DNA of 64,000 nt from an uncultured Bacteroidales bacterium (GTDB lineage Bacteria; Bacteroidota; Bacteroidia; Bacteroidales; UBA932). Location of the stretch: positions 9,794 to 73,793 of the forward strand of contig CAMVGM010000004.1 of the NCBI GenBank assembly GCA_947167015.1, in the 5' to 3' direction. This document shows positions 1-64,000 of the stretch, in pieces; positions within the stretch are counted from its first letter, which is position 1, and every line of letters begins with the position of its first letter. The notes under the pieces are model-generated. The model had not been told where the DNA came from and did not search any database. It worked only from the letters and a program-made list of their open reading frames with translations. The translations under genes were made by a program, and so were the position numbers.

Positions 1-87
1 GAGCACACCTTTCACGTGGTTCTGGGCCAAGGCGCTGAAACCAAGCAGCATAAGCCCGGTCATCAGCAGGATTCTCGCATTTTTCAT
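1..87 (-). CDS. 5' end of a secreted/outer-membrane protein (partial, runs off the window)
   Basis: ATG at 87 just after the ruvC stop; MKNARILLMTGLMLLGFSALAQNHVKGVL reads as a Sec signal peptide. Confidence 0.6.
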   Translation of the reverse strand, partial: MKNARILLMTGLMLLGFSALAQNHVKGVL

Positions 88-91
88 ACAA

Positions 92-655
92 TCACTTTTT
101 AATTCGCTCCGGATTGGACGCGACAAATTTCTCCCAACTACTGCTAGCTTGCACGGCTACAAGCGGACTGGTTAATTGGTAGAAGTGGCACATCGCGAGA
201 GCAAGTGCGTCTGTGGCGTCAAGGTATTTGTTTGCAATTTCTATGCCGAGCGTGCGCTGAACCATCAAAGAAACTTGCTCTTTCGACGCGGCTCCGTTGC
301 CGCAGATGGTCATCTTGGCTTTTCGGGGGGCATATTCGAAGATCCGCACCCCGCGGTCGAGTCCGGCCACCATCGCGGCGCCCTGGGCCCGGCCCAGTTT
401 GAGGATGACCTGGGCGTTCTTCCCGTAGAAGGGAGACTCGATGGCCAGGTCGTCGGGATGATGGAGGTCGCACAACGCCCCCACCTTTTCGCGGATGATC
501 TCCAGCTTGTCGTAGGGAGAGGCGACCTTGCGCAGGTCCACCACGCCCATGTCCACGAAATGCGGCTTGCCGGAGGCATCCACACGGACGATCCCGAAAC
601 CAAGCAGATTGGTTCCGGGATCGATGCCGAGTATGGTTTTTTCCTTATCAGTCAA
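92..655 (-). CDS. ruvC: Holliday junction resolvase RuvC
   Basis: ILGIDPG, LAIESPF, KLGRAQG, GAASKEQV and DATDALA motifs. Confidence 0.97.
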   Translation of the reverse strand: MTDKEKTILGIDPGTNLLGFGIVRVDASGKPHFVDMGVVDLRKVASPYDKLEIIREKVGALCDLHHPDDLAIESPFYGKNAQVILKLGRAQGAAMVAGLDRGVRIFEYAPRKAKMTICGNGAASKEQVSLMVQRTLGIEIANKYLDATDALALAMCHFYQLTSPLVAVQASSSWEKFVASNPERIKK

Positions 656-1919
656 TGCGCTCGAATCCTGTATAGGGACGGAGTACCTCGGGGATCACGA
701 TGCCTTCCGGGGTCTGGTTGTCCTCGAGCAGGGCGGCCACGACGCGCGGGAGCGCCAGGGAACTGCCGTTGAGCGTGTGGGCGAGCCGGGTCTTGCCGGC
801 CTCGTCACGGTAGCGCAGGTGCAGGCGGTTCGCCTGGAAGGTATCGAAATTGGAGACGGAAGAGATCTCCAGCCAGCGGCCCTGGGCGGCGGACCAGAGT
901 TCAAAGTCGTAGGTGATGGCGGAGGTGAAGCTCAGGTCGCCGCCGCAAAGGCGCAGGATGCGGTATTTCAGCCCCAGCGCGTTCACCAGCGATTCTACGT
1001 GGGCGACCATGTCGTCCAGCGCGCGGTAGGAATCCTCCGGCTTCTCGACCCGCACGATCTCGACCTTGTCGAACTGGTGCAGGCGGTTCAGGCCGCGGAC
1101 GTCCTTGCCGTAGGAGCCGGCCTCGCGGCGGAAGCACGGCGTGTAGGCCGTCAGGCGCTGCGGGATCTCCCCTTCGGCGAGGATCACGTCGCGGAAGATG
1201 TTCGTCACGGGCACCTCGGCGGTCGGCACCATGTAGAAATCGTCCACCTCGGCGTGGTACATCTGGCCCTCCTTGTCGGGGAGCTGGCCGGTGCCGAAGC
1301 CGGAATCGCGGTTGACCATCACCGGCGGCTCGACCTCCTTGTAGCCGGCCGCGGTGTTCCGGTCGAGGAAGAAGTTGATCAGCGCGCGCTGCAGCTTCGC
1401 ACCCTTGCCCTTATAGACCGGGAAACCGGCACCGGTGATCTTGACGCCCAGGTCGAAGTCGATGATGTCGTACTTCCTGGCGAGCTCCCAGTGCGGCAGC
1501 GCCCCCTCGGGGAGATTCACCTCGGGGCCGCCCATCTTCACGATCTCGTTGTCCTCCGCACCCTTGCCCGGCTTGACCAGGTCGCAGGGAACGTTGGGCA
1601 GCAGCACGAGCTGGCGCTCCAGTTCGGCGGAAGCCTCGTCCATCCGGGCGAGCAGTTCGCCGCTGCGGGTCTTGAGCGCGGCCACCTCGGCCTTCGCGGC
1701 CTCGGCTTCGTCCCGGAAGCCCTGCTTCATCAGGCCGCCGATCCGGGCCGCCTGCTGCTTCTGCTGCGCGAGCAGGGCGTCGCTCTCCGTCTGGAGGCTG
1801 CGGCGGAGCGTATCCAGTTCAAGGACGCGGTCCACGATAGGCTGCGCGTCGAAATTCTTGATTTTCAATTTCTCGATGACGGCTTTCGGGTCATCGCGAA
1901 GCATCTTGAGCGTCAACAT
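648..1919 (-). CDS. serS: Serine--tRNA ligase
   Basis: N-terminal coiled coil; PTAEVP, FRREAGSYG, HQFDKVE, HTLNGS motifs. Confidence 0.98.
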   Translation of the reverse strand: MLTLKMLRDDPKAVIEKLKIKNFDAQPIVDRVLELDTLRRSLQTESDALLAQQKQQAARIGGLMKQGFRDEAEAAKAEVAALKTRSGELLARMDEASAELERQLVLLPNVPCDLVKPGKGAEDNEIVKMGGPEVNLPEGALPHWELARKYDIIDFDLGVKITGAGFPVYKGKGAKLQRALINFFLDRNTAAGYKEVEPPVMVNRDSGFGTGQLPDKEGQMYHAEVDDFYMVPTAEVPVTNIFRDVILAEGEIPQRLTAYTPCFRREAGSYGKDVRGLNRLHQFDKVEIVRVEKPEDSYRALDDMVAHVESLVNALGLKYRILRLCGGDLSFTSAITYDFELWSAAQGRWLEISSVSNFDTFQANRLHLRYRDEAGKTRLAHTLNGSSLALPRVVAALLEDNQTPEGIVIPEVLRPYTGFERID

Positions 1920-1941
1920 GATTTCTCTTTTATAAATAATA

Positions 1942-1974
1942 AAGGACCCACACTTTTCCCGAGTGTAAGTCCTT
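1942..1974 (-). terminator. Probable intrinsic terminator after rpmA
   Basis: Minus strand AAGGACTTACACT-loop-AGTGTGGGTCCTT (imperfect stem) followed by TATTATTTAT. Confidence 0.5.
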
Positions 1975-1996
1975 GATCCAACTTGCGTCCCCGAGA

Positions 1997-2257
1997 TCAG
2001 TTCTCGAAGGGAACCACCGACACGTAGGATTTGTTCTCCCGCTTGCGGGTGAACTTCACGGTACCGTCGACCAGGGCGTACAGCGTGTGGTCCTTGCCCA
2101 TACCGACGTTGCGGTCGGGGTTGTGGACGGTGCCGCGCTGGCGGACGATGATATTGCCGGCTTTCACGACCTCGCCGCCGAATTTCTTGAGACCCAGGCG
2201 CTTGCTCTGCGACTCACGACCGTTCTTGGAACTGGATTGACCTTTCTTGTGTGCCAT
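1997..2257 (-). CDS. rpmA: 50S ribosomal protein L27
   Basis: [16 protein letters not shown]...[10 protein letters not shown]. Confidence 0.99.
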
Positions 2258-2262
2258 AACTC

Positions 2263-2574
2263 TTAAGCGATTTCGTTGATCTTGATCTTGGTAAGTTTCT
2301 GACGGTGACCGTTGAGCTTCTGGAAGCCCTTACGGCGGATCTTCTTGAAGACCAGCACCTTGTCAGCCTTTGCGTCGTCATCGAGGACGGTGGCCTTCAC
2401 CACGGCACCCTCGACATAGGGAGCGCCCACCTTCACCGCCGCGTCATCCGCGACGAGGAGGACCTTCTTGAACTCCACGTCAGCACCTTTGGCATCGGCG
2501 AGCCGCTGCACAAAGATCTCGTTGCCAGCCTGAACCTTGAACTGCTGGCCTGCAATGTCTACGATTGCGTACAT
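2263..2574 (-). CDS. rplU: 50S ribosomal protein L21
   Basis: [14 protein letters not shown]...GHRQKLT; start moved to the ATG at 2574. Confidence 0.98.
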
Positions 2575-2580
2575 ACAATA

Positions 2581-2650
2581 AAACTTATAAAAAGTTTCGG
2601 CCGTAAGCGTCTGCCGCAAGGCAGCTCTTTATCAATGGCTTAGCGGTCAT
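2581..2650 (-). promoter_or_regulatory. Structured 5' leader of rplU-rpmA (candidate ribosomal leader)
   Basis: CCGCTAAGC...GCTTACGG stem enclosing a CTGCC-TTGC-GGCAG hairpin; second AT hairpin just before the ATG. Confidence 0.4.
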
Positions 2651-2740
2651 CTAATTCTTTTGGGGCTGCGAATTTACACAAAAATCCCAATTCTGCCAAA
2701 TTATTTGTTATTTTTGCAGAAGAAACATTCTTGTTATACG

Positions 2741-3895
2741 ATGGACAGCGCTTTCCAGTACAACAGACCCGTCACCGGCAAGCATTTCGTCGGCCGCACC
2801 CTGGAGACCCGGATCTTCGTCAACATGCTCTCCCAGGGGGAGAACGTGGTGATCTACGAGCCGCCCAAGACCGGCCGCAAATCGCTCGTGCAGCAGGGTT
2901 TCTTCAATATGAAGATGGCGAACCGGCAGTTCGTGCCGGTGAACGTCTCCCTGCTGGACATCCGCTCGCTGGAAGCCTTCGCCATGCGCCTCGCCACCGC
3001 GGTGTTCCGCACCGCCGGCTCCAACCACGAGGAATACGCCCGGGCGGCCCGGGAGATGCTTTCCGGCACCAGGCTCAGTTTCGACATCGCCCGCTTCGAC
3101 ACCACCGGAGAGGTGCTTTCAGCGTCGGGCACGCTGGACGACGGGGACCTGCGCGCCGCCTTCCTGCTCCCCTACCGGGTGGGCCTGCGCACCGGAGCCC
3201 AGCGCGTCGTGGTCCTGGACGAGTTCCAGAACATCATGCTCACCGAAGACGGCGAGCGGGCCTGCCACATCCTGGAGGACGTCTTCCGCACCCTGCCCGG
3301 CGAGTACGCCGCCTATGCCTCCTACGTCTTCCTCGGCTCCTCCTACAACGCGATGGACGACATCTTCGGCGTCCGGCGTTTCTTCTGGCGCCAGGCGGGA
3401 CGCATCCGCCTGCCGGCCATCGACAACAAGGAGATCATCGACCACATCGTCAAGGGCTTCCTGGCCACGGGCAAGGTCGTCGACCGCGACCTGCTGCTGG
3501 GCGTCTGCAAACTTTTCCGGAGCAACATCTGGTACATCAACCACCTCTGCGCCGTCTGCGACTCCCTCACCAAGGGCTACATCATGGAGCAGACGCTCAC
3601 CGAGTCGCTCAGCGCCGTCCTCGCCGTCCACGAGCCCCGCTTCGTCGCCACGATGAACGGCCTGACCACCTTCCAGCTGAGCCTGCTGCGCGCCATCCTG
3701 GAAGGCAACACGCGCTTCAGCAGCGCGGAGATCATCCGCAAGTACGACCTCAACTCCTCGGCCAACGTCCGCCGTCTCAAGGACGCCTTGTGCAAGAAGG
3801 AAATCGTGACTTTCGACGAGAACGACGTCCCGGTCGTCCTGGACCCGCTCTTCGAATACTGGGCGAAAAAGACCTATTTCAACATAAGCATCTGA
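2741..3895 (+). CDS. Archaeal-ATPase-like AAA+ protein with C-terminal winged-helix region; degenerate Walker A
   Basis: FQYNRPVTGKHFVGR N-terminus, VVVLDEFQ Walker B, LDPLFEYW C-terminus; P-loop reads EPPKTGRKS. Confidence 0.8.
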   Translation: MDSAFQYNRPVTGKHFVGRTLETRIFVNMLSQGENVVIYEPPKTGRKSLVQQGFFNMKMANRQFVPVNVSLLDIRSLEAFAMRLATAVFRTAGSNHEEYARAAREMLSGTRLSFDIARFDTTGEVLSASGTLDDGDLRAAFLLPYRVGLRTGAQRVVVLDEFQNIMLTEDGERACHILEDVFRTLPGEYAAYASYVFLGSSYNAMDDIFGVRRFFWRQAGRIRLPAIDNKEIIDHIVKGFLATGKVVDRDLLLGVCKLFRSNIWYINHLCAVCDSLTKGYIMEQTLTESLSAVLAVHEPRFVATMNGLTTFQLSLLRAILEGNTRFSSAEIIRKYDLNSSANVRRLKDALCKKEIVTFDENDVPVVLDPLFEYWAKKTYFNISI

Positions 3896-4599
3896 TGAAA
3901 AAGAGAATAGCCGTACTGACAGGCGCCGGCGTGAGCGCCGAAAGCGGCCTGGGAACCTACCGTGACAACGGCGGGCTCTGGGACAATTACGATCCGATGG
4001 TGGTCGCCTCCGCCGAGGGCTGGGCCCGCAATCCCGCGCTCGTGCTCGATTTCTACAACATGCAGCGGGAAAAGCTGCGCGAGGTGAAGCCCAACGAGGC
4101 GCACCGCCTGATCGCGGAACTGGAGAAGGACTACACCGTGGACGTGATCACGCAGAACGTGGACAACCTCCACGAACGCGCCGGTTCCACGCACGTGGTG
4201 CACCTGCACGGCGAGGCCACCAAGATCCGCCCCGAGAACACCTGCAACGACTACGACGGCTACTCCGAGAAATACGTCGTGGACGTCGGTTACGGCGCCG
4301 TGCACCTGGGCGACAAGGCGCCGAACGGCGCGCAGTACCGCCCGCACATCGTCTTCTTCGGCGAGGCCGTCCCCAAGATCGAACGCGCCGTAGAACTGGT
4401 CTCACAGGCCGACATCGTCCTGATCGTGGGCACTTCCCTGCAAGTCTATCCCGCGGCGGGACTTTACCGCTACGCCCGCGCGGAGGCGCCGATCTACCTG
4501 ATCGACCCGGCCGACGTAACCCTCTATGACAAGCGCGTGAAGCACATCCGGAAGGTTGCGACGGAAGGAATGAAAGAATTTGTTGGAATGTTGAAATAA
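3895..4599 (+). CDS. cobB: NAD-dependent protein deacylase, Sir2/CobB family
   Basis: LTGAGVSAESG, ITQNVDNLHERAG, HLHG, RPHIVFFGE, VGTSLQVYPAA; ATG overlaps the upstream TGA. Confidence 0.95.
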   Translation: MKKRIAVLTGAGVSAESGLGTYRDNGGLWDNYDPMVVASAEGWARNPALVLDFYNMQREKLREVKPNEAHRLIAELEKDYTVDVITQNVDNLHERAGSTHVVHLHGEATKIRPENTCNDYDGYSEKYVVDVGYGAVHLGDKAPNGAQYRPHIVFFGEAVPKIERAVELVSQADIVLIVGTSLQVYPAAGLYRYARAEAPIYLIDPADVTLYDKRVKHIRKVATEGMKEFVGMLK

Positions 4600-4644
4600 T
4601 TTACTACCTTTGCAACCCCAAAAGAAAAAGGAGGTGGTAAAGCA

Positions 4645-4836
4645 ATGATTATCGTTCCCGTCAAAGAAGGCGAAAACATCGAACGCGCTCTGAAGAAATT
4701 CAAGCGGAAATTCGAGAAGACCGGTGCCGTCCGCGAGATGCGCGCCCGCAAGAACTTCCAGAAGCCGTCGGAGATCCGCCGCATCGCGAAGCAGAAGGCG
4801 ATCTACGTCCAGCACCTGCGCCTCGAGGAGGAGTAA
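4645..4836 (+). CDS. rpsU: 30S ribosomal protein S21
   Basis: MIIVPVKEGENIERALKKFKRK. Confidence 0.98.
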   Translation: MIIVPVKEGENIERALKKFKRKFEKTGAVREMRARKNFQKPSEIRRIAKQKAIYVQHLRLEEE

Positions 4837-4862
4837 TCCTTTCCCCGCCACCTTTAAATGAT

Positions 4863-4892
4863 ATGCGGCCCGCATCTGCAGGCCGCATTTTT
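4863..4892 (+). terminator. Intrinsic terminator after rpsU
   Basis: ATGCGGCC-N10-GGCCGCAT followed by TTTT. Confidence 0.6.
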
Positions 4893-4894
4893 CG

Positions 4895-4902
4895 TATATT
4901 TG
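4895..4902 (+). promoter_or_regulatory. Bacteroidetes sigma-A -7 element
   Basis: TATATTTG matches TAnnTTTG; 4 nt before the ATG at 4907. Confidence 0.65.
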
Positions 4903-4906
4903 CCGC

Positions 4907-5434
4907 ATGGACAACGAAGTACTCAAAGCGCTCCGCGAGCGCCGGAGCATCCGGCGGTACAAGCCGGAGCAGATCAAGGACGAGGAACTCCTCGCCGTGC
5001 TCGAAGCCGGCACCTGGGCCCCCACGGGGATGGGCCGGCAGGATCCCTGGATCGTCGCGGTGCAGCGGCCGGACCTGGTCGCGCGCATCGACGCGCTGAA
5101 CGCCGCCGTGTGGGGCCGCGAAAAACCCTTCTACGGTGCCCCGACCATCGTGCTCGTCTTCGGCAGCGACCCGGCCGTGTGGGCGAATTCCGTCCCCGAC
5201 GGTTCGCTCGTGCTGGGCAACATGATGCTGGCGGCCCACGCCGTGGGGCTCGGCTCTTGCTGGATCAACCGCGAGCGGGAGATGTTCGCCCTGCCGGAAG
5301 GCAAGGCCCTGATGGTCGAACTCGGCCTCCCGGAAGGCCTGGTCGGCATCGGCGCCCTGGCCCTCGGCTACCCCGCCTCCTTCCCCCCGACGGTCAAACC
5401 CCGGAAAGACGGGTATTACCGGGTCATCAAATGA
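4907..5434 (+). CDS. Nitroreductase family protein
   Basis: RRSIRRY, APTGMGRQ, MLAAHAVGLGSCWI, LALGYP. Confidence 0.93.
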   Translation: MDNEVLKALRERRSIRRYKPEQIKDEELLAVLEAGTWAPTGMGRQDPWIVAVQRPDLVARIDALNAAVWGREKPFYGAPTIVLVFGSDPAVWANSVPDGSLVLGNMMLAAHAVGLGSCWINREREMFALPEGKALMVELGLPEGLVGIGALALGYPASFPPTVKPRKDGYYRVIK

Positions 5435-5466
5435 AAAAAGCCAGCGAGGATTTCGCTGGCTTTTTT
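5434..5466. terminator. Bidirectional intrinsic terminator (nitroreductase / dnaK)
   Basis: AAAAAA-GCCAGCGA-GGATT-TCGCTGGC-TTTTTT between convergent genes. Confidence 0.9.
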
Positions 5467-5480
5467 GTTGACTGTAGGAA

Positions 5481-7406
5481 TTACTGCTCGTCAGGACCGT
5501 TACCGTAATCCGGCTGAGGGCCGGTCGGACCTTCCTGAGGACCACCCTGCGGACCGCCCTGGAATCCCTGGGGACCCTGAGGGCCTCCCTGGGCGCCACC
5601 CTGGGCGGCGCGGGCCATGTCTTCGGAAGCGGCGTGCCAGGCAGCCTCGAGGGCGGCGTTGGCGCTGTCGATCCCCGCGACATCCTTGGCGTCCACGGCC
5701 TTCTTCAGGTCGGCGCAGGCCGCCTCGATGGCGGAACGCTTGTCGGCCGGGATCTTGTCGCCATAGTCCTTGAGGTTGCGCTCGGTCTGGAAGACCATCG
5801 CATCGCCGTTGTTGATCTTGTCGGCGCGCTCCTTCTCGGCGCGGTCGGCGGCTTCGTTCGCCTTGGCCTCGTCACGCATCCGCTGGATCTCGGCGTCGGA
5901 CAGGCCGCTGGAAGCCTCGATGCGGATATGCTGCTCCTTGCCCGTGGACTTGTCCTTCGCGGACACGCTCAGGATACCGTTGGTATCGATGTCGAAGGAT
6001 ACCTCGATCTGCGGGATGCCGCGCGGCGCCGGAGCGATGCCGTCCAGGTGGAAGATGCCGATCTGCTTGTTGTCCTTGGCCATCGGACGCTCGCCCTGCA
6101 GGACGCGGATCTCGACGGAAGGCTGGTTGTCGGAAGCCGTGGAGAAAACCTGCTCCTTGTGCACCGGGATGGTGGTATTGGACTCGATGAGCTTGGTCAT
6201 CACGCCGCCGAGGGTCTCGATGCCGAGGCTCAGCGGGGTCACGTCGAGCAGCAGGACGTCCTTCACGTCGCCGGCGAGCACGCCGCCCTGGATGGCGGCG
6301 CCGATGGCGACCACCTCGTCCGGGTTCACGCTCTTGTTCGGCTCCTTGCCGAAGAAGTCCTTCACCAGCTGCTGCACCTTCGGGATACGGGTGGAACCGC
6401 CGACGAGGAGGACCTCGTCAATCTCGGAGGCGCGCAGGTGGGCATCCTCGAGGGCCTTGCGGCACGGCTCGATGCTGCGGCGGAAGAGGTCGTCGCACAG
6501 GGTCTCGAACTTCGCGCGGGTCAGGGTCTTCACAAGGTGCTTCGGCATGCCGTCCACCGCGGTGATGTACGGCAGGTTGATCTCGGCGCTGGTGGCATTG
6601 GAGAGCTCGATCTTGGCCTTCTCGGCAGCCTCCTTGAGGCGCTGCAGGGCCATCGGGTCCTTCTTCAGGTCGATGCCGCCGTTGTCGGTCGCGAACTCAC
6701 GGGCCAGCCACTCGATGATGGCCTGGTCGAAGTCGTCGCCGCCGAGATGGGTGTCACCGTTGGTGGATTTCACCTCGAACACGCCGTCACCGAGCTCCAG
6801 GATGGAGATATCGAAGGTGCCGCCGCCGAGGTCGTACACCGCGACCTTCATGTTCTTGTTCTTCTTGTCGAGGCCGTAGGCGAGGGCCGCGGCCGTCGGC
6901 TCATTGATGATACGCTTGACGTCCAGGCCCGCGATCTTGCCGGCCTCCTTGGTGGCCTGGCGCTGCGAGTCGGAGAAGTAGGCCGGCACGGTGATGACCG
7001 CCTCGGTCACTTCCTGGCGGAGGTAGTCTTCAGCCGTCTTCTTCATCTTCTGGAGGATGATCGCGGAGATCTCCTGCGGAGAATAGAGACGTCCGTTGAT
7101 ATCCACGCGCGGGGTGTTGTTCTCACCGCGGACGACCTTGTAAGGGACGCGTGCGACTTCGCGGCTCACCTGGTCGTAGGTCTCGCCCATGAAGCGCTTG
7201 ATCGAGAAGATGGTGTTGTGGGGGTTGGTAATGGCCTGGCGCTTGGCGGGGTTGCCCACCTTGCGTTCGCCATTATCCGTAAAGGCGACGATGGACGGCG
7301 TCGTGCGCGCGCCTTCGTCATTGATGATCACGGTAGGCTGGTTGCCTTCCATCACGGACACGCAGGAATTGGTGGTGCCGAGGTCGATTCCGATAATTTT
7401 TCCCAT
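5481..7406 (-). CDS. dnaK: Chaperone DnaK
   Basis: [30 protein letters not shown]; GGPQ-repeat tail. Confidence 0.99.
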
Positions 7407-7471
7407 AATATCTGACTTTTAAAATTTCACATTTGTCACCCGCCAGTCCTGACGGGCCGCGGAAGGAATCA

Positions 7472-7511
7472 TCAAAACCTTTGCCAACGGTATTTTTCTG
7501 ACAATTTGTCA
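7472..7511 (-). promoter_or_regulatory. Candidate sigma-54-like -24/-12 promoter of dnaK plus upstream TGACA-N3-TGTCA palindrome
   Basis: Minus strand TGGCAAAGGTTTTGA (7486-7472); TGACAATTTGTCA at 7499-7511. Confidence 0.45.
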
Positions 7512-7524
7512 TTATCTTTGCGCC

Positions 7525-8250
7525 ATGGAATACAGGCTTTTGAGCAAGGAAGAATTCGACGACCTGGCGGGACGCATCCTTTACGAGGACAACCACCTGC
7601 TCGTGGTGAACAAGCGCGCCGGCGAGATCACGCAGGGCGACAGGACCGGGGACGAATGCCTCACGGAGGCGTACAAGGCCTTTCTCGCGCAGCGCGATGC
7701 CAAGCCGGGAAAGGTTTTCCTGGGGCTCCCCCACCGGCTGGACCGTCCGGTCAGCGGCATCTGCCTGCTCGCCAAGACCTCCAAGTCGCTGGAGCGCCTC
7801 AACAAGATGCTCCGTGACGGTGAGGTCCACAAGACCTACTGGGCCCTCTGCTGCGCGAAGCCGGAGCCGCCCGAAGGCCGCCTGGAGGGCTGGCTGAACC
7901 GCAACGAACAGCAGAACAAGTCCTACGTCGTCGCCCCGGGCTCGGCAGCCCGCCCCGCGCGCTACCCGGAAGCCAAACTCGCGAAACTCGATTACCGCTA
8001 CCTGCAGAGCACCGAGCGCTACCACCTCGTGGAAGTGGACCTGCTCACGGGCCGGCACCACCAGATCCGCTGCCAGCTCGCCCACCTGGGCTGCCCGATC
8101 AAGGGGGACCTCAAATACGGCGCACCCCGCTCAAACCCCGACGGCGGCATCAGCCTGCACGCCCGCCGCATCCGCTTCACGCATCCGGTCCGGAAGGAGG
8201 AGATGGAACTCACCGCCCCGCTGCCCGCATCCTGGAAAGGCGTCATCTGA
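7525..8250 (+). CDS. RluA-family RNA pseudouridine synthase
   Basis: LYEDNHLLVVNK, HRLDRPVSG, TGRHHQIR, GDLKYG, LHA. Confidence 0.95.
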   Translation: MEYRLLSKEEFDDLAGRILYEDNHLLVVNKRAGEITQGDRTGDECLTEAYKAFLAQRDAKPGKVFLGLPHRLDRPVSGICLLAKTSKSLERLNKMLRDGEVHKTYWALCCAKPEPPEGRLEGWLNRNEQQNKSYVVAPGSAARPARYPEAKLAKLDYRYLQSTERYHLVEVDLLTGRHHQIRCQLAHLGCPIKGDLKYGAPRSNPDGGISLHARRIRFTHPVRKEEMELTAPLPASWKGVI

Positions 8251-9226
8251 GCGGCTTCTCGTCGCGCAGGCGCTCCATATAACCGGTGGGCGTCTCCCCC
8301 ATGTTCAGCTTGAAGGCCATGTTGAAACTGACGGTCGAGTGGAATCCGCACATCATCGCCAGGTTGATCACCTTGAGGTTGCCGTCCTTCTGCATCAGCT
8401 CCAGGGCGTACTGCACCCGATAATAATTCACGAACTGGCTGAAATTGCGGCCGGAAAGGATGTTGATTGTCCGGGAAAGGTAGGTCTTGTTCGTGAAGAC
8501 CGCCCCGGCCAGGTCCATCAGGTTGAAGTCCGGATCCAGGTAGGGGCGCTTCTTCTCCATGACGTCCAGCACCCGTTCGTACAGGTGCGACATCTTGGTC
8601 ACGTCCACGTCCTTCTGCCCCGTCTGGGGCGGCACCGGCCGCAGGTTCCCCTTCAGCAACCCTTTGATCTCCAGTTCTTTGGACTTGCTGATAAAGAAAG
8701 TCCGCCCGCTGCTCTCCCGCAAGAGCAGCAGGCAGAACAAGGCGGCCGCGGGCGGCAGTTGCAGCCAGCCGGCCCAGGCGGGCGCACCCGCGCCGGGGAA
8801 CGCCGCCACGAGCAGGTACAGGCCCAGGGAATAACTGTAACGCGCGTGGTTCTCGACACCGTGCCAGACCGCGAATTGACGGAAGAGCGGAGCCAGGCGG
8901 GAATAGCGCAGCACGCTCCGCATCCCGAGGAAGGCGGCCTGGACCGCCAGGGCCCCGGCCAGCCAGGCCCGCGTCGGGAACCCCGCCAGGATGCCGGCCA
9001 GGCACACGGCCAGCTCCAGAAGCGCGAACCGGAAAGACAGCGCCACCCCTTCGTCCGCGACCGGCAGCAACAGGAGCACGGCGGAGGCCGCCAGCAGCCC
9101 TGCCGACCAGGACGCCGGACCCGCGGAGGCGCCCGCACACAGGGCCCCTGCCGGGGGCAGGGCCAGGCAGCAGCCGGAAATCACGCAGACGCAACGGTGC
9201 AGGGAGAGTTTGATCTTGTTCTTCAT
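8243..9226 (-). CDS. Membrane-anchored AraC-family transcriptional regulator
   Basis: Hydrophobic N-terminal half; C-terminal YLDPDFNL..NKTYLS..FVNYYRV..CGFHS..FK..GETP HTH. Confidence 0.85.
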   Translation of the reverse strand: MKNKIKLSLHRCVCVISGCCLALPPAGALCAGASAGPASWSAGLLAASAVLLLLPVADEGVALSFRFALLELAVCLAGILAGFPTRAWLAGALAVQAAFLGMRSVLRYSRLAPLFRQFAVWHGVENHARYSYSLGLYLLVAAFPGAGAPAWAGWLQLPPAAALFCLLLLRESSGRTFFISKSKELEIKGLLKGNLRPVPPQTGQKDVDVTKMSHLYERVLDVMEKKRPYLDPDFNLMDLAGAVFTNKTYLSRTINILSGRNFSQFVNYYRVQYALELMQKDGNLKVINLAMMCGFHSTVSFNMAFKLNMGETPTGYMERLRDEKPLR

Positions 9227-9260
9227 CCGCAAGAAATTCGCGGACAAAGATATACAAGAA

Positions 9261-9288
9261 CCCCGTCACGGAAGTGGTCCGGACGGGG
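9261..9288 (-). terminator. Hairpin terminator after the yitT pair
   Basis: CCCCGTC(A)CGGA-N5-TCCGGACGGGG followed by TTCTT on the minus strand, then TATCTTTG (9252-9245) for the AraC gene. Confidence 0.5.
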
Positions 9289-9322
9289 GTAAGGGACTAA
9301 AATATATTTTTACGGTACGGAA

Positions 9323-10261
9323 TTATTTCTTACCCCCCGTTTTAAACTTTTCAAACCCCTTTCCATACACCCCGGTGACCGAGGAAACGGAGATGAAGGC
9401 GTTCGGATCGATGGCGTTGATGTACTTCAGGAACACGTTGAGGTCCGTCTTGCGCGTAATCACCATCACGACTTCCGTCTCCTGCTTGGTATACCAGCCC
9501 TTGCCGGAGAGCACCGTCACGCCGCGGTGCAGGTCGCGGGTGATCGCGTCGGCGATCTCCGCGTGCTTGGGAGAGAGGATGAAGATCTGGACCGACTGGC
9601 GGGAACCCGACAGGTACAGGTCCAGCACCGTGCTGACGATCGTGATCAGGATGAAACCGTACACCACCGTGGTGATCTTGTCCGGCCAGGCCATCAGGCT
9701 TCCGTCCGGCATATAGGAAGGCACCAGGAGGGAGGACAGGATGATCACCGCATCCGAGATCAGGATGACCCGGCCCGGGGAGACGTTGCGGTACTTGTTG
9801 ATGATCAGCGCGATGATGTCCGTGCCGCCCGTGCTGCCTCCCTGCGAGATGGACAGGCCGATGCCGACGCCGACGATGATGCCGCCCATGAAGGTGCACA
9901 TCAGCTTGCCGTTGTCCAGGGCCAGCAGCTGGATGATCTGCTGCGGGAAGATGTCCTGCCCCACGTTGAGGGCGACCGAAGTCAGCAGGATGGCATAGAT
10001 GGACTTCGCCCCGAAACTGCGGCCGAGGGTGAAGAGCGCCGCGATCAGCAGGCCGGCGTTGACCACGAAATAGGTGTAGCCGATCTTGATCGCCCCGCCC
10101 GTCGCATACTGCACGATAGAACCGAGACCGGTCACGCCGCCGCCAATCATGTTATTGGGAATCAAGAAGATGATCCACCCCGTCACATACATCAGCACGC
10201 CCAGGGTGATCAGGGCGTATTCTTTGATGGAAATCCAGATACTCTTTTTAAACAGATTCAT
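9323..10261 (-). CDS. YitT family membrane protein
   Basis: [39 protein letters not shown]. Confidence 0.93.
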   Translation of the reverse strand: MNLFKKSIWISIKEYALITLGVLMYVTGWIIFLIPNNMIGGGVTGLGSIVQYATGGAIKIGYTYFVVNAGLLIAALFTLGRSFGAKSIYAILLTSVALNVGQDIFPQQIIQLLALDNGKLMCTFMGGIIVGVGIGLSISQGGSTGGTDIIALIINKYRNVSPGRVILISDAVIILSSLLVPSYMPDGSLMAWPDKITTVVYGFILITIVSTVLDLYLSGSRQSVQIFILSPKHAEIADAITRDLHRGVTVLSGKGWYTKQETEVVMVITRKTDLNVFLKYINAIDPNAFISVSSVTGVYGKGFEKFKTGGKK

Positions 10262-11180
10262 CTCCTTTACGTTTCTTGATGAGTTTCACGCCGGTCTTCA
10301 TCTCCTCGAAGCCCTCGCCATAGACGTTGCGCGTGGGCGAAATGGACATGAAGGCGTGCGGGTCGAGTTCCTTGATGACCTGCGTCAGCCCGGAGAGCTG
10401 GTTCTGGTTGATCAGGATCAGCAGGACGTTCTTGTCGGTCTTGGTAAACCAGCCCTGGGCCTTGAGCACAGTCACGCCGCGGTTCATCCGGTTGATGATG
10501 TGGTCGGCGATCTGCTCGTACTTCTGCGAGAAGACCAGCAGCTGGCAGGAAGAGCGCCGGCCTCCGACGACGATGTCGATCACCAGCGAGAAGATCACCA
10601 CCTCCACGAGGCCGTAGCACATGTCCGAGAAGGTTTTCTCCGGCAGGGCCAGCAGCAGGGCGCAGATCACCACGTCCGAGATCAGGAAAACCGTGCTCAG
10701 CGACACCGGCCAGTATTTGTTCACCATCAGGGCGATGATGTCCGTGCCGCCCGTACTGCCCCCGTAGCGCAGGACGAGCCCGAGCCCGACGGACTCGAAC
10801 ACGCCGGCCACGACCGGGATCAGCAGGCGCTCCTCCATATAGAAGAAGGAACCAGGGACGGCGTGGAGCACCTCCGCTTTCGAGAGGATCCCCATCGCCA
10901 CGCTGGACATGATGATGCACCAGATGGTCTTGAAACCGAAGCCGATCCCCATCGCGATCACCGCGACGATGATCAGGAGGGCGTTGATGGCAAAATAGGA
11001 ATACTGGGCCGGGATCGCCCCGCCCGTGGCGTACTGGATGATGGTGCAGAGGCCCATCATGCCACCGGCGGACATCCCGTTCGGAATCATGAAGCATTCC
11101 CAGGCCACCGTGAAGATAAAACAAGCCAGGGTCAGCGTCAGGTACTCCCAGAGGGTGCGGTAAATCGCCTTGCGTGTCAT
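10248..11180 (-). CDS. YitT family membrane protein (paralog)
   Basis: [27 protein letters not shown]. Confidence 0.93.
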
Positions 11181-13912
11181 TTCAGGACGATGTTGATGAT
11201 TCTTCCGGGCACCACGACGACCTTGACGATCTGCTTGTCACCGACCCACTTGGCCGTCTGGTCCATTGCGCGGACCGCGGCCTCGACCTCGGCGGGAGAA
11301 GCGCTGCGCGGCATATCTACGGTAAAGCGCATCTTGCCGCCGAACTGCACCGGGTAGGTGACGCTATCCTCCGCCGTATAGGCGGCGACGTACTCGGGGA
11401 AGCGGGCGTCGCAGATGCTGCCTTCGTGGCCGAGCAGGTGCCAGAGTTCCTCGGTGATGTGCGGGGCGAACGGGGCAAGGAGCACGGCGAGCGGCTCCAG
11501 GATCTCGCGCTTGTGGCAGTCGAGGGCGGTCAGGTCGCCGACCGCGATCATGAAGGCGCTGATGGTCGTGTTGTAGGAGAAGTTCTCGATGTCCTCCTGT
11601 TCCTTGCCGATCAGCTTGTGCAGGGCCTTGAGTTCCTGCGCGCTGGCCTTTTCATCCGTGACGCAGAAGCCGTCGCGGCTGGCGTAAAGGCGCCAGAACT
11701 TCTTCAGGAAGCGCGCCACGCCGTCGATGCCCTTGGTGTCCCAGGGCTTGCTCTGCTCGAGCGGACCGAGGAACATCTCATAGAGCCGGAGCGTGTCGGC
11801 GCCGTAGGTGTCGCAGATGACGTCGGGGTTGACGACGTTGTACATTGACTTGCTCATCTTCTCGACGGCCCAGCCGCAGATGTACTCCCCGTCCTCGAGG
11901 ATGAACTCCGCGTCCGCGAAATCGGGCCGCCAGCGGCGGAAACCTTCCAGGTCGAGCCGGTCATTCCGGACCAGGCTGATGTCCACGTGGATCTCGGTGG
12001 TCTCGTACTTGTCTTTCAGGCCGGATGAGACGAAGGTGTTGGTGCCGACGATGCGGTACACGAAGCTGGAACGGCCCTGGATCATGCCCTGGTTGATCAG
12101 CTTGCGGAACGGCTCGTCCTCGCAGACATAGCCCCGGTCATACAGGAACTTGTTCCAGAAGCGGGAGTAGATCAGGTGGCCCGTGGCGTGCTCGGTGCCG
12201 CCGATGTACAGGTCCACGTTGCGCCAGTATCCGTCGGCCTCGCGGCTGACGAGCGCGCTGTCGTTGTGCGGATCCATATAGCGGAGGTAATAGGCGCTGG
12301 AGCCCGCGAAACCGGGCATAGTACTCTTCTCCAGGGGATATCCGTCATAGGTCCAGTCCTTCGCGCGGGACAGCGGCGGCTGCCCGTCCGGGGACGGCTT
12401 GAAGGAATCGATCTCGGGCAGGCGCAGCGGCAGCGCGGACAGCGGCAGCGGCGTGGGGATGCCGTCCTTGTAGCAGATCGGGAAGGGCTCTCCCCAGTAG
12501 CGCTGGCGCGAGAAGATCGCGTCGCGCAGGCGGTAGTTGGTCTTCCGGCGGCCCAGCCCGTGCGCCTCGACGTAGTCCTTCGCAGCCTCGATCGCCTCTT
12601 TCACGCTCATGCCATTGAGGAAGCCGGAATTGCACATGACGCCTTCCTTGGCGTCCACGCTCTGTTCGCTCACGTCCGCCCCCTCGATGACGGGGACGAT
12701 CGGCAGGCCGAACTTCTTCGCGAAGGCGTAGTCGCGGCTGTCGTGCGCAGGCACGGCCATGATGGCACCGGTGCCGTATCCCGCCAGCACGTACTCGGAA
12801 ATCCAGATGGGCACCTTCTCCCCGGTCACCGGGTTGATGCCGTAAGCGCCGGAGAACACGCCCGTGACCGTCTTGGTCTCGGCGATACGTTCGCGTTCCG
12901 TCTTGGTTTTCACGTACTTGAGGTACTCGGCCACCTCATCCTTACGGTCGGCGGACGTCAGCGCGTCCACCAGTTCGCTCTCCGGCGCGAGGACCATGAA
13001 GGTCACGCCGTAGATGGTGTCGGCCCGGGTCGTGAAGATGGTCACGGGCATTTCGCGCCCGTCACAGACGGTGTTGAAGACCATCTCGGTGCCCTCGGAA
13101 CGGCCGATCCAGTTGCGCTGCATCTCTTTGAGCGAATCGGTCCAGTCCAGGCTCTCCAGCGAATCCAGCAGGCGCCCGGCATAGGCCGACACGCGCAGCT
13201 GCCACTGGGTCATCTTCTTCTGTTCCACCGGGAATCCGCCGCGCACGCTCAGGCCGTCCTTGACCTCGTCGTTGGCGAGCACCGTGCCGAGGCCTTCGCA
13301 CCAGTTCACGGAGGTCTCGCCCTGGTAGGCGATGCGCCAGCGCATCAGGATGTCGGATTTCTCTTTTTCGGAAGCGGCTTTCCAGCGCTCCGGGGTCACG
13401 TCGTCATAGCCGGTGGTCTCGAAGCGGGCGATCAGTTCGGAGATGGGACGGGCCTTGTCCAGGTCCGGGTCGTACCAGCTGTCGAACATCTGCAGGAAGG
13501 CCCACTGGGTCCACTTGTAGAAGCCCGGGTCGCAGGTGCGCACCTCGCGGTCCCAGTCGTAGCTGAAGCCGATGCGGTCCAGCTGCTCGCGGTAGCGCGC
13601 GATGTTCTTCTCGGTGGTGATCTCGGGGTGCTGCCCGGTCTGGATGGCATACTGCTCGGCCGGGAGGCCGAAGGCGTCGTAGCCCATCGGGTGCAGGACG
13701 TTGAAGCCCTTCAGGCGCTTGTAGCGGGAGAAGATGTCACTGGCGATGTAACCCAGGGGATGGCCGACGTGGAGCCCGGCCCCGGAGGGGTACGGGAACA
13801 TGTCCAACACGTAGAATTTCGGCTTCGACGGGTCCTCGCTTACCTTGAATGTCTTGTTTTCGGCCCACCAGGCCTGCCATTTCCGTTCAATTGATTGAAA
13901 ATCGTAATCCAT
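11177..13912 (-). CDS. leuS: Leucine--tRNA ligase
   Basis: [14 protein letters not shown] (HIGH), [20 protein letters not shown]. Confidence 0.99.
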
Positions 13913-13919
13913 ATTTCCG

Positions 13920-15245
13920 TTATCTTTTCTTTCTCTTTTCCAGGCGGAACTCCACCCAGACCGACATCGCGGTCTTCACCTTCTTCCCGCGCAGGAGGCC
14001 GGGCTTCCAGTCCGGCGAGGAGGACACGACGCGCACGGCCTCCGCATCCAGGCGCGGATCCACGCTGCGGGACACCTTCACGTCCGTCACCTTCCCCTTC
14101 TCGTTGATGATGAAATCCACCAGCACGCGCCCCTGGACGCCTTCCGCCACGCATTCCGACGGGTACCGGAGGTACACGTAAACCCAGCGCCGCAGGAACT
14201 CCGCCGGGTCGCTGGAACGGAAGAAGGTGGGGCGCACGTCGAGGTCGATCAGCGAGACGACGTCCTGCGCTGCGCCGCGGCCTTCGGACTCGTCCTCGCG
14301 GAAAGCCGGCTTGCGTCCGTTCGCGAGGGCCAGGCAGAAGTGGTAGATGTATTCCAGTTCCCGCTCCATCCCGTCATATTCCAGGATGGATGCGGTGTCG
14401 CGGTCGGTGTTGTACTCCGGATACATCCCGGTGGTGAACAGGACGGAGGGGATCTCCGCCGCATAGAAGAGGCGGTGGTCCGAAGAAACCGGCTCCCGGC
14501 TCACCACTTCGGGCTTGACCGGCTGCAGGCTGTTGTTGACCTCGGCGACCAGGCGGTTCAGGTCGGGGTTGGACGAGGTGTAGGCATAGAAGCCGTTCGA
14601 TCCCGTCCCCAGCATGTCCAGGTTCACCATCGCGTCGATCTTCTCCTTCCCGCTGAACGCGCGGTTCAGGAAATACCATGCGCCGGCGCCCGACTCCAGC
14701 GAGGAGCCGAACGCCGCGACGATGACCGAGCGCTTCAGGAGCACGCGGTTTGCGGACAGCATCTTCGCCAGCTGCAGGAGCATCGCGAGGCCGGAGCCGT
14801 TGCCGTTTGCGCCGCAGTAGATCTTCTCGCGCGGTTCGCCGTTCACCAGCAGTTCCATCCGGCCGAGGTTGTCCAGCCGGGCGCCGATGACGATGTAGTG
14901 CTCGCGCAGCGTGGCGTCATAGCCCGGGATGAACCCGATGACGTTGCGGGACGTGAGCGTGTCGCCGGCTTCCTGTTTCAGGCCGAACAGGTCCCCCTCC
15001 GGGCCGCCGAGCACCTCGACCCCGTAGGAGACGAACTTGTCGGCGATATAAGCCGCAGCTTCCAGCTCCCCTTCGGAACCGGCCTTGCGGCCCTCCCGGG
15101 CGGAGGATGCGAGGAACGCCACGTGTTCTTTCATCGCAGCGACGGCGTCGCTGTCTTCCAGCGCCCCGTACGAGGTCCGGTACTGTGCGCTGCCCAGGCA
15201 GGCCGCCAGGCACAGCAGGCAGAGGGTCAGGATTCCTTTCCGCAT
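13920..15245 (-). CDS. Secreted M28-peptidase-like domain (metal ligands largely lost) fused to a TonB C-terminal domain
   Basis: Signal peptide; [27 protein letters not shown]; C-terminal [27 protein letters not shown]. Confidence 0.85.
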
Positions 15246-15249
15246 GGCG

Positions 15250-15765
15250 CTATTCGTTTTTGAGGATCCAGGCGTCCTTGGGGCAGAAACGCTCGCCGCG
15301 CAGTTTCCTCAGGGATGCATATACTTCGGTCAGGCTGTTGGAAGGGCAGATGCCCACGGAGACGAAGCCGCTGCGGAACGGGATCAGCGTGGCCGGGTAG
15401 CCGGCCTGCTCGGCCTTTCCGGCCTGCCGCTCCGCATTCGCCGGGGAACTGAAGGAACCGATCATCACGTAATAGCGGTAAGGCAGTTCATGCTCCCGCT
15501 TCGTGGCCAGCTGGCGCGTGGAGATCATCGATTCCTTGGCGTTCTTGAGGGAATCCAGGGTCGCAAGCGAATCCGAAATCTGCTTCTGGACCAGTTTCAG
15601 GGAATCCAGCCGGCGCTGGTGCGCCTCGGCTTCCCGCTCGATCCGCAGGCGCTTCGCCTCGATGTCCCGGGACGTGGGACGCCCGGCCAGCTGGCGGAAG
15701 AAATCACATCCCCCCAGCAGGCAGATCGAGGCGGCCAGCGCCGCCATGGCCATTATTCTTTTCAT
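15250..15765 (-). CDS. SPOR-domain lipoprotein
   Basis: Lipobox LGGC, coiled coil, YYVMIGSFSSPANA...DAWIL. Confidence 0.8.
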   Translation of the reverse strand: MKRIMAMAALAASICLLGGCDFFRQLAGRPTSRDIEAKRLRIEREAEAHQRRLDSLKLVQKQISDSLATLDSLKNAKESMISTRQLATKREHELPYRYYVMIGSFSSPANAERQAGKAEQAGYPATLIPFRSGFVSVGICPSNSLTEVYASLRKLRGERFCPKDAWILKNE

Positions 15766-15807
15766 AATCCCGCAAATTTACCAAATTTCTTATATTTGCA
15801 CAATCCT

Positions 15808-16926
15808 ATGAAAGCGAACCGACTTATACTCTTGCTTCTGCTGCTGGTTCCCGCCGGAAAAAGCGCGGCCCAGCGGCCCCGATACGCATTCACGCCCGAA
15901 CAATATCAAATCCCGTTCCCGAAAGCTTTCCTGAACGCGCCCGACACCGTCGATATGGTTATCCTGGGCGACGTGATGATGCACGCCAAGCAGCTCGTGC
16001 GTAATCACCGGACCTTCCTGGAGCGCGTCGCCCCGGCCATCCTGGAGGCGGACATCGCGGTGGCCAACATGGAATTCCCCCTCGGCGGCGAGCCCTATAC
16101 CGGCTACCCGGCCTTCTCGACACCGGATTACTACCCCTGGTATGTCGGCGGAGAATGCGGCGTGGACGTGTTCCTGACGGCGAACAACCACGTCCTGGAC
16201 CGGGGCAGCGCCGGCCTCCGGCGCACGCTCGAGGTCTATGAGAAGATCCGCGATTCGCTCGGGGTCCGGCAGACCGGTGCCGGGCGCAACCCCGCCGAAC
16301 TGGAACGCGACAATCCCCTGCTCCTGTCCCGGAAGGGGATACGCATCGCCCTGGTCAACTTCACCTACGGCACCAACACGGGCTCCGACCAGGAATGGCC
16401 GAAAGTCAACTACATGCGCAAGGACGAGGTGGCAAAGGCCATCCGGAACGCACGGGAACAGGGTGCGGACTTCGTCATCGCCCTGCCGCACTGGGGCACC
16501 GAATACCAGCTCCGGCACGACGCCTCGCAGCGCCAGTGGGCGGAATGGCTGGTTTCCGAAGGCGTGGACGCCGTGGTGGGCTCCCATCCGCACGTCGTCC
16601 AGGACACCACCCACATCCACGGCGTACCGGTCCTGTATTCGCTCGGCAACGCCATCTCGAACATGAGCGCCCCGAACACCCGCATCGGGCTGATGGCCAC
16701 CCTGCGCTTCGTCCGCGACCCCCTCACCGGGGAGAAGCGGATACTGGAGCCGGAGCTCACCTTCCTCTGGTGCACCCTTCCGGAACGGCTCCTTCCCGAC
16801 AGTTACGCCTCCCTGTTCGTAAAAGAGTGGGCCAACCGCCGGGACGATTGGCTCACTCCTTCAGATTTTGATAACATGATCTCGACGTACCGGCGCGTCC
16901 TGGACGTCACCGGCATCGAGGACTGA
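15808..16926 (+). CDS. CapA-family (PGA_cap) metallophosphoesterase
   Basis: GDVMMH, ANMEFP, ANNHVLD, HWGTEY, GSHPHV, YSLGN. Confidence 0.92.
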   Translation: MKANRLILLLLLLVPAGKSAAQRPRYAFTPEQYQIPFPKAFLNAPDTVDMVILGDVMMHAKQLVRNHRTFLERVAPAILEADIAVANMEFPLGGEPYTGYPAFSTPDYYPWYVGGECGVDVFLTANNHVLDRGSAGLRRTLEVYEKIRDSLGVRQTGAGRNPAELERDNPLLLSRKGIRIALVNFTYGTNTGSDQEWPKVNYMRKDEVAKAIRNAREQGADFVIALPHWGTEYQLRHDASQRQWAEWLVSEGVDAVVGSHPHVVQDTTHIHGVPVLYSLGNAISNMSAPNTRIGLMATLRFVRDPLTGEKRILEPELTFLWCTLPERLLPDSYASLFVKEWANRRDDWLTPSDFDNMISTYRRVLDVTGIED

Positions 16927-16930
16927 CCGA

Positions 16931-18244
16931 TTACTGGCCGAAGCTGGAGTACTTCTCGTACTTCTTCTGGAAGTCCTCGCTTTCGTTGCGGAAGCGGAAG
17001 CAGGCGTTCTTGAGGTACTCGGCGATGCTGCCCTTGGTGTCGTTGTCCTGGACCAGGTCGAAAGCGGTCTCGAACGGCTCGATGCAGGCCTTGAGGGTCT
17101 TCTCGAACTCCTCGATCAGCTTGTTGTACTTGGCGTCGTCCATTTCCATGGAGGCCTTGTCCTGCAGTTCGACAGCCTGGTTGTACAGGTGCATGCCCTT
17201 GCCGATGTAGCCCCACTCGTACTTCGGATTGACCTTGATGGCCTGGTCGTAGGCGGCCAGCGCCTCCTCGTTCTGGCCCAGCTTCTGGCGGGCGTTGCCT
17301 TCCACATAGTAGAGGGAGGCGTTGTCCGGCTCGTTGCGCTTGGCGTCCTCGAAGAGCTGGAACAGGCGGGCGGTGTCCTCGCCGCTGTTCAGGTAGTAGT
17401 TGATCAGGCCGATCAGGATGCTCTGGTTCTCAGGGAACTTGGCGAAGCCCTGCTCCAGGAGGGTCTTGGAGCCGGCCTTGTCGCCGAGATGGTCCGCGAT
17501 ATCGGCCAGCTTGGCGTAGGACTCGCCCTTCTCGCCGTAGTAGTTGTGGCGCACGCCTTCCTCGAAGAATCCCTTCGCACGGTTCCAGTCCTGATTCGTC
17601 CAGGCGGTCAGGCCCGCGTTGTACAGGGAGTTGGTGTCGAGCTGGCTGAGCGGAGCGGTGCCCGCGGCCTTGACGGCCTTCTCGAAGAGCACGGAAGCCT
17701 TGCCGAAGTCACCGAGGGTGTAGGCGTTGTAAGCCTCGTCCGTGAACTTGGAGTTGATGGTCTCCAGACCGGTCTTGATGTCCTTGGTCTTCTGGCCCTT
17801 ATCATCCAGCTGGGCGGCCTTGGCGAAGGCGTCGAGCGCCTTCTCGAGGGCGTTCTCCACCACCGGCTGCGTGACCTCGATCATAGCCAGCTGGCCGGCC
17901 TGGTTGAAGTAGTAATTCTTGTTGGCATAGACCTGCTTGTGCATCGGCTGGCCGCCGAGGGTCACGTCGGCCTCGGACATCGGACGCTCACCGGCACCGA
18001 GGACCTGCAGCTCCTGTGCGGACATGCCCACCCAGGCGTTGCCGGCCGGCGCGTTGAACGCGTCGATCAGGGTCTGGCCGTACTTGATCCACGTGGCGGC
18101 TTTGGTGTTCTGCTTTGCATTCTCGGTCGCAGCCTGCGCCTTTTCGACGGCAGACTTGGCCGCGGCGACGCTCTTGTTCTGCGCCTGTGCGTTCACTGCG
18201 GTCATCGAAGCAGCGATCGCGATGATTGCCAAAAACTTTTTCAT
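16931..18244 (-). CDS. Secreted tetratricopeptide-repeat protein
   Basis: Signal peptide; repeated TPR-like helices; lies downstream of gyrA. Confidence 0.85.
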   Translation of the reverse strand: MKKFLAIIAIAASMTAVNAQAQNKSVAAAKSAVEKAQAATENAKQNTKAATWIKYGQTLIDAFNAPAGNAWVGMSAQELQVLGAGERPMSEADVTLGGQPMHKQVYANKNYYFNQAGQLAMIEVTQPVVENALEKALDAFAKAAQLDDKGQKTKDIKTGLETINSKFTDEAYNAYTLGDFGKASVLFEKAVKAAGTAPLSQLDTNSLYNAGLTAWTNQDWNRAKGFFEEGVRHNYYGEKGESYAKLADIADHLGDKAGSKTLLEQGFAKFPENQSILIGLINYYLNSGEDTARLFQLFEDAKRNEPDNASLYYVEGNARQKLGQNEEALAAYDQAIKVNPKYEWGYIGKGMHLYNQAVELQDKASMEMDDAKYNKLIEEFEKTLKACIEPFETAFDLVQDNDTKGSIAEYLKNACFRFRNESEDFQKKYEKYSSFGQ

Positions 18245-18285
18245 TGGGTTACTCGTTAATAGTTAAAATTACATTTCGTTCCTAA

Positions 18286-20826
18286 TTATACGGTTTCGAC
18301 CGTCTCTGAAGTCTCCTCCGGAAGTTCTTCCTCCGCCTTGGCCACCGGTGAAACGGCAGCGATGGCATCGCCTTCGCGGATGTTGATCAGTCTCACACCC
18401 TGGGTAGCCCTGCCGGCAATCCGGATGTCGGATACTGCCATCCTGATGGTCAGTCCGGACTTGGTGATGATCATCAGATCATTTTCCTCTGTCACGTTCT
18501 TGATTGCAACAAGCGGGCCAGTTTTATCCGTGATGTTGATCGTCTTCACGCCCTTGGCCCCGCGGGAAGTCAGGCGGTACTCCTGGGGATCGGAACGCTT
18601 GCCATAGCCGTTCTCGCTGACTACCAGGATGGTATGGGCTCCGGCGTCGGGGGCGTCGGGGTCGTGGGAGACCGCTCCGACCACCTCGTCGTCGTCCTCG
18701 ATGCTGATACCGCGGACACCCGATCCGCTGCGTCCGATTGCGCGCACCTCCTCTTCGTTGAAGCGGCAGCAGCGGCCGGCGCGGGCGGCGATCATGATCT
18801 CGTGGCTGCCGTCGGTCAGCAGCGCGTCGAGCAGTTCGTCCCCCTCGCGGATGCCGATGGCGATGATGCCCTTGTTGCGGCTGCGCTTGTTGGAGTACTC
18901 GGTCAGGTTGGTCTTCTTGATGACGCCGCGCTTGGTGATCAGGATCACGTAGTGGTTGTCGGTGTACTCGGGATCCTCGATCGAGCGGGCGTTCAGGTAG
19001 GTGCGGATCCGGTCCGCCGGATCGATGGAGAGCAGGTTCTGCACGGCGCGGCCCTTGGAGGTGCGGGAGCCCTCGGGGAGCTCGTACACCTTCAGGCGGT
19101 AGCACATGCCCTGGTCGGTGAAGAAGAGCATCGTCGAGTGCATGTTCGCGACGTAGATATGCTCGATGAAGTCCTCGTCGCGCGTAGCGCTGGCCTTCCG
19201 GCCCACGCCGCCGCGGGCCTGGGTGCGGAACTCGGTCAGGGCGGTGCGCTTGATGTAGCCGAGGTGGGAGATCGTGATCACGACATCCTCGTCGGCATAG
19301 AAGTCCTCGGGGTTGAACTCGTCCTCGGAGAGGGTGATCTCGGTGCGGCGCGGGTCGCCGTAACGCTCCTTCAGTTCCTGGGACTCGCGCTTGACGACGG
19401 CCAGCTGCTCGGCGTCGCTCGCGAGGATCTCGCGGCAGCGGGCGATGAACTTCTCGAGTTCGTCGTACTCCGCCTGCAGGCGGGCCTTCTCCAAGCCGGT
19501 GAGCTGGCGCAGGCGCATCTCCACGATGGCGCTCGCCTGGATGTCGTCGAAGCCGAAGGTCTCCATCAGGGAGGCCTTTGCGTCGTCCACGCTGCGGGAA
19601 GCCCGGATGATGGCGATGATCTCGTCGATCACGTCGATGGCTTTCAGCAGGCCTTCCAGGATGTGGGCGCGCTTGAGGGCCTTGTCCAGGTCGAACTTCG
19701 TCCGGCGGTACACCACCTCGTGGCGGAAGTCCACGAAGGTCTTCAGCATGTCCTTCAGCGTCATCGTGCGCGGACGGCCGCCGACCAGGGCGACGTTGTT
19801 GATGGAGAAGCTGCTCTGCAGCGCGGTGTATTTGAAGAGGGTGTTGAGCACCACGTTGGCGTTCGCCTCCTTCTTGACGACGAATTCGATGCGGATGCCC
19901 TCGCGGTTGGTCAGCTCGCGGATGTCGGCGATGCCCTCGATCTTCTTCTCGTGCACCATCTCGCTGATGCGGGAGAGCATGTCGGCCTTGTTGACCATGT
20001 AGGGCACCTCGGTCACGACGATGGTCTCGCGGCCGCCGTCGCCCTCCTCGATCTCGGTCTTGGCGCGGATGACCACGCGGCCGCGGCCGGTGTTGTAGGC
20101 GTCCACGATGCCCTGGCGGCCCATGATGATGCCGCCGGTCGGGAAGTCCGGACCCTGTATGTATTGCATCAGCTCCTCGGTGGTGATGTCGGGGTTGTCG
20201 ATGTAGGCGCAGATCGCGTCGCAAACCTCGCCGAGGTTGTGCGGGGCCATGTTGGTCGCCATACCGACGGCGATGCCCGCGGAGCCGTTCAGCAGCAGGA
20301 GCGGGAGCTTGGTCGGCAGGACGGTCGGCTCCTGGAGGGAGTCGTCGAAGTTGAGCGTCATGTCGACGGTGTCCTTGTCGAGGTCGGCCAGGACGTCCTC
20401 CGTCATCTTCTCGAGCTTCGCCTCGGTATATCGCATCGCGGCCACCGGGTCGCCGTCCATGGAACCGAAGTTGCCCTGTCCGAAGACCAGGGGATAACGC
20501 TGGTTCCAGGGCTGCGCCAGGCGCGCCATCGCGTCATAGACGCTGGAATCGCCGTGCGGGTGGAACTTTCCGAGCACCTCGCCGACGATACGGGCGGACT
20601 TCTTGGTCTGGCCGCCATAGCTCAGGCCCAGGCCGTCCATTCCGAAAAGGACCCTACGCTGCACGGGCTTCAAACCGTCACGCGCGTCCGGAAGGGCGCG
20701 GGATACGATCACGGACATCGAATAGTCGATGTAGGCCGTGCGCATCTCGTGGTCGATCTCGACCGGTTCGATGATCCCTATCTGTTTTTCCCGGATTTCT
20801 TCGGGATTCTTTACCTCACTGTCCAT
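18286..20826 (-). CDS. gyrA: DNA gyrase subunit A
   Basis: [29 protein letters not shown], GyrA-box QARGGVG, pinwheel repeats. Confidence 0.99.
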
Positions 20827-20906
20827 AGAAAACACTATAATTCTAAGTTTGCAAATTTAGCAAAAAAAATCCGATTATTTTGTTATTTTTGTCTAGATTT
20901 TAGGCC

Positions 20907-21464
20907 ATGGAGATCAAGTTTTCACCCGAACTCCTCAGTATCCTGAATTATGCGCGGGACGAGGCGATGCGCACCGGCAGCTACGGCATCGGCGCGGACC
21001 ACATCCTGCTCGCCGTGCTGCGGCACGGGGACAACAACGCCTGCCGCGCCCTGGCCGCCTGCGGCATCTCCGCCGACGCGCTGAAGGAAGCCATAGACCG
21101 GAAGATCTTCTCCGAAAAAGCCGTCCCCTGGCAGGACCGGGCGATGGTCCGGCCCACCCGGGCGGCGGCCGCGCAACTGAGCGCCGCCGCCTACGAGGCC
21201 CTGAAATACGGGCAGCAGGAAATCCTCTCCTCCCATTTCCTGCTCGCCCTGATCCGTTCCGGGAGCGGCGCGGCCGCCGAATACCTCCGCAGCCACGGAC
21301 TCGAGTACGGGCGGCTCCGCGACCTGATGCACGGGCACAACTTCATCCTGCCCCGCCGCTCGCAGGCGGAACTCCCCCGCGTGGAGGACCTGCTCGGCCC
21401 CCTCGGAGAACAACTCACCCGCCTGTACGGACAAGCGGGTGACAAAACGCGGTTGCTGAGCTAG
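20907..21464 (+). CDS. Stand-alone Clp N-terminal (Clp repeat) domain protein
   Basis: Two repeats ARDEAMR..IGADHILLAVL and AAYEALK..ILSSHFLLALI; no Walker motifs. Confidence 0.8.
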   Translation: MEIKFSPELLSILNYARDEAMRTGSYGIGADHILLAVLRHGDNNACRALAACGISADALKEAIDRKIFSEKAVPWQDRAMVRPTRAAAAQLSAAAYEALKYGQQEILSSHFLLALIRSGSGAAAEYLRSHGLEYGRLRDLMHGHNFILPRRSQAELPRVEDLLGPLGEQLTRLYGQAGDKTRLLS

Positions 21465-21557
21465 CTCCCGATTCCGGAAGAAATCCACTATAACGGCACC
21501 TGGGGCCTGTCTAGGTGTACTTCTCTTGGACGAAAGTGCCCTGGGAGGTCGTTTGAT

Positions 21558-21613
21558 AAAAGAGAAATCCAGCCAGAGAGCCTTGTGTGGCATTCTGGCT
21601 GGATTTCTCTTTT
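21558..21613. repeat. REP-like palindrome, family A copy 1
   Basis: Perfect 20-bp arms AAAAGAGAAATCCAGCCAGA / TCTGGCTGGATTTCTCTTTT with a 16-nt loop. Confidence 0.95.
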
Positions 21614-21702
21614 CGCGTCAGAAAGGTGCGGCAGGAGCGGAGCGACGCAGGGGGTCTGGGGGATTCGTCCACCAGTCTTCAGGCCCCCGGGCCAACGCCT
21701 GC

Positions 21703-21792
21703 CTAGACCTTCCTGAAAGCAAGGCAGGCGTTGTGCCCGCCGAAGCCGAAGGAATCGGACAGGCCGAGGTTGACGTCGGCCTTGCCGGCGAC
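21703..21792 (-). pseudogene. Duplicated 3' fragment of fabF
   Basis: Translates VAGKADVNLGLSDSFGFGGHNACLAFRKV* versus fabF VAVKADVNLGLSDSFGFGGHNACLAFRKV*. Confidence 0.9.
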
Positions 21793-22610
21793 TAATCGGC
21801 TCCTGACAGGATTTCAGCATAGCGACGGCCCAGCTCCAGCTGGGCCTCGCGCGTAAAATGAAGCCTGTCGGGATTGGTTTCCAGTCCGTCTGAACGGACG
21901 CAGAACGCATTCGGGACATATTCGCCGATCCGGGCGATCTCCGGATTGAAGAAGCGTGCGTTGGCGTGTCCGGGCTGGATCTGCCCGGCGATGAAGGGCA
22001 CTTTCTCCTCGACTTCCAGGTCTTTGCGCAAGGCGCTGACGAATTCCGCCAGCGCCGGCAGGTAGGTGCTTGCGCGGAGGGAATCCGAATCGCTCTCGCC
22101 CTGGTGCCAGAGGATGGCCTTGAGGCGTCCGTAGCGCAGCGCCTGCCGGCAGCGCCGGACCGCCTCGCCGTAGAAGGACGGCATCTCCTGCCCGCGCCGG
22201 GCCTTCTCCTCGTTCGGAGAGTCGCTGAAACGGCCGTGCGGTGCGTCGGGGAGCCATTGTCCCAGCGAGGAGCCGCCGCGGGCGTTGACGACCAGCAGCA
22301 CGGGCCGGCCGTTGCGCCGGTGCATTTCTTCGGCAAAACCATGCCCCGGGCCCATTCCCTGCACGGACAGGGCCTTGCGGATGGTGCTGTAGCGGTTGAG
22401 CGGTTCCCGGGCGGGAACGGCTTCTCCCCGGTCGTCCAGCAGGAAGACGCCTTCCAGCGGGGCGAGGGTGTCGGCCGCTTCGAAGAAACCGCGTCCGGCC
22501 ATGTTGGACTGGCCGATCAGCAGATATACGTCATAACGGGGCCGGCAAGCAGCCAGCAGGACGCCCGCGCACAGGAGCAGGAGCGCGGGACGGAAATGTT
22601 TCCGGAACAT
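21792..22610 (-). CDS. SASA / CE6-like carbohydrate O-acetylesterase lipoprotein
   Basis: Lipobox LAAC; GQSNMAG, ARGGS, ILWHQGESD, DRLHF. Confidence 0.9.
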   Translation of the reverse strand: MFRKHFRPALLLLCAGVLLAACRPRYDVYLLIGQSNMAGRGFFEAADTLAPLEGVFLLDDRGEAVPAREPLNRYSTIRKALSVQGMGPGHGFAEEMHRRNGRPVLLVVNARGGSSLGQWLPDAPHGRFSDSPNEEKARRGQEMPSFYGEAVRRCRQALRYGRLKAILWHQGESDSDSLRASTYLPALAEFVSALRKDLEVEEKVPFIAGQIQPGHANARFFNPEIARIGEYVPNAFCVRSDGLETNPDRLHFTREAQLELGRRYAEILSGAD

Positions 22611-22635
22611 CGGCGGGATGACGGGAACGGCCGGC

Positions 22636-23505
22636 TTACTCGGTCAGTTTGTTGAGTGCCAGCTGCACCAGTTCCGCCACGCGGGGCTTGTAGTCGGTGT
22701 TGGCGCCTTTGTGGTAGCGGTGCGCGATGGCGCAGCAGACCGTGGCGGCGTTGTGGCCGAGCTTGGCGGCCATGCCGGCGAGGGCCGAGCCTTCCATCTC
22801 GAAGTTGGTGATCTTCCAGCCTTTGAACTCGAAGGTCTCGAAATCCTTGAGCATGTCGGGCATCGCCAGGCCCTGGCGCACCACGCGTCCCTGCGGACCG
22901 TAGAAGCCGCAGGCGGAGATGGTCATTCCCCGGAAGGTGCAGTCCGCGAAGCGGTCGATCATCTTCTGGCCGGCGCGCACGAAATACGGATCCGGAAGAT
23001 GCTTGTCCCAGTGGACGTGCTCCTTGAAGGCTTCCTCGAAGTCGAGCAGCGCGATGCTGTCGCGGTTCTCATACCAGTTGAGCAGGCCGTCGCAGCCGAC
23101 GGAGATGTGCGAAAGGATGAAGGCGCCGAGGGGGATTTCCGGCTGGATGGCGCCGCAGGTGCCGATGCGCAGGATGTCCAGCGTGCGGTGCTCCGGCTTG
23201 ACCTCGCGGGTGGCGAAATCGATGTTGGCCAGGGCGTCCAGCTCGGTCATCACGATGTCGATGTTGTCCGTGCCGATGCCGGTGGACAGGGCGGTGATGC
23301 GCTTGCCGTTATACAGGCCGGTGGCCCAGACGAATTCGCGGGAAGCACCTTCCGCCTCGATGGAGGAGAAATAGGACTTGACCATGGCGACCCGGCCGGG
23401 GTCGCCCACGAGGATCACGTTGTCGGCCAGCTGCTCCGGGCGGATGTGCAGGTGGAACGCGGAGCCGTCGCCGTTGATGATGAGTTCGGATTCGGGAATT
23501 CTCAT
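22636..23505 (-). CDS. Uridine/nucleoside phosphorylase (PNP_UDP family)
   Basis: VGDPGRV, STGIGTDNIDIV, RIGTCG, GFYGPQGR, NFEME. Confidence 0.92.
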   Translation of the reverse strand: MRIPESELIINGDGSAFHLHIRPEQLADNVILVGDPGRVAMVKSYFSSIEAEGASREFVWATGLYNGKRITALSTGIGTDNIDIVMTELDALANIDFATREVKPEHRTLDILRIGTCGAIQPEIPLGAFILSHISVGCDGLLNWYENRDSIALLDFEEAFKEHVHWDKHLPDPYFVRAGQKMIDRFADCTFRGMTISACGFYGPQGRVVRQGLAMPDMLKDFETFEFKGWKITNFEMEGSALAGMAAKLGHNAATVCCAIAHRYHKGANTDYKPRVAELVQLALNKLTE

Positions 23506-23525
23506 GGCAATTATGCGGTTGAAGG

Positions 23526-23930
23526 TTATTTCTTGTTGCGTTTGGCGGCCCGCAGCCGGTTGGAGTTGCGGACCAGCAGCTCGTCCGCGAGGATGCCGCG
23601 GGCGGCGAGCAGGTTGAGGATCATCGCGACGATGGGGAACACGGCGGTCAGGGAGAAGACCGGGGTGTTGTGCGTCTTGATGCAATCCACCACCAGCCAG
23701 ATCTGGAGCCCCAGCAGGATGATGGCGGACAGGGTGGCCGTGCGCATCTGGAAAATGCGGTGCTTGTAGGTGGTCAGCGCCGTCACGTTGAGGAAGGCGG
23801 TAACGATGAGCAGGATCAGGTAGGGCCAGTAGTCGGTATAGAAGACGTCTCCCGCCTTATGGCAGAAGAAGAGCGCCGCGATCAGCGCGGTCGCCAGGAA
23901 AAGGTACAGGGTCTGAACTCTTTGCCACAT
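23526..23930 (-). CDS. DUF4293-family membrane protein
   Basis: MWQRVQTLYL start and LAARGILADELLVR..RLR end. Confidence 0.85.
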   Translation of the reverse strand: MWQRVQTLYLFLATALIAALFFCHKAGDVFYTDYWPYLILLIVTAFLNVTALTTYKHRIFQMRTATLSAIILLGLQIWLVVDCIKTHNTPVFSLTAVFPIVAMILNLLAARGILADELLVRNSNRLRAAKRNKK

Positions 23931-23933
23931 AAG

Positions 23934-24824
23934 CTATCGTGAATTGAAGCGGGCCAGGACGGCCTGCTCGTAGGTTTTCGAAATGGGGATGGGGTCGATC
24001 GAATCGATGTCGAAATCGACTTTGTAGCCGTCCTTCTCGGACTTCAGGACGGCGATGTTGCGGATGTTGACGATGTATTTCCGGTGGCAGCGCACCAGTT
24101 CGCTGTCCGCGAAACTGTCCTCGACCGTCTTGAGCCGGCAGCGCAGCATGTACTGCTTCAGTTCCCCGGCGCTGTCCAGGTACCACACCTTGATGTAGTT
24201 GTCGTCGGACTCGATGAAATAGAGGCTGTCCGAACTGATGGAGAACTTGAGCACGCCGTTGTTGTCGAACAGGGTGATGCGCTTGTCGGCGTACGGGGGC
24301 GCGGGCTTGTCGCTGACCACGTTGCCGTAGTTCATCAGGCGGATGGTGTTGTCCTTGTCCCGCAGGGCGGAACGCAGGCTGCAGAAGGCGTACGGCACGC
24401 ACAGGCAGACGGCCGAATAGACCAGGGCGCTCAGGAACACGGTGCCGTTGCTGCGCGGGGCGGCGGAGATGATGCCGGAACGCAGCCCCTGCCGGGTGAA
24501 GACCGTGTAGATCAGGCTGACCAGCACCACTTCCGCAACCACCCAGAGGACGTAGTCCAGCAGGGTGAAGCCCCGGATGTTCCGGCAGCGGCCGAGCAGC
24601 CAGCGGCTCAGCACCACCACGACGGCGGCGGACAGCATGAAGGCGGCGGTGTACAGGAAGGCGCGGTCGGAGCCCAGGGCGAACCAGGTGTCGCCGGAAA
24701 AAGGGACGCTCAGCAGCAGGAATACCAGCGAGAACAGGGCCGTGTACACCACGGTCATCCTGATCTGATGCCTGTCGAGCAGGTATCCGGGAGTTTGGTC
24801 ACGCAGAGAAGTCATCCCTATCAT
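23934..24824 (-). CDS. Membrane-anchored LytTR-family regulator
   Basis: Four hydrophobic segments; LYFIESDDNY, VRCHRKYIVN, IPISKTY. Confidence 0.9.
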   Translation of the reverse strand: MIGMTSLRDQTPGYLLDRHQIRMTVVYTALFSLVFLLLSVPFSGDTWFALGSDRAFLYTAAFMLSAAVVVVLSRWLLGRCRNIRGFTLLDYVLWVVAEVVLVSLIYTVFTRQGLRSGIISAAPRSNGTVFLSALVYSAVCLCVPYAFCSLRSALRDKDNTIRLMNYGNVVSDKPAPPYADKRITLFDNNGVLKFSISSDSLYFIESDDNYIKVWYLDSAGELKQYMLRCRLKTVEDSFADSELVRCHRKYIVNIRNIAVLKSEKDGYKVDFDIDSIDPIPISKTYEQAVLARFNSR

Positions 24825-24884
24825 CCGATGAAATGCAAATATAAGAATTATTTACTACCTTTGCGCAGTCAAAATTTGAAACTT

Positions 24885-26129
24885 ATGGACAAAAGAGTGG
24901 TTGTGACAGGACTGGGTGTCCTCTCTTGCATCGGCAACGATGTCAAGACTTTCTGGGACAATCTCATCCACGGCGTGTGCGGCATCGATTATATCACGGA
25001 ATTCCCCACCGAGAACCTCGCCGTCAAGATCGGCGGCATGGTACGGAACTTCAATCCCGAGGAATACGGCATGGACAAGCCGTTCATCCGCAAGCAGGAT
25101 CCCTTCACCGTCTTCGCGATGGCATCCGCCTGGCAGGCGATGCAGGATTCCGGCCTCGTTTCCGGGGAAAACATCGATCCGGCCCGGCTCGCCACCTACG
25201 TGGGCTCGGGCATCGGCGGCTTCACGACCATCCAGCGCGAGCTGGAGAAGTTCTTCGAGGACCCCTCCGGACAGTGGGTCTCCCCGAACTTCGTCCCCAC
25301 GATGATCAGTGACATGGCCGGCGGGCAGATCGCCATCAAGTTCGGCGCCCAGGGCTCCTGCATCGACATCGTGACGGCCTGCGCCACCTCCACGCACTCC
25401 ATCGGCGAGGCTTTCCGCGCCATCCGGCACGGCTATGCCGACGCCATCATCGCCGGCGGCACGGACCATTGCACCATCCCCATCGGCATCGCCGGTTTCG
25501 CCAACGCCAAGGCGCTCACCCGCGCCACCGATCCGCAGTATGCCTCCCTGCCGTTCAACGCCAACCGCAGCGGTTTCGTGATGGCCGACGGTTCCGCCAT
25601 CCTCATCCTGGAGGAGATGGAGCACGCCAAGGCCCGCGGCGCCCACATCTATGCCGAGGTCACCGGCTACGGCAGCACCTGCGACGCCTATCACGCCACG
25701 GCCCCGCGCCCGGAGGGCACCACCCAGGCGGAGTGCATCCGGATCGCCCTGGAGCAGTCCGGCTTCGATCCCGCGAAAGACAACGTGTACATCAACGCCC
25801 ACGGTACCGGCACCCTGCTGAACGACGTCGCCGAAACCAAGGCCTACAAGCTCGCGATGGGGGATTTCGCCTACAAGTGCCACATCAGCAGCACCAAGTC
25901 CATGCACGGCCACATGTTCGGCGCCACCGGCGCCATCGAGGCCGTCGCCACCGTCCTCGCCCTGCAGGAGGGGATCGTCCCGCCGACGGTGCATCTGGAT
26001 GCCCCGGACCCGGAATGCGACCTGGACTACACGCCGAACGTCGCCGTCAAGGCCGACGTCAACCTCGGCCTGTCCGATTCCTTCGGCTTCGGCGGGCACA
26101 ACGCCTGCCTGGCCTTCAGGAAGGTCTAG
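24885..26129 (+). CDS. fabF: Beta-ketoacyl-ACP synthase II
   Basis: RVVVTGLG, TACATS (catalytic Cys), NAHGTGT, STKSMHGH, SFGFGGHN. Confidence 0.95.
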   Translation: MDKRVVVTGLGVLSCIGNDVKTFWDNLIHGVCGIDYITEFPTENLAVKIGGMVRNFNPEEYGMDKPFIRKQDPFTVFAMASAWQAMQDSGLVSGENIDPARLATYVGSGIGGFTTIQRELEKFFEDPSGQWVSPNFVPTMISDMAGGQIAIKFGAQGSCIDIVTACATSTHSIGEAFRAIRHGYADAIIAGGTDHCTIPIGIAGFANAKALTRATDPQYASLPFNANRSGFVMADGSAILILEEMEHAKARGAHIYAEVTGYGSTCDAYHATAPRPEGTTQAECIRIALEQSGFDPAKDNVYINAHGTGTLLNDVAETKAYKLAMGDFAYKCHISSTKSMHGHMFGATGAIEAVATVLALQEGIVPPTVHLDAPDPECDLDYTPNVAVKADVNLGLSDSFGFGGHNACLAFRKV

Positions 26130-26156
26130 GCTGGCGTTGGCCCGAGGGCCTGATGA

Positions 26157-26199
26157 CCGGGGGACGAATCCCCCAGACCCCCTGCGTCGCTCCGCTCCT
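26157..26199 (-). repeat. Motif C (AGGAGCGNAGCGACGCAGGGG + GC hairpin)
   Basis: Same motif at 21633-21675 (+), 52842-52886 (+) and 52916-52961 (+). Confidence 0.8.
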
Positions 26200-26220
26200 G
26201 CCTTGCCTTTCTGACGCGAA

Positions 26221-26355
26221 AAGAGAAATCCAGCCAAAGAGCCTTGTGTAGCATTCTGGCTGGATTTCTCTTTTATCAAACGACCTCCCAGGGCACTTTC
26301 ATCCAAGAGAAGTACACCTAGACAGGCCCCAGGTGCCGTTATAGTGAATTTCTCC
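26221..26355 (+). repeat. Family-A repeat unit (perfect hairpin 26219-26274 + degenerate hairpin ~26307-26353) on the 3' side of HUH gene 1
   Basis: Collinear direct repeat of 27378-27512 (offset 1157 bp). Confidence 0.92.
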
Positions 26356-26369
26356 CAGGGCTGGAAACG

Positions 26370-27299
26370 CTACAGTTTGTTATAGAAGTACAGACAGCGA
26401 TTAATTTGGGGCTTGGGAACCTTATGCCCGTAATACAAGTCCCGGGCAATAGCGTCTTTCTGGGATTCAGACAATTGGTAAACAGAACTCTTCCGGAAAC
26501 GTCGCATATACTCCTCGTCGATCAAGGAACACACTTCCAGGTCGGAATATCCCTGTCGTGCATTCCGGCCATACTCGTTCGCAAACATCCTGGCCACTTC
26601 TTCCGTATTATGTTGAGGCTCCATCCCATTTAGCGTGATCCTGTCCGCCGTATTATTGTCTTCATCCTGTACTTTCAGCCACTCCTCTCGGCTCAGACGG
26701 TTCATATCGTACAGGAAGTTCCTGGGTGTCACGAAATACGCTTCCGCTTGCCGGATCTGCTCCACGGATCTGCGGGTGAAGATTCCGGATGAAGTCATCT
26801 CATAGGAATCCGGAAATTCGGATCGGCGCGGCAGGAATGACCGGATACTGTTCCGGTCGGTAATCAAGTCTCGTGGCTTCGTCCGGCAAAAATCGTTGGC
26901 GAACAATTCGTGGATACTGCTATGCAGGGTTCCGAAGGGAGTTGTCGCCTGTCCGTGGTGCAAGACGTTCCGGAGAATGTATGAAAAGGCAATCTCGATG
27001 TGGCGGAAGCCTTCCAGCTTCAATTGGAAGAACCCGGGATCACCCAAAGGACCCGTCCGGGCATAAATCCTGTTGAAATACCGGGTATAAGAACAGCGCA
27101 CTGAGCGGACCCAGGGCCCCGGTTCCTCGCAAAACAACCCGGTATGCTGATGCGTGGACATAGTGGAATCCACGATGATTTGAGTGTCGGTGCTGAATGC
27201 AGCCAGGGCCATACAATTGAACAGGGCACCCATATCTTCTTCCTTGCGGAAGGGCGCTTCCTGATGGGAGGTGAAACAGACGTGGTAGAAGTTTTTCAT
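26370..27299 (-). CDS. RAYT-like HUH/Y1 tyrosine transposase with C-terminal extension (paralog 1)
   Basis: N-terminal YH, F..EED, MSTHQH (HUH), SYTRYFNRIYARTGPL, YILRN (candidate catalytic Tyr); more AT-rich than neighbours; flanked by palindromes. Confidence 0.85.
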   Translation of the reverse strand: MKNFYHVCFTSHQEAPFRKEEDMGALFNCMALAAFSTDTQIIVDSTMSTHQHTGLFCEEPGPWVRSVRCSYTRYFNRIYARTGPLGDPGFFQLKLEGFRHIEIAFSYILRNVLHHGQATTPFGTLHSSIHELFANDFCRTKPRDLITDRNSIRSFLPRRSEFPDSYEMTSSGIFTRRSVEQIRQAEAYFVTPRNFLYDMNRLSREEWLKVQDEDNNTADRITLNGMEPQHNTEEVARMFANEYGRNARQGYSDLEVCSLIDEEYMRRFRKSSVYQLSESQKDAIARDLYYGHKVPKPQINRCLYFYNKL

Positions 27300-27377
27300 C
27301 CGTTTAAGTTTTGACGGCAAGTTAAAGAAAAACCCTCAAGTCGCAATCGATTCTGGCGACTTTTTTTCTGCAGCGGC

Positions 27378-27512
27378 AAGAGAAATCCAGCCAGAATACC
27401 CTGCAAGGCACTTTGGCTGGATTTCTCTTTTGTCAAACGGCCTCCCAGGGCACTTTTTACAGGGAGAAATACACCCGGACGGGCGTCAGAAGGCGTTTTG
27501 GCGGATTACTCC
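27378..27512 (+). repeat. Family-A repeat unit (hairpin 27378-27429 + degenerate second hairpin) on the 5' side of HUH gene 1
   Basis: AAGAGAAATCCAGCCA-N20-TGGCTGGATTTCTCTT then TCAAACGGCCTCCCAGGGCACTTT, matching the 26221 unit. Confidence 0.92.
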
Positions 27513-27517
27513 GTCAT

Positions 27518-28609
27518 CTAGTCGCCGGCTTCTTTGAGGCGCTCGGCGTTCTCGGCGATCTGCAACTGGTCGATGCATTCCTGGATGTCGCCGTCCATGA
27601 ATACGGGCAGGTTGTACATCGACCAGTTGATGCGGTGGTCGGTGACACGGCCCTGCGGATAGTTGTAGGTGCGGATCTTGGCGGAGCGGTCGCCCGTGGA
27701 GACCATCGTCTTGCGCTTGGCGGCGATGCCGTCCAGGTACTTCTGGTGCTCCAGGTTGTACAGGCGCGTACGCAGTTCCTCGAAAGCGCGGTCCTTGTTC
27801 TTCAGCTGGGAACGCTCCTCCTGGCACTGGACCACCAGGCCGGTGGGGATGTGCGTCAGACGCACGGCGGAGTAGGTCGTATTGACGCCCTGGCCGCCCG
27901 GGCCGGACGCGCAGAAGAGGTCGAGCCGGATGTCGTCCCAGCTCAGGTCCACGTCGAATTCGCCCGCCTCCGGGAAGACCGCCACCGAAGCCGCGGAAGT
28001 CTGGATACGGCCCTGCGTTTCGGTCTGGGGCACCCGCTGGACGCGGTGCACGCCGGATTCGTATTTCATCACGCCATAGACGCCGTCGTTGCCCGAAAGC
28101 TTGAAGACGATCTGCTTGAAGCCGCCGGAGGTGCCGGGCGCCTGGTCGGTGACCTCCAGTTTCCAGCCGCGGCGCTCCGCGAAGTGCTGGTACATCCGGA
28201 AGAGGTCGCCGGCGAAGATCGCCGCCTCGTCGCCGCCGGTGCCGCCGCGGATCTCGACCATCGCGTTCTTACCGTCGTCGGGATCGGCGGGGATCAGCAG
28301 GAGCTTGATCTGCTGCTCCATGTCCGGGATCTGCGGCTCGATCTCCGCGATCTCCATGCGGGCCATCTCCCGCAGTTCCTCGTCCTTTTCGTTCATGAGG
28401 ATATCCTTGGCGGCATCCAGGTCCTCAAGCAGTTTCTCATACTGCTTGCCGGCCTTGATGATCGGCTCCAGCTCCTTGTAATCCTTGTTGAGCTGGACGT
28501 ATTTCTTCATGTCCGCCATCGCCTCGGGGCTGGCGAGCTGCTCCTGGAGCGACTGGAACTTCCCTTCGAGGGAAAGGACCTTGTCGAGGAGGGAATTGGT
28601 ATCTGCCAT
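27518..28609 (-). CDS. prfA: Peptide chain release factor 1
   Basis: GTGGDEA, ESGVHRVQRVPQTE (PxT), SGPGGQGVN, RTYNYPQGRVTDHR. Confidence 0.98.
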   Translation of the reverse strand: MADTNSLLDKVLSLEGKFQSLQEQLASPEAMADMKKYVQLNKDYKELEPIIKAGKQYEKLLEDLDAAKDILMNEKDEELREMARMEIAEIEPQIPDMEQQIKLLLIPADPDDGKNAMVEIRGGTGGDEAAIFAGDLFRMYQHFAERRGWKLEVTDQAPGTSGGFKQIVFKLSGNDGVYGVMKYESGVHRVQRVPQTETQGRIQTSAASVAVFPEAGEFDVDLSWDDIRLDLFCASGPGGQGVNTTYSAVRLTHIPTGLVVQCQEERSQLKNKDRAFEELRTRLYNLEHQKYLDGIAAKRKTMVSTGDRSAKIRTYNYPQGRVTDHRINWSMYNLPVFMDGDIQECIDQLQIAENAERLKEAGD

Positions 28610-28612
28610 AGG

Positions 28613-29731
28613 TCAAATGTGCTTGATGTAACAGCGGCGGCGCATGAAGGGTTCGCGCTCGTAGCTGTTCCAGATGTTGACGGCGCTGTTGGACTCGATC
28701 TGCGGATTGGAGATCGCCCAGCGGTTGCCTATCTTGAGGGCCTTCTCGGCCATCGCTTCGTAATACATCGCCGAAACGCCCTTGTTCTGCCATTCGGGGG
28801 CGGCGCCGTTGACCATCAGGTCGGTCACCTCGTAATCGTGCATCGCACGGAACAGGTGCCACCAGCCGAAGGGGAACAGGCGTCCCTTCGCCTTCTGGAG
28901 GGCCTTCGAGATGGTCGGGAAGGCGATGCCGAAAGCCACGATCCCGTCGTGCTCGTCCAGCACCAGGCAGCTCGTCTTGTCGGAGATGAAGGGCATCACC
29001 GCGGCCGCCTCCTCGTCGATCTCCTCCTCGGTCAGCGGGACGTAGTTCTGGACCGTACGGGCGAAACTCTCGTTATAGACACGGAAGAAGCGGCGCACCT
29101 GCTCCTTGTCCTTCTTCAGCTTGTCCAGGCTGCCGAAATGCAGCTTGTAGCGCTCCTGGACGATCTTCGAGACGCGGCGCGCCTTGTCGGGGACGCCGTG
29201 GTTCGCCACCAGGCGGTACTGCAGCCAGTCGCATTCCTTGGCGTAGCCCAGTTCCTCTACGAAGTCCTTGTAGTACGGGTAATTGTAGAGACAGTTGAAG
29301 GGCGGGATGTTCTCGTATCCCTCGACCAGCATGCCCTGTTTGCCGAAGGTGTTGTAGTACAGCGGCCCGTGGATCTCGTCCATCCCTTGTTCCCGCGCCC
29401 AGGCCTCGGCGGTGCCGAGCAGCAGGCGCGCCACCTCGATGTCCTTGACACAGTCGAACCAGCCGAAACGCGCGCGCTTCTTGCCGTAGAGTTCGTTGTA
29501 GCGGGGATTGACCATGGCGCAGATGCGTCCGGCCACGCGCTCGCCGTCCAGCACCAGCCACATCTTGCGGGTGCAGTATTTCAGCGGCGCGACCCGGGTC
29601 AGGGAGCGTTCCTGGTCGGCATGCAGGGCAGGCACGTACTGGGGACAGTCCTTGTAGAGTTCATCCGGGAATTGGATGAACTGCATCAGCTGTTTCTGGT
29701 CCAGGACCTCTTGTACTTTATAATCGGGCAT
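28613..29731 (-). CDS. Tandem-GNAT acyltransferase (YghO-like; possible bacterial ceramide synthase homolog)
   Basis: FIQFPDELY, VAGRICA, RFGWFDC, AEAWAREQGMDEIHGP, YNYPYY, GRLFPFGW, WQNKG. Confidence 0.75.
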   Translation of the reverse strand: MPDYKVQEVLDQKQLMQFIQFPDELYKDCPQYVPALHADQERSLTRVAPLKYCTRKMWLVLDGERVAGRICAMVNPRYNELYGKKRARFGWFDCVKDIEVARLLLGTAEAWAREQGMDEIHGPLYYNTFGKQGMLVEGYENIPPFNCLYNYPYYKDFVEELGYAKECDWLQYRLVANHGVPDKARRVSKIVQERYKLHFGSLDKLKKDKEQVRRFFRVYNESFARTVQNYVPLTEEEIDEEAAAVMPFISDKTSCLVLDEHDGIVAFGIAFPTISKALQKAKGRLFPFGWWHLFRAMHDYEVTDLMVNGAAPEWQNKGVSAMYYEAMAEKALKIGNRWAISNPQIESNSAVNIWNSYEREPFMRRRCYIKHI

Positions 29732-29809
29732 TTCGAATCAATTGTCGTAGTCTGCAAAGATAGCGCAAAACGCCCATCTTTGCAAATCTCCCGGTTGGCG
29801 GGAGTCAGG

Positions 29810-30913
29810 TCAGTCAACGTTGAAACGGACGTCCTCGAACAGGGAAAGCATACCCCACATGGCATCCTCGTCCGGGGCCTCGGCGCGCATCACGGCGCGG
29901 CATTGCTTGTAACCCTTGGCGGCAAACAGGCCCTCCACTTCCCCTGATCCGAATCGTTCGCCCTCGTAGCGGACGTACTGGCCCCAGTCGGCATCCAGCG
30001 CTTCCCAGGCGGAGAAACGCCCGTCCATGTCGAAATCGACATCGTCCTCCAAGGCGGTCATGTCCGCGCTAAGATCCTTCCGCAGCACACCCTGCCACGC
30101 AGCTTCGTCCGAGGTGTCCAGCGGCGCTCCGGCCAGCCAGAAACGGAACAGGCCGATCACGTCGCCTATCGTGCCCAGCTTGGTCAGGCGGAAGGAAAGC
30201 TCGTCCGGCTTTTCGGACAGGATTTCGACGTCGTATTCCATATTGTCGAACCCCAGTTCGATGAGTTCTCCGAGGCTGAGCGTCTCCCAGGTGTCCCCGT
30301 TGTCGATGATTTCCTCAAATTCCGCTTCGTCCTCCTCCCCGGCGGGCTCGCGCGGCTCCGGTTCGGGGTACACGATACCCCGGAAGATGTCCATGAACGC
30401 ATCCCGGGAAGCCGCGTTGTCGCATTCGCCGTACATCACGGTCACGTACAGGCCGGCTCCGTCCGCGGCGATGGCGCCCCAGACCGGCTTATGCTCCCGT
30501 TTTCCCATAAAGGGATGCCAGGCGCCCGCCCCTACGGGGGAATCGGGATTCAAGGAATAGTTCTTCAAGCCCCCCTCCTGGCCCCATTCGGCTTCGAAAA
30601 AGCCGTCCGACACACAGAACTCCCGCCACCACAAATCCACTTCCTCCATGAACATCTCGGAACGCTCCGCATCGGACGCTTCCAGATAGACCGTATCCCC
30701 GTGGATGGCAAAATGCATCCAGTTTTCCGGTTTTTCCTTCTCCACCAGGTCGAAATTGACCCCGTAATCCTCGTCCAGTTCCCGGATCACGTAGCGGGCG
30801 GAATCGTAGGAGAGCTTGACCCCCTCCCACTCGTAAGCCGCTTCCGACGAAGCGTTCTGCGCGCAGGCGCAGACGCACGCCGCGGCCAGTGACAGCAGGA
30901 ACATATTTTTCAT
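29810..30913 (-). CDS. Hypothetical acidic lipoprotein
   Basis: MKNMFLLSLAAACVCAC lipoprotein-like signal; fills the gap in a same-strand operon; no family recognised. Confidence 0.7.
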   Translation of the reverse strand: MKNMFLLSLAAACVCACAQNASSEAAYEWEGVKLSYDSARYVIRELDEDYGVNFDLVEKEKPENWMHFAIHGDTVYLEASDAERSEMFMEEVDLWWREFCVSDGFFEAEWGQEGGLKNYSLNPDSPVGAGAWHPFMGKREHKPVWGAIAADGAGLYVTVMYGECDNAASRDAFMDIFRGIVYPEPEPREPAGEEDEAEFEEIIDNGDTWETLSLGELIELGFDNMEYDVEILSEKPDELSFRLTKLGTIGDVIGLFRFWLAGAPLDTSDEAAWQGVLRKDLSADMTALEDDVDFDMDGRFSAWEALDADWGQYVRYEGERFGSGEVEGLFAAKGYKQCRAVMRAEAPDEDAMWGMLSLFEDVRFNVD

Positions 30914-30917
30914 ACGA

Positions 30918-32219
30918 TCAGATGCTGAAGTTGTGCCAATGGGGCCCGAAACGGCGGAAGGCCTCGCGGTCGAGCATCTCCCGGTCGTCCGGGTGGGCGA
31001 TGCTGATCATCAGTTTGGCGCGCTCCTGCAGGCTCTTGCCGTACAGGTCCACGGCACCATATTCGGTCACGATCCAGTGCGCGTCGGCACGGGGCGTCAC
31101 CACGCCGGCGCCCGGATTGAGCTGCGAGACGATCTTGTTCTTTCCCTTCAGGGTGCGGGAGGCGAAGGCGGTGATGCTCTTGCCGCCTTCCGACATCGTG
31201 GCGCCCTTGACGAACTCGACCTGACCGCCGGTGCCGCTGAAGATGCGCTCGCCGATGGAATCGGCGCTGATCTGGCCGGTGAAGTCCACCTCGGTGGCGG
31301 AGTTGATGGCCTTCATCTTGGGGTTCTGGCGGATCACCCAAGGGTCGTTGACGTACTTGATGTCGCGCATCAGCACGTCCGGGTTATGGTCGATGAAGGA
31401 ATATACCTCGTTGGAACCCAGCAGGAAAGAGGCGACGACCTTGCCGGTGTCGATCTTCTTGTTGCGGCCGTCGATCACCCCCGCCTTGATCAGGCGGAGC
31501 AGGCCGTCGGCGAACATCTCGGTATGCAGGCCCAGGTGCTTGTGGCCGCCGAGCTGGGCGGCGAGGGCGTTCGGCAGGGCGCCGATGCCCATCTGGATGC
31601 AGTCGCCGTCCTCCACGAGGGCCGCGCAGTTCTTGCCGATGAGCACCTCGGTGGGGGTGGGCTCGGCGAAGGCCGCCGTCACCAGCGGGGTGTCGTCCTG
31701 CACCAGGTAGTCGAACTTCTCCAGCGGGATGAGGTCGCCGTAGGCATACGGCACGTTGGGATTGACCACGCCGATCACCACCTGCGCCGTCTCGATGGCC
31801 GCCACGGAGCAGTCCACGGAGGTACCGAGGCTCACGCGCCCTTCCTCGTCCGGCAGGGACACGTTGACCAGCGCCGCGCCCAGCTTGATGAAGCCGTCCC
31901 GGTAGAGTTTCTGGCTCTCGCCGAGGTGTACGGGCAGGTAGTCGGCATAGCCGGCGTTGACATTCGCGCGGACGTTGGGTCCCACGAAGAAGCCCTGCTC
32001 GAAAAAGATCCCCTCGTAACGCGGCTCGCTGTAGGGAGCGGGCCCTTCCGTATGGAAATGGTGGAACTGCAAGCCCCGGACATCTCCGGCGTCCGCCCGG
32101 CGGCAAAGGGCCTGGATCAGGCAATGCGGCACGCTGGCGACGCTGCTCAGGTGGACGTGACAGTTGGAAGGGATGTGGCTGACCGCCTCGTCGGCGGAAA
32201 CGTATCTGACCGGCTTCAT
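30918..32219 (-). CDS. Acetyl-CoA hydrolase/transferase family (4-hydroxybutyrate CoA-transferase-like)
   Basis: SLGTSVD, QMGIGALP, HTEM, INSATEVDFTGQ, SGTGGQVEF, VTEYG, IAHPDDR. Confidence 0.93.
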   Translation of the reverse strand: MKPVRYVSADEAVSHIPSNCHVHLSSVASVPHCLIQALCRRADAGDVRGLQFHHFHTEGPAPYSEPRYEGIFFEQGFFVGPNVRANVNAGYADYLPVHLGESQKLYRDGFIKLGAALVNVSLPDEEGRVSLGTSVDCSVAAIETAQVVIGVVNPNVPYAYGDLIPLEKFDYLVQDDTPLVTAAFAEPTPTEVLIGKNCAALVEDGDCIQMGIGALPNALAAQLGGHKHLGLHTEMFADGLLRLIKAGVIDGRNKKIDTGKVVASFLLGSNEVYSFIDHNPDVLMRDIKYVNDPWVIRQNPKMKAINSATEVDFTGQISADSIGERIFSGTGGQVEFVKGATMSEGGKSITAFASRTLKGKNKIVSQLNPGAGVVTPRADAHWIVTEYGAVDLYGKSLQERAKLMISIAHPDDREMLDREAFRRFGPHWHNFSI

Positions 32220-32269
32220 TTCGGAGAATATTGATTATTTTTGCAAGCGCAAATGTAGCAAATTATTCC

Positions 32270-33061
32270 ATGCATACCAAAGAAGAAAAGCTTGCCGCCT
32301 TCGCCCGGCTGCTCGATACGATGGACGCGCTCCGCGAGAAGTGTCCCTGGAACGCCGCGCAGACGATGGAGACCATCCGTCCGATGACGGAAGAGGAGGT
32401 GTATGAACTGAGCGACGCCATCCTGAAAGGCGACCGCGCCGCAACCGCAAAGGAAATCGGCGACCTGCTCTACCACCTGGTCTTCTATGCCCGGATCGGG
32501 CAGGAGGAGGGCTCCTTCGACATCGCCGACAGCCTGGACAAGGTCGTGGACAAGATGGTCTTCCGCCACCCGCACGTGTTCGGTCCGGAGGCCGGAAAAC
32601 CCACTTCCGCGAAGGAGATCGCCGACACCTGGGAACTCGTAAAAGCGAAGGAAAAGGACGGCAACAAGACGGTCCTGTCCGGCATCCCGGACGCGATGCC
32701 CGCGATCCTGAAGGCCCTGTCCATGCAAGAGAAGGCCCGCGGCTGCGGCTTCGACTGGGAGCGGCGCGAGGATGTCTGGGACAAGGTGCACGAGGAATTG
32801 AGCGAGGCCCGGGAAGCCTGCACCGAGCAGGATCCGCGCCATATGGAAGAGGAATTCGGCGACCTGCTCTTCGCGGTCATCAACGCCGCGCGCCTGTACG
32901 GCGTGGACCCGGAAGCCGCCCTGGGCGGCAGTTGCAGCAAATTCCGCCGCCGCTTCGGCTACCTGGAAGAGCAGACCCTGAAAAAAGGGCGCAAACTCAC
33001 GGACATGACCCTCGCCGAGATGGACGCCATCTGGGACGAGGGAAAAGCCAAAGGTCTGTAA
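32270..33061 (+). CDS. mazG: Nucleoside triphosphate pyrophosphohydrolase MazG
   Basis: LREKCPW, EEVYEL, EIGDLL, RHPHVF, GFDW, EEEFGDLLF. Confidence 0.96.
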   Translation: MHTKEEKLAAFARLLDTMDALREKCPWNAAQTMETIRPMTEEEVYELSDAILKGDRAATAKEIGDLLYHLVFYARIGQEEGSFDIADSLDKVVDKMVFRHPHVFGPEAGKPTSAKEIADTWELVKAKEKDGNKTVLSGIPDAMPAILKALSMQEKARGCGFDWERREDVWDKVHEELSEAREACTEQDPRHMEEEFGDLLFAVINAARLYGVDPEAALGGSCSKFRRRFGYLEEQTLKKGRKLTDMTLAEMDAIWDEGKAKGL

Positions 33062-33068
33062 ATCAAGA

Positions 33069-33680
33069 TTATATCAGGCCGGCGCGCCGGCCGAAGTCGA
33101 TGATGAGGTCGGCGCAGCCTTCGAGGCCGACCAGGGAGGAATCCAGGCAGAGGTCGTAGTTGGACGCCACGCCCCAGTTGCCCAAAGTAAAGAAGTTGTA
33201 ATAGTCCCGGCGGTTCTTCTCCTTGCGCTGGATGTATTTTTCGGCTTCCGCCGCTTCCATCCCCGTCCGTTCGCAAACCCGCTTGACCCGGTCTTCCATC
33301 GGGGCGCAGATGAACACGTCCAGACACTCCATGTCGCGGAGCACATAGTCCGACGCACGCCCCAGGAAGATGGCGCTCCCCTGCTGCGCGATGTCGCGGA
33401 TGGCCTGGCTCTGATACTTGAAAAGTTCCGTCCCGTCAATGGCGGAAGGGGCATAGGAGCTCGCCCGGTTCAGCCCGAACAGGCTGCCGAAACGGAAGAG
33501 CCGCTTGCGCTCGTCGCTCTTCTTGAAGAAAGCCGGGCTGAAGCCGCTTTCTTCCGCCGCCTTCCGGATCAGTTCGTTGTCATAGACCGGGATGCCCAGC
33601 CGCTCGCCCAGGAGGGCGGCGACCCCCCTGCCGCCGGCGCCGAACTGGCGTCCGATATTGATGAGGATGCGCTTTTCCAT
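33069..33680 (-). CDS. Cytidylate kinase-like family protein
   Basis: IGRQFGAGG, LGRASDYVL, RRDYYNFFT..WG..NYDLCLDS. Confidence 0.9.
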   Translation of the reverse strand: MEKRILINIGRQFGAGGRGVAALLGERLGIPVYDNELIRKAAEESGFSPAFFKKSDERKRLFRFGSLFGLNRASSYAPSAIDGTELFKYQSQAIRDIAQQGSAIFLGRASDYVLRDMECLDVFICAPMEDRVKRVCERTGMEAAEAEKYIQRKEKNRRDYYNFFTLGNWGVASNYDLCLDSSLVGLEGCADLIIDFGRRAGLI

Positions 33681-33684
33681 AAAC

Positions 33685-35085
33685 TCAGGATTGGATCGTG
33701 CTGCCGAGGATGTCGGGATTCTCGCCGTCCTTGAGCCGGTCGAACTTGCGGAACAGCCGGACGATCAGGATGACGGAAATGATGATGTTGAGGGCGTCGG
33801 AAATAGGGAAACTGATCCACACGCCCGTCTCCTGCAACCAGAGCGGCAGGGTGTAGATCAGCGGCAGGAGGAAGAGCAGCTGGCGCGAAAGCGACAGGAA
33901 AATGGACTTCCGGACCATGCCGAGACACTGGAAGAAGTTGCCCGTGACCATGCCGAAGCCCACCAGGGCGAAGGCGGAATTCATGATCCGCAGCCCCCGG
34001 GAGGCGAGGTCGATGAGCTGGGGATCGTTGGTGAACATGCTCACCGCGCTGCGCGGGACCAGCTCCGCCATCAGGAAGCAGAGCGTGGTCACGAGGACCT
34101 CCCACTTCGCCGTGAGGATGAATATCTCCTTGACGCGGTGGTATTGCCGGGCGCCGTAATTGTAGCCCGCGATGGGCTGCAGGCCCTGGTTGAAGCCCAT
34201 GCAAATCATGAGGAAGAGCATGGTCAGGCGGTTGACGATGCCGTAGGCGCCGATCGCCAGGTCGCCGCCGTACTTGCGGAGCTGCTGGTTGATGAACAGC
34301 GCCACCAGGCAGGCCGCGACGTTCATCAGGAAGGGACCGACGCCGATGGCCAGCGACTGCTTCGCCACCTGCCAGTCCAGCTGGAACAGCGGCCGGCTGA
34401 AGTGCAGCAGGCGTGTCTTGTCGCCGAAGAAGCGGAAGGTATAGACCAGCGCCGCCAGCTGGCAGATGATGGTCGCGAGGGCCGCGCCGCGGATGCCCAT
34501 CCCGAAGGCGAAGATGAAGATCGGGTCGAGGATGGCGTTGGAGATGACGGTGAACAGCGTCAGCGCCATCGCCGTGCGCGGATGCCCGGAGGAACGGATC
34601 AGGCCGTTGAAACCGTGATACAGGTGCGTGAACACGTTGCCCGCCAGGATGATGAACATGTAGTCCCGGGCGAAGGGCAGGGTGACGTCGCTGGCTCCGA
34701 AGAAACGCAGGATCGGATCCAGGAATGCCAGGGTGACCGCAGAGAAGATGATGCCGATGATCACGTTGAGCGTCAGCACGTTGGCCAGGACCTTCCGGGC
34801 GGCGTCATAGTTGCGCTGGCCCAGCAGGACGGAGATGAGCGTCATCGCGCCCACGCCGACCAGCGTTCCCATCGCCACGGACAGGTTCATCAGCGGGAAG
34901 GTGACGGCCAGGCCGCTGATGGCGGATGCACCCACGCCCGGGATATGGCCGATGTAGATGCTGTCGACCATATTGTACAGCGAAGCCGCGGTCTGGGCGA
35001 TGATGCCCGGGACCGCGTACTGCTTCAGGAGCGTGCCGATCTTCTGGGTTCCGAGTTCGGTAGGAGCTGCGCCGGATGCCGCCAT
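33685..35085 (-). CDS. MATE-family efflux transporter
   Basis: LYNMVDSIYIG, NAILDPIFIF..GIRGAALAT, GLQPIAGYNYGA; many TM segments. Confidence 0.95.
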   Translation of the reverse strand: MAASGAAPTELGTQKIGTLLKQYAVPGIIAQTAASLYNMVDSIYIGHIPGVGASAISGLAVTFPLMNLSVAMGTLVGVGAMTLISVLLGQRNYDAARKVLANVLTLNVIIGIIFSAVTLAFLDPILRFFGASDVTLPFARDYMFIILAGNVFTHLYHGFNGLIRSSGHPRTAMALTLFTVISNAILDPIFIFAFGMGIRGAALATIICQLAALVYTFRFFGDKTRLLHFSRPLFQLDWQVAKQSLAIGVGPFLMNVAACLVALFINQQLRKYGGDLAIGAYGIVNRLTMLFLMICMGFNQGLQPIAGYNYGARQYHRVKEIFILTAKWEVLVTTLCFLMAELVPRSAVSMFTNDPQLIDLASRGLRIMNSAFALVGFGMVTGNFFQCLGMVRKSIFLSLSRQLLFLLPLIYTLPLWLQETGVWISFPISDALNIIISVILIVRLFRKFDRLKDGENPDILGSTIQS

Positions 35086-35088
35086 CCC

Positions 35089-36105
35089 TTAGGGCTTATC
35101 GACGATCTCGATGTCGAAGCGCAGCGGAGAGTATCCCGGGATCGAAGTCCCGGAGCCGTTGCTGCCGTAGCCGACGCCCGAGTAGAACACCGCGGTGCCC
35201 TTCTCGTGCGGGTGCATCTTGCTCAGCGCATAGGCGAAGCCGTCTATCACCGTCGAGCCGCCCATCTTGATATCGGTGTAGGTGCCGTCCGCGTTGTACC
35301 AGGTGACGGCGGTCGGGGCGTAGGTCCGGGATGCGGAATACAACCCGTAGAACTTCGCGCTGTCCTTCACGTTGGTATCGAAGACGTGGCCGTCCAGCAG
35401 GCGGCCCACATAGTTGATGTAGATCGTGGTATCGATGGGGAACTCCTCCTCGGAAGAGGGAGCGGCGCCGCGGACATAGTAGAAACCGTACTTGAGGGAG
35501 TCGCCGGCGCTTTTCCCGGGGAACGTGGCCGTCACGTAGCGGCCCACGGAATCCGTCTCCCATTTCTTGATGTCGGGGATGACCTCCAGCAGCCCCACCT
35601 CGTAAACGGCGCTGGTGCCGTTCACCTTGGCCAGGTATTCCTCTTTCGCGGCATAGCGGCTGGTCGTATTCAGCCAGCCGGGAATCGCGACGGTCCGGAT
35701 GCCGCCGGTCCGCATCGATTCGAGCGCGTCGTCGAGTCCGGCAGCAAGCTGCCCCTCGCCGCGCTGCCAGATCTCGGGTCCGTAGTAGTCCTCTTCATCG
35801 TACTCCCCGATGCGCTGGGCCACTTCCTTGAGGGAGGTGGACAGGACGGTGCCGTCCATGTCGCTGACGATGTAATGCACGCGCACATAAGGATTCGCCT
35901 TGGCGGTGCCCGCCTCGGTTCCCGAACCCGTTGTTTCGGAAAGCACGTAGGCACCCAGGCCGGACGCGACGGCGTCCGGGTGGTTTACATGGATCCAGGC
36001 GTCGAAATACAGCTTGGCGCTGTCGTTGAGCCCGGGTGTCGGCGCCTTGGCGCAGGCACAGAGGACCAGCGCAATGAGCGCCGCATATGGCAGGTTTCTC
36101 TTCAT
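35089..36105 (-). CDS. Lipoprotein with two FKBP-type PPIase domains
   Basis: Lipobox LCAC; NYVGRLLDGHVFDTN, VIDGF, GYG..IPGYSPLRFDIEIV; degenerate first FKBP domain. Confidence 0.88.
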   Translation of the reverse strand: MKRNLPYAALIALVLCACAKAPTPGLNDSAKLYFDAWIHVNHPDAVASGLGAYVLSETTGSGTEAGTAKANPYVRVHYIVSDMDGTVLSTSLKEVAQRIGEYDEEDYYGPEIWQRGEGQLAAGLDDALESMRTGGIRTVAIPGWLNTTSRYAAKEEYLAKVNGTSAVYEVGLLEVIPDIKKWETDSVGRYVTATFPGKSAGDSLKYGFYYVRGAAPSSEEEFPIDTTIYINYVGRLLDGHVFDTNVKDSAKFYGLYSASRTYAPTAVTWYNADGTYTDIKMGGSTVIDGFAYALSKMHPHEKGTAVFYSGVGYGSNGSGTSIPGYSPLRFDIEIVDKP

Positions 36106-36108
36106 ATC

Positions 36109-37176
36109 CTATCGGTCTTGGAACGGCGCTTCATTCCGCATAAATCGTGCCGTCACGGTTTCTATGTACTGGGCCGCCATTTCCCTGGCGGGGATGTCCT
36201 GGGGGAAGAACAGTTTGCCGCCCGCGGCGCACAGATGCCCCCCGCCGTGGAAGGATTCCGCCGCAAGGCGGTTGGCGGCGACGCCGCGCTTGGAACGGAT
36301 GGACACGCGGAAATGCCCGTCGTCCTCGCGCAGGAACAGGCTCATGCGCACCCGCCCGATCCCGAGCGGCAGGTTCACGAAGCCTTCTGTGTCGCCTTCG
36401 CCGATCCCGAGCGCCTCCTGCGTCCGCCGGTCCAGGATGGCATAGGCCACTCCGTCCGGGGTGATGTGCATCAGGCGTTCGAGGTAGCAGCCCATCGCCC
36501 GGAAGCGGTTCTCGCCGTAGCTGTTGAACAGCGCGTCCAGCAGGGCGTCGCGGTCCACGCCGGCCGCCAGCAGCTCGGAAGCCATCCCGAGGGTGGACGG
36601 GAAGACGGAGTTCGCGAAATTGTTCGTGTCCGCCGTCATGCCGGCCATCAGCGGGGTGAGGACCTCCAGCGGCAGCCGGTCCGCCCGGCCCACGCCCGGC
36701 AGGGCGAGCAGGACGTGGTAGAGCAGCTCGCTCGCGGAGGAGACCTCCGTCTCGCTGAACGTGAGGTCGAACCAGGCCTCGTCGGGGCGGGGATGGTGGT
36801 CCACCAGCACCTTGCGGGCGGAAACGGCGCGCAGCGGCGCCTCCAGCTCTCCCGCACGGCCGGGGCCGTTCATGTCCAGGCAGAACAGCAGGTCGCACCC
36901 GGCGAGGCGGGCCAGCGCCCCGGCAGGGTCCGCGGACGCCACCGTCACGCCGCTTTCCGGAACGAGGAAATCCAGGATCCCGGCCGCCGGATCGGGCAGC
37001 AGCAGGTCGGCCTGGAGGCCCCGGCAGTCCCGGAGATACGCCAGCAGGGCGGTTCCGCTGCCGACCGCGTCCCCGTCGGGGTGCGTATGCACGACGACGC
37101 AGGCGCGAGCTGCACCGGCGATCAGCGCTTCCAGGCGCTGGATTTTGGCGGATGTCACCGTTTTCACTTGTTCCAA
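36109..37176 (-). CDS. nrnA: DHH-family phosphoesterase (NrnA-like)
   Basis: HTHPDGDAVGS, DHH, SSASEL, ADT, SIRSK, GGGH..AAGG. Confidence 0.9.
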   Translation of the reverse strand: MEQVKTVTSAKIQRLEALIAGAARACVVVHTHPDGDAVGSGTALLAYLRDCRGLQADLLLPDPAAGILDFLVPESGVTVASADPAGALARLAGCDLLFCLDMNGPGRAGELEAPLRAVSARKVLVDHHPRPDEAWFDLTFSETEVSSASELLYHVLLALPGVGRADRLPLEVLTPLMAGMTADTNNFANSVFPSTLGMASELLAAGVDRDALLDALFNSYGENRFRAMGCYLERLMHITPDGVAYAILDRRTQEALGIGEGDTEGFVNLPLGIGRVRMSLFLREDDGHFRVSIRSKRGVAANRLAAESFHGGGHLCAAGGKLFFPQDIPAREMAAQYIETVTARFMRNEAPFQDR

Positions 37177-37270
37177 AAAACTTCTGCAAATTTAATAAGA
37201 ATATTGCATTTGATAAATCATTTTCATAACTTTGTGGGACTTTGGAAATCAAATAAAACTAACCGATACA

Positions 37271-37972
37271 ATGAACAAAGCAGTTAAAATTCTCGTAGAG
37301 GTCCTCTTGCTGGCAGCCATCGCCGGTCTGGCCTATCTGCTGTACAGCAACATCATGCAGCCCGTCAACTTCAACAAGGAGAAAGCCTCCCGCCAGGCGG
37401 TCGCCGTCCAGCGCCTCAAGGACATCCGCACCCTGCAGGTGGCCCACAAGTCCGTCACTGGCAAGTTCAACTCCTCGATTGACTCCCTCAAGCAGTTCTA
37501 CGAGACCGGAACGATGGATATCGTGATGCAGATCGGCTCCATGGACGACTCCATCGCCGTCGCCAACACCGAGGCCATCAAGAAGGCCAACCGCAAGCTC
37601 AAACCGGAGCAGCTGACCGAGAAGCTCGCCGAGGCCTACGCCGCCGGGCAGAAGGTCGTGTATTCCCACACCACCAAGATCCCGGTCCGCGACACCCTCT
37701 TCAACAACCGGCCCGACTTCTGCATCGACTCCCTCAAGTATATCCCGTTCTCCGGCAAGGAGCCCATCCAGATGGAGTCCGCCGTCAAGATGGTTTCCGG
37801 CGTGCCCGTGCCCCTCTTCGAGGCCCGCATCCCCTGGAAGTCCCTCCTCAAGGGCATGAACAACCAGCTCCGCATCAACCTTGACGCCGAGAGCCGCGAC
37901 ATGAACCGCTACGAGGGCCTGCAGGTCGGTTCCATCACCGCCCCGAACAACAACGCAGGCAACTGGGAGTAG
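37271..37972 (+). CDS. Conserved hypothetical membrane-anchored protein
   Basis: N-terminal TM helix; GC-rich codon bias; C-terminal LQVGS..NAGNWE; first gene of the DUF3822-rsmD cluster. Confidence 0.8.
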   Translation: MNKAVKILVEVLLLAAIAGLAYLLYSNIMQPVNFNKEKASRQAVAVQRLKDIRTLQVAHKSVTGKFNSSIDSLKQFYETGTMDIVMQIGSMDDSIAVANTEAIKKANRKLKPEQLTEKLAEAYAAGQKVVYSHTTKIPVRDTLFNNRPDFCIDSLKYIPFSGKEPIQMESAVKMVSGVPVPLFEARIPWKSLLKGMNNQLRINLDAESRDMNRYEGLQVGSITAPNNNAGNWE

Positions 37973-38430
37973 TGTTCACCCTCGTCCCCTCCCATTTCTT
38001 CGATCCGGCCACCGCACGGGATGCACTCTGTGAAGTGGCGCCGCTCAAGGACGGGGACACGGTGGAATACGTAGAAATACCTCAATACGATGCTGTCCTC
38101 GTCTATACCCAAGACGGGGACAGCGCCGTTTCTGACCGGCCCGAGATCTACCGCATCCTGACGCGGCTGCCGGCCTGTCCCGAATACAACAAGATCCTGT
38201 GCAGCCACCAGGACGGCCGGCTGTACCTCGCCGTCGCCCAGGGCAAGAACCTGCTGCTCGCCAACAGTTTCCCCGCCCCGGACTTCACCACCGCCGAGTA
38301 TTACATCTTCCTCGCGCTGAATTCGCTCCAGCTGAACCCGGAAATCTCCACGCTCTGTTCGCTGACGCCCCTGGACGCCGAGGATGAAATGTCGCTATAC
38401 CGCTATTTCAAGGCGGTGGAACGCCTATGA
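37972..38430 (+). CDS. DUF3822-family protein
   Basis: FTLVP..FF, LLLANSF, EYYIF, LYRYF; directly upstream of rsmD. Confidence 0.65.
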   Translation: MFTLVPSHFFDPATARDALCEVAPLKDGDTVEYVEIPQYDAVLVYTQDGDSAVSDRPEIYRILTRLPACPEYNKILCSHQDGRLYLAVAQGKNLLLANSFPAPDFTTAEYYIFLALNSLQLNPEISTLCSLTPLDAEDEMSLYRYFKAVERL

Positions 38431-38960
38431 GGATCATCGGCGGACGGCTCAAGGGAAAACCCATCCTGCCCCCGATGGGATATGGCGCACGGCCCACCAC
38501 GGATTTCGCCCGGGAGGGCCTGTTCAACGTCCTGAACAACGAATACGAATTCGAAGACCTCTGCGTGCTCGACCTGTTCGGCGGCACGGGGGCGGTCGCC
38601 TACGAGTTCGCCTCGCGCGGAGCCGCGCGCGTCTATAGTGTGGAAATGAACCGCGACCACGCCGCCTTCATCCGGCGCGAAGCCGCCCGCCTGGGCCTGG
38701 ACAACGTCACGGCCGTCCACGCCAACGTCTTCGACTTCCTGCCCATCTGCCACGAGAAGTTCGACATCATCTTCGCGGACCCGCCCTATGCCCTGGAAGG
38801 CCTGGAGGGCATTCCGGACAAGGTCTTCTCCCGCGACCTGCTCCATCCGGGAGGCTATTTCATCCTGGAGCACGGCGACGAGCACTCCTTCGCGGGACAC
38901 CCCTTCTTCAAGAAGGAAAAGGTTTACGGCCGAGTGCATTTCAGTTTTTTCGAAAAATAG
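38427..38960 (+). CDS. rsmD: 16S rRNA m2G966 methyltransferase RsmD
   Basis: MRIIGG, RPTTD, LDLFGGTG, DIIFADPPY. Confidence 0.95.
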   Translation: MRIIGGRLKGKPILPPMGYGARPTTDFAREGLFNVLNNEYEFEDLCVLDLFGGTGAVAYEFASRGAARVYSVEMNRDHAAFIRREAARLGLDNVTAVHANVFDFLPICHEKFDIIFADPPYALEGLEGIPDKVFSRDLLHPGGYFILEHGDEHSFAGHPFFKKEKVYGRVHFSFFEK

Positions 38961-38990
38961 ATCCGGGTTGCAACAACCCGGATTCTTTTT
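38961..38990 (+). terminator. Intrinsic terminator after rsmD
   Basis: ATCCGGGTTG-CAA-CAACCCGGAT followed by TCTTTTT. Confidence 0.8.
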
Positions 38991-38995
38991 CGTTA
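38969..38995 (+). promoter_or_regulatory. Candidate ECF-sigma promoter (TGCAAC-N16-CGTTA)
   Basis: AAC/CGT elements with a 16-nt spacer immediately upstream of an ECF sigma gene. Confidence 0.5.
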
Positions 38996-39007
38996 TATAA
39001 GCAGAAA

Positions 39008-39514
39008 GTGTCCGAGATGACGAGACAGGAGATCAGCGAATTCTACCGGGAACATCACCGCCGGCTGTACAACATCAGCCTGCGCATCCTCCGGGACCCC
39101 GCGGAAGCCGAAGAGGTGATGCAGGACACCCTGCTGAAATACCTCTCCGCCCCCGGCACCTTCGCTTCCCCCGCCCAGGTGTCCGCCTGGCTGGCCCGCA
39201 CCTGCATCCGCGCCTCCATCGACCGCCTGCGCAAGAAACGGCGGCACGACGCCTTCCTGGAAGATTACGCCCTGCAGGAAGACGCGCAGGGCCAGGACGA
39301 AACGGAAGATCCCGGTCCGCTGCCGGACATCTCGCAGGTCCGCACGGCGATGGACGCCCTGCCGGAGCCCTACCGGCTGGTGCTCGGCCTGGTGCTGATC
39401 GAAGGCCTGGACTACGGCGAGATCGCCGCCCTGACCGGCCGGAAAGAGACGACGCTGCGCTCCCTGTACGCCCGGGGACGCCATAAACTGATTGAATTGC
39501 TGAAAGAGATATGA
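39008..39514 (+). CDS. ECF-type RNA polymerase sigma factor
   Basis: EAEEVMQD, AWL..SIDRLRKK (region 2); LPEPYR..EGLDYGEIA (region 4); start may be the ATG at 39017. Confidence 0.93.
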   Translation: MSEMTRQEISEFYREHHRRLYNISLRILRDPAEAEEVMQDTLLKYLSAPGTFASPAQVSAWLARTCIRASIDRLRKKRRHDAFLEDYALQEDAQGQDETEDPGPLPDISQVRTAMDALPEPYRLVLGLVLIEGLDYGEIAALTGRKETTLRSLYARGRHKLIELLKEI

Positions 39515-40026
39515 ACGATCTGGAACGATACATCCGCGAGCACGCGGCACAGTTCGACACGGCGGAGCCCGCCGAGGGCCACGAGGCGCGCTTTCTCGCC
39601 CGGGCGGATAACGGGGTCTGTCTGTTCCCTGCGGGCGGCCGGAAATTATTTCGCTCCGCCCTCCACGACGCCCCCGCACGGAAATCCTTGTTCCTCCGCC
39701 CCGTCGCCTGGGCCTTCGCCCTTGCCGCCGCCGTCTCCCTGCTGCTGGTCATCCGGCCGGGGGCATCCCGCCATTTCCTGGGCGTCCCCGACAACCCGGA
39801 ACGCGTATATCGCTCCTACCTCGCCCAGGTCGAACGCGCCTACCGCGAGTTTCCCTGGGAAGACGCCGACGGATGGGAGCAGACCCTGGACGAACTGACG
39901 GAAGAGCCCGTGAGCCTGTACGAGCAGCTCCCGGAGGAACTGCCCAGGCGCCAGCAGGCCCGCATCCTCAAGGCGTACTACGGCGGCATCCTCGATGAAG
40001 TGAATCAACTGAAAAACAAACGATGA
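39511..40026 (+). CDS. Putative anti-sigma factor
   Basis: Overlaps the sigma stop; FDTAEPAEGHEARF N-terminus, single TM helix. Confidence 0.7.
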   Translation: MNDLERYIREHAAQFDTAEPAEGHEARFLARADNGVCLFPAGGRKLFRSALHDAPARKSLFLRPVAWAFALAAAVSLLLVIRPGASRHFLGVPDNPERVYRSYLAQVERAYREFPWEDADGWEQTLDELTEEPVSLYEQLPEELPRRQQARILKAYYGGILDEVNQLKNKR

Positions 40027-40027
40027 T

Positions 40028-40960
40028 ATGAAAAAGATCCTTTCCCTCCTCGCGGCGGCCCTGCTTGCCGCCCTCCCCTTCCAGACGGTCCGTGCCGCGG
40101 TCCCCGACCCCGCCGCCGCTTCCCGCGAAACGCGCGACTACCAGCTCCGCGGCTTCGACGGGCTGGACATTTCCTGGACCTTCAAAGTGGAACTGACGCG
40201 CGGGAGCCGCTACTCCGTTCGCGTGGAAGCCCCGGACTTCATCTTCCCCTACCTGAAGGTCGAGGTCAAGGGCGGCGTCCTGACGCTGGGCACCGGCGAA
40301 CTGCCGAGAGACATCCGGCGGAAGATCGAGGCGCTCAGCCGTTCCGGCGAAATCCGCGCCAGCGTGACCATGCCCGAACTCTGCTCGCTCGAGATGTCCG
40401 GAGCCGCGCAGCTCAACACCCGGGATGAATTCCTGCACCGCAATGACAAGTTCAGGATGCGGCTCAGCGGAGCGGCTTCCGCCCACGGGCTCTCCGTCAA
40501 GGCGATCGACGCCGACATCGACGGCAGCGGTGCCGCCAAGTTCGACCTGAAAGGCGAATTCGACCGGGTGGACCTGCGTATGTCCGGTGCAGCGAACGGA
40601 AAGTTGGAATCGTCCCCGAAAGTAGTGGACGCAAACCTGTCCGGCGCGGCGAAACTTGACTGGACGGGCCGGCTGGGCAAGACCGGGATCCTGGCTTCCG
40701 GCAGCGCCAACCTCGGAATCGAAGGCGCCGCGGCGGAACTGAACGTGAACGGGTCAGGAGCCGCCAAGGTCCGCGCGGGCCAGGCGGCATCCCGCACGGC
40801 CGAAGTCCGGCTGTCCGGTGCCGCTTCCTGCGAACTCGATGTCCGGGAATCCCTCAGCGTCAACCTGTCCGGCGCTTCCTCCTGCCGCTACCACGGCACC
40901 GACGCGCTGCGCGTCACCACGCAGTCCGTCTCCCGCGGCGCCTCGCTGACGCGCTACTAA
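40028..40960 (+). CDS. DUF2807 / GIN-domain secreted protein
   Basis: Signal peptide; many SGA(A/S) beta-helix repeats. Confidence 0.88.
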   Translation: MKKILSLLAAALLAALPFQTVRAAVPDPAAASRETRDYQLRGFDGLDISWTFKVELTRGSRYSVRVEAPDFIFPYLKVEVKGGVLTLGTGELPRDIRRKIEALSRSGEIRASVTMPELCSLEMSGAAQLNTRDEFLHRNDKFRMRLSGAASAHGLSVKAIDADIDGSGAAKFDLKGEFDRVDLRMSGAANGKLESSPKVVDANLSGAAKLDWTGRLGKTGILASGSANLGIEGAAAELNVNGSGAAKVRAGQAASRTAEVRLSGAASCELDVRESLSVNLSGASSCRYHGTDALRVTTQSVSRGASLTRY

Positions 40961-41021
40961 GGGGGCATGCCCCGAATCCCTGCGATACTCCCCTGGTCAT
41001 AGCCGCCCCAATCGGCCATCC

Positions 41022-41154
41022 CTGACAGGTCTCCAGCAAAACGCCTTCCTGTGCGTTCTGGCTGGAGACCTGCCAGTGTTTTAGGCTGAAACGGGCTATT
41101 TAAGGCGAGAGGTCTCCAATTCTTTGGCGCCAGAGGCCGTTTTGGTGAAGACCT
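41022..41154. repeat. Family-B hairpin pair B1 (41022-41076) and B2 (41110-41154)
   Basis: CAGGTCTCCAGC-N23-GCTGGAGACCTG; degenerate copy 83 bp downstream. Confidence 0.92.
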
Positions 41155-41155
41155 G

Positions 41156-42082
41156 TCACAATACCAGGCAACGGTTTATCTGGGACGGAGCCAAATGGAA
41201 TCGACGGGACAAATCGACTCCGATGCTTTTCCGTTGTTCCCAGTTCAGCTGATAGACGGAAGCCTTATGGTAACCGGAAACGTATTCATCATCAATAATC
41301 CGGCACACATCCTGATCAGAGAGTCGGGACGGAGAATACAGATGTCCTTTTTCGCCGGCGAGCATCTTGGATATAGATTCATAAGTGTTTGCCGGCTCCA
41401 GCAATTCCAGGGTAATGGGGTCGACGTTACTCGGATCCTGCTGTTGCTCCCGCTGCCACTCCTCGCCGGAAAGACGGCTCATATAATAATCGAAACACCT
41501 TGGCGTCCGATAGTAGTGTTCCACAAGTCCGAGGTTTTCGAAACTGCTACGCATAAGCATCCCGTCCCGGTCCATCGCAAAGTGGTCGGGAAACGGGGAG
41601 CGCCGGGGAAGACACCGGGCTATGTCAATGCGGGATGTGATGGCCGGGACACAGGCCTCTTTGCCGAGGTCCTTTCGGAACAGATGGTTCGCCGAGCAGT
41701 GCGGGTATGAAAAAGCAGTGGCGCTCTGTCCATGGTGCAGTCCATTTCGGAGCACATAACTGATTGCCGCAAGAATATGGTTATTCCCATCCAGACAGAG
41801 CAGGAAATAGCCCGGATCGAACAAGGGACCTTGCGCTAAATGCCGTGCGCGATGATATTTGGTAATCCGCATCTTGAGGATGCGGCAAAAGCGAATGATG
41901 GCCTGTTCATCCGCATATCCGATACCATGGATGTGGGTGGACATCACGGCATCGACCCAGAGTTCCACCTGGCAGTTGAAAGCTTCCAATGCCAGGATAT
42001 TGGTGATCTGCCGGACATCTTCTTCGTCCCGGAACAGGACTTCAGCGTGACAGGTAATACAAAAATGAAAGAGGCTTTTCAT
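41156..42082 (-). CDS. RAYT-like HUH/Y1 tyrosine transposase with C-terminal extension (paralog 2)
   Basis: FH, LFRDEED, MSTHIH (HUH), GPLFDPG, YVLRN; shares LPRRS, TPR, RLS.EEW, SVYQL and QINRCL with paralog 1. Confidence 0.85.
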   Translation of the reverse strand: MKSLFHFCITCHAEVLFRDEEDVRQITNILALEAFNCQVELWVDAVMSTHIHGIGYADEQAIIRFCRILKMRITKYHRARHLAQGPLFDPGYFLLCLDGNNHILAAISYVLRNGLHHGQSATAFSYPHCSANHLFRKDLGKEACVPAITSRIDIARCLPRRSPFPDHFAMDRDGMLMRSSFENLGLVEHYYRTPRCFDYYMSRLSGEEWQREQQQDPSNVDPITLELLEPANTYESISKMLAGEKGHLYSPSRLSDQDVCRIIDDEYVSGYHKASVYQLNWEQRKSIGVDLSRRFHLAPSQINRCLVL

Positions 42083-42144
42083 TGTTCAAGTTCTTCTTGT
42101 CTGCAAGATAGCAAATCCCCTTTTCGTTCGCAAACAAATCCGAT

Positions 42145-42277
42145 AGGTCTCCAGTAAAACAGGTTCTGGTGCAATAGAACTGGCGACCTCCCCCGCCGAA
42201 TGGTCGAAAAAGGTCCAAAACACCAACAGGTCTCCAGCAAAACGCCTATCTGTGCGTTCTAGCTGGAGACCTGTCAG
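42145..42277. repeat. Family-B hairpin pair B3 (42145-42189) and B4 (42227-42277)
   Basis: AGGTCTCCAG at 42145 and 42228 (83-bp period); B3 resembles the reverse complement of B2. Confidence 0.92.
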
Positions 42278-42314
42278 AGATACGAGATGGAACCGAGAGA
42301 GCCGGCGCCGAGGT

Positions 42315-43100
42315 CTATTCCGGTTTGATGCGGCGGACGAGGCGGGCGCAGAGGCCGGGGAAGAAGCGCTTGACGTACACCATCAGCAGTTCCTTGCTGC
42401 CGACCAGCACCTCGCGCCGCCCGCGGTCGATGGCCCGGACGATGATCCGCGCGGCGCGCTCCGGGGAAATGCCGCCGGCCTGGCCGGCATCCATCTTTCC
42501 GTGCGGCTTGCCGCCCTTGTCCAGGGCATTCAGGGAGATGGCCGTCTGCACCCGGCCCGGGCACACGATCGTGACCCGGATGCCCCGGTGGAAGTACTCG
42601 GCCTGCAGGGTCTCGAAGAAACCGTACACCGCGAACTTGGCGGAAGCATAGGCGCAGCGGAGCGGGAAGCCGAACTTGCCGGAAATGGACGAAGTCACGG
42701 CGATGTGACCGCCTCCCTGCGCCAGCATCTTGGGCAGGACGGCACGGGCGATGTTCTCCGGAGCGAAGAAATCGATCTCCATGATCTTCCGGATCATCGC
42801 TTCGGACGTATCCTCCACCAGCGTGCGCTGGCTGATGCCGGCGTTGCAGTACACGACGTCCAGCCCGCCGAAGGCTTCCCAGGCGGCTTCGCAAAGCGCC
42901 TGCAGCCCCGAAGGATCGGAGAAATCATAAGGCAGCGCCTGCACGCCGGCGGCACCGGCGGCACGGCATTTTTCCGCAGCCTCATCCAGTTCCTTCCCGG
43001 GCAGGGCCGTCATCACCAGCTGCGCGCCCCGCGAGGCGTAACGCAGGCAGCAGGCCAGCCCGATGCCGGAGGAAGCTCCTGTAATCCAGACTCTCTGCAT
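42315..43100 (-). CDS. SDR-family oxidoreductase
   Basis: ITGASSGIG, NAG, YASAK. Confidence 0.95.
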   Translation of the reverse strand: MQRVWITGASSGIGLACCLRYASRGAQLVMTALPGKELDEAAEKCRAAGAAGVQALPYDFSDPSGLQALCEAAWEAFGGLDVVYCNAGISQRTLVEDTSEAMIRKIMEIDFFAPENIARAVLPKMLAQGGGHIAVTSSISGKFGFPLRCAYASAKFAVYGFFETLQAEYFHRGIRVTIVCPGRVQTAISLNALDKGGKPHGKMDAGQAGGISPERAARIIVRAIDRGRREVLVGSKELLMVYVKRFFPGLCARLVRRIKPE

Positions 43101-43101
43101 A

Positions 43102-44175
43102 TCACGGACGGGGTTTCTGCCGGGACACCAGGCCCATCATCCGGAAGAGGAACTTCGGAAGCGGCTTGTCGGCGTCCCGCTTGGACATGTCGATGAACCA
43201 GCCCAGTTTCTTCGCCACCGGGACCTTGTGCGTCTCCACGAACTCGATCAGCGTGCCGTCGGGATCTTCGATATAAGTGAAATGGCCCGAGGCGTCGCCC
43301 ATGTCGAACTGCTCCCCGTTGGGGCAGCTGTCCACCGTGAACGGATGGCCGTGGGCGGCGCAGAAATCTCCGAGCGCCCGCATCCCAGTCACGTCGAAAC
43401 AGACCTGGATGAAGCCCGGATCACCCCAGAAACGGCCCTCGTACACCTTGCGCGGCGTATAGTCCAGCGCCTGGACGAGTTCGAGGGTGCTCTCGCCGAA
43501 CATCCCGGAGAAGGCGCCGGTATGCGGCGCGTGTCCCAGCAGGACGCGGCGGCAGCGCCGCTCCCCGCCGGGCAGGAATCCGCTCTCGTCGAAGGTGCCC
43601 TCGGTGTCGCTCAGGACGCGGCCGTAGCCCAGGACGTCGGCATAGAAACGCATAGAGGCGTCCAGGTCGCTCACGCCGATGACGGCGCCGACCAGACCGC
43701 CGGCGTTCCGTCCCTCGTCGATGAACACGTCTTTCCGCTCCACGGCCTGGAACCAGTTGCCATACAGGTCCCTGACCCAGAAGAAGGGCGTCCCGTCGGG
43801 AAGTTTCCCGAGGGGGCCGCAGTCCTTCCATTTCGCAGAAACTTCCCGGTGGAAGGCGGCCGCATCGCGGCACTTCAGCTTGGCCGCCAGGATGCCCAGG
43901 TCGCCGACGCTCACCTGGAAGGGACAGGGCTCGGGCTTGCGCTCCGAGAACTGCCAGATCTCATAACCGGACCCGCCCTGCAGGTTCACGGCGATGCAGG
44001 CGTGCCGCTTCTGCGGGCGGCCGCCCGTATAGGGCAGCATCCGCTCCGCCACCGTGTCGTCCTCGAGGATCTTCACGTCGGCACCGAACATGTCGATGAA
44101 CCAGTTCCAGGATTTCCTGAAGTCTTCCGTTCCGACACCGATCTGCTGGATGCCGGAAATCTTGAAATCCGCCAT
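43102..44175 (-). CDS. VOC / glyoxalase-family protein (two domains)
   Basis: IQQIGVG, RDLYGNWFQ, IGVSDLDAS..FY, YIEDPDGTLIEFVE. Confidence 0.88.
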   Translation of the reverse strand: MADFKISGIQQIGVGTEDFRKSWNWFIDMFGADVKILEDDTVAERMLPYTGGRPQKRHACIAVNLQGGSGYEIWQFSERKPEPCPFQVSVGDLGILAAKLKCRDAAAFHREVSAKWKDCGPLGKLPDGTPFFWVRDLYGNWFQAVERKDVFIDEGRNAGGLVGAVIGVSDLDASMRFYADVLGYGRVLSDTEGTFDESGFLPGGERRCRRVLLGHAPHTGAFSGMFGESTLELVQALDYTPRKVYEGRFWGDPGFIQVCFDVTGMRALGDFCAAHGHPFTVDSCPNGEQFDMGDASGHFTYIEDPDGTLIEFVETHKVPVAKKLGWFIDMSKRDADKPLPKFLFRMMGLVSRQKPRP

Positions 44176-44186
44176 GGAATACGGGT

Positions 44187-45194
44187 CTATTTCGCGTCCA
44201 TCGCCTGGCAGGCGGTGATGGCGATCATCTTGTAAACATCATCCACGCTGCAGCCGCGGCTGAGGTCGTTCACCGGCCGGGCGATGCCCTGGAGGATGGG
44301 GCCGATGGCGTCGGCCTCGCCCAGGCGCTGGACCAGCTTGTAGGCGATGTTGCCGACCTCGAGGTTCGGGAACACGAGCACGTTGGCGTTGCCGGCGATC
44401 TCGGAACCGGGAGCCTTCTTCTTGCCCACGGACGGCACCAGGGCGGCATCCGCCTGCAGTTCGCCGTCGATCTTGAGATCCGGATTCAGCTCCTTCGCGA
44501 GCGCGGTGGCCTCGACCACCTTGTCCACGACCTCGTGCTTCGCAGAGCCCTTGGTGGAGAAGGACAGCATCGCCACGCGCGGATCGGTGAAGCCGGCTAC
44601 GCTCTTGGCGGTCTGCGCCGTGCACACGGCGATCTGGGCCAGCTGGGACGCATCCGGGGCGGGGGTCACCGCCACGTCGCCGATCACGAGCACGCCGTTC
44701 TCGCCGTACTGCGGGGTCTTGGTGATCATCAGCATCGCGCCGCTCACGCAGGTGATGCCGGGGGCGCACTTGATGATCTGGAGGGCGGGACGGAGGGTCT
44801 CGCCGGTCGTGGACAGCGCACCGCTGATCTGTCCGTCGGCATCGCCGCTCTTGATGATGAGGCAGCCGAAGTAGAGCGGATCGAGGACGGTCTTGCGGGC
44901 CAGTTCGATCGTCATCCCCTTCTTCTGGCGGAGCTGGAAGAGCAGCTGGGCGTACTCCTCGGTCTTCTCGCTGGTCTCGGGGTCGATGATGGTGGCCTTG
45001 TCGATGTTCTTGAGGCCGAGTCCGGCGGCATAGGCGAGCACTTTCTCGCGGTTGCCGATCAGGATGATGTCGGCGAGGCCGTCGGCGATGGCGCGGTCTG
45101 CCGCCGTGATGGTGCGCTCCTCGAAGGATTCCGGGAGCACGATGCGCTGCCGGTTGGACTGGGCGCGCGCAACGATCTGGTCAATGAGGGACAT
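44187..45194 (-). CDS. pta: Phosphate acetyltransferase
   Basis: RIVLPE, AMLSFSTKGSA, DGELQADAA, FPNLEVGNIAYK, PVNDLSRGC. Confidence 0.98.
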   Translation of the reverse strand: MSLIDQIVARAQSNRQRIVLPESFEERTITAADRAIADGLADIILIGNREKVLAYAAGLGLKNIDKATIIDPETSEKTEEYAQLLFQLRQKKGMTIELARKTVLDPLYFGCLIIKSGDADGQISGALSTTGETLRPALQIIKCAPGITCVSGAMLMITKTPQYGENGVLVIGDVAVTPAPDASQLAQIAVCTAQTAKSVAGFTDPRVAMLSFSTKGSAKHEVVDKVVEATALAKELNPDLKIDGELQADAALVPSVGKKKAPGSEIAGNANVLVFPNLEVGNIAYKLVQRLGEADAIGPILQGIARPVNDLSRGCSVDDVYKMIAITACQAMDAK

Positions 45195-45204
45195 ATCAGT
45201 GGTA

Positions 45205-46422
45205 TTAGTTTTCAAGTTCGGAAACGATGTGCATGGTGTCGCGGGCGATCACCAGTTCCTCGTTGGTGGGGATGAGGGCCACCTTCACGGTGGAGTCCGG
45301 CGCGGAGATGATGGTCTCGCTGCTGCGGGCGCCGTCGTTGGCCTCGGCGTCGATCTTGACGCCCATGTAGGAGAGGTTCTCGCAGACATGGCGGCGCAGG
45401 CGCGGGTTGTTCTCGCCGATGCCGGCCGTGAACACGATCAGGTCCACGCCGTTCATCTCGGCGATGTAGGCGCCGACGTTCTTGATGGTATCGTAGGTGA
45501 GCTTCTTGAGCACGATCTTCGCGCGCACGTCGCCCGCCTTCGCCGCGGCGTCCATGTCGCGGAGGTCGGAGCTCTTGCCGGACAGGCCGAGGAAACCGCT
45601 CTTCTTGTTCATCACGGTCGTCATCTCGTCGGGCGTGAGGTTCTCCTTCTTCATGATATAGGGGACGATGTTGGCGTCGATGTTGCCGCAGCGGGTGCCC
45701 ATGATCATGCCCTCGAGCGGGGTGAAGCCCATCGAGGTATCCACCACCTTGCCGTCCTTGATCGCGGTCACGCTGCTGCCGTTGCCGAGGTGGCAGGTGA
45801 TGATCTTGGAATGCGCGAGGTCCAGGCCGGCGAGTTTCGCGCCGCGCTGGGAGACGTACTGGTGGGAGGTGCCGTGGGCGCCGTAACGGCGGACGCGGTA
45901 CTTCTGGTAGTACTCGTACGGGAGGGCGTACATATAGGCGTACGGCTCCATCGTCTGGTGGAAGGCGGTGTCGAAGGTCACGACCTGCGGCACGTCGGGA
46001 AGCACGTGGGAGATGGCCTCGATGCCGAGCAGGTGGGCCGGGTTGTGCAGCGGGGCGAAGTCGCAGCAGATGCCGATCTTCTTCAGGACATCCTCGTCCA
46101 CGAGGGTGCTTCCGGAGAAGAAATCGGCACCCTGCACGATGCGGTGGCCGACGGCCTCGATGTCGTCGAAGCTGGACAGCACGCCGTGATCCGGGTCCAC
46201 CAGGGCGTCGAGCACGAGCTTCATGCCGACCTTATGATCCGGGATGGGGAGGGTCACGGAGTACGGCTCCTTGCCGGTAGGCTTGTGGGTGATGCAGCCG
46301 TCGGGGAGGCCGATTTTTTCGACCAGGCCCTTGGCCAGCAGGTCATAGACATCGTCGTTCTTCATATCGAGAAGCTGGTACTTCACGGAAGAACTGCCGC
46401 AATTGATAACAAGGATGATCAT
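45205..46422 (-). CDS. ackA: Acetate kinase
   Basis: INCGSSSVK, GHRIVQG, APLHNP, FDTAFHQT, HLGNGSS, FTAGIGEN, PTNEE. Confidence 0.98.
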   Translation of the reverse strand: MIILVINCGSSSVKYQLLDMKNDDVYDLLAKGLVEKIGLPDGCITHKPTGKEPYSVTLPIPDHKVGMKLVLDALVDPDHGVLSSFDDIEAVGHRIVQGADFFSGSTLVDEDVLKKIGICCDFAPLHNPAHLLGIEAISHVLPDVPQVVTFDTAFHQTMEPYAYMYALPYEYYQKYRVRRYGAHGTSHQYVSQRGAKLAGLDLAHSKIITCHLGNGSSVTAIKDGKVVDTSMGFTPLEGMIMGTRCGNIDANIVPYIMKKENLTPDEMTTVMNKKSGFLGLSGKSSDLRDMDAAAKAGDVRAKIVLKKLTYDTIKNVGAYIAEMNGVDLIVFTAGIGENNPRLRRHVCENLSYMGVKIDAEANDGARSSETIISAPDSTVKVALIPTNEELVIARDTMHIVSELEN

Positions 46423-46496
46423 ATTTGAAAAGTTATAGTGTCCTATATCGTGCAAATTTAAGAAATAATGCGTATTTTGGCAAAAATTCGATTGAA

Positions 46497-47558
46497 ATGG
46501 TCGTGGAGAAGGACATCGTGGCGATTTCAATCCCTTTTTCAGCAGGAGTGGTCACGGCGGCGCTGGTGCCACCCGGGGGAGATGTGCCATACTGGCTTGC
46601 CGCGGGGAGCTGCCTCGCGGCAGCGGGCCTGTTCCTGCTCGCCTGCGGGCGGGGCGGCCGCAACGGCGCCGTCCTGGCCCTGTTTTACTGCCTGGGGCTT
46701 TTCTGCCACGCCTCCGCACTCGCCCGGGGGCCCGCCCCCGGCCCGGACCCGAGCAGCGGACGGGCGCTGCAGGGCCTGCTGCGGAGCATAGACGCCGCGG
46801 CCTTCCCCCACGCCGATACGGCGGAACTGCTGAAAGCCCTGCTCGCCGGGCAGCGGGGCGGACTGGACCCGCAGACCGTCGCGGCCTTCCGTGCGGCGGG
46901 CGCCTCCCACATCCTGGCCCTGTCCGGACTGCACCTGGGCATCCTCTACGGCATCCTGCACAAAGCGCTCGGCTGGCTGGGGAACGGGCGGGCGGCCGCT
47001 GCGTTCCGGAGCGCGGCCTGCGTCGCAGCGGCCGCCTGCTACCTCGCGATGACCGGCGCCTCCCCTTCCCTCGTGCGGGCCTTCCTGTTCATCCTGTTCA
47101 ACGAACTGTCCCGGCTGCTTCCCGGCCGGCGGAGGCGCCCCCTGAACGTCTTCTGCGCCGCCCTCACGCTTCAGCTGGCCGTTTCGCCGACGGTGGTCCG
47201 CAGCCTCGGATTCCAGCTATCCTACCTTGCGATGCTGGGCATCGTGCTGCTCTTCCCGCGCCTGGAAGCCTGGTATCCGAAGGGCCTCCGGGGCGATCCG
47301 CTCCGCCGCATCTGGAGCGGCGTCGCGCTCACGCTCTCCTGCCAGGCCTTCACCGCCCCGCTCGTCTGGATCCGCTTCCACAGTTTCCCCAAATACTTCC
47401 TGATCACCAACCTGGGCGCGCTCCCGCTGGCAGAGGGCTTCATCCTCTGCGGGCTGCCCGCCCTGGTCCCCGGCTGCCCCCGGGGCATAAAAAATCTGGC
47501 CGATGCGCTCGGCCAGACTTTGATCTTTTTCCTGAAAGCGGTGGCGGCTATTCCGTGA
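46497..47558 (+). CDS. comEC: ComEC/Rec2 competence-domain membrane protein (short)
   Basis: GASHILALSGLHLG, GASPSLVRA, GFQLSYLA. Confidence 0.85.
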   Translation: MVVEKDIVAISIPFSAGVVTAALVPPGGDVPYWLAAGSCLAAAGLFLLACGRGGRNGAVLALFYCLGLFCHASALARGPAPGPDPSSGRALQGLLRSIDAAAFPHADTAELLKALLAGQRGGLDPQTVAAFRAAGASHILALSGLHLGILYGILHKALGWLGNGRAAAAFRSAACVAAAACYLAMTGASPSLVRAFLFILFNELSRLLPGRRRRPLNVFCAALTLQLAVSPTVVRSLGFQLSYLAMLGIVLLFPRLEAWYPKGLRGDPLRRIWSGVALTLSCQAFTAPLVWIRFHSFPKYFLITNLGALPLAEGFILCGLPALVPGCPRGIKNLADALGQTLIFFLKAVAAIP

Positions 47559-48564
47559 GGTCCCGCACGCAGCGGACGGAAGCCGCGAAATCCGTCTTGG
47601 ATAGCCGTCCGCGGAAAATGACGTCCTTGTTGTGATAGACGTAGCGGCACACGCCCAGTCCGTCCGACTCGTCGGAGGTCCAGAAAGCGGCGTAGGCGTA
47701 AAGCCCGTCGAAGGTATAGCTCCCCCCGGAGACCGTGGCGTATCCCACGGGCATCACGGACAGGCCCAGCTGGTCGGAGATCTTCACCTCACGCCAGTAC
47801 TCCCACATCTTCGAGCCGTTGAAATAGAGGTCCGCCATCACCTTGCCCGCCATCCCGGAAAGGTCCTCGCCCGCCTCGGCGGACGGGTCCAGGGACGTCC
47901 AGTCGGCATCGGTGGGCAGGCGCCAGCCTTCGGGGCAGGCTGTCTGCGCCTCCTCCCAGGTGTAGTAGCGCCCGAACACGGAACTGATCGCGGCGCACTG
48001 CATATAAGGAGCGCCCGCGCCTTTCCAGGCCAGGTTCTGCCGCATCCAGGAGAGCTTGTCCCGGTCGACGGCATAATATTTCTCCCCGTCGCGCAGGTCC
48101 ACGAACTGCTCGGAAGAGCCGATGTTGAAATTCGTGACCGAGCCGCGTCCGTCCAGGCCGGCGCGCACGACAGAATAGGACACGCTGGCGGTAGAAGAGT
48201 AATAGGGAGCGTCCTGATCGACGAATCCGACCAGCGACAGCGAGTTGGTGACGATGGCGTCGGGGGCGGTGAAGACGAAGTCGTGGTGACGGATCACGCC
48301 GTCCGCCGTGACCAGGGTGTCATACACGCCCTTGCCCGAATCCCGGAACGCATAGCCGATCTTGCCGCCGTCCTCCCGGGACAGGTGCATCAGGGTGTCG
48401 ATCGTGAACGTCTTCGTATAGCCCGGCTCCACGTAAGGGGGCAGGGACAGGGAGATATACCCGTCCAAAGAATCGTATTCCTTCGTTTCGTCCTTCTTGC
48501 AGCCCTGGACGGACACGAATCCGGCCAGGAGGGCGGCGAGGACAAAGCATCTGACAAACTTCAT
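47548..48564 (-). CDS. FISUMP (Fib_succ_major) domain lipoprotein
   Basis: Lipobox VQGC; FVDLRDG..Y, WMRQNL, GRYYTW, CPEGWRLPT..DW, FWTS, SVRCVRD. Confidence 0.9.
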   Translation of the reverse strand: MKFVRCFVLAALLAGFVSVQGCKKDETKEYDSLDGYISLSLPPYVEPGYTKTFTIDTLMHLSREDGGKIGYAFRDSGKGVYDTLVTADGVIRHHDFVFTAPDAIVTNSLSLVGFVDQDAPYYSSTASVSYSVVRAGLDGRGSVTNFNIGSSEQFVDLRDGEKYYAVDRDKLSWMRQNLAWKGAGAPYMQCAAISSVFGRYYTWEEAQTACPEGWRLPTDADWTSLDPSAEAGEDLSGMAGKVMADLYFNGSKMWEYWREVKISDQLGLSVMPVGYATVSGGSYTFDGLYAYAAFWTSDESDGLGVCRYVYHNKDVIFRGRLSKTDFAASVRCVRDLTE

Positions 48565-48645
48565 ATTATCTTCCGTTACAATTTGCAAAGATGCGCAAAA
48601 ATGCGCGAAAATCCGCTAACTTTGTGCAAATACTTTGCCGAAGCG

Positions 48646-49596
48646 ATGAGTTCCAAATCTTTTTTCCCCATTCTGGCGGCCGTCTGCATCCTCGCCGGAT
48701 GCGCCCGCAGCGGCTACGTCACCTTCACCGGATACGCCCAGGGCGGCACCTACAGCGTCAAGGCCGACCTCACGGGGGTGAGCGTCCCGCGCGAGGAGAT
48801 CGGCGCGACGATCGACTCGTTGCTGACCGGCATCGACTTCAGCCTGTCCGGCTACAACAAGTCGTCCCTGCTGAGCCGCTACAACGCCGGGGAGGAGATC
48901 ATCCCGGACCGCTTCTTCACCGAAGTGCGCGCCCTGTCGGACCGCTACAAGGCGGAGACCGGCGGCGCTTTCGACGTCACCGCGGCCCCGCTCTTCGACA
49001 TCTGGGGGTTCGGTTTCACCGCCGACAGCCTGCCCGACCCGGAGCGCGTGACCGCCGCCCTGGCCGCCTGCAAGGAAGAGAAAGTACTGAATTTCAACGC
49101 AATCGCCCAAGGATACACCTGCGACGTGGTCGCCGGCTATCTCCATTCCCTCGGCGTGAAGAACATGCTGGTGGACATCGGAGAGATCTTCTGCGAGGGC
49201 CTCAACCCCGCCGGCCGGGGCTGGACGATCGGGGTGGACAATCCTGTGGACGGCAACGACACGCCCGGGGCGGACATCAAGGGCATCTGGGAGTCGGACG
49301 GAAGTGCCTGCGGCATCGTCACCTCCGGCAACTACCGGAAATTCTACGTCAAGGACGGAAAGAAATACGCCCACACCATCGATCCGCGGACGGGCTACCC
49401 CGTGACGCACGGCCTGCTCAGCGCCACCATAGTGGCCCCTACGGCCGCCGAGGCGGACGCTCTGGCGACGGCCTGCATGGTCCTCGGCCCGGAAGGGGCC
49501 CGCGAACTCATCCTGTCCCGGCCGGAACTCGAAGGCTACCTGATCACCGGGGACGGCACCTGGGCCTCGGACGGCTTCGCCGCCCGGTCCCGGTAA
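48646..49596 (+). CDS. apbE: FAD:protein FMN transferase ApbE
   Basis: Lipobox LAGC; GAFDVT..PL..WGF, NAIAQGY, TSGNY, HTIDPRTG, ADALATA. Confidence 0.95.
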   Translation: MSSKSFFPILAAVCILAGCARSGYVTFTGYAQGGTYSVKADLTGVSVPREEIGATIDSLLTGIDFSLSGYNKSSLLSRYNAGEEIIPDRFFTEVRALSDRYKAETGGAFDVTAAPLFDIWGFGFTADSLPDPERVTAALAACKEEKVLNFNAIAQGYTCDVVAGYLHSLGVKNMLVDIGEIFCEGLNPAGRGWTIGVDNPVDGNDTPGADIKGIWESDGSACGIVTSGNYRKFYVKDGKKYAHTIDPRTGYPVTHGLLSATIVAPTAAEADALATACMVLGPEGARELILSRPELEGYLITGDGTWASDGFAARSR

Positions 49597-49648
49597 GGGA
49601 ATTCCGCGAATTTGATTATCTTTGCATTTTGTCATCCAATCTGTCATT

Positions 49649-50323
49649 ATGGAACCAAACGATATTTCCCAATCACTCGATTACAATACTTCCCGGGAGC
49701 GCCTCGCGATGCCCGAATACGGCCGCAACGTGCTCAAGATGGTGGACCAGCTCCGCGAGATTCCCGACCGGGCCAAGCGCACTGAGCAGGCCTACGCAAT
49801 CGTCAAGGTGATGGAGCTGCTCAACCCGCAGGTCCATACCCAGGACAACTACGCGCACAAGCTCTGGGACCATCTTTATATGATCGCCGGCTACGACCTG
49901 GACGTCGATTCGCCCTGGCCCTGCCCCGTGGCGGAGGAGTTCACCACCGATCCCGTGCCCATCCCGATGAAGGGATCCAAGATCAAGGCCTTCCATTACG
50001 GCCGCAATATTGAGAGCATCATCAACCTCATCTGCGAGCAGCCGGAAGGCGAGGTCAAGACCGAGCTGATCCGCTCGCTGGCCATCTACATGCGCCAGCA
50101 GTACCTGATCTGGAACAAGGACAGCGTGGCCGACGAAACCATCTTCGCCGACATCGAGAAACTCTCCGACGGCCGCATCAAGGTCCCCGAAGGCATCAGC
50201 CTCAGCAAGATCTCGGGCGACGCCAACTTCTCCCGGCCCGGCATGGGCATCAACGTGGGGCAGCCCGGCGGCCAGCGTAACAAGCAGCGCAAGAACTTCA
50301 AACGGCCCTACAAGAAGAAATGA
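49649..50323 (+). CDS. DUF4290-family protein
   Basis: LDYNT.R..L.MPEYGRNV, HKLWDHL, HYGRNI, WNKDSV. Confidence 0.88.
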   Translation: MEPNDISQSLDYNTSRERLAMPEYGRNVLKMVDQLREIPDRAKRTEQAYAIVKVMELLNPQVHTQDNYAHKLWDHLYMIAGYDLDVDSPWPCPVAEEFTTDPVPIPMKGSKIKAFHYGRNIESIINLICEQPEGEVKTELIRSLAIYMRQQYLIWNKDSVADETIFADIEKLSDGRIKVPEGISLSKISGDANFSRPGMGINVGQPGGQRNKQRKNFKRPYKKK

Positions 50324-52731
50324 GATTCAGAATCTGGAAATCCTGGGACGAAGAGGAACGGGCGGCGGCCGTGCGCATAGCGGGGCTGTGCGTCGCCGCG
50401 CTCACGCTCTTCATCTTCATTTCGACCTTCTCCTACCTCTTCCACTGGCAGGAGGACATGAGCCTCCTGGGCGACCCGGACGCGATGGACGCGGGCCGCA
50501 AGGTGGGCAACGCCGCCGGCAAGCTCGGTTTCCGGACCGGCCATCTGCTGGTGTGCGACCTCTTCGGGCTGGGCAGTTTCTCGCTGCTGATCATCCTGGC
50601 GGCCGTCTCGGTGCGCCTGCTGGCCCACCGCTGGCCGAATTCCCTGGTGAAGACCACGCTCATCGCCCTGTTCGGCGCCTTCTTCTCCTCGCTCGTGCTC
50701 GCCTTCATCGGCAGGGTCGCGGGCCTGCAGACGCTGTTCGGCGGCGGCCTCGGCGGACGCTGCGGCGCCTCCGTCGTGCAATGGAGCGAAAACCTCTTCG
50801 GGCCCATCGTCACGGGCCTGTTCATCGTCATCCTCGCAGCCGCTTTCCTCTTCTTCGCTTCCAAGCGTTTCAACCGCTGGTTCGCCTCGATCGGCGTGAA
50901 GAAGGAGAAACCGGAGCCCGAACCGGAAGCGCCCGAAACACCTGAGGAACCCGTGCTGTCCGATCCCGTGGAACCGGAACCGGTGGAGCCGGAACCGACC
51001 GTGCAACCCGAACCCGCCGTCGCAGCCCTCGCCGCGGAACCGAAGAAGAAACCTGAGAAGAATCAGCCCGAGCCCGGCACCGAAAACCCGGAGGGCGGTT
51101 TCGAGATCGTCCAGGACGAGGGGCTCGAGAGCGAGAACGTCGAGGACCTCAAGCCCATCGACAACCGCCTGGACCCGCCGGACGGCCTGCCGAAATACAA
51201 ATTCCCGTCCCTGGACCTGCTGGAGAGCTATTCCAGCGGCCGGCGGGAGGTGTCCACGGAGGAGCTTACGCGCAACAACAACAAGATCCGCGCGGCGCTC
51301 GCCAACTACAAGATCCAGGTCAACGACGTCAAGGCCATCGTGGGCCCGACCGTCACCCTGTACAAGGTCTATCCCGCCCCGGGCGTGAAGATCGCCGACA
51401 TCAAGAAACTCCAGGAGGACATCGCCCTGTCGCTGAACGCCAAGGGCGTGCGCGTGATCACCCTGTCCGACGCGGTGGGCATCGAGGTCGCCAACGACTA
51501 CTCTTCCATCGTCCCGCTGAAGGCCCTGCTGAACGACGACGCCTTCCGCAGCAGCAAGGCGGACCTGCCCGTCGCCATCGGCTATACGATCACGCAGAAA
51601 GTGCGCGTATTCGACCTCGCGGACGCCCCGCACCTGCTCATCGCCGGTGCGACCAAGCAGGGCAAGTCCGTGGGCCTCAACGTCATCGTGTCCTCGCTGC
51701 TCTACAGCAAGCACCCGTCCGAACTGAAGTTCGTCTTCATCGACCCGAAGATGGTCGAGTTCTCCGCCTACGGGCAGCTCCTCAAGCACTACCTCGCCGT
51801 GCTGCCCGACGCCGCGGACGAGGAGGAAGAGCGCTCCAACGCCATCGTCAAGAAACCCAAGGACGCCGAGAAGATCCTCCGCTCGCTGTGTACCGAGATG
51901 GACGACCGCTACGAACTGCTGAGCAAGGCGGGCGTCAACAAGATCACCCTCTACAACGAGAAGTTCAAGGAGCGCAAGCTCCGTCCGGACCACGGGCACC
52001 GTTTCCTGCCTTATCTCGTGGTGGTGGTGGACGAGTATGCCGACCTGACCATGACCACGGGGGCCGCTCCGGAGGCGCGCGCCGCTTCCCGCAGCATCAC
52101 CAATTCGATCATCCGCCTCGCCCAGAAGGGCCGCGCCGCCGGCCTGCACGTGATCCTCGCGACCCAGCGTCCTTCCGTGGACGTGATCTCGGGCATCATC
52201 AAGAGCAACTTCCCGATGCGCATCGCCTTCCGCGTGGCTTCCCGCGTGGACTCCACGACCATCCTCGACGCCCCGGGCGCCGAGAAGCTGATCGGCCGCG
52301 GCGACATGCTGTTCTCCGCCGGCATCGAGTCCGAGCGTATCCAGTGCGGTTATATCAGCGGCGAAGAGATCGACGCCGTGACGGAGTTCATCGGTTCGCA
52401 GACCGGTTACGGCCGCTGTTACAATACGCCGTATTACCTCCCGTCTCCCGAAGAGGCGGGGCCGGAGGGCGGCGAAGGCGGCATGGTGGACATGGCCAAG
52501 ATCGACGATCGTTTCGAGGAGGCCGCGAAGATGGTGGTGATCAGCCAGCGCGGTTCGACTTCGGATCTGCAGCGCAAGCTGGGCATGGGGTATGCGAAGG
52601 CCGGGCGCGTGATGGATCAGCTGGAGGCCGCGGGTATCGTGGGGCCGCAGGAGGGTTCCAAGCCCCGCCAGGTCCTCGTCTCCGACCTCAACTCTCTCCA
52701 GCCTATCCTGGATTCATTCTTACATCGGTAG
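50320..52731 (+). CDS. ftsK: DNA translocase FtsK
   Basis: 4-TM N-domain, PE-rich linker, PHLLIAGATKQGKS, DEYADL, ATQRPSVD, GAEKLIGRGDML, gamma domain. Confidence 0.97.
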   Translation: MRFRIWKSWDEEERAAAVRIAGLCVAALTLFIFISTFSYLFHWQEDMSLLGDPDAMDAGRKVGNAAGKLGFRTGHLLVCDLFGLGSFSLLIILAAVSVRLLAHRWPNSLVKTTLIALFGAFFSSLVLAFIGRVAGLQTLFGGGLGGRCGASVVQWSENLFGPIVTGLFIVILAAAFLFFASKRFNRWFASIGVKKEKPEPEPEAPETPEEPVLSDPVEPEPVEPEPTVQPEPAVAALAAEPKKKPEKNQPEPGTENPEGGFEIVQDEGLESENVEDLKPIDNRLDPPDGLPKYKFPSLDLLESYSSGRREVSTEELTRNNNKIRAALANYKIQVNDVKAIVGPTVTLYKVYPAPGVKIADIKKLQEDIALSLNAKGVRVITLSDAVGIEVANDYSSIVPLKALLNDDAFRSSKADLPVAIGYTITQKVRVFDLADAPHLLIAGATKQGKSVGLNVIVSSLLYSKHPSELKFVFIDPKMVEFSAYGQLLKHYLAVLPDAADEEEERSNAIVKKPKDAEKILRSLCTEMDDRYELLSKAGVNKITLYNEKFKERKLRPDHGHRFLPYLVVVVDEYADLTMTTGAAPEARAASRSITNSIIRLAQKGRAAGLHVILATQRPSVDVISGIIKSNFPMRIAFRVASRVDSTTILDAPGAEKLIGRGDMLFSAGIESERIQCGYISGEEIDAVTEFIGSQTGYGRCYNTPYYLPSPEEAGPEGGEGGMVDMAKIDDRFEEAAKMVVISQRGSTSDLQRKLGMGYAKAGRVMDQLEAAGIVGPQEGSKPRQVLVSDLNSLQPILDSFLHR

Positions 52732-52741
52732 TCCTGTTACG

Positions 52742-52962
52742 GCAGCGGCAAGCTTGCCCTCCGGAAGAGCAAAGAAAACGTCCTCGCTTCGCTGCGGAAA
52801 TGCTCTCCGGAGGGCAACTTGCCGCCGGCCCGCGAGGTTTCGGAGCAGCGCGACGCAGGGGAGTTTGAGGGGGAACGCCCCCTCAATGATGGAGGCTTGC
52901 CTGCCCGCGAGAGTTAGGAGCGAAGCGACGCAGGGGAGTTTGAGGGGGTACGCCCCCTCAAT
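52742..52962. repeat. Orphan REPIN/BIME-like intergenic element: long hairpin plus two tandem motif-C units
   Basis: GCGGCAAG-TTGCCCTCCGGA(A)GAGCA...TGCTCTCCGGAGGGCAA-CTTGCCGC; tandem units 52818-52887 and 52896-52962. Confidence 0.85.
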
Positions 52963-52982
52963 TGTTCAGGCGGTTACCCGCC

Positions 52983-53867
52983 CTATAGGGCGGGGATGAC
53001 GACCTGGTAGGTCTTGGCGGCCTTGTTGGTGAGGTGGTCGCTGCGGAGCCAGAGATTGGCTTCTTTCAGGAAGAAATAGGTGGAGCCGTGCTCTTCGGCG
53101 AAGTCCGTGAAGTTGGGGATGGGGCCGCTCACGCTGACGGTTTCCTTGGCCGGGATGACGGGATAATAGTCCCCGTCTTCCAGGTGGAAGCCGAAGGCCT
53201 CCGGATTCTCGAAGAACATCTTGGCCACCAGGATGCGGAACATGTAGCGGGAGGTCTCCGTGACGAGGAACAGGTCCATCGCCCGCTTCTGCCGCTGGTC
53301 CGAAAGGCGCTTGGAGATGCCGCCCTGACCGGCGTTGTAACTGGCCGCGACGGTCATCCAGTCGCCGTATTTGGCATAGGCCTCCTTGAGATACTTGCAG
53401 GCGGCCGCCGTCGATTTCTCGATATGATAGCGCTCATCCACCTCGTCCCCCACCTCGAGGCCGTACTGGCGGCCGGTGGCCTTCATGAACTGCCACAGGC
53501 CGGCGGCTCCCGCCGAGGAGTAGGCCTTGGGGTCGAGGTTGCTCTCGATGGCCATCAGGTACTTCAGGTCCTCGGGCACGCCGTTCTTCTGCAGGATCGG
53601 GACGATCTGCGAGAAGATGCGCCGGGAGCGCTTGAGCATCAGCGTGGAGTTGGTGTGGCCGTAGGTGAAGTTGATCAGCTCCCGGTCCATCCGCTCATAC
53701 AGGTCGGGACGGTCGAAGCGAATCGTCTGGCCGGCGAACTCGATGTATTCGGGGACTTTGGGCGCCTGGAAGTGGATGTCTTCCGGGATATAGACATATT
53801 GGGCGCGCATCTGGACCGGCAGGCAGAGGCTGCAGGCCAGGAGGAGGAGGGCTAACGGTCGGTTCAT
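52983..53867 (-). CDS. Lytic transglycosylase (SLT domain, MltD-like)
   Basis: KYLMAIES, GAAGLWQFM, DERYH, ASYNAG, ETSRY. Confidence 0.93.
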   Translation of the reverse strand: MNRPLALLLLACSLCLPVQMRAQYVYIPEDIHFQAPKVPEYIEFAGQTIRFDRPDLYERMDRELINFTYGHTNSTLMLKRSRRIFSQIVPILQKNGVPEDLKYLMAIESNLDPKAYSSAGAAGLWQFMKATGRQYGLEVGDEVDERYHIEKSTAAACKYLKEAYAKYGDWMTVAASYNAGQGGISKRLSDQRQKRAMDLFLVTETSRYMFRILVAKMFFENPEAFGFHLEDGDYYPVIPAKETVSVSGPIPNFTDFAEEHGSTYFFLKEANLWLRSDHLTNKAAKTYQVVIPAL

Positions 53868-53887
53868 ATGGCAAAGATGCAAAAAAA

Positions 53888-54328
53888 TCAGCGCAAATCC
53901 GTGACCACCCAGGAAGAATCCAGGGCGGACGTATCGAAGCTGAAGGCCGACAGGTCGCCGGACAGGGGCAGGTACTTCAGCTCGGAGAGTTTCAGTTCCG
54001 TCAGGGAATCGCGGTAGTACAGGAGTTCCTCGAGGCCGCCGGAGGTCTCGACATAGACTTCCTTCGACGCCGGATCCACCGTCCAGCGGGTGGTGCCGTC
54101 GCAGTAAATCTCCATCCCGTTGCCCCGGGCGCTGTAGCACTCACCCTGGACGAGCAGGGTGCCGGACAGCTTCAGCGGGGCGTCCTGCGTGAAGGTGCAG
54201 TCATAGTGCAGCGAGATGCGGCTGTCGCCCAGGTGCGAGGCAATCTCGGTGACCTGTTGCATGTCGATCTGGGCCGCCGCCGTCAGGGGCAGCAGCAGGG
54301 CCAGCAGGGGAATCATCCATTTTCTCAT
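53888..54328 (-). CDS. LolA-like periplasmic protein (short)
   Basis: Signal peptide; GTLLVQG, YCDGTTRW..EVYV, FSFD..VTDLR. Confidence 0.7.
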   Translation of the reverse strand: MRKWMIPLLALLLPLTAAAQIDMQQVTEIASHLGDSRISLHYDCTFTQDAPLKLSGTLLVQGECYSARGNGMEIYCDGTTRWTVDPASKEVYVETSGGLEELLYYRDSLTELKLSELKYLPLSGDLSAFSFDTSALDSSWVVTDLR

Positions 54329-57123
54329 ATCACATTCTCGGTTTTATCATCTTCCACATACCAGATGTATGCTCCACGGACTTCATATCCAAGTTCGTGC
54401 CAGAGCCGGGCATAGCGGCGCAGCTGCCGGCGGTAGGCATCTTCTTCCTGGCCGAACTTGTAGTCCACGATGACGGCCTCCCGGTCGCGGAGGACGACGC
54501 GGTCCGGGCGTTCCACCCGGCCGGAGGCATCGAAGACGTCCTGTTCGTTGACCACCTGCACGTCCGGGCCGGGATTCTCCGAGAACCACTCCGGATGGGC
54601 GGCAATCCGCTCCCGCAGCAGCGTGCGGGCCGCTTCTGCGCCCGGGGCGTCCAGCCGGCCGTCGCGCAGGGCGGCGTCCACGGCGGCGTCCAGATCCGCC
54701 GGCGCCTTCACCCCGGAGAGGATGTCGTGCAGCACGATACCGCGCAGGCGCGCCGAAGCATCCGCTCCCGTGGTCCCGTCGGGACCGAAGAAGTCGGCGG
54801 CATCCGGCGACGGGGCGAGCCGCCCACCGAGCGGGATGGACGGGAACGCCGCGGGGAAGATCTCCGCACCGGCCTCTTCTTTCCGCTCCATCCGGCTGAA
54901 ATCATAGGGCGCCCCGCTGCGGAACTCGTCCGCACCGTTCAGGAAAAGGTACAGCACTTCCGCGAAGTGGCCGGGCTCGGCCTTCTTCTTCTTCATCGCT
55001 TCCTGGAAGGTCTTCGTGGCCGGTTTCGCGATCACGTGCAGGCATTTCTCCGCCCGCGTCATCGCCACGTAGAACAGGTTGATGTTGTCCACCAGCTGCA
55101 TCCGGCGCTCGGTACGGACCGCATCGGCGAAGTCGCTCTGCTCGGCCAGCGAATCGAGCGGGACCGGATAGATTCCTCCGGCCGCTTCCTTCAGGGTGGT
55201 CGCCTCCGGATCGAGCCGGCACCAGTGCGTACCGGCTTTGTACAGGCCCACCTTGTCCGCATAGGGGAAGATCACGTAAGGGAACTGCAGGCCCTTGGAC
55301 TTGTGGATGGTGAGCACGCGCACAGAAGATGCGTCGTCGGGCGAACCGATATAGGCCGTTTCCCGCTCTTCCCAGGCCTTGAGGAAGTAGCGCAGGTTGT
55401 TGCCGTTGGCCCGGGTCCAGTCCTGCAGTTCGTCCATGAAGGCCTGCACGAAAAGGATCTGCCCTTCGAAGGAGGCGGGGTCCCAGGCCTGCAGGGAACG
55501 GACCAGCTGCTCGCAGAAGTCCACCAGGGAGTGGTATTGCGAAGGGAATTCCAGCTCCATCGACCGCGCCAGGAAACTGCCGACCGTGTCGTCCGGATTG
55601 TCGTAGTACTTGAGCAGGGAGACCAGGCGCCGCACCGCCGGCGAAGCCTTCAGGTCCAGCGAATCATCGGAAATGACGGGCATGTCCGCCGCGATCAGAC
55701 AGGCCGCCAGCCGCGCTCCCTCCTGCTTGTTGCGCACCAGGATGGCGATGTCGTCCCAGCGGGCGCCGGCATCGCGCGCCGCCCGGACCGATTCCAGCAC
55801 CGCGGCGTCCTGGTCTGCGCGGTAACTCACCTGCACGGAACCCCGCTGTGTCTCTTTCTTCCGCATCACTTCCGGTTTCTTCTCGGCATAGATTTCCTCC
55901 AGCCCCAGCAACTGCGAAGCGAAGGTGAAGAAACGGTGGTTGAAGTCCACCACCTCCTCGGTGCTGCGCCAGTTGCCTTTCAGCGGCTCCACATCGGCAT
56001 CCGGGAACGCCCGGAGCACCTCTTCGCCCAGCAGCCGCCAGTCGGAATCGCGGAAACGGTAGATGCTCTGCTTCACGTCGCCCACGACCAGGTTGTCGCC
56101 GCCGTGCGACTCGCTTTCCCGGAGCAGGGGCAGGAAGTTGTCCCACTGGATGTGGGAGGTGTCCTGGAACTCGTCCAGCAGGAAATGCTCGTAGCGGACG
56201 CCCAGCTTCTCATACACGAAGGGGGCGTCGGACCCGGCGATGATGTCCCGCAGGAGGGTGTTGGATTCATCCAGGCACATCAGGTTCTTCTCCCGGAGCA
56301 GTTCATCGAAGGCGCGGTAGAACTCGCCCGCGAAACCCAGCTGGAAGAGCATCTTGTCCAGGATCCACGCCGTGCAGTACGGGCGGTAGGAGGCATCTTC
56401 GAACAGTTCCGGCAGACCGGGCGTGCTCTTGATCAGTTTGGTCTTGTTCTTCGGGCTGATCACCTTGCCCTTTTCCACCGGGAAGCCCAGTGCCTGGGCG
56501 CGCTGCGTGAAATCGCGGATGACGCCGCGGCACTCCCGGCGGATCCGGCCGAGACGCTCCTTGCCGAACGCCTCCGCGTCCGAGATGCCGTAGCGCTGCA
56601 CCAGGTCCCGGTGCTCGTCGTTCTTCAGCAGTTTGCCGACGTCCTTCAGGCCCTTGTCCAGGGAGAAACGGTCCCCCTGCAGGAGGGTCTCCTCCAGGGC
56701 GGCGCGGATCCACGACAGGAGTTCGCGGTCGTCCTCGGTCAGCGAATCCAGGATGCGGTCCATCGTTTCCAGGATCAGCGCATCCTTGTCCAGCTCGATC
56801 TGGTAATCGGCGAACTGGCCCAGCTCGCGGGAGAAGGCCTTCAGCGTCCGCTGGAAGAAGCGGTCGATCGTGCTGACGGAGAAGGCGCCGTAGTCGTGCA
56901 GCAGTTCGGTGAGCCGCCTGCGTGCGGCGGGATCGGTCTTCGCGAGTTCCGCGAGGTCGGACAGGATCCTGTCCTTCATTTCGGCGGTGGCCTTGTTGGT
57001 GAAGGTCACGGCCAGGATATGGCGGTGCCGGAACGGTTCCCGGTCCTTCAGCAGCAGTTCCAGATAATGCTTGGAGAGGCGGTAGGTCTTGCCCGACCCG
57101 GCGCTGGCTTTCAAGATCTTCAT
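54325..57123 (-). CDS. addA: AddA-like UvrD helicase/nuclease
   Basis: ASAGSGKT, TFTNKA, DEFQD, GDVKQSIYRFR, NWRS, TIHKSKGL, YVAMTRA; C-terminal RPDR..DYK. Confidence 0.9.
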   Translation of the reverse strand: MKILKASAGSGKTYRLSKHYLELLLKDREPFRHRHILAVTFTNKATAEMKDRILSDLAELAKTDPAARRRLTELLHDYGAFSVSTIDRFFQRTLKAFSRELGQFADYQIELDKDALILETMDRILDSLTEDDRELLSWIRAALEETLLQGDRFSLDKGLKDVGKLLKNDEHRDLVQRYGISDAEAFGKERLGRIRRECRGVIRDFTQRAQALGFPVEKGKVISPKNKTKLIKSTPGLPELFEDASYRPYCTAWILDKMLFQLGFAGEFYRAFDELLREKNLMCLDESNTLLRDIIAGSDAPFVYEKLGVRYEHFLLDEFQDTSHIQWDNFLPLLRESESHGGDNLVVGDVKQSIYRFRDSDWRLLGEEVLRAFPDADVEPLKGNWRSTEEVVDFNHRFFTFASQLLGLEEIYAEKKPEVMRKKETQRGSVQVSYRADQDAAVLESVRAARDAGARWDDIAILVRNKQEGARLAACLIAADMPVISDDSLDLKASPAVRRLVSLLKYYDNPDDTVGSFLARSMELEFPSQYHSLVDFCEQLVRSLQAWDPASFEGQILFVQAFMDELQDWTRANGNNLRYFLKAWEERETAYIGSPDDASSVRVLTIHKSKGLQFPYVIFPYADKVGLYKAGTHWCRLDPEATTLKEAAGGIYPVPLDSLAEQSDFADAVRTERRMQLVDNINLFYVAMTRAEKCLHVIAKPATKTFQEAMKKKKAEPGHFAEVLYLFLNGADEFRSGAPYDFSRMERKEEAGAEIFPAAFPSIPLGGRLAPSPDAADFFGPDGTTGADASARLRGIVLHDILSGVKAPADLDAAVDAALRDGRLDAPGAEAARTLLRERIAAHPEWFSENPGPDVQVVNEQDVFDASGRVERPDRVVLRDREAVIVDYKFGQEEDAYRRQLRRYARLWHELGYEVRGAYIWYVEDDKTENVI

Positions 57124-59936
57124 CGTCCGCAAATGTTTTTGAAATCACACCATTCGCAGGATTTCACGTCCTGCGTCCGCCGCCAGGGCTCGTCCAGGTT
57201 GGAAATTTCGGCCAGCAGGTCCGCGAGCTTGCCGTCCATCAGGTCCAGGAAACGCGGGCTGAGCGAGACGTTCTCGACCTCCCGGATGAAAAGGCGGGAG
57301 GGCTGATACACGGAATTCTCGACGGTCCAGCCGCCGTACTGCGGATCACCGGCCACGAAACGGTCGTAGAGATACAGCTGGAGCGCGATCTTGGGGCGTT
57401 TGGCGTTGTCCGTGCCGAACAGGGCCGCCACCACGCTTTCCGCATTGCCCTCATCGATCAGGAAGTCCGCATCCGACACCCGCCCGGTCTTGTAATCCAG
57501 CACGCGGAGTTCCCCGGGCCGGATGCTGTCCAGGCGGTCGATCACGCCCCGGAAGCGGAAGCCGCCGATGATGGCGTAGCGCTCCAGTTCGAGCCCCAGG
57601 ATGCGGAAGCCTTCCGCACCTTTCCCGTCCAGATATTCAATGTCGCGCCGGATGGCCTGGCGCACGTAGCGGACGATCATGTCGGCGAAGACGATGTTCC
57701 TGCCGGTCAGTTCGAACCCGTGCAGGGCCTCGAGGATCAGGCGGCGCACCAGCGCGGGGATGCGCTCCCCTTCCAGGACGGATTTCAGATGGTCCCGGCT
57801 GACGAAATTGCCGTCGACGGTATAGATCGTCTGCATCGCCTGGTGGAAGACCGTCCCGATGTCGTTCGCCTCCAGCGACTCCGTCACTTCCTCGTCGCTC
57901 CGCAGCCCGCAGACCTTGCCGTAATAGAACTTCGCCGGGCAGACGAGGTAATTCTCCAGGGAGGAAGCCGAGAGATTGTGCCGGTGCAGTTCCTCCAGCT
58001 GTTCCGCCGTCTTGGGCACGCTGTCCTCCTCTTCCGGCTTGCTGATCGGCGCCCGGAGCACGTAACGCTTGATGCGGGCCCCGAAATGCAGTTCGAGCTG
58101 CTTGACGAAACGGCTCTCTTCCCCGCCCCGGAGGCCCTCCGTGCGGGAATCCAGCAGCAGCCACACGCGGCGCGCCCGCCGGATCATCCGGTAGAAGTAG
58201 TACGCCCACACGGCGTCCTGGTATTCATAGGTCGGCAGTTCGAAGCCGCGCCGCAGTTCCGCCGGGATGAAAGAAGAGGCCACGCTGTGCCGCGGGAAGA
58301 CGCCCTCGTTGCAGTTCAGCAGGACGAGATTCTCGAAATCCAGGGCGCGCGTCTCCAGCGGCCCCATCACCTGCAGGCCCTTCAGCGGCTCGCCGCGGAA
58401 AGGCACCGTCGCGGCGGCGACCAGCTGCTCCAGCAGGCGGAACCAGGTGGCCGGACGGATGCTCAGCGCGCAGTCGGACAGGCGGCCGACGGCCAGGTAG
58501 TAATCCCGGACGAAATCCAGTTCCAGCGCCATTTCAGGCACCTCCCGCAGCCGGGCGCCCAGTTCGGCGAGCAGGCTGCGCAGGTATTCCTCCAGCGAGC
58601 GGACCGCCTCCGGCCCGGCCTGGTCGGGCGCCTTCGCCACCGGCTGGAAGATGCGGTCGAACAGCGGCAGGCCGGACAGTTCGGACACGGGGATATAGTA
58701 GCGCGCCTTCGCACGCACCTCGGCCGCCCGCTTGCGCCCCTCTTCCCCGGCGACGGTCTTGAAAATGCTGTTGGAGAAGACCGCCCACACGGGCCGGTGA
58801 TAGAAGAACCACTGTCCGTCCTTCTCCCGCAGGTGCAGCTGCAGGGCGGCCACGTCGGACATCAGGGCGCTCAGGGCGCTGCCCGACATCGGATAGCCCA
58901 TGGTCACGTTGATGTCGGAAATCCGTTCCGGGAGCGAGTTCAGCACCGGGAGCAGCATGCTTTCGTCGGGCAGCACGATGGCCGTCTCGATGCCGGACGC
59001 CCCCAGGCGATCCAGGATGGCGGGCAGCTGTTTCGCCTGTCCCACGCCCGACGGCACGCTCAGCACGCTCACTTCCGGCTCGCCCAGGCCCTCCGGATCC
59101 GGATCGAAAGCCTGGGGGAACTCCAGGACGTTGTCGGACAGGAAGCGGGACGAACTGTTCGCCGGATCGCTGATCCAGCCGGGGCCGTAGTCCCAGCAGA
59201 ACTCCGCGAGGCGGGCGTCCCGCAGGCGGCGCAGCAGGCGTTTCTCACATTCGTTCAAGGCGTTGAGCCCCACGAAGACGAACTTGCGCACCCCGCCGAA
59301 CGCCTCCGGGAGGAGGTCGGCGACGGATTCTCCGGAGAGGCGCTCCGCCAGTTCGCGGTACACCATCCCCTCGTAGGCCATCCCCTTCTCGCGCAGGCTC
59401 GCGTTGAAATTGCGGTAGAGCGGCAGCAGGATGTCCCAGATGCGGCGGAATTCTTCCTTGTATCTGCCGCCCGAGCTGAAATGCTTCAGGAAAGCGCGGA
59501 TCGCCTCCTCCTGCCGTTCGTCCAGCCAGGAGAAGTCGTCCTGCATCGCCCGGAAATCGGCGATATTGGTGAAGAGCCGTTCCGGGTCCACGAGGTATTT
59601 GTCCACGTCGTCAAAGTCCGACAGCAGCACCCCGCCCCAGAAGATGAAATCGTCCAGCGGCTCTGCCTTCTCCCCGTACAGGGGCCGGTAGCACTCGTAG
59701 AGCTTCAGCAGCAGGTGCACCTGGTCGGTCTGCCGCGCCCCCGCGAGCCGGTAGAAGAAATCGTTCATCGTGTAGAGCGCCGGCACGCGCAGGGGGCGTC
59801 CCGCCCGGGCGACGCATTCGCCCAGATACTTGCGGAAGAATGCCACGGCACGCCGGTTCGGGAAGATGAAGCAAAGGTCTTCAACTTCCCCCGCTGCGAA
59901 ATAATGCCGGGCGACCTGGTCGAGAAAGGGTTCCAT
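57120..59936 (-). CDS. addB: AddB-like PD-(D/E)XK nuclease
   Basis: FPNRRA, LETRALDF, SASS..Y..CP, IDRLD..DYKTG, CEWCDFKNIC Fe-S staple; ATGA-coupled to addA. Confidence 0.88.
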   Translation of the reverse strand: MEPFLDQVARHYFAAGEVEDLCFIFPNRRAVAFFRKYLGECVARAGRPLRVPALYTMNDFFYRLAGARQTDQVHLLLKLYECYRPLYGEKAEPLDDFIFWGGVLLSDFDDVDKYLVDPERLFTNIADFRAMQDDFSWLDERQEEAIRAFLKHFSSGGRYKEEFRRIWDILLPLYRNFNASLREKGMAYEGMVYRELAERLSGESVADLLPEAFGGVRKFVFVGLNALNECEKRLLRRLRDARLAEFCWDYGPGWISDPANSSSRFLSDNVLEFPQAFDPDPEGLGEPEVSVLSVPSGVGQAKQLPAILDRLGASGIETAIVLPDESMLLPVLNSLPERISDINVTMGYPMSGSALSALMSDVAALQLHLREKDGQWFFYHRPVWAVFSNSIFKTVAGEEGRKRAAEVRAKARYYIPVSELSGLPLFDRIFQPVAKAPDQAGPEAVRSLEEYLRSLLAELGARLREVPEMALELDFVRDYYLAVGRLSDCALSIRPATWFRLLEQLVAAATVPFRGEPLKGLQVMGPLETRALDFENLVLLNCNEGVFPRHSVASSFIPAELRRGFELPTYEYQDAVWAYYFYRMIRRARRVWLLLDSRTEGLRGGEESRFVKQLELHFGARIKRYVLRAPISKPEEEDSVPKTAEQLEELHRHNLSASSLENYLVCPAKFYYGKVCGLRSDEEVTESLEANDIGTVFHQAMQTIYTVDGNFVSRDHLKSVLEGERIPALVRRLILEALHGFELTGRNIVFADMIVRYVRQAIRRDIEYLDGKGAEGFRILGLELERYAIIGGFRFRGVIDRLDSIRPGELRVLDYKTGRVSDADFLIDEGNAESVVAALFGTDNAKRPKIALQLYLYDRFVAGDPQYGGWTVENSVYQPSRLFIREVENVSLSPRFLDLMDGKLADLLAEISNLDEPWRRTQDVKSCEWCDFKNICGR

Positions 59937-59941
59937 ACATA

Positions 59942-59971
59942 CAAATATACTGATTAAAATTCGTATCTTTG
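59942..59971. promoter_or_regulatory. Back-to-back sigma-A -7 elements for addB and alr
   Basis: TATATTTG (minus, 59949-59942) and TATCTTTG (plus, 59964-59971). Confidence 0.65.
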
Positions 59972-59977
59972 CATGAT

Positions 59978-61093
59978 ATGTCCAAAGGGGAAAACGATTT
60001 TTCGCGCCTGGAGCTGCGCCTGCCCGCCTGCAGGAGCAACTACCGCTACTTCCGCGGCCGGCTGAAGCCCTCCACGAAGCTGCTGGTGCTCGTCAAGGCC
60101 AACGCCTACGGCCACGGCGCCGTGGAGTTCGCCTCGATGATGCAGCAGGAAGGCGCCGACTACCTCGCGGTCGCCCTCCCGGTGGAAGGGATGGAACTGC
60201 GCCGCAGCGGTATCTCCCTGCCCATCCTGGTGCTCACCGCCGGCACCGACTTCTTCCCGGAGATCATCGACAACCGGCTGGAGCCCGGCATCCCCAACCT
60301 CTACACCCTGGAAGCGCTCTGCGCGGAACTCCGCCGCCGCGGCCTGCAGGACTTCCCCATCCACATCAAGCTGGACACCGGCATGCACCGGCTCGGCTTC
60401 ATGACTGCCGAACTGCCCGCCCTGCTGGACTTCCTGAAGGCGCACGGCGAGGTGCGCGTGAAGTCCGTGTATTCCCACCTGGCCGCCGCCGAAGACCCGG
60501 CGGAGGACGCGTTCACCCTCGGCCAGATCGCGATGTTCGAGCGGAACGCGCAGGCCGTCACCGACGCCCTGGGCTACCGCCCGATGTGGCACATCCTCAA
60601 CTCCGCCGGCATCGAACGCTTCCCGCAGTACCAGCACGACATGGTGCGCCTGGGCATCGGCATCTACGGCATCAGCGCCCTGCCCGGCGTGCGCCTCTCC
60701 CCGGTGGCATCGCTCAAGGTCAAGGTGCTGCAGGTCAAGACGCTGGGCGTCGAGGACGGCACCATCGGCTACGGCCGCCACGGCCACGTGGCCCCGACCG
60801 GCACCGTCATCGCCACCATCCCCGTGGGCTATGCGGACGGCTTGGACCGCCATTTCGGCTGCGGCGCCGCCTCGTTCAGCGTGAACGGGCACCGCGCCCC
60901 CACGATCGGCAACATCTGCATGGACATGTGCATGATCGACGTCACGGGCATCCCGGTGCAGCCGGGCGACACCGTGACCATCTTCGGCGAGGACCCCACC
61001 GTGGAGGAACTCGCCGGCCTGCTGGGAACCATCCCCTATGAAATCCTGACCTCGGTGCCCCGCCGCATCGAGCGCATCATCCTGCGCAAATAA
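59978..61093 (+). CDS. alr: Alanine racemase (stand-alone)
   Basis: VKANAYGHG (PLP Lys), HIKLDTGMHRLG, NSAG, VGYADG, ICMD, TIPYEI. Confidence 0.97.
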   Translation: MSKGENDFSRLELRLPACRSNYRYFRGRLKPSTKLLVLVKANAYGHGAVEFASMMQQEGADYLAVALPVEGMELRRSGISLPILVLTAGTDFFPEIIDNRLEPGIPNLYTLEALCAELRRRGLQDFPIHIKLDTGMHRLGFMTAELPALLDFLKAHGEVRVKSVYSHLAAAEDPAEDAFTLGQIAMFERNAQAVTDALGYRPMWHILNSAGIERFPQYQHDMVRLGIGIYGISALPGVRLSPVASLKVKVLQVKTLGVEDGTIGYGRHGHVAPTGTVIATIPVGYADGLDRHFGCGAASFSVNGHRAPTIGNICMDMCMIDVTGIPVQPGDTVTIFGEDPTVEELAGLLGTIPYEILTSVPRRIERIILRK

Positions 61094-61105
61094 TTGATAT
61101 ACAAT

Positions 61106-62476
61106 ATGAAGAAGACCGTCCTCCTCCTCACGCTGGCCCTCGCCGGCTTTGCCGCCACCGCCCAGCCGAAAGGCGCCATCACCCCGGAAATGCTTGCCGA
61201 GATCAGCAAGGGCTATGAAGGGAACGCCGCCGACAAGGCCATCCGCAATGCCCTGAACACCACCTCCATCACGGTCCTTTCCGCCAATGCGGAGAATGCC
61301 GCGATGATCGACACCGAGTTCACCGACCGGGTGAAGACCTGGGGCATCACCGACCAGAAGTCCTCCGGACGCTGCTGGCTCTTCACGGGGCTGAACGTGC
61401 TGCGCGCCGCGGCCGCCGACAAGCACGGCCTGGGGAACTTCCAGTTCTCGCAGAACTACAACTTCTTCTACGACCAGCTGGAGAAGGCGAACCTCTTCCT
61501 GCAGGCCGTCATCGACACCCGCGACAAGGGCTTCGACGACCGCGAGGTGGACTGGCTGTTCAGCAACCCCATCAGCGACGGCGGCACCTTCACCGGCGTG
61601 GCGAACCTCGTGATGAAGTACGGCGTGGTGCCTGCGAACGTGATGCCGGAAAGCCTCTCGGCGAACAATACCTCTGCGATGGCCACCCAGCTGAAGACCC
61701 TGCTGCGCCGCGACGGCCTCATATTGCGTGAGAACCCTTCGGGCGTGAAGGCAAAAGACCTCCCGGCCTGGCTGCAGGCCCGCAAGACCGAGATGCTCGC
61801 CGACGTTTACCGCGTGCTCGCCCTGTGCCTGGGCGTGCCGCCGAAGGAGTTCGAGTGGAAGGGCAAGACCTACACGCCGCAGGCCTTCTACCGGGAACTG
61901 CTGGGCTACGACCTGGAACACGGCTACGTGATGCTGATGAACGACCCCAGCCGCGAGTACGGCAAGGTCTATGAGATCCAGTACGACCGCCACCTCTACG
62001 ACGGCCAGAACTGGCTGTACGTCAATCTCCCCGTCGAGCGCATCAAGGAGATGGCCATCGCCTCCATCAAGGCGAACAAGGCCATGTACTTCTCCTGCGA
62101 CGTAGGCAAGTTCCTCGACCGCACGAAAGGCGTCGCGGACCTGAAGAATTTCGATTACGAATCCCTGCTGGGCGTGGACCTGTCGATGGACAAGCGCCAG
62201 CGCGTGACCACGCACGCCAGCGGCTCCTCCCACGCAATGACCCTCATCGCCGTGGACCTGAAGGACGGCGTGCCGCAGAAGTGGCTGGTGGAGAACAGCT
62301 GGGGGGCCTCCAGCGGCTGGCAGGGCAACATCATCATGACCGACGAGTGGTTCGACGAATACATGTTCCGCCTCGTGGTGGAGAAGCAGTTCGTCCCCGC
62401 CGACGTGATGAAGATGCTGGAGCAGAAACCCATCCTGCTCCCTGCCTGGGATCCGATGTTCCTCGGTGAGGAATAA
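61106..62476 (+). CDS. pepC: Aminopeptidase C (C1B, bleomycin hydrolase family), secreted
   Basis: QKSSGRCWLF, EKANLFL, HAM, VENSWG, LPAWDPM. Confidence 0.93.
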   Translation: MKKTVLLLTLALAGFAATAQPKGAITPEMLAEISKGYEGNAADKAIRNALNTTSITVLSANAENAAMIDTEFTDRVKTWGITDQKSSGRCWLFTGLNVLRAAAADKHGLGNFQFSQNYNFFYDQLEKANLFLQAVIDTRDKGFDDREVDWLFSNPISDGGTFTGVANLVMKYGVVPANVMPESLSANNTSAMATQLKTLLRRDGLILRENPSGVKAKDLPAWLQARKTEMLADVYRVLALCLGVPPKEFEWKGKTYTPQAFYRELLGYDLEHGYVMLMNDPSREYGKVYEIQYDRHLYDGQNWLYVNLPVERIKEMAIASIKANKAMYFSCDVGKFLDRTKGVADLKNFDYESLLGVDLSMDKRQRVTTHASGSSHAMTLIAVDLKDGVPQKWLVENSWGASSGWQGNIIMTDEWFDEYMFRLVVEKQFVPADVMKMLEQKPILLPAWDPMFLGEE

Positions 62477-62480
62477 AACA

Positions 62481-62512
62481 AGAACTGCCGGCCCGCTTGG
62501 GTCGGCAGTTCT
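62481..62512. terminator. Hairpin between convergent pepC and rpmH
   Basis: AGAACTGCCGGCCC-GCTT-GGGTCGGCAGTTCT. Confidence 0.75.
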
Positions 62513-62531
62513 GTTCCGGGTCCGGCAGGGA

Positions 62532-62684
62532 TTACCAGCGGTCCTCGGAAGAAACGGTGAGCTTCTTGCGGCCGTGGGCGCGACGGGAGGCGAGGACCCG
62601 GCGGCCGTTCGGCGTGCTCATGCGCTCGCGGAAGCCGTGCTTGTTGACACGCTTGCGGTTGGAGGGTTGGAAAGTCCTTTTCAT
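62532..62684 (-). CDS. rpmH: 50S ribosomal protein L34 (absent from the ORF track)
   Basis: Manual translation [50 protein letters not shown]. Confidence 0.97.
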
Positions 62685-62703
62685 ATCTTCTGTTTTTTAG
62701 TTT

Positions 62704-63324
62704 TCAAAATTTGGGAGGGCAAAGGTAATCTTTTCCGATTTCAATTACAAATTTTTCTGCAAAATATTCATCTTTCAGCCATTCGGAGATCTCCCAGACA
62801 CGGATCCGCCCGGGTTCCACCCGGCATTTCCGGCCCAGTTCCGAGATTTCCGCGGCCACGTCTCCCCCTTTCAGGTACAGGATGCTCCGGCGGAATTTCC
62901 CTTTCACCCAGGGGTAGAAATTCTCCAGCGAGGTGACGGCGCGGGAGACCACCCAGTCGAAGGGTCCGGGCAGGGATTCCGCCCGGGCGTTGACGCAGGT
63001 GACGTTCTGCAGGCCCAGGCCGTCGGCGACCGCCTGCGCCACCCGGATTTTCTTGCCGATGGAGTCGCAGAGGGTGAAGTGCGCCGCGGGGAATACCGTC
63101 GCCAAGGGGATGCCCGGGAAGCCGCCGCCGGTACCGAGGTCGAGGATCGTGGCGCCGTCGAAGGCACCCGGGTGGAAGCGGTTCACGTATTCGGCGATGG
63201 CGAGGGAGTGGAGGATGTGGTGTTCGTAGAGCGCGTCTATGTCCTTGCGGGACACGACGTTGATCCGCGCGTTCCACTCGCGGTAGAGCGCGGCCATCGG
63301 CTCGTATTCCTCTTTTCCCTTCAT
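62704..63324 (-). CDS. rsmG: 16S rRNA m7G527 methyltransferase RsmG
   Basis: WNARINVVSRKD, HILHSL, LDLGTGGGFPGIPLA, VVSRAV, YLKG. Confidence 0.96.
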   Translation of the reverse strand: MKGKEEYEPMAALYREWNARINVVSRKDIDALYEHHILHSLAIAEYVNRFHPGAFDGATILDLGTGGGFPGIPLATVFPAAHFTLCDSIGKKIRVAQAVADGLGLQNVTCVNARAESLPGPFDWVVSRAVTSLENFYPWVKGKFRRSILYLKGGDVAAEISELGRKCRVEPGRIRVWEISEWLKDEYFAEKFVIEIGKDYLCPPKF

Positions 63325-63385
63325 GTCTGCAAAGATACGAAAATGAATAATTATTGCTAAGTTTGTAGAAACCATTTTGACCCGT

Positions 63386-64000
63386 ATGAACAGATCTTTC
63401 TGGGCCGGCGTGCTGCTGGCCGTCATCCTTTTCCCCGCTGCCGCACAGCAGAAATACGAAGTCGGCGGCGTCGATATGACGCGCGTCGAGTATGAACGCT
63501 TCCGCGAGCCTGCGCGGGATTTCCGCGGCGTGCGATTCATCGCCCTGAACCTCGACCGCGCCACCGAGGACTCGATGCGCGAGGCCGTCGAGCGCGATTT
63601 CAAGACCGACAAATGGGGCACTTTCGTGCTGATTGCCGGGGGCGGCAGCACCGAGGGCCTGTCCGACGCCTACCTCGAAGGCTCCCGCCGCCAGCGCAAG
63701 GAAAGCGGCACGGCCTACCTGAGCGAGGAATACTTCAAACTCTACCGCGCCGCCATCGAGAAGGGACTCGAACTCGGTTTCAAGTGCTCCACGCTCTACG
63801 ACGAGTGGGAGTACCCGAGCGGCATGGTGGAAGGACTCTTCTACAGCCGCTATCCCGAGGACTGCGCCAAGGGCCTGGAGATGGAAGAGCAGGACGTCAG
63901 CGCCGGCAAGGCGCAGCAGGTAAGCCTCACGATGCCCGACGGGGGCATCTACGTCGGGGCCGTGGCGATGAACCTGGACACCTGGGAGCGGCGCGACGTC
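63386..64000 (+). CDS. Secreted glycoside hydrolase, GH106 (alpha-L-rhamnosidase)-like N-terminus (partial)
   Basis: Manual translation: signal peptide, FREP, YLSEEYF..Y, LYDEWEYPSG; open to the window end. Confidence 0.6.
   Translation, partial: MNRSFWAGVLLAVILFPAAAQQKYEVGGVDMTRVEYERFREPARDFRGVRFIALNLDRATEDSMREAVERDFKTDKWGTFVLIAGGGSTEGLSDAYLEGSRRQRKESGTAYLSEEYFKLYRAAIEKGLELGFKCSTLYDEWEYPSGMVEGLFYSRYPEDCAKGLEMEEQDVSAGKAQQVSLTMPDGGIYVGAVAMNLDTWERRDV

Follow-up and report, generated by a model that had tools for sequence, protein, structure and literature searches.

The DNA examined here (the window) is a stretch of 64,000 nucleotides from an uncultured Bacteroidales bacterium, and it carries two related genes, g1 and g2, each bordered on both sides by a repeat unit made of four arms. 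The host of both genes is a rumen bacterium, whose genome is labelled G000. The features are the following.

21476..21792, no strand assigned: 317-bp inverted copy of 26040-26356 (91.8%), comprising the final 89 bp of fabF, the spacer and one complete family A unit, and ending at the outer arm of that unit
26157..26200, no strand assigned: short spacer repeat that belongs to another family and lies outside the family A unit; other copies occur in G000
26219..26356, no strand assigned: family A four-arm unit downstream of g1, a perfect hairpin (26219-26274) plus a degenerate partner; period 84, loop 28
26370..27299, minus strand: g1, 309 aa counted from the ATG; Y1 HUH nuclease with a predicted TnpA(REP) fold, motifs HQH and YILRN, an inserted domain and a C-terminal helical domain
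27378..27512, no strand assigned: family A four-arm unit upstream of g1; it repeats the downstream one in direct orientation (148 nt, 75%), except that its perfect hairpin has a flipped loop
41022..41156, no strand assigned: family B four-arm unit downstream of g2, abutting its stop codon; period 83, loop 27
41156..42082, minus strand: g2, 308 aa, paralog of g1; H50, H52 and Y109; model matches 4ER8; predicted homodimer
42143..42277, no strand assigned: family B four-arm unit upstream of g2

The two proteins are 41% identical over 308 columns and, as the initial annotation had described them, they are collinear paralogs of about 309 aa, with MSTHQH and YILRN in g1 and MSTHIH and YVLRN in g2. 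The neighbours of g1 are the convergent genes fabF and prfA, and g2 has a convergent DUF2807 gene on one side and an SDR gene on the other; the G+C content of g1 is 51% versus 62% in the window. Also in line with that description, no tnpB-sized open reading frame lies inside either element, no target duplication is visible at the unit ends, and no GTAG occurs at the foot of the family A or B units. The family comprises 174 clusters (50% identity, E up to 1e-30). H50, H52 and Y109 are invariant in 47/47 homologues, and dN/dS values of ~0.08-0.15 were read as purifying selection. Where class 2 enzymes carry the signature YxxxNP, the tyrosine motif here is mostly YxLRNG; within the 12 commonest patterns, YxLRNP variants make up 21 of 135.

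The fold search returned 4ER8 as the best match (Z 14.0, rmsd 2.6, 152 aligned), and IS608 TnpA scored Z 8.2. The predicted fold of g1 and g2 is that of TnpA(REP)/RAYT enzymes, with an HUH motif and a single tyrosine, which upholds the identity first proposed. Sequence profiles give fainter signals: NF047646, with a curated cut-off of 80 bits, matched g2 at 26.8 bits and g1 not at all, and gave weak matches in 38/47 homologues; Pfam Y1_Tnp (PF01797) matched 2/47 (best E 0.012); and a PDB sequence search yielded zero matches. A domain of ~85 aa is inserted after the catalytic tyrosine. The three-helix C-terminal tail is homologous to that of sister clades in which the tail ends HTH-like; the g1/g2 clade stops short of the last of these helices, which we count against the reading preferred below. 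Nor did the C-terminal domain yield a clear fold match (best Z 5.2; DnaA, Z 3.6), a second point against that reading, and no Pfam match of Bac_DnaA_C, HTH_23 or HTH_28, the HTH types of subclass 2.1, was obtained for g1, g2 or their homologues. Modelling predicts that the protein dimerises via the inserted domain, with an interface at residues 120-142 and 193-204: the homodimer score was 0.64 versus 0.01 for the best control, with pLDDT of at least 87 and runs sharing at least 95% of contacts. The mark applied to such predictions was reached by 20/30 solved pairs and by 1/23 single chains.

A near-perfect and a degenerate hairpin, 83-84 bp apart, had been reported on every flank; we found the pair on 4/4, at a distance of 84 bp for g1 and 83 bp for g2. 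The longest perfect stems measure 18, 16, 12 and 13 bp, compared with shuffle means of ~5.9 and maxima of 10, 10, 13 and 10 (200 shuffles); at one g2 flank a shuffle thus reaches the perfect stem length, and there the perfect stem alone does not separate. The genome-wide hairpin count that had been suggested as a check gave 6 (A) and 5 (B) matches to the arm-loop-arm pattern in G000 versus 0.1 for shuffled arms. A third family A unit, at 21476-21613, lies outside the range first given, and position 26157 does not mark the start of the element as initially drawn, since the small hairpin there is a different repeat, found also in the g1-free site of another genome (G177). The TCCAGC core is shared by families A and B, but only locally: g2 orthologues retain no more than TCCA and other clades share nothing. 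Similarity between units stops ~3 nt beyond the outer arms, with no common flank, and a search for the cut or target site through solo family B units gave no clean empty-site alignment in G000 and no cut site. An Rfam search of 21000-43000 detected no structured RNA match. In near-identical strains other DNA replaces 21476..21792; an inversion between the 317-bp repeats was sought, and no such joint occurred among the joints listed in four runs, which covered contigs only.

Repeat sequence tracks the protein tree. Upstream and downstream flanks matched each other in 68/118 loci (far flanks, 0/87), and matching of repeats across loci climbed from ~1% for proteins less than 45% identical to 73% for those more than 85% identical. 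A repeat was common to paralogs of the same genome in 1/13 pairs and to close homologues of different genomes in 90/131, so that the proposed co-divergence of enzyme and repeat is borne out. Each of g1 and g2 does have one cognate repeat family, with copies also elsewhere in the genome. As a novelty, this pairing falls away: the available text of PMC6006769 already assigns every tnpA(REP) its own REP family, with several families possible per genome, and places guide-less 'atypical' structures beside a Bacteroidetes subclass. It is for the four-arm geometry on a helical ladder, rather than for cognate pairing as such, that we found no published account; neither helical phasing of RAYT repeats nor this protein family was described in the literature searched, and the word 'helical' is absent from the available text of PMC3116915.

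The ladder emerged from the unit periods, which fall at 42, 51-53, 62, 71-75, 82-84, 93-97 and 104 bp, that is, at whole turns of ~10.4 bp in most clades. Units were found at 153/199 loci, and 92/100 clusters deviate by no more than 1.5 bp from multiples of 10.35 (far-flank controls, 34%). In a held-out test for which phasing had been predicted beforehand, 28/37 were in phase versus 40% expected, and the new rungs 42 and 62 appeared; with the helical repeat left free, the nine distinct rungs gave p = 0.004. Gene-blind scans found 18/23 units in phase in G000 and 5/5 in 800 kb of G160. Off the ladder, by 2-3.5 bp, are a 75-bp class (5/23 units in G000 and 7 held-out loci) and a 97-bp period (2 loci). 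Because most loci sit on three inherited rungs, independent changes of period are scarce: parsimony gives 16, a figure that includes noise. Unit detection was negative at 46/199 and 30/67 loci, and an autocorrelation detector that used no motif had lower sensitivity (51/135 loci), showed weaker phasing (R ~0.5) and also caught unrelated tandem repeats of 36, 48, 57 and 78 bp. Loops and spacers contain A-tracts phased at ~10.4 bp: AA/TT autocorrelation peaks at 10, 20-21, 31 and 41, its amplitude is 0.107 versus at most 0.028 in 200 intergenic draws, and the periodicity survives masking of 5 nt beside each arm.

The initial annotation had the hairpins read as single strands. The spacing ladder together with the phased A-tracts points instead to recognition of the duplex, an option absent from that account. 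We consider it an even proposition that g1 and g2 are RAYT-fold HUH nucleases, each with its own four-arm repeat, that probably bind the arms as dimers on curved duplex before opening it and nicking one strand. The other course, ordinary REPIN/REPtron chemistry, is a real possibility, although we think it clearly short of even: the hairpins would be bound single-stranded at forks, the spacings would be inherited family traits, and the A-tracts and whole-turn periods would stem from later host selection (supercoiling, nucleoid proteins, gyrase, termination at convergent gene ends) or from mutational bias. Several observations suit it. The nearest fold belongs to TnpA(REP), an enzyme of single strands only; REPINs are likewise four-arm doublets, with spacings of 71 and 110 bp and rod or clover folds according to the available text of PMC3116915; and the units studied here fold well single-stranded, as rods or twin hairpins about equally (111 vs 94), with loops that are partly self-complementary, up to ~60% at some positions, both of which count against the duplex reading. 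Loop flips between copies fit template switching at a hairpin, and the accessible part of a 2026 preprint reports that mutational bias has remodelled Helitron minisatellites to match the helical repeat. However, the period goes with the enzyme clade and not with the host, since G000 alone carries families of 51, 75 and 83/84 bp together, which a host factor by itself does not predict; solo copies hold the exact loop and period while the loop sequence turns over; arm mismatches have no strand bias (G.T over A.C, 96 vs 89); and the guide tetranucleotide of REPtrons (subclasses 2.2, 2.4, 2.5, 2.7 and 2.8) is missing, GT[AG]G not being enriched at the arm foot (27/692 vs 44/692 in random windows).

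The genes do not form the two-paralog system first envisaged. G000 contains 8 family members, the best paralog at 41%, and g1 and g2 occur apart in relatives: G177 and G129 have g2 and a g1-free fabF-prfA junction, whereas G109 and G192 have g1 and were negative in a g2 search at E 1e-75. SASA as a fixed cargo was also rejected, as G361 and G014 have SASA by itself in the fabF-prfA junction and its position varies in G109, G192 and G000. The g1 locus itself has been shuffled, which agrees with the suggestion that nearby DNA is remodelled; the general form of that claim was dropped, because units are not enriched at breakpoints (2/90, versus 6/67 syntenic junctions; Fisher p 0.07 in the opposite direction, in one 800 kb comparison of G160 with G000 that excluded junctions at G000 contig ends).

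Movement of the gene raises the possibility of a low-copy, TIRtron-like insertion sequence, in which the two units would be transposon ends, the gene would jump with them and the solo units would be non-autonomous derivatives. Short empty fabF-prfA junctions at 13/32 loci examined, g2 orthologues at no fewer than six distinct junctions within one genus, the low G+C and same-site g1 alleles with pS ~0.7, far above the 0.24-0.37 of host genes, all speak for it, with the qualification that host codon bias (GC3 0.89 vs 0.64) may explain part of the pS gap. We nevertheless judge it improbable, given that G000 has no recent duplicates, the gene sits at the same site in near-identical strains (L119, L120), target duplications are missing, and viral contigs and plasmids gave no match that would indicate phage or plasmid carriage. 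More improbable by far is that the repeats are autoregulatory operators or terminators of a domesticated nuclease with another cellular job, spreading passively. Helical phasing is typical of operator arrays, and units do occur at gene ends and near the nuclease promoter region; yet they also flank the gene on either side and lie at solo genomic sites and inside reading frames, and the catalytic residues are invariant.

Under the preferred duplex reading, one dimer would span an inverted pair of arms, and two dimers, one period apart, would share a face of the helix and be brought together by the A-tract bend. Supercoiling or a fork may then supply the single strand for attack by the tyrosine, and strand transfer would place copies of the unit at new gene ends, and on rare occasions copies of the entire gene along with its units. 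The protein itself would confer specificity by reading a 10-14 bp arm, with no DNA guide, which would explain why arm and enzyme drift together and why paralogs in one cell keep separate families. A broader version, which we advance tentatively and at slightly under even confidence, is a radiation of dimeric HUH nucleases that lost guided recognition of single-strand hairpins and read short arms on intrinsically curved, whole-turn duplex, as dozens of orthogonal enzyme-arm pairs, up to at least eight per genome, mobilising units and occasionally their own gene. Two reports on E. coli TnpA(REP) count against the preferred reading: in the available text, it neither binds nor cuts double-stranded substrates (PMC3333891), and it is a monomer (PMC3479197). 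With a monomer that does not act on duplex DNA, coordinated cutting at two ends has no explanation, as the accessible part of PMC3479197 indicates, and the predicted dimer and four helically phased arms bear on how RAYTs find and move repeats. The family is a natural library of co-evolved enzyme-site pairs for studies of specificity drift, and it may be usable as a source of orthogonal nicking or strand-transfer tools.

Among known systems, IS200/IS605 elements (TnpA subclass 1.1) have a small YxxxQ TnpA, frequently accompanied by tnpB, and identical copies of recent origin, whereas the present enzymes have 305 aa, YxxRN, no tnpB reading frame, a best paralog at 41% and a lower Z with IS608 than with 4ER8. 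TnpA(Y1) subclass 2.6 shares the phylum, the guide-less 'atypical secondary structures' and the copies elsewhere in the genome, but Table 1 of PMC6006769 gives it a median of 179 aa, with WQ and YIH[QN]NP, neither of which is in the consensus of 134 members here. The E. coli TnpA(REP)/REPtron (4ER8, REP/BIME) resembles g1 and g2 in its fold, HUH motif with a single tyrosine, alternating flanking repeats and one family per enzyme; in the available text of PMC3333891, PMC3479197 and PMC8266576 it is a 165-aa monomer acting on single strands only, with a GTAG guide, C|T cleavage and hundreds of REPs, in contrast to a guide-less predicted dimer whose hairpins have loops of 13-28 nt and, by strict matching, number 3-17 in a genome, the solo units being low-copy. 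REPIN-RAYT systems have in common with ours a dispersed four-arm hairpin doublet, a characteristic spacing and enzyme-repeat co-evolution, and differ, as far as the accessible text of PMC3116915 and bioRxiv 10.1101/2021.07.10.451892 goes, in keeping one extragenic space, where g2 orthologues use several junctions and paralogs number at least eight per genome.

Also among the closest known systems are TIRYT/TIRtrons (TnpA(Y1) subclass 2.1, Bertels group 1 RAYT), a branch little covered in the literature searched, which reports no biochemistry on it. The available parts of PMC3733652, PMC6006769 and PMC5581495 depict long Y1 HUH proteins that end in a helical tail and lack GTAG REPs; the inverted repeats on their flanks, of which some are self-complementary, occur in dimers or clusters and make up modest families, all as seen here. 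These texts do not mention four-arm helical-ladder units. Inverted repeats rather than REPs on both sides of the gene, a trait of subclass 2.1, are present here, and the N-terminal domain aligns to outside matches with the subclass 2.1 motifs NHAH, FQ and YIHLNP (probability 98.8, 162 columns). Differences are the motif, mostly YxLRNG and not YxxxNP, with no conserved W/FQ, the post-tyrosine insert, which does not align to those matches, and GGGGWSAS, a motif of most TIRs, which is not enriched (near flanks 16/250, far flanks 9/156). On the sequences and models, g1 and g2 are best read as a RAYT variant related to TIRYT and subclass 2.1 that likely binds curved duplex repeats before nicking.

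The window corresponds to C4:9794-73793 of an assembly (G000) of 2.46 Mb that is 78% complete and has 62% G+C. Its two paralogous RAYT-like nuclease genes, g1 and g2, have a G+C content of 51-52%:

26370-27299, minus strand: g1, encoding a Y1 HUH nuclease of 309 aa
41156-42082, minus strand: g2, encoding its paralog of 308 aa

The proteins are 41% identical, and convergent genes surround both loci (fabF/prfA for g1, DUF2807/SDR for g2). Every flank contains a pair of hairpins spaced by 84 or 83 bp, which confirmed the layout described in the initial annotation: two paralogs of about 309 aa between convergent host genes, with a hairpin pair per flank. The stems exceeded those of shuffled sequence in three flanks; in the fourth, shuffling reached 13 against the 12 observed.

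Neither protein matched Pfam, and NCBIfam NF047646 scored 26.8 bits on g2 (cut-off 80), with weak matches in 38 of 47 homologues. The RAYT-like reading proposed earlier was borne out by structure comparison: the best match of the AlphaFold model (pLDDT 91.8) was E. coli TnpA(REP) (4ER8; Foldseek E 2.5e-5), with Z 14.0, compared with Z 8.2 for IS608 TnpA. The HUH residues H50 and H52 and the catalytic Y109 are invariant in 47 sequences, and the family is under purifying selection. Six further full-length, more distant members are present in G000. In the two clades tested the alignment to g2 spans its whole length; the C-terminal three-helix domain of g1 and g2 ends before the last helix present in sister clades, and a fold search with this domain gave no clear match. 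A g1-like match (E 1e-20) was found in 46 of the 151 genomes of the genus, counting G000, but of 300 further genomes in the phylum sample only 8 had one, which was weak and limited to the N-terminal domain; these hits carry the subclass 2.1 motifs as they appear in Table 1 of PMC6006769. Close homologues come from records labelled Bacteroidia or Bacteroidales, and the best DNA-level matches mostly from sheep and bovine gut metagenomes. Subclass-2.1-like transposase genes also occur as close pairs (L278 and L274 at G526:C1, ~1.62 Mb; L270 and L277 at G446:C2), the first pair adjoining a CRISPR-like array with a 67-bp period.

To evaluate the repeats, 157 loci with a match were reduced to 152 of full length and to 135 after near-duplicate removal, of which 118 had both 300-nt flanks. 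The upstream flank matched the downstream flank above threshold at 68 of these, compared with 0 of 87 far flanks. Among the 68 loci, a repeat was common to 1 of 13 same-genome paralog pairs, in contrast to 90 of 131 pairs of homologues at least 65% identical from different genomes; for pairs less than 45% identical it was 56 of 1790. The more similar two proteins were, the more often their loci matched (Mantel rho 0.27, p 0.002; kin are not independent). The arm-loop-arm patterns occurred 6 and 5 times in G000 (0.1 for shuffled arms), and solo units of families A (g1) and B (g2) are present at low copy number. A strict pattern for family B picked out 7, 16, 17 and 3 hairpins in four genomes that carry g2, and none in G242, where the homologue is flanked by a different arm. 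These results sustain the proposal of one hairpin family per enzyme, diverging with it, and we consider it very probable that g1 and g2 encode enzymes of RAYT fold and that dispersed cognate repeats go with them. The principle itself is not new, since PMC6006769 states in general that each tnpA(REP) has its own repeat family. Upstream of a tRNA gene, one genome has a family B unit exactly where another has a unit of a 75-bp family (L294, G177:C106; G000 C48:3625); the G177 tRNA has a ~200-bp insertion, intron-like in appearance.

The fabF-prfA junction was short and empty at 13 of 32 loci examined, g2 orthologues occupy at least six different junctions (near-identical strains share one), and local gene order differs in each of four g1 carriers (G000, L003, G109, G192). 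A clean filled/empty pair is provided by G160:C5:589685-590960, with a 51-bp-family nuclease and both units, and G000 C4:1002-1090, with a terminator-like hairpin. A 317-bp inverted copy (21476-21792), including 89 bp of fabF, has one end exactly at a unit's outer arm; the sequence of its other junction resembles the prfA 3' end and suggests microhomology. In near-identical strains (three runs), a different 2370-bp segment at 21465-22633 replaces the fabF copy and SASA. A general remodelling of nearby DNA was not supported by an 800-kb comparison, in which breakpoints, frequent in this genus, showed no enrichment at units. NP and prfA are likewise adjacent in two genomes that may or may not carry g1. 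Both observations speak against a causal role of the units. An acidic 367-aa ORF (29810-30913; apparently lower G+C, no Pfam match) has no counterpart at this place in either G109 or G160; the adjoining two-gene block (30918-33061) is inverted in several relatives, with no unit at its ends.

The new part of the finding is the geometry of the repeat unit, which has four arms, each 10-14 bp long, that alternate in orientation. With any period from 35 to 130 allowed, units were detected at 153 of 199 loci, with periods of 51-53 (44 loci), 71-74 (32), 82-84 (66), 93 (1), 104-105 (3) and seven others; among all these values, some near 100-105 are doubles of 50-52 bp arrays. Among clusters at 70% identity, 92 of 100 deviated by no more than 1.5 bp from a multiple of 10.35, compared with 34% of far-flank controls; 8 of 224 such controls passed the threshold, with periods of 51, 52, 83, 84 or 102. 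The phasing prediction was set down before three further clades were tested. These had units at 37 of 67 loci, 28 of them no more than 2 bp from a multiple of 10.4 (expectation 40%), contributing new rungs at 42 and 62 as well as off-ladder loci at 75 (seven) and 97 (two). Phasing gave p 0.0002 when each combination of clade and rung was counted once (48 votes; 173 of 266 loci, stricter threshold) and p 0.004 with nine distinct rungs only, picked by us from the period lists, 75 and 97 included. Gene-blind scans found 23 units in G000 (13 at 51-53, 5 at 75, one of these an unrelated repeat, and 5 at 83-84) and, in 800 kb of G160, five units, all at 51. In a literature search that covered few subscription papers, neither this family nor a helical phasing of RAYT repeats was described. 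Related repeats may be listed in the PMC6006769 repeat table, or in PMC3733652 (Figure 9, Additional files 4-5).

Long tandem unit arrays (at least five periods), resembling BIME amplification, occur at L011, L013, L187, L193, L246, L253 and L262. Members of the 51-bp families seem to lie inside reading frames at G000 C1:33196, C81:805 and C81:2260 (51 bp being 17 codons); the first is missing at the syntenic junction in G160, where the two genomes differ by ~1.3 kb. An unrelated small repeat, in which a constant GC-rich tail comes after a G-run/C-run hairpin, lies at gene ends (window 26157-26200; G000 C4:62657, a 75-bp doublet, C8:23497, C71:2617 and C28 near 23850) and is tandemly amplified after fabF in G397 (L051).

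AA/TT steps between the arms recur at 10, 20-21, 31 and 41 bp, with an amplitude of 0.107 (105 units) that stayed the same after masking of 5 nt beside each arm; 200 matched intergenic draws never exceeded 0.028. As initially annotated, the hairpin foot lacks GTAG: GT[AG]G was not found there as a feature of units, nor was GGGGWSAS enriched in the flanks. Arm mismatches (G.T 96, A.C 89) are a weak strand test because units lie in both orientations. A homodimer was predicted with a score of 0.64 (best control 0.01; pLDDT at least 87; at least 95% of contacts agreeing between runs), and the mark used was attained by 20 of the 30 solved pairs and by 1 of the 23 single chains. The predicted interface would involve residues 115-142, 193-204 and 244-247, mostly the stretch after the catalytic Tyr.

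We propose, at roughly even odds, that enzyme dimers would bind arms that share one face of curved duplex DNA, which would then open locally, allowing Tyr nicking and strand transfer. This reading is favored because both whole-turn spacing and phasing of A-tracts belong to DNA in duplex form, and because, inside a single genome, the enzyme clade sets the rung. Recognition of single-strand hairpins in the classical way, with phasing driven by the host or by mutation, is a somewhat less probable but strong alternative, since the nearest solved enzyme, of the TnpA(REP) type, ignores duplex DNA (PMC3333891), spacings are fixed in REPINs too (PMC3116915), and the loops of these units can extend the hairpins; the clade-bound rungs speak against it. 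The weight of the finding lies in the spacing ladder and the direct test that it offers. The finding is real, and the g1/g2 system is a variant of the RAYT/TIRYT kind.
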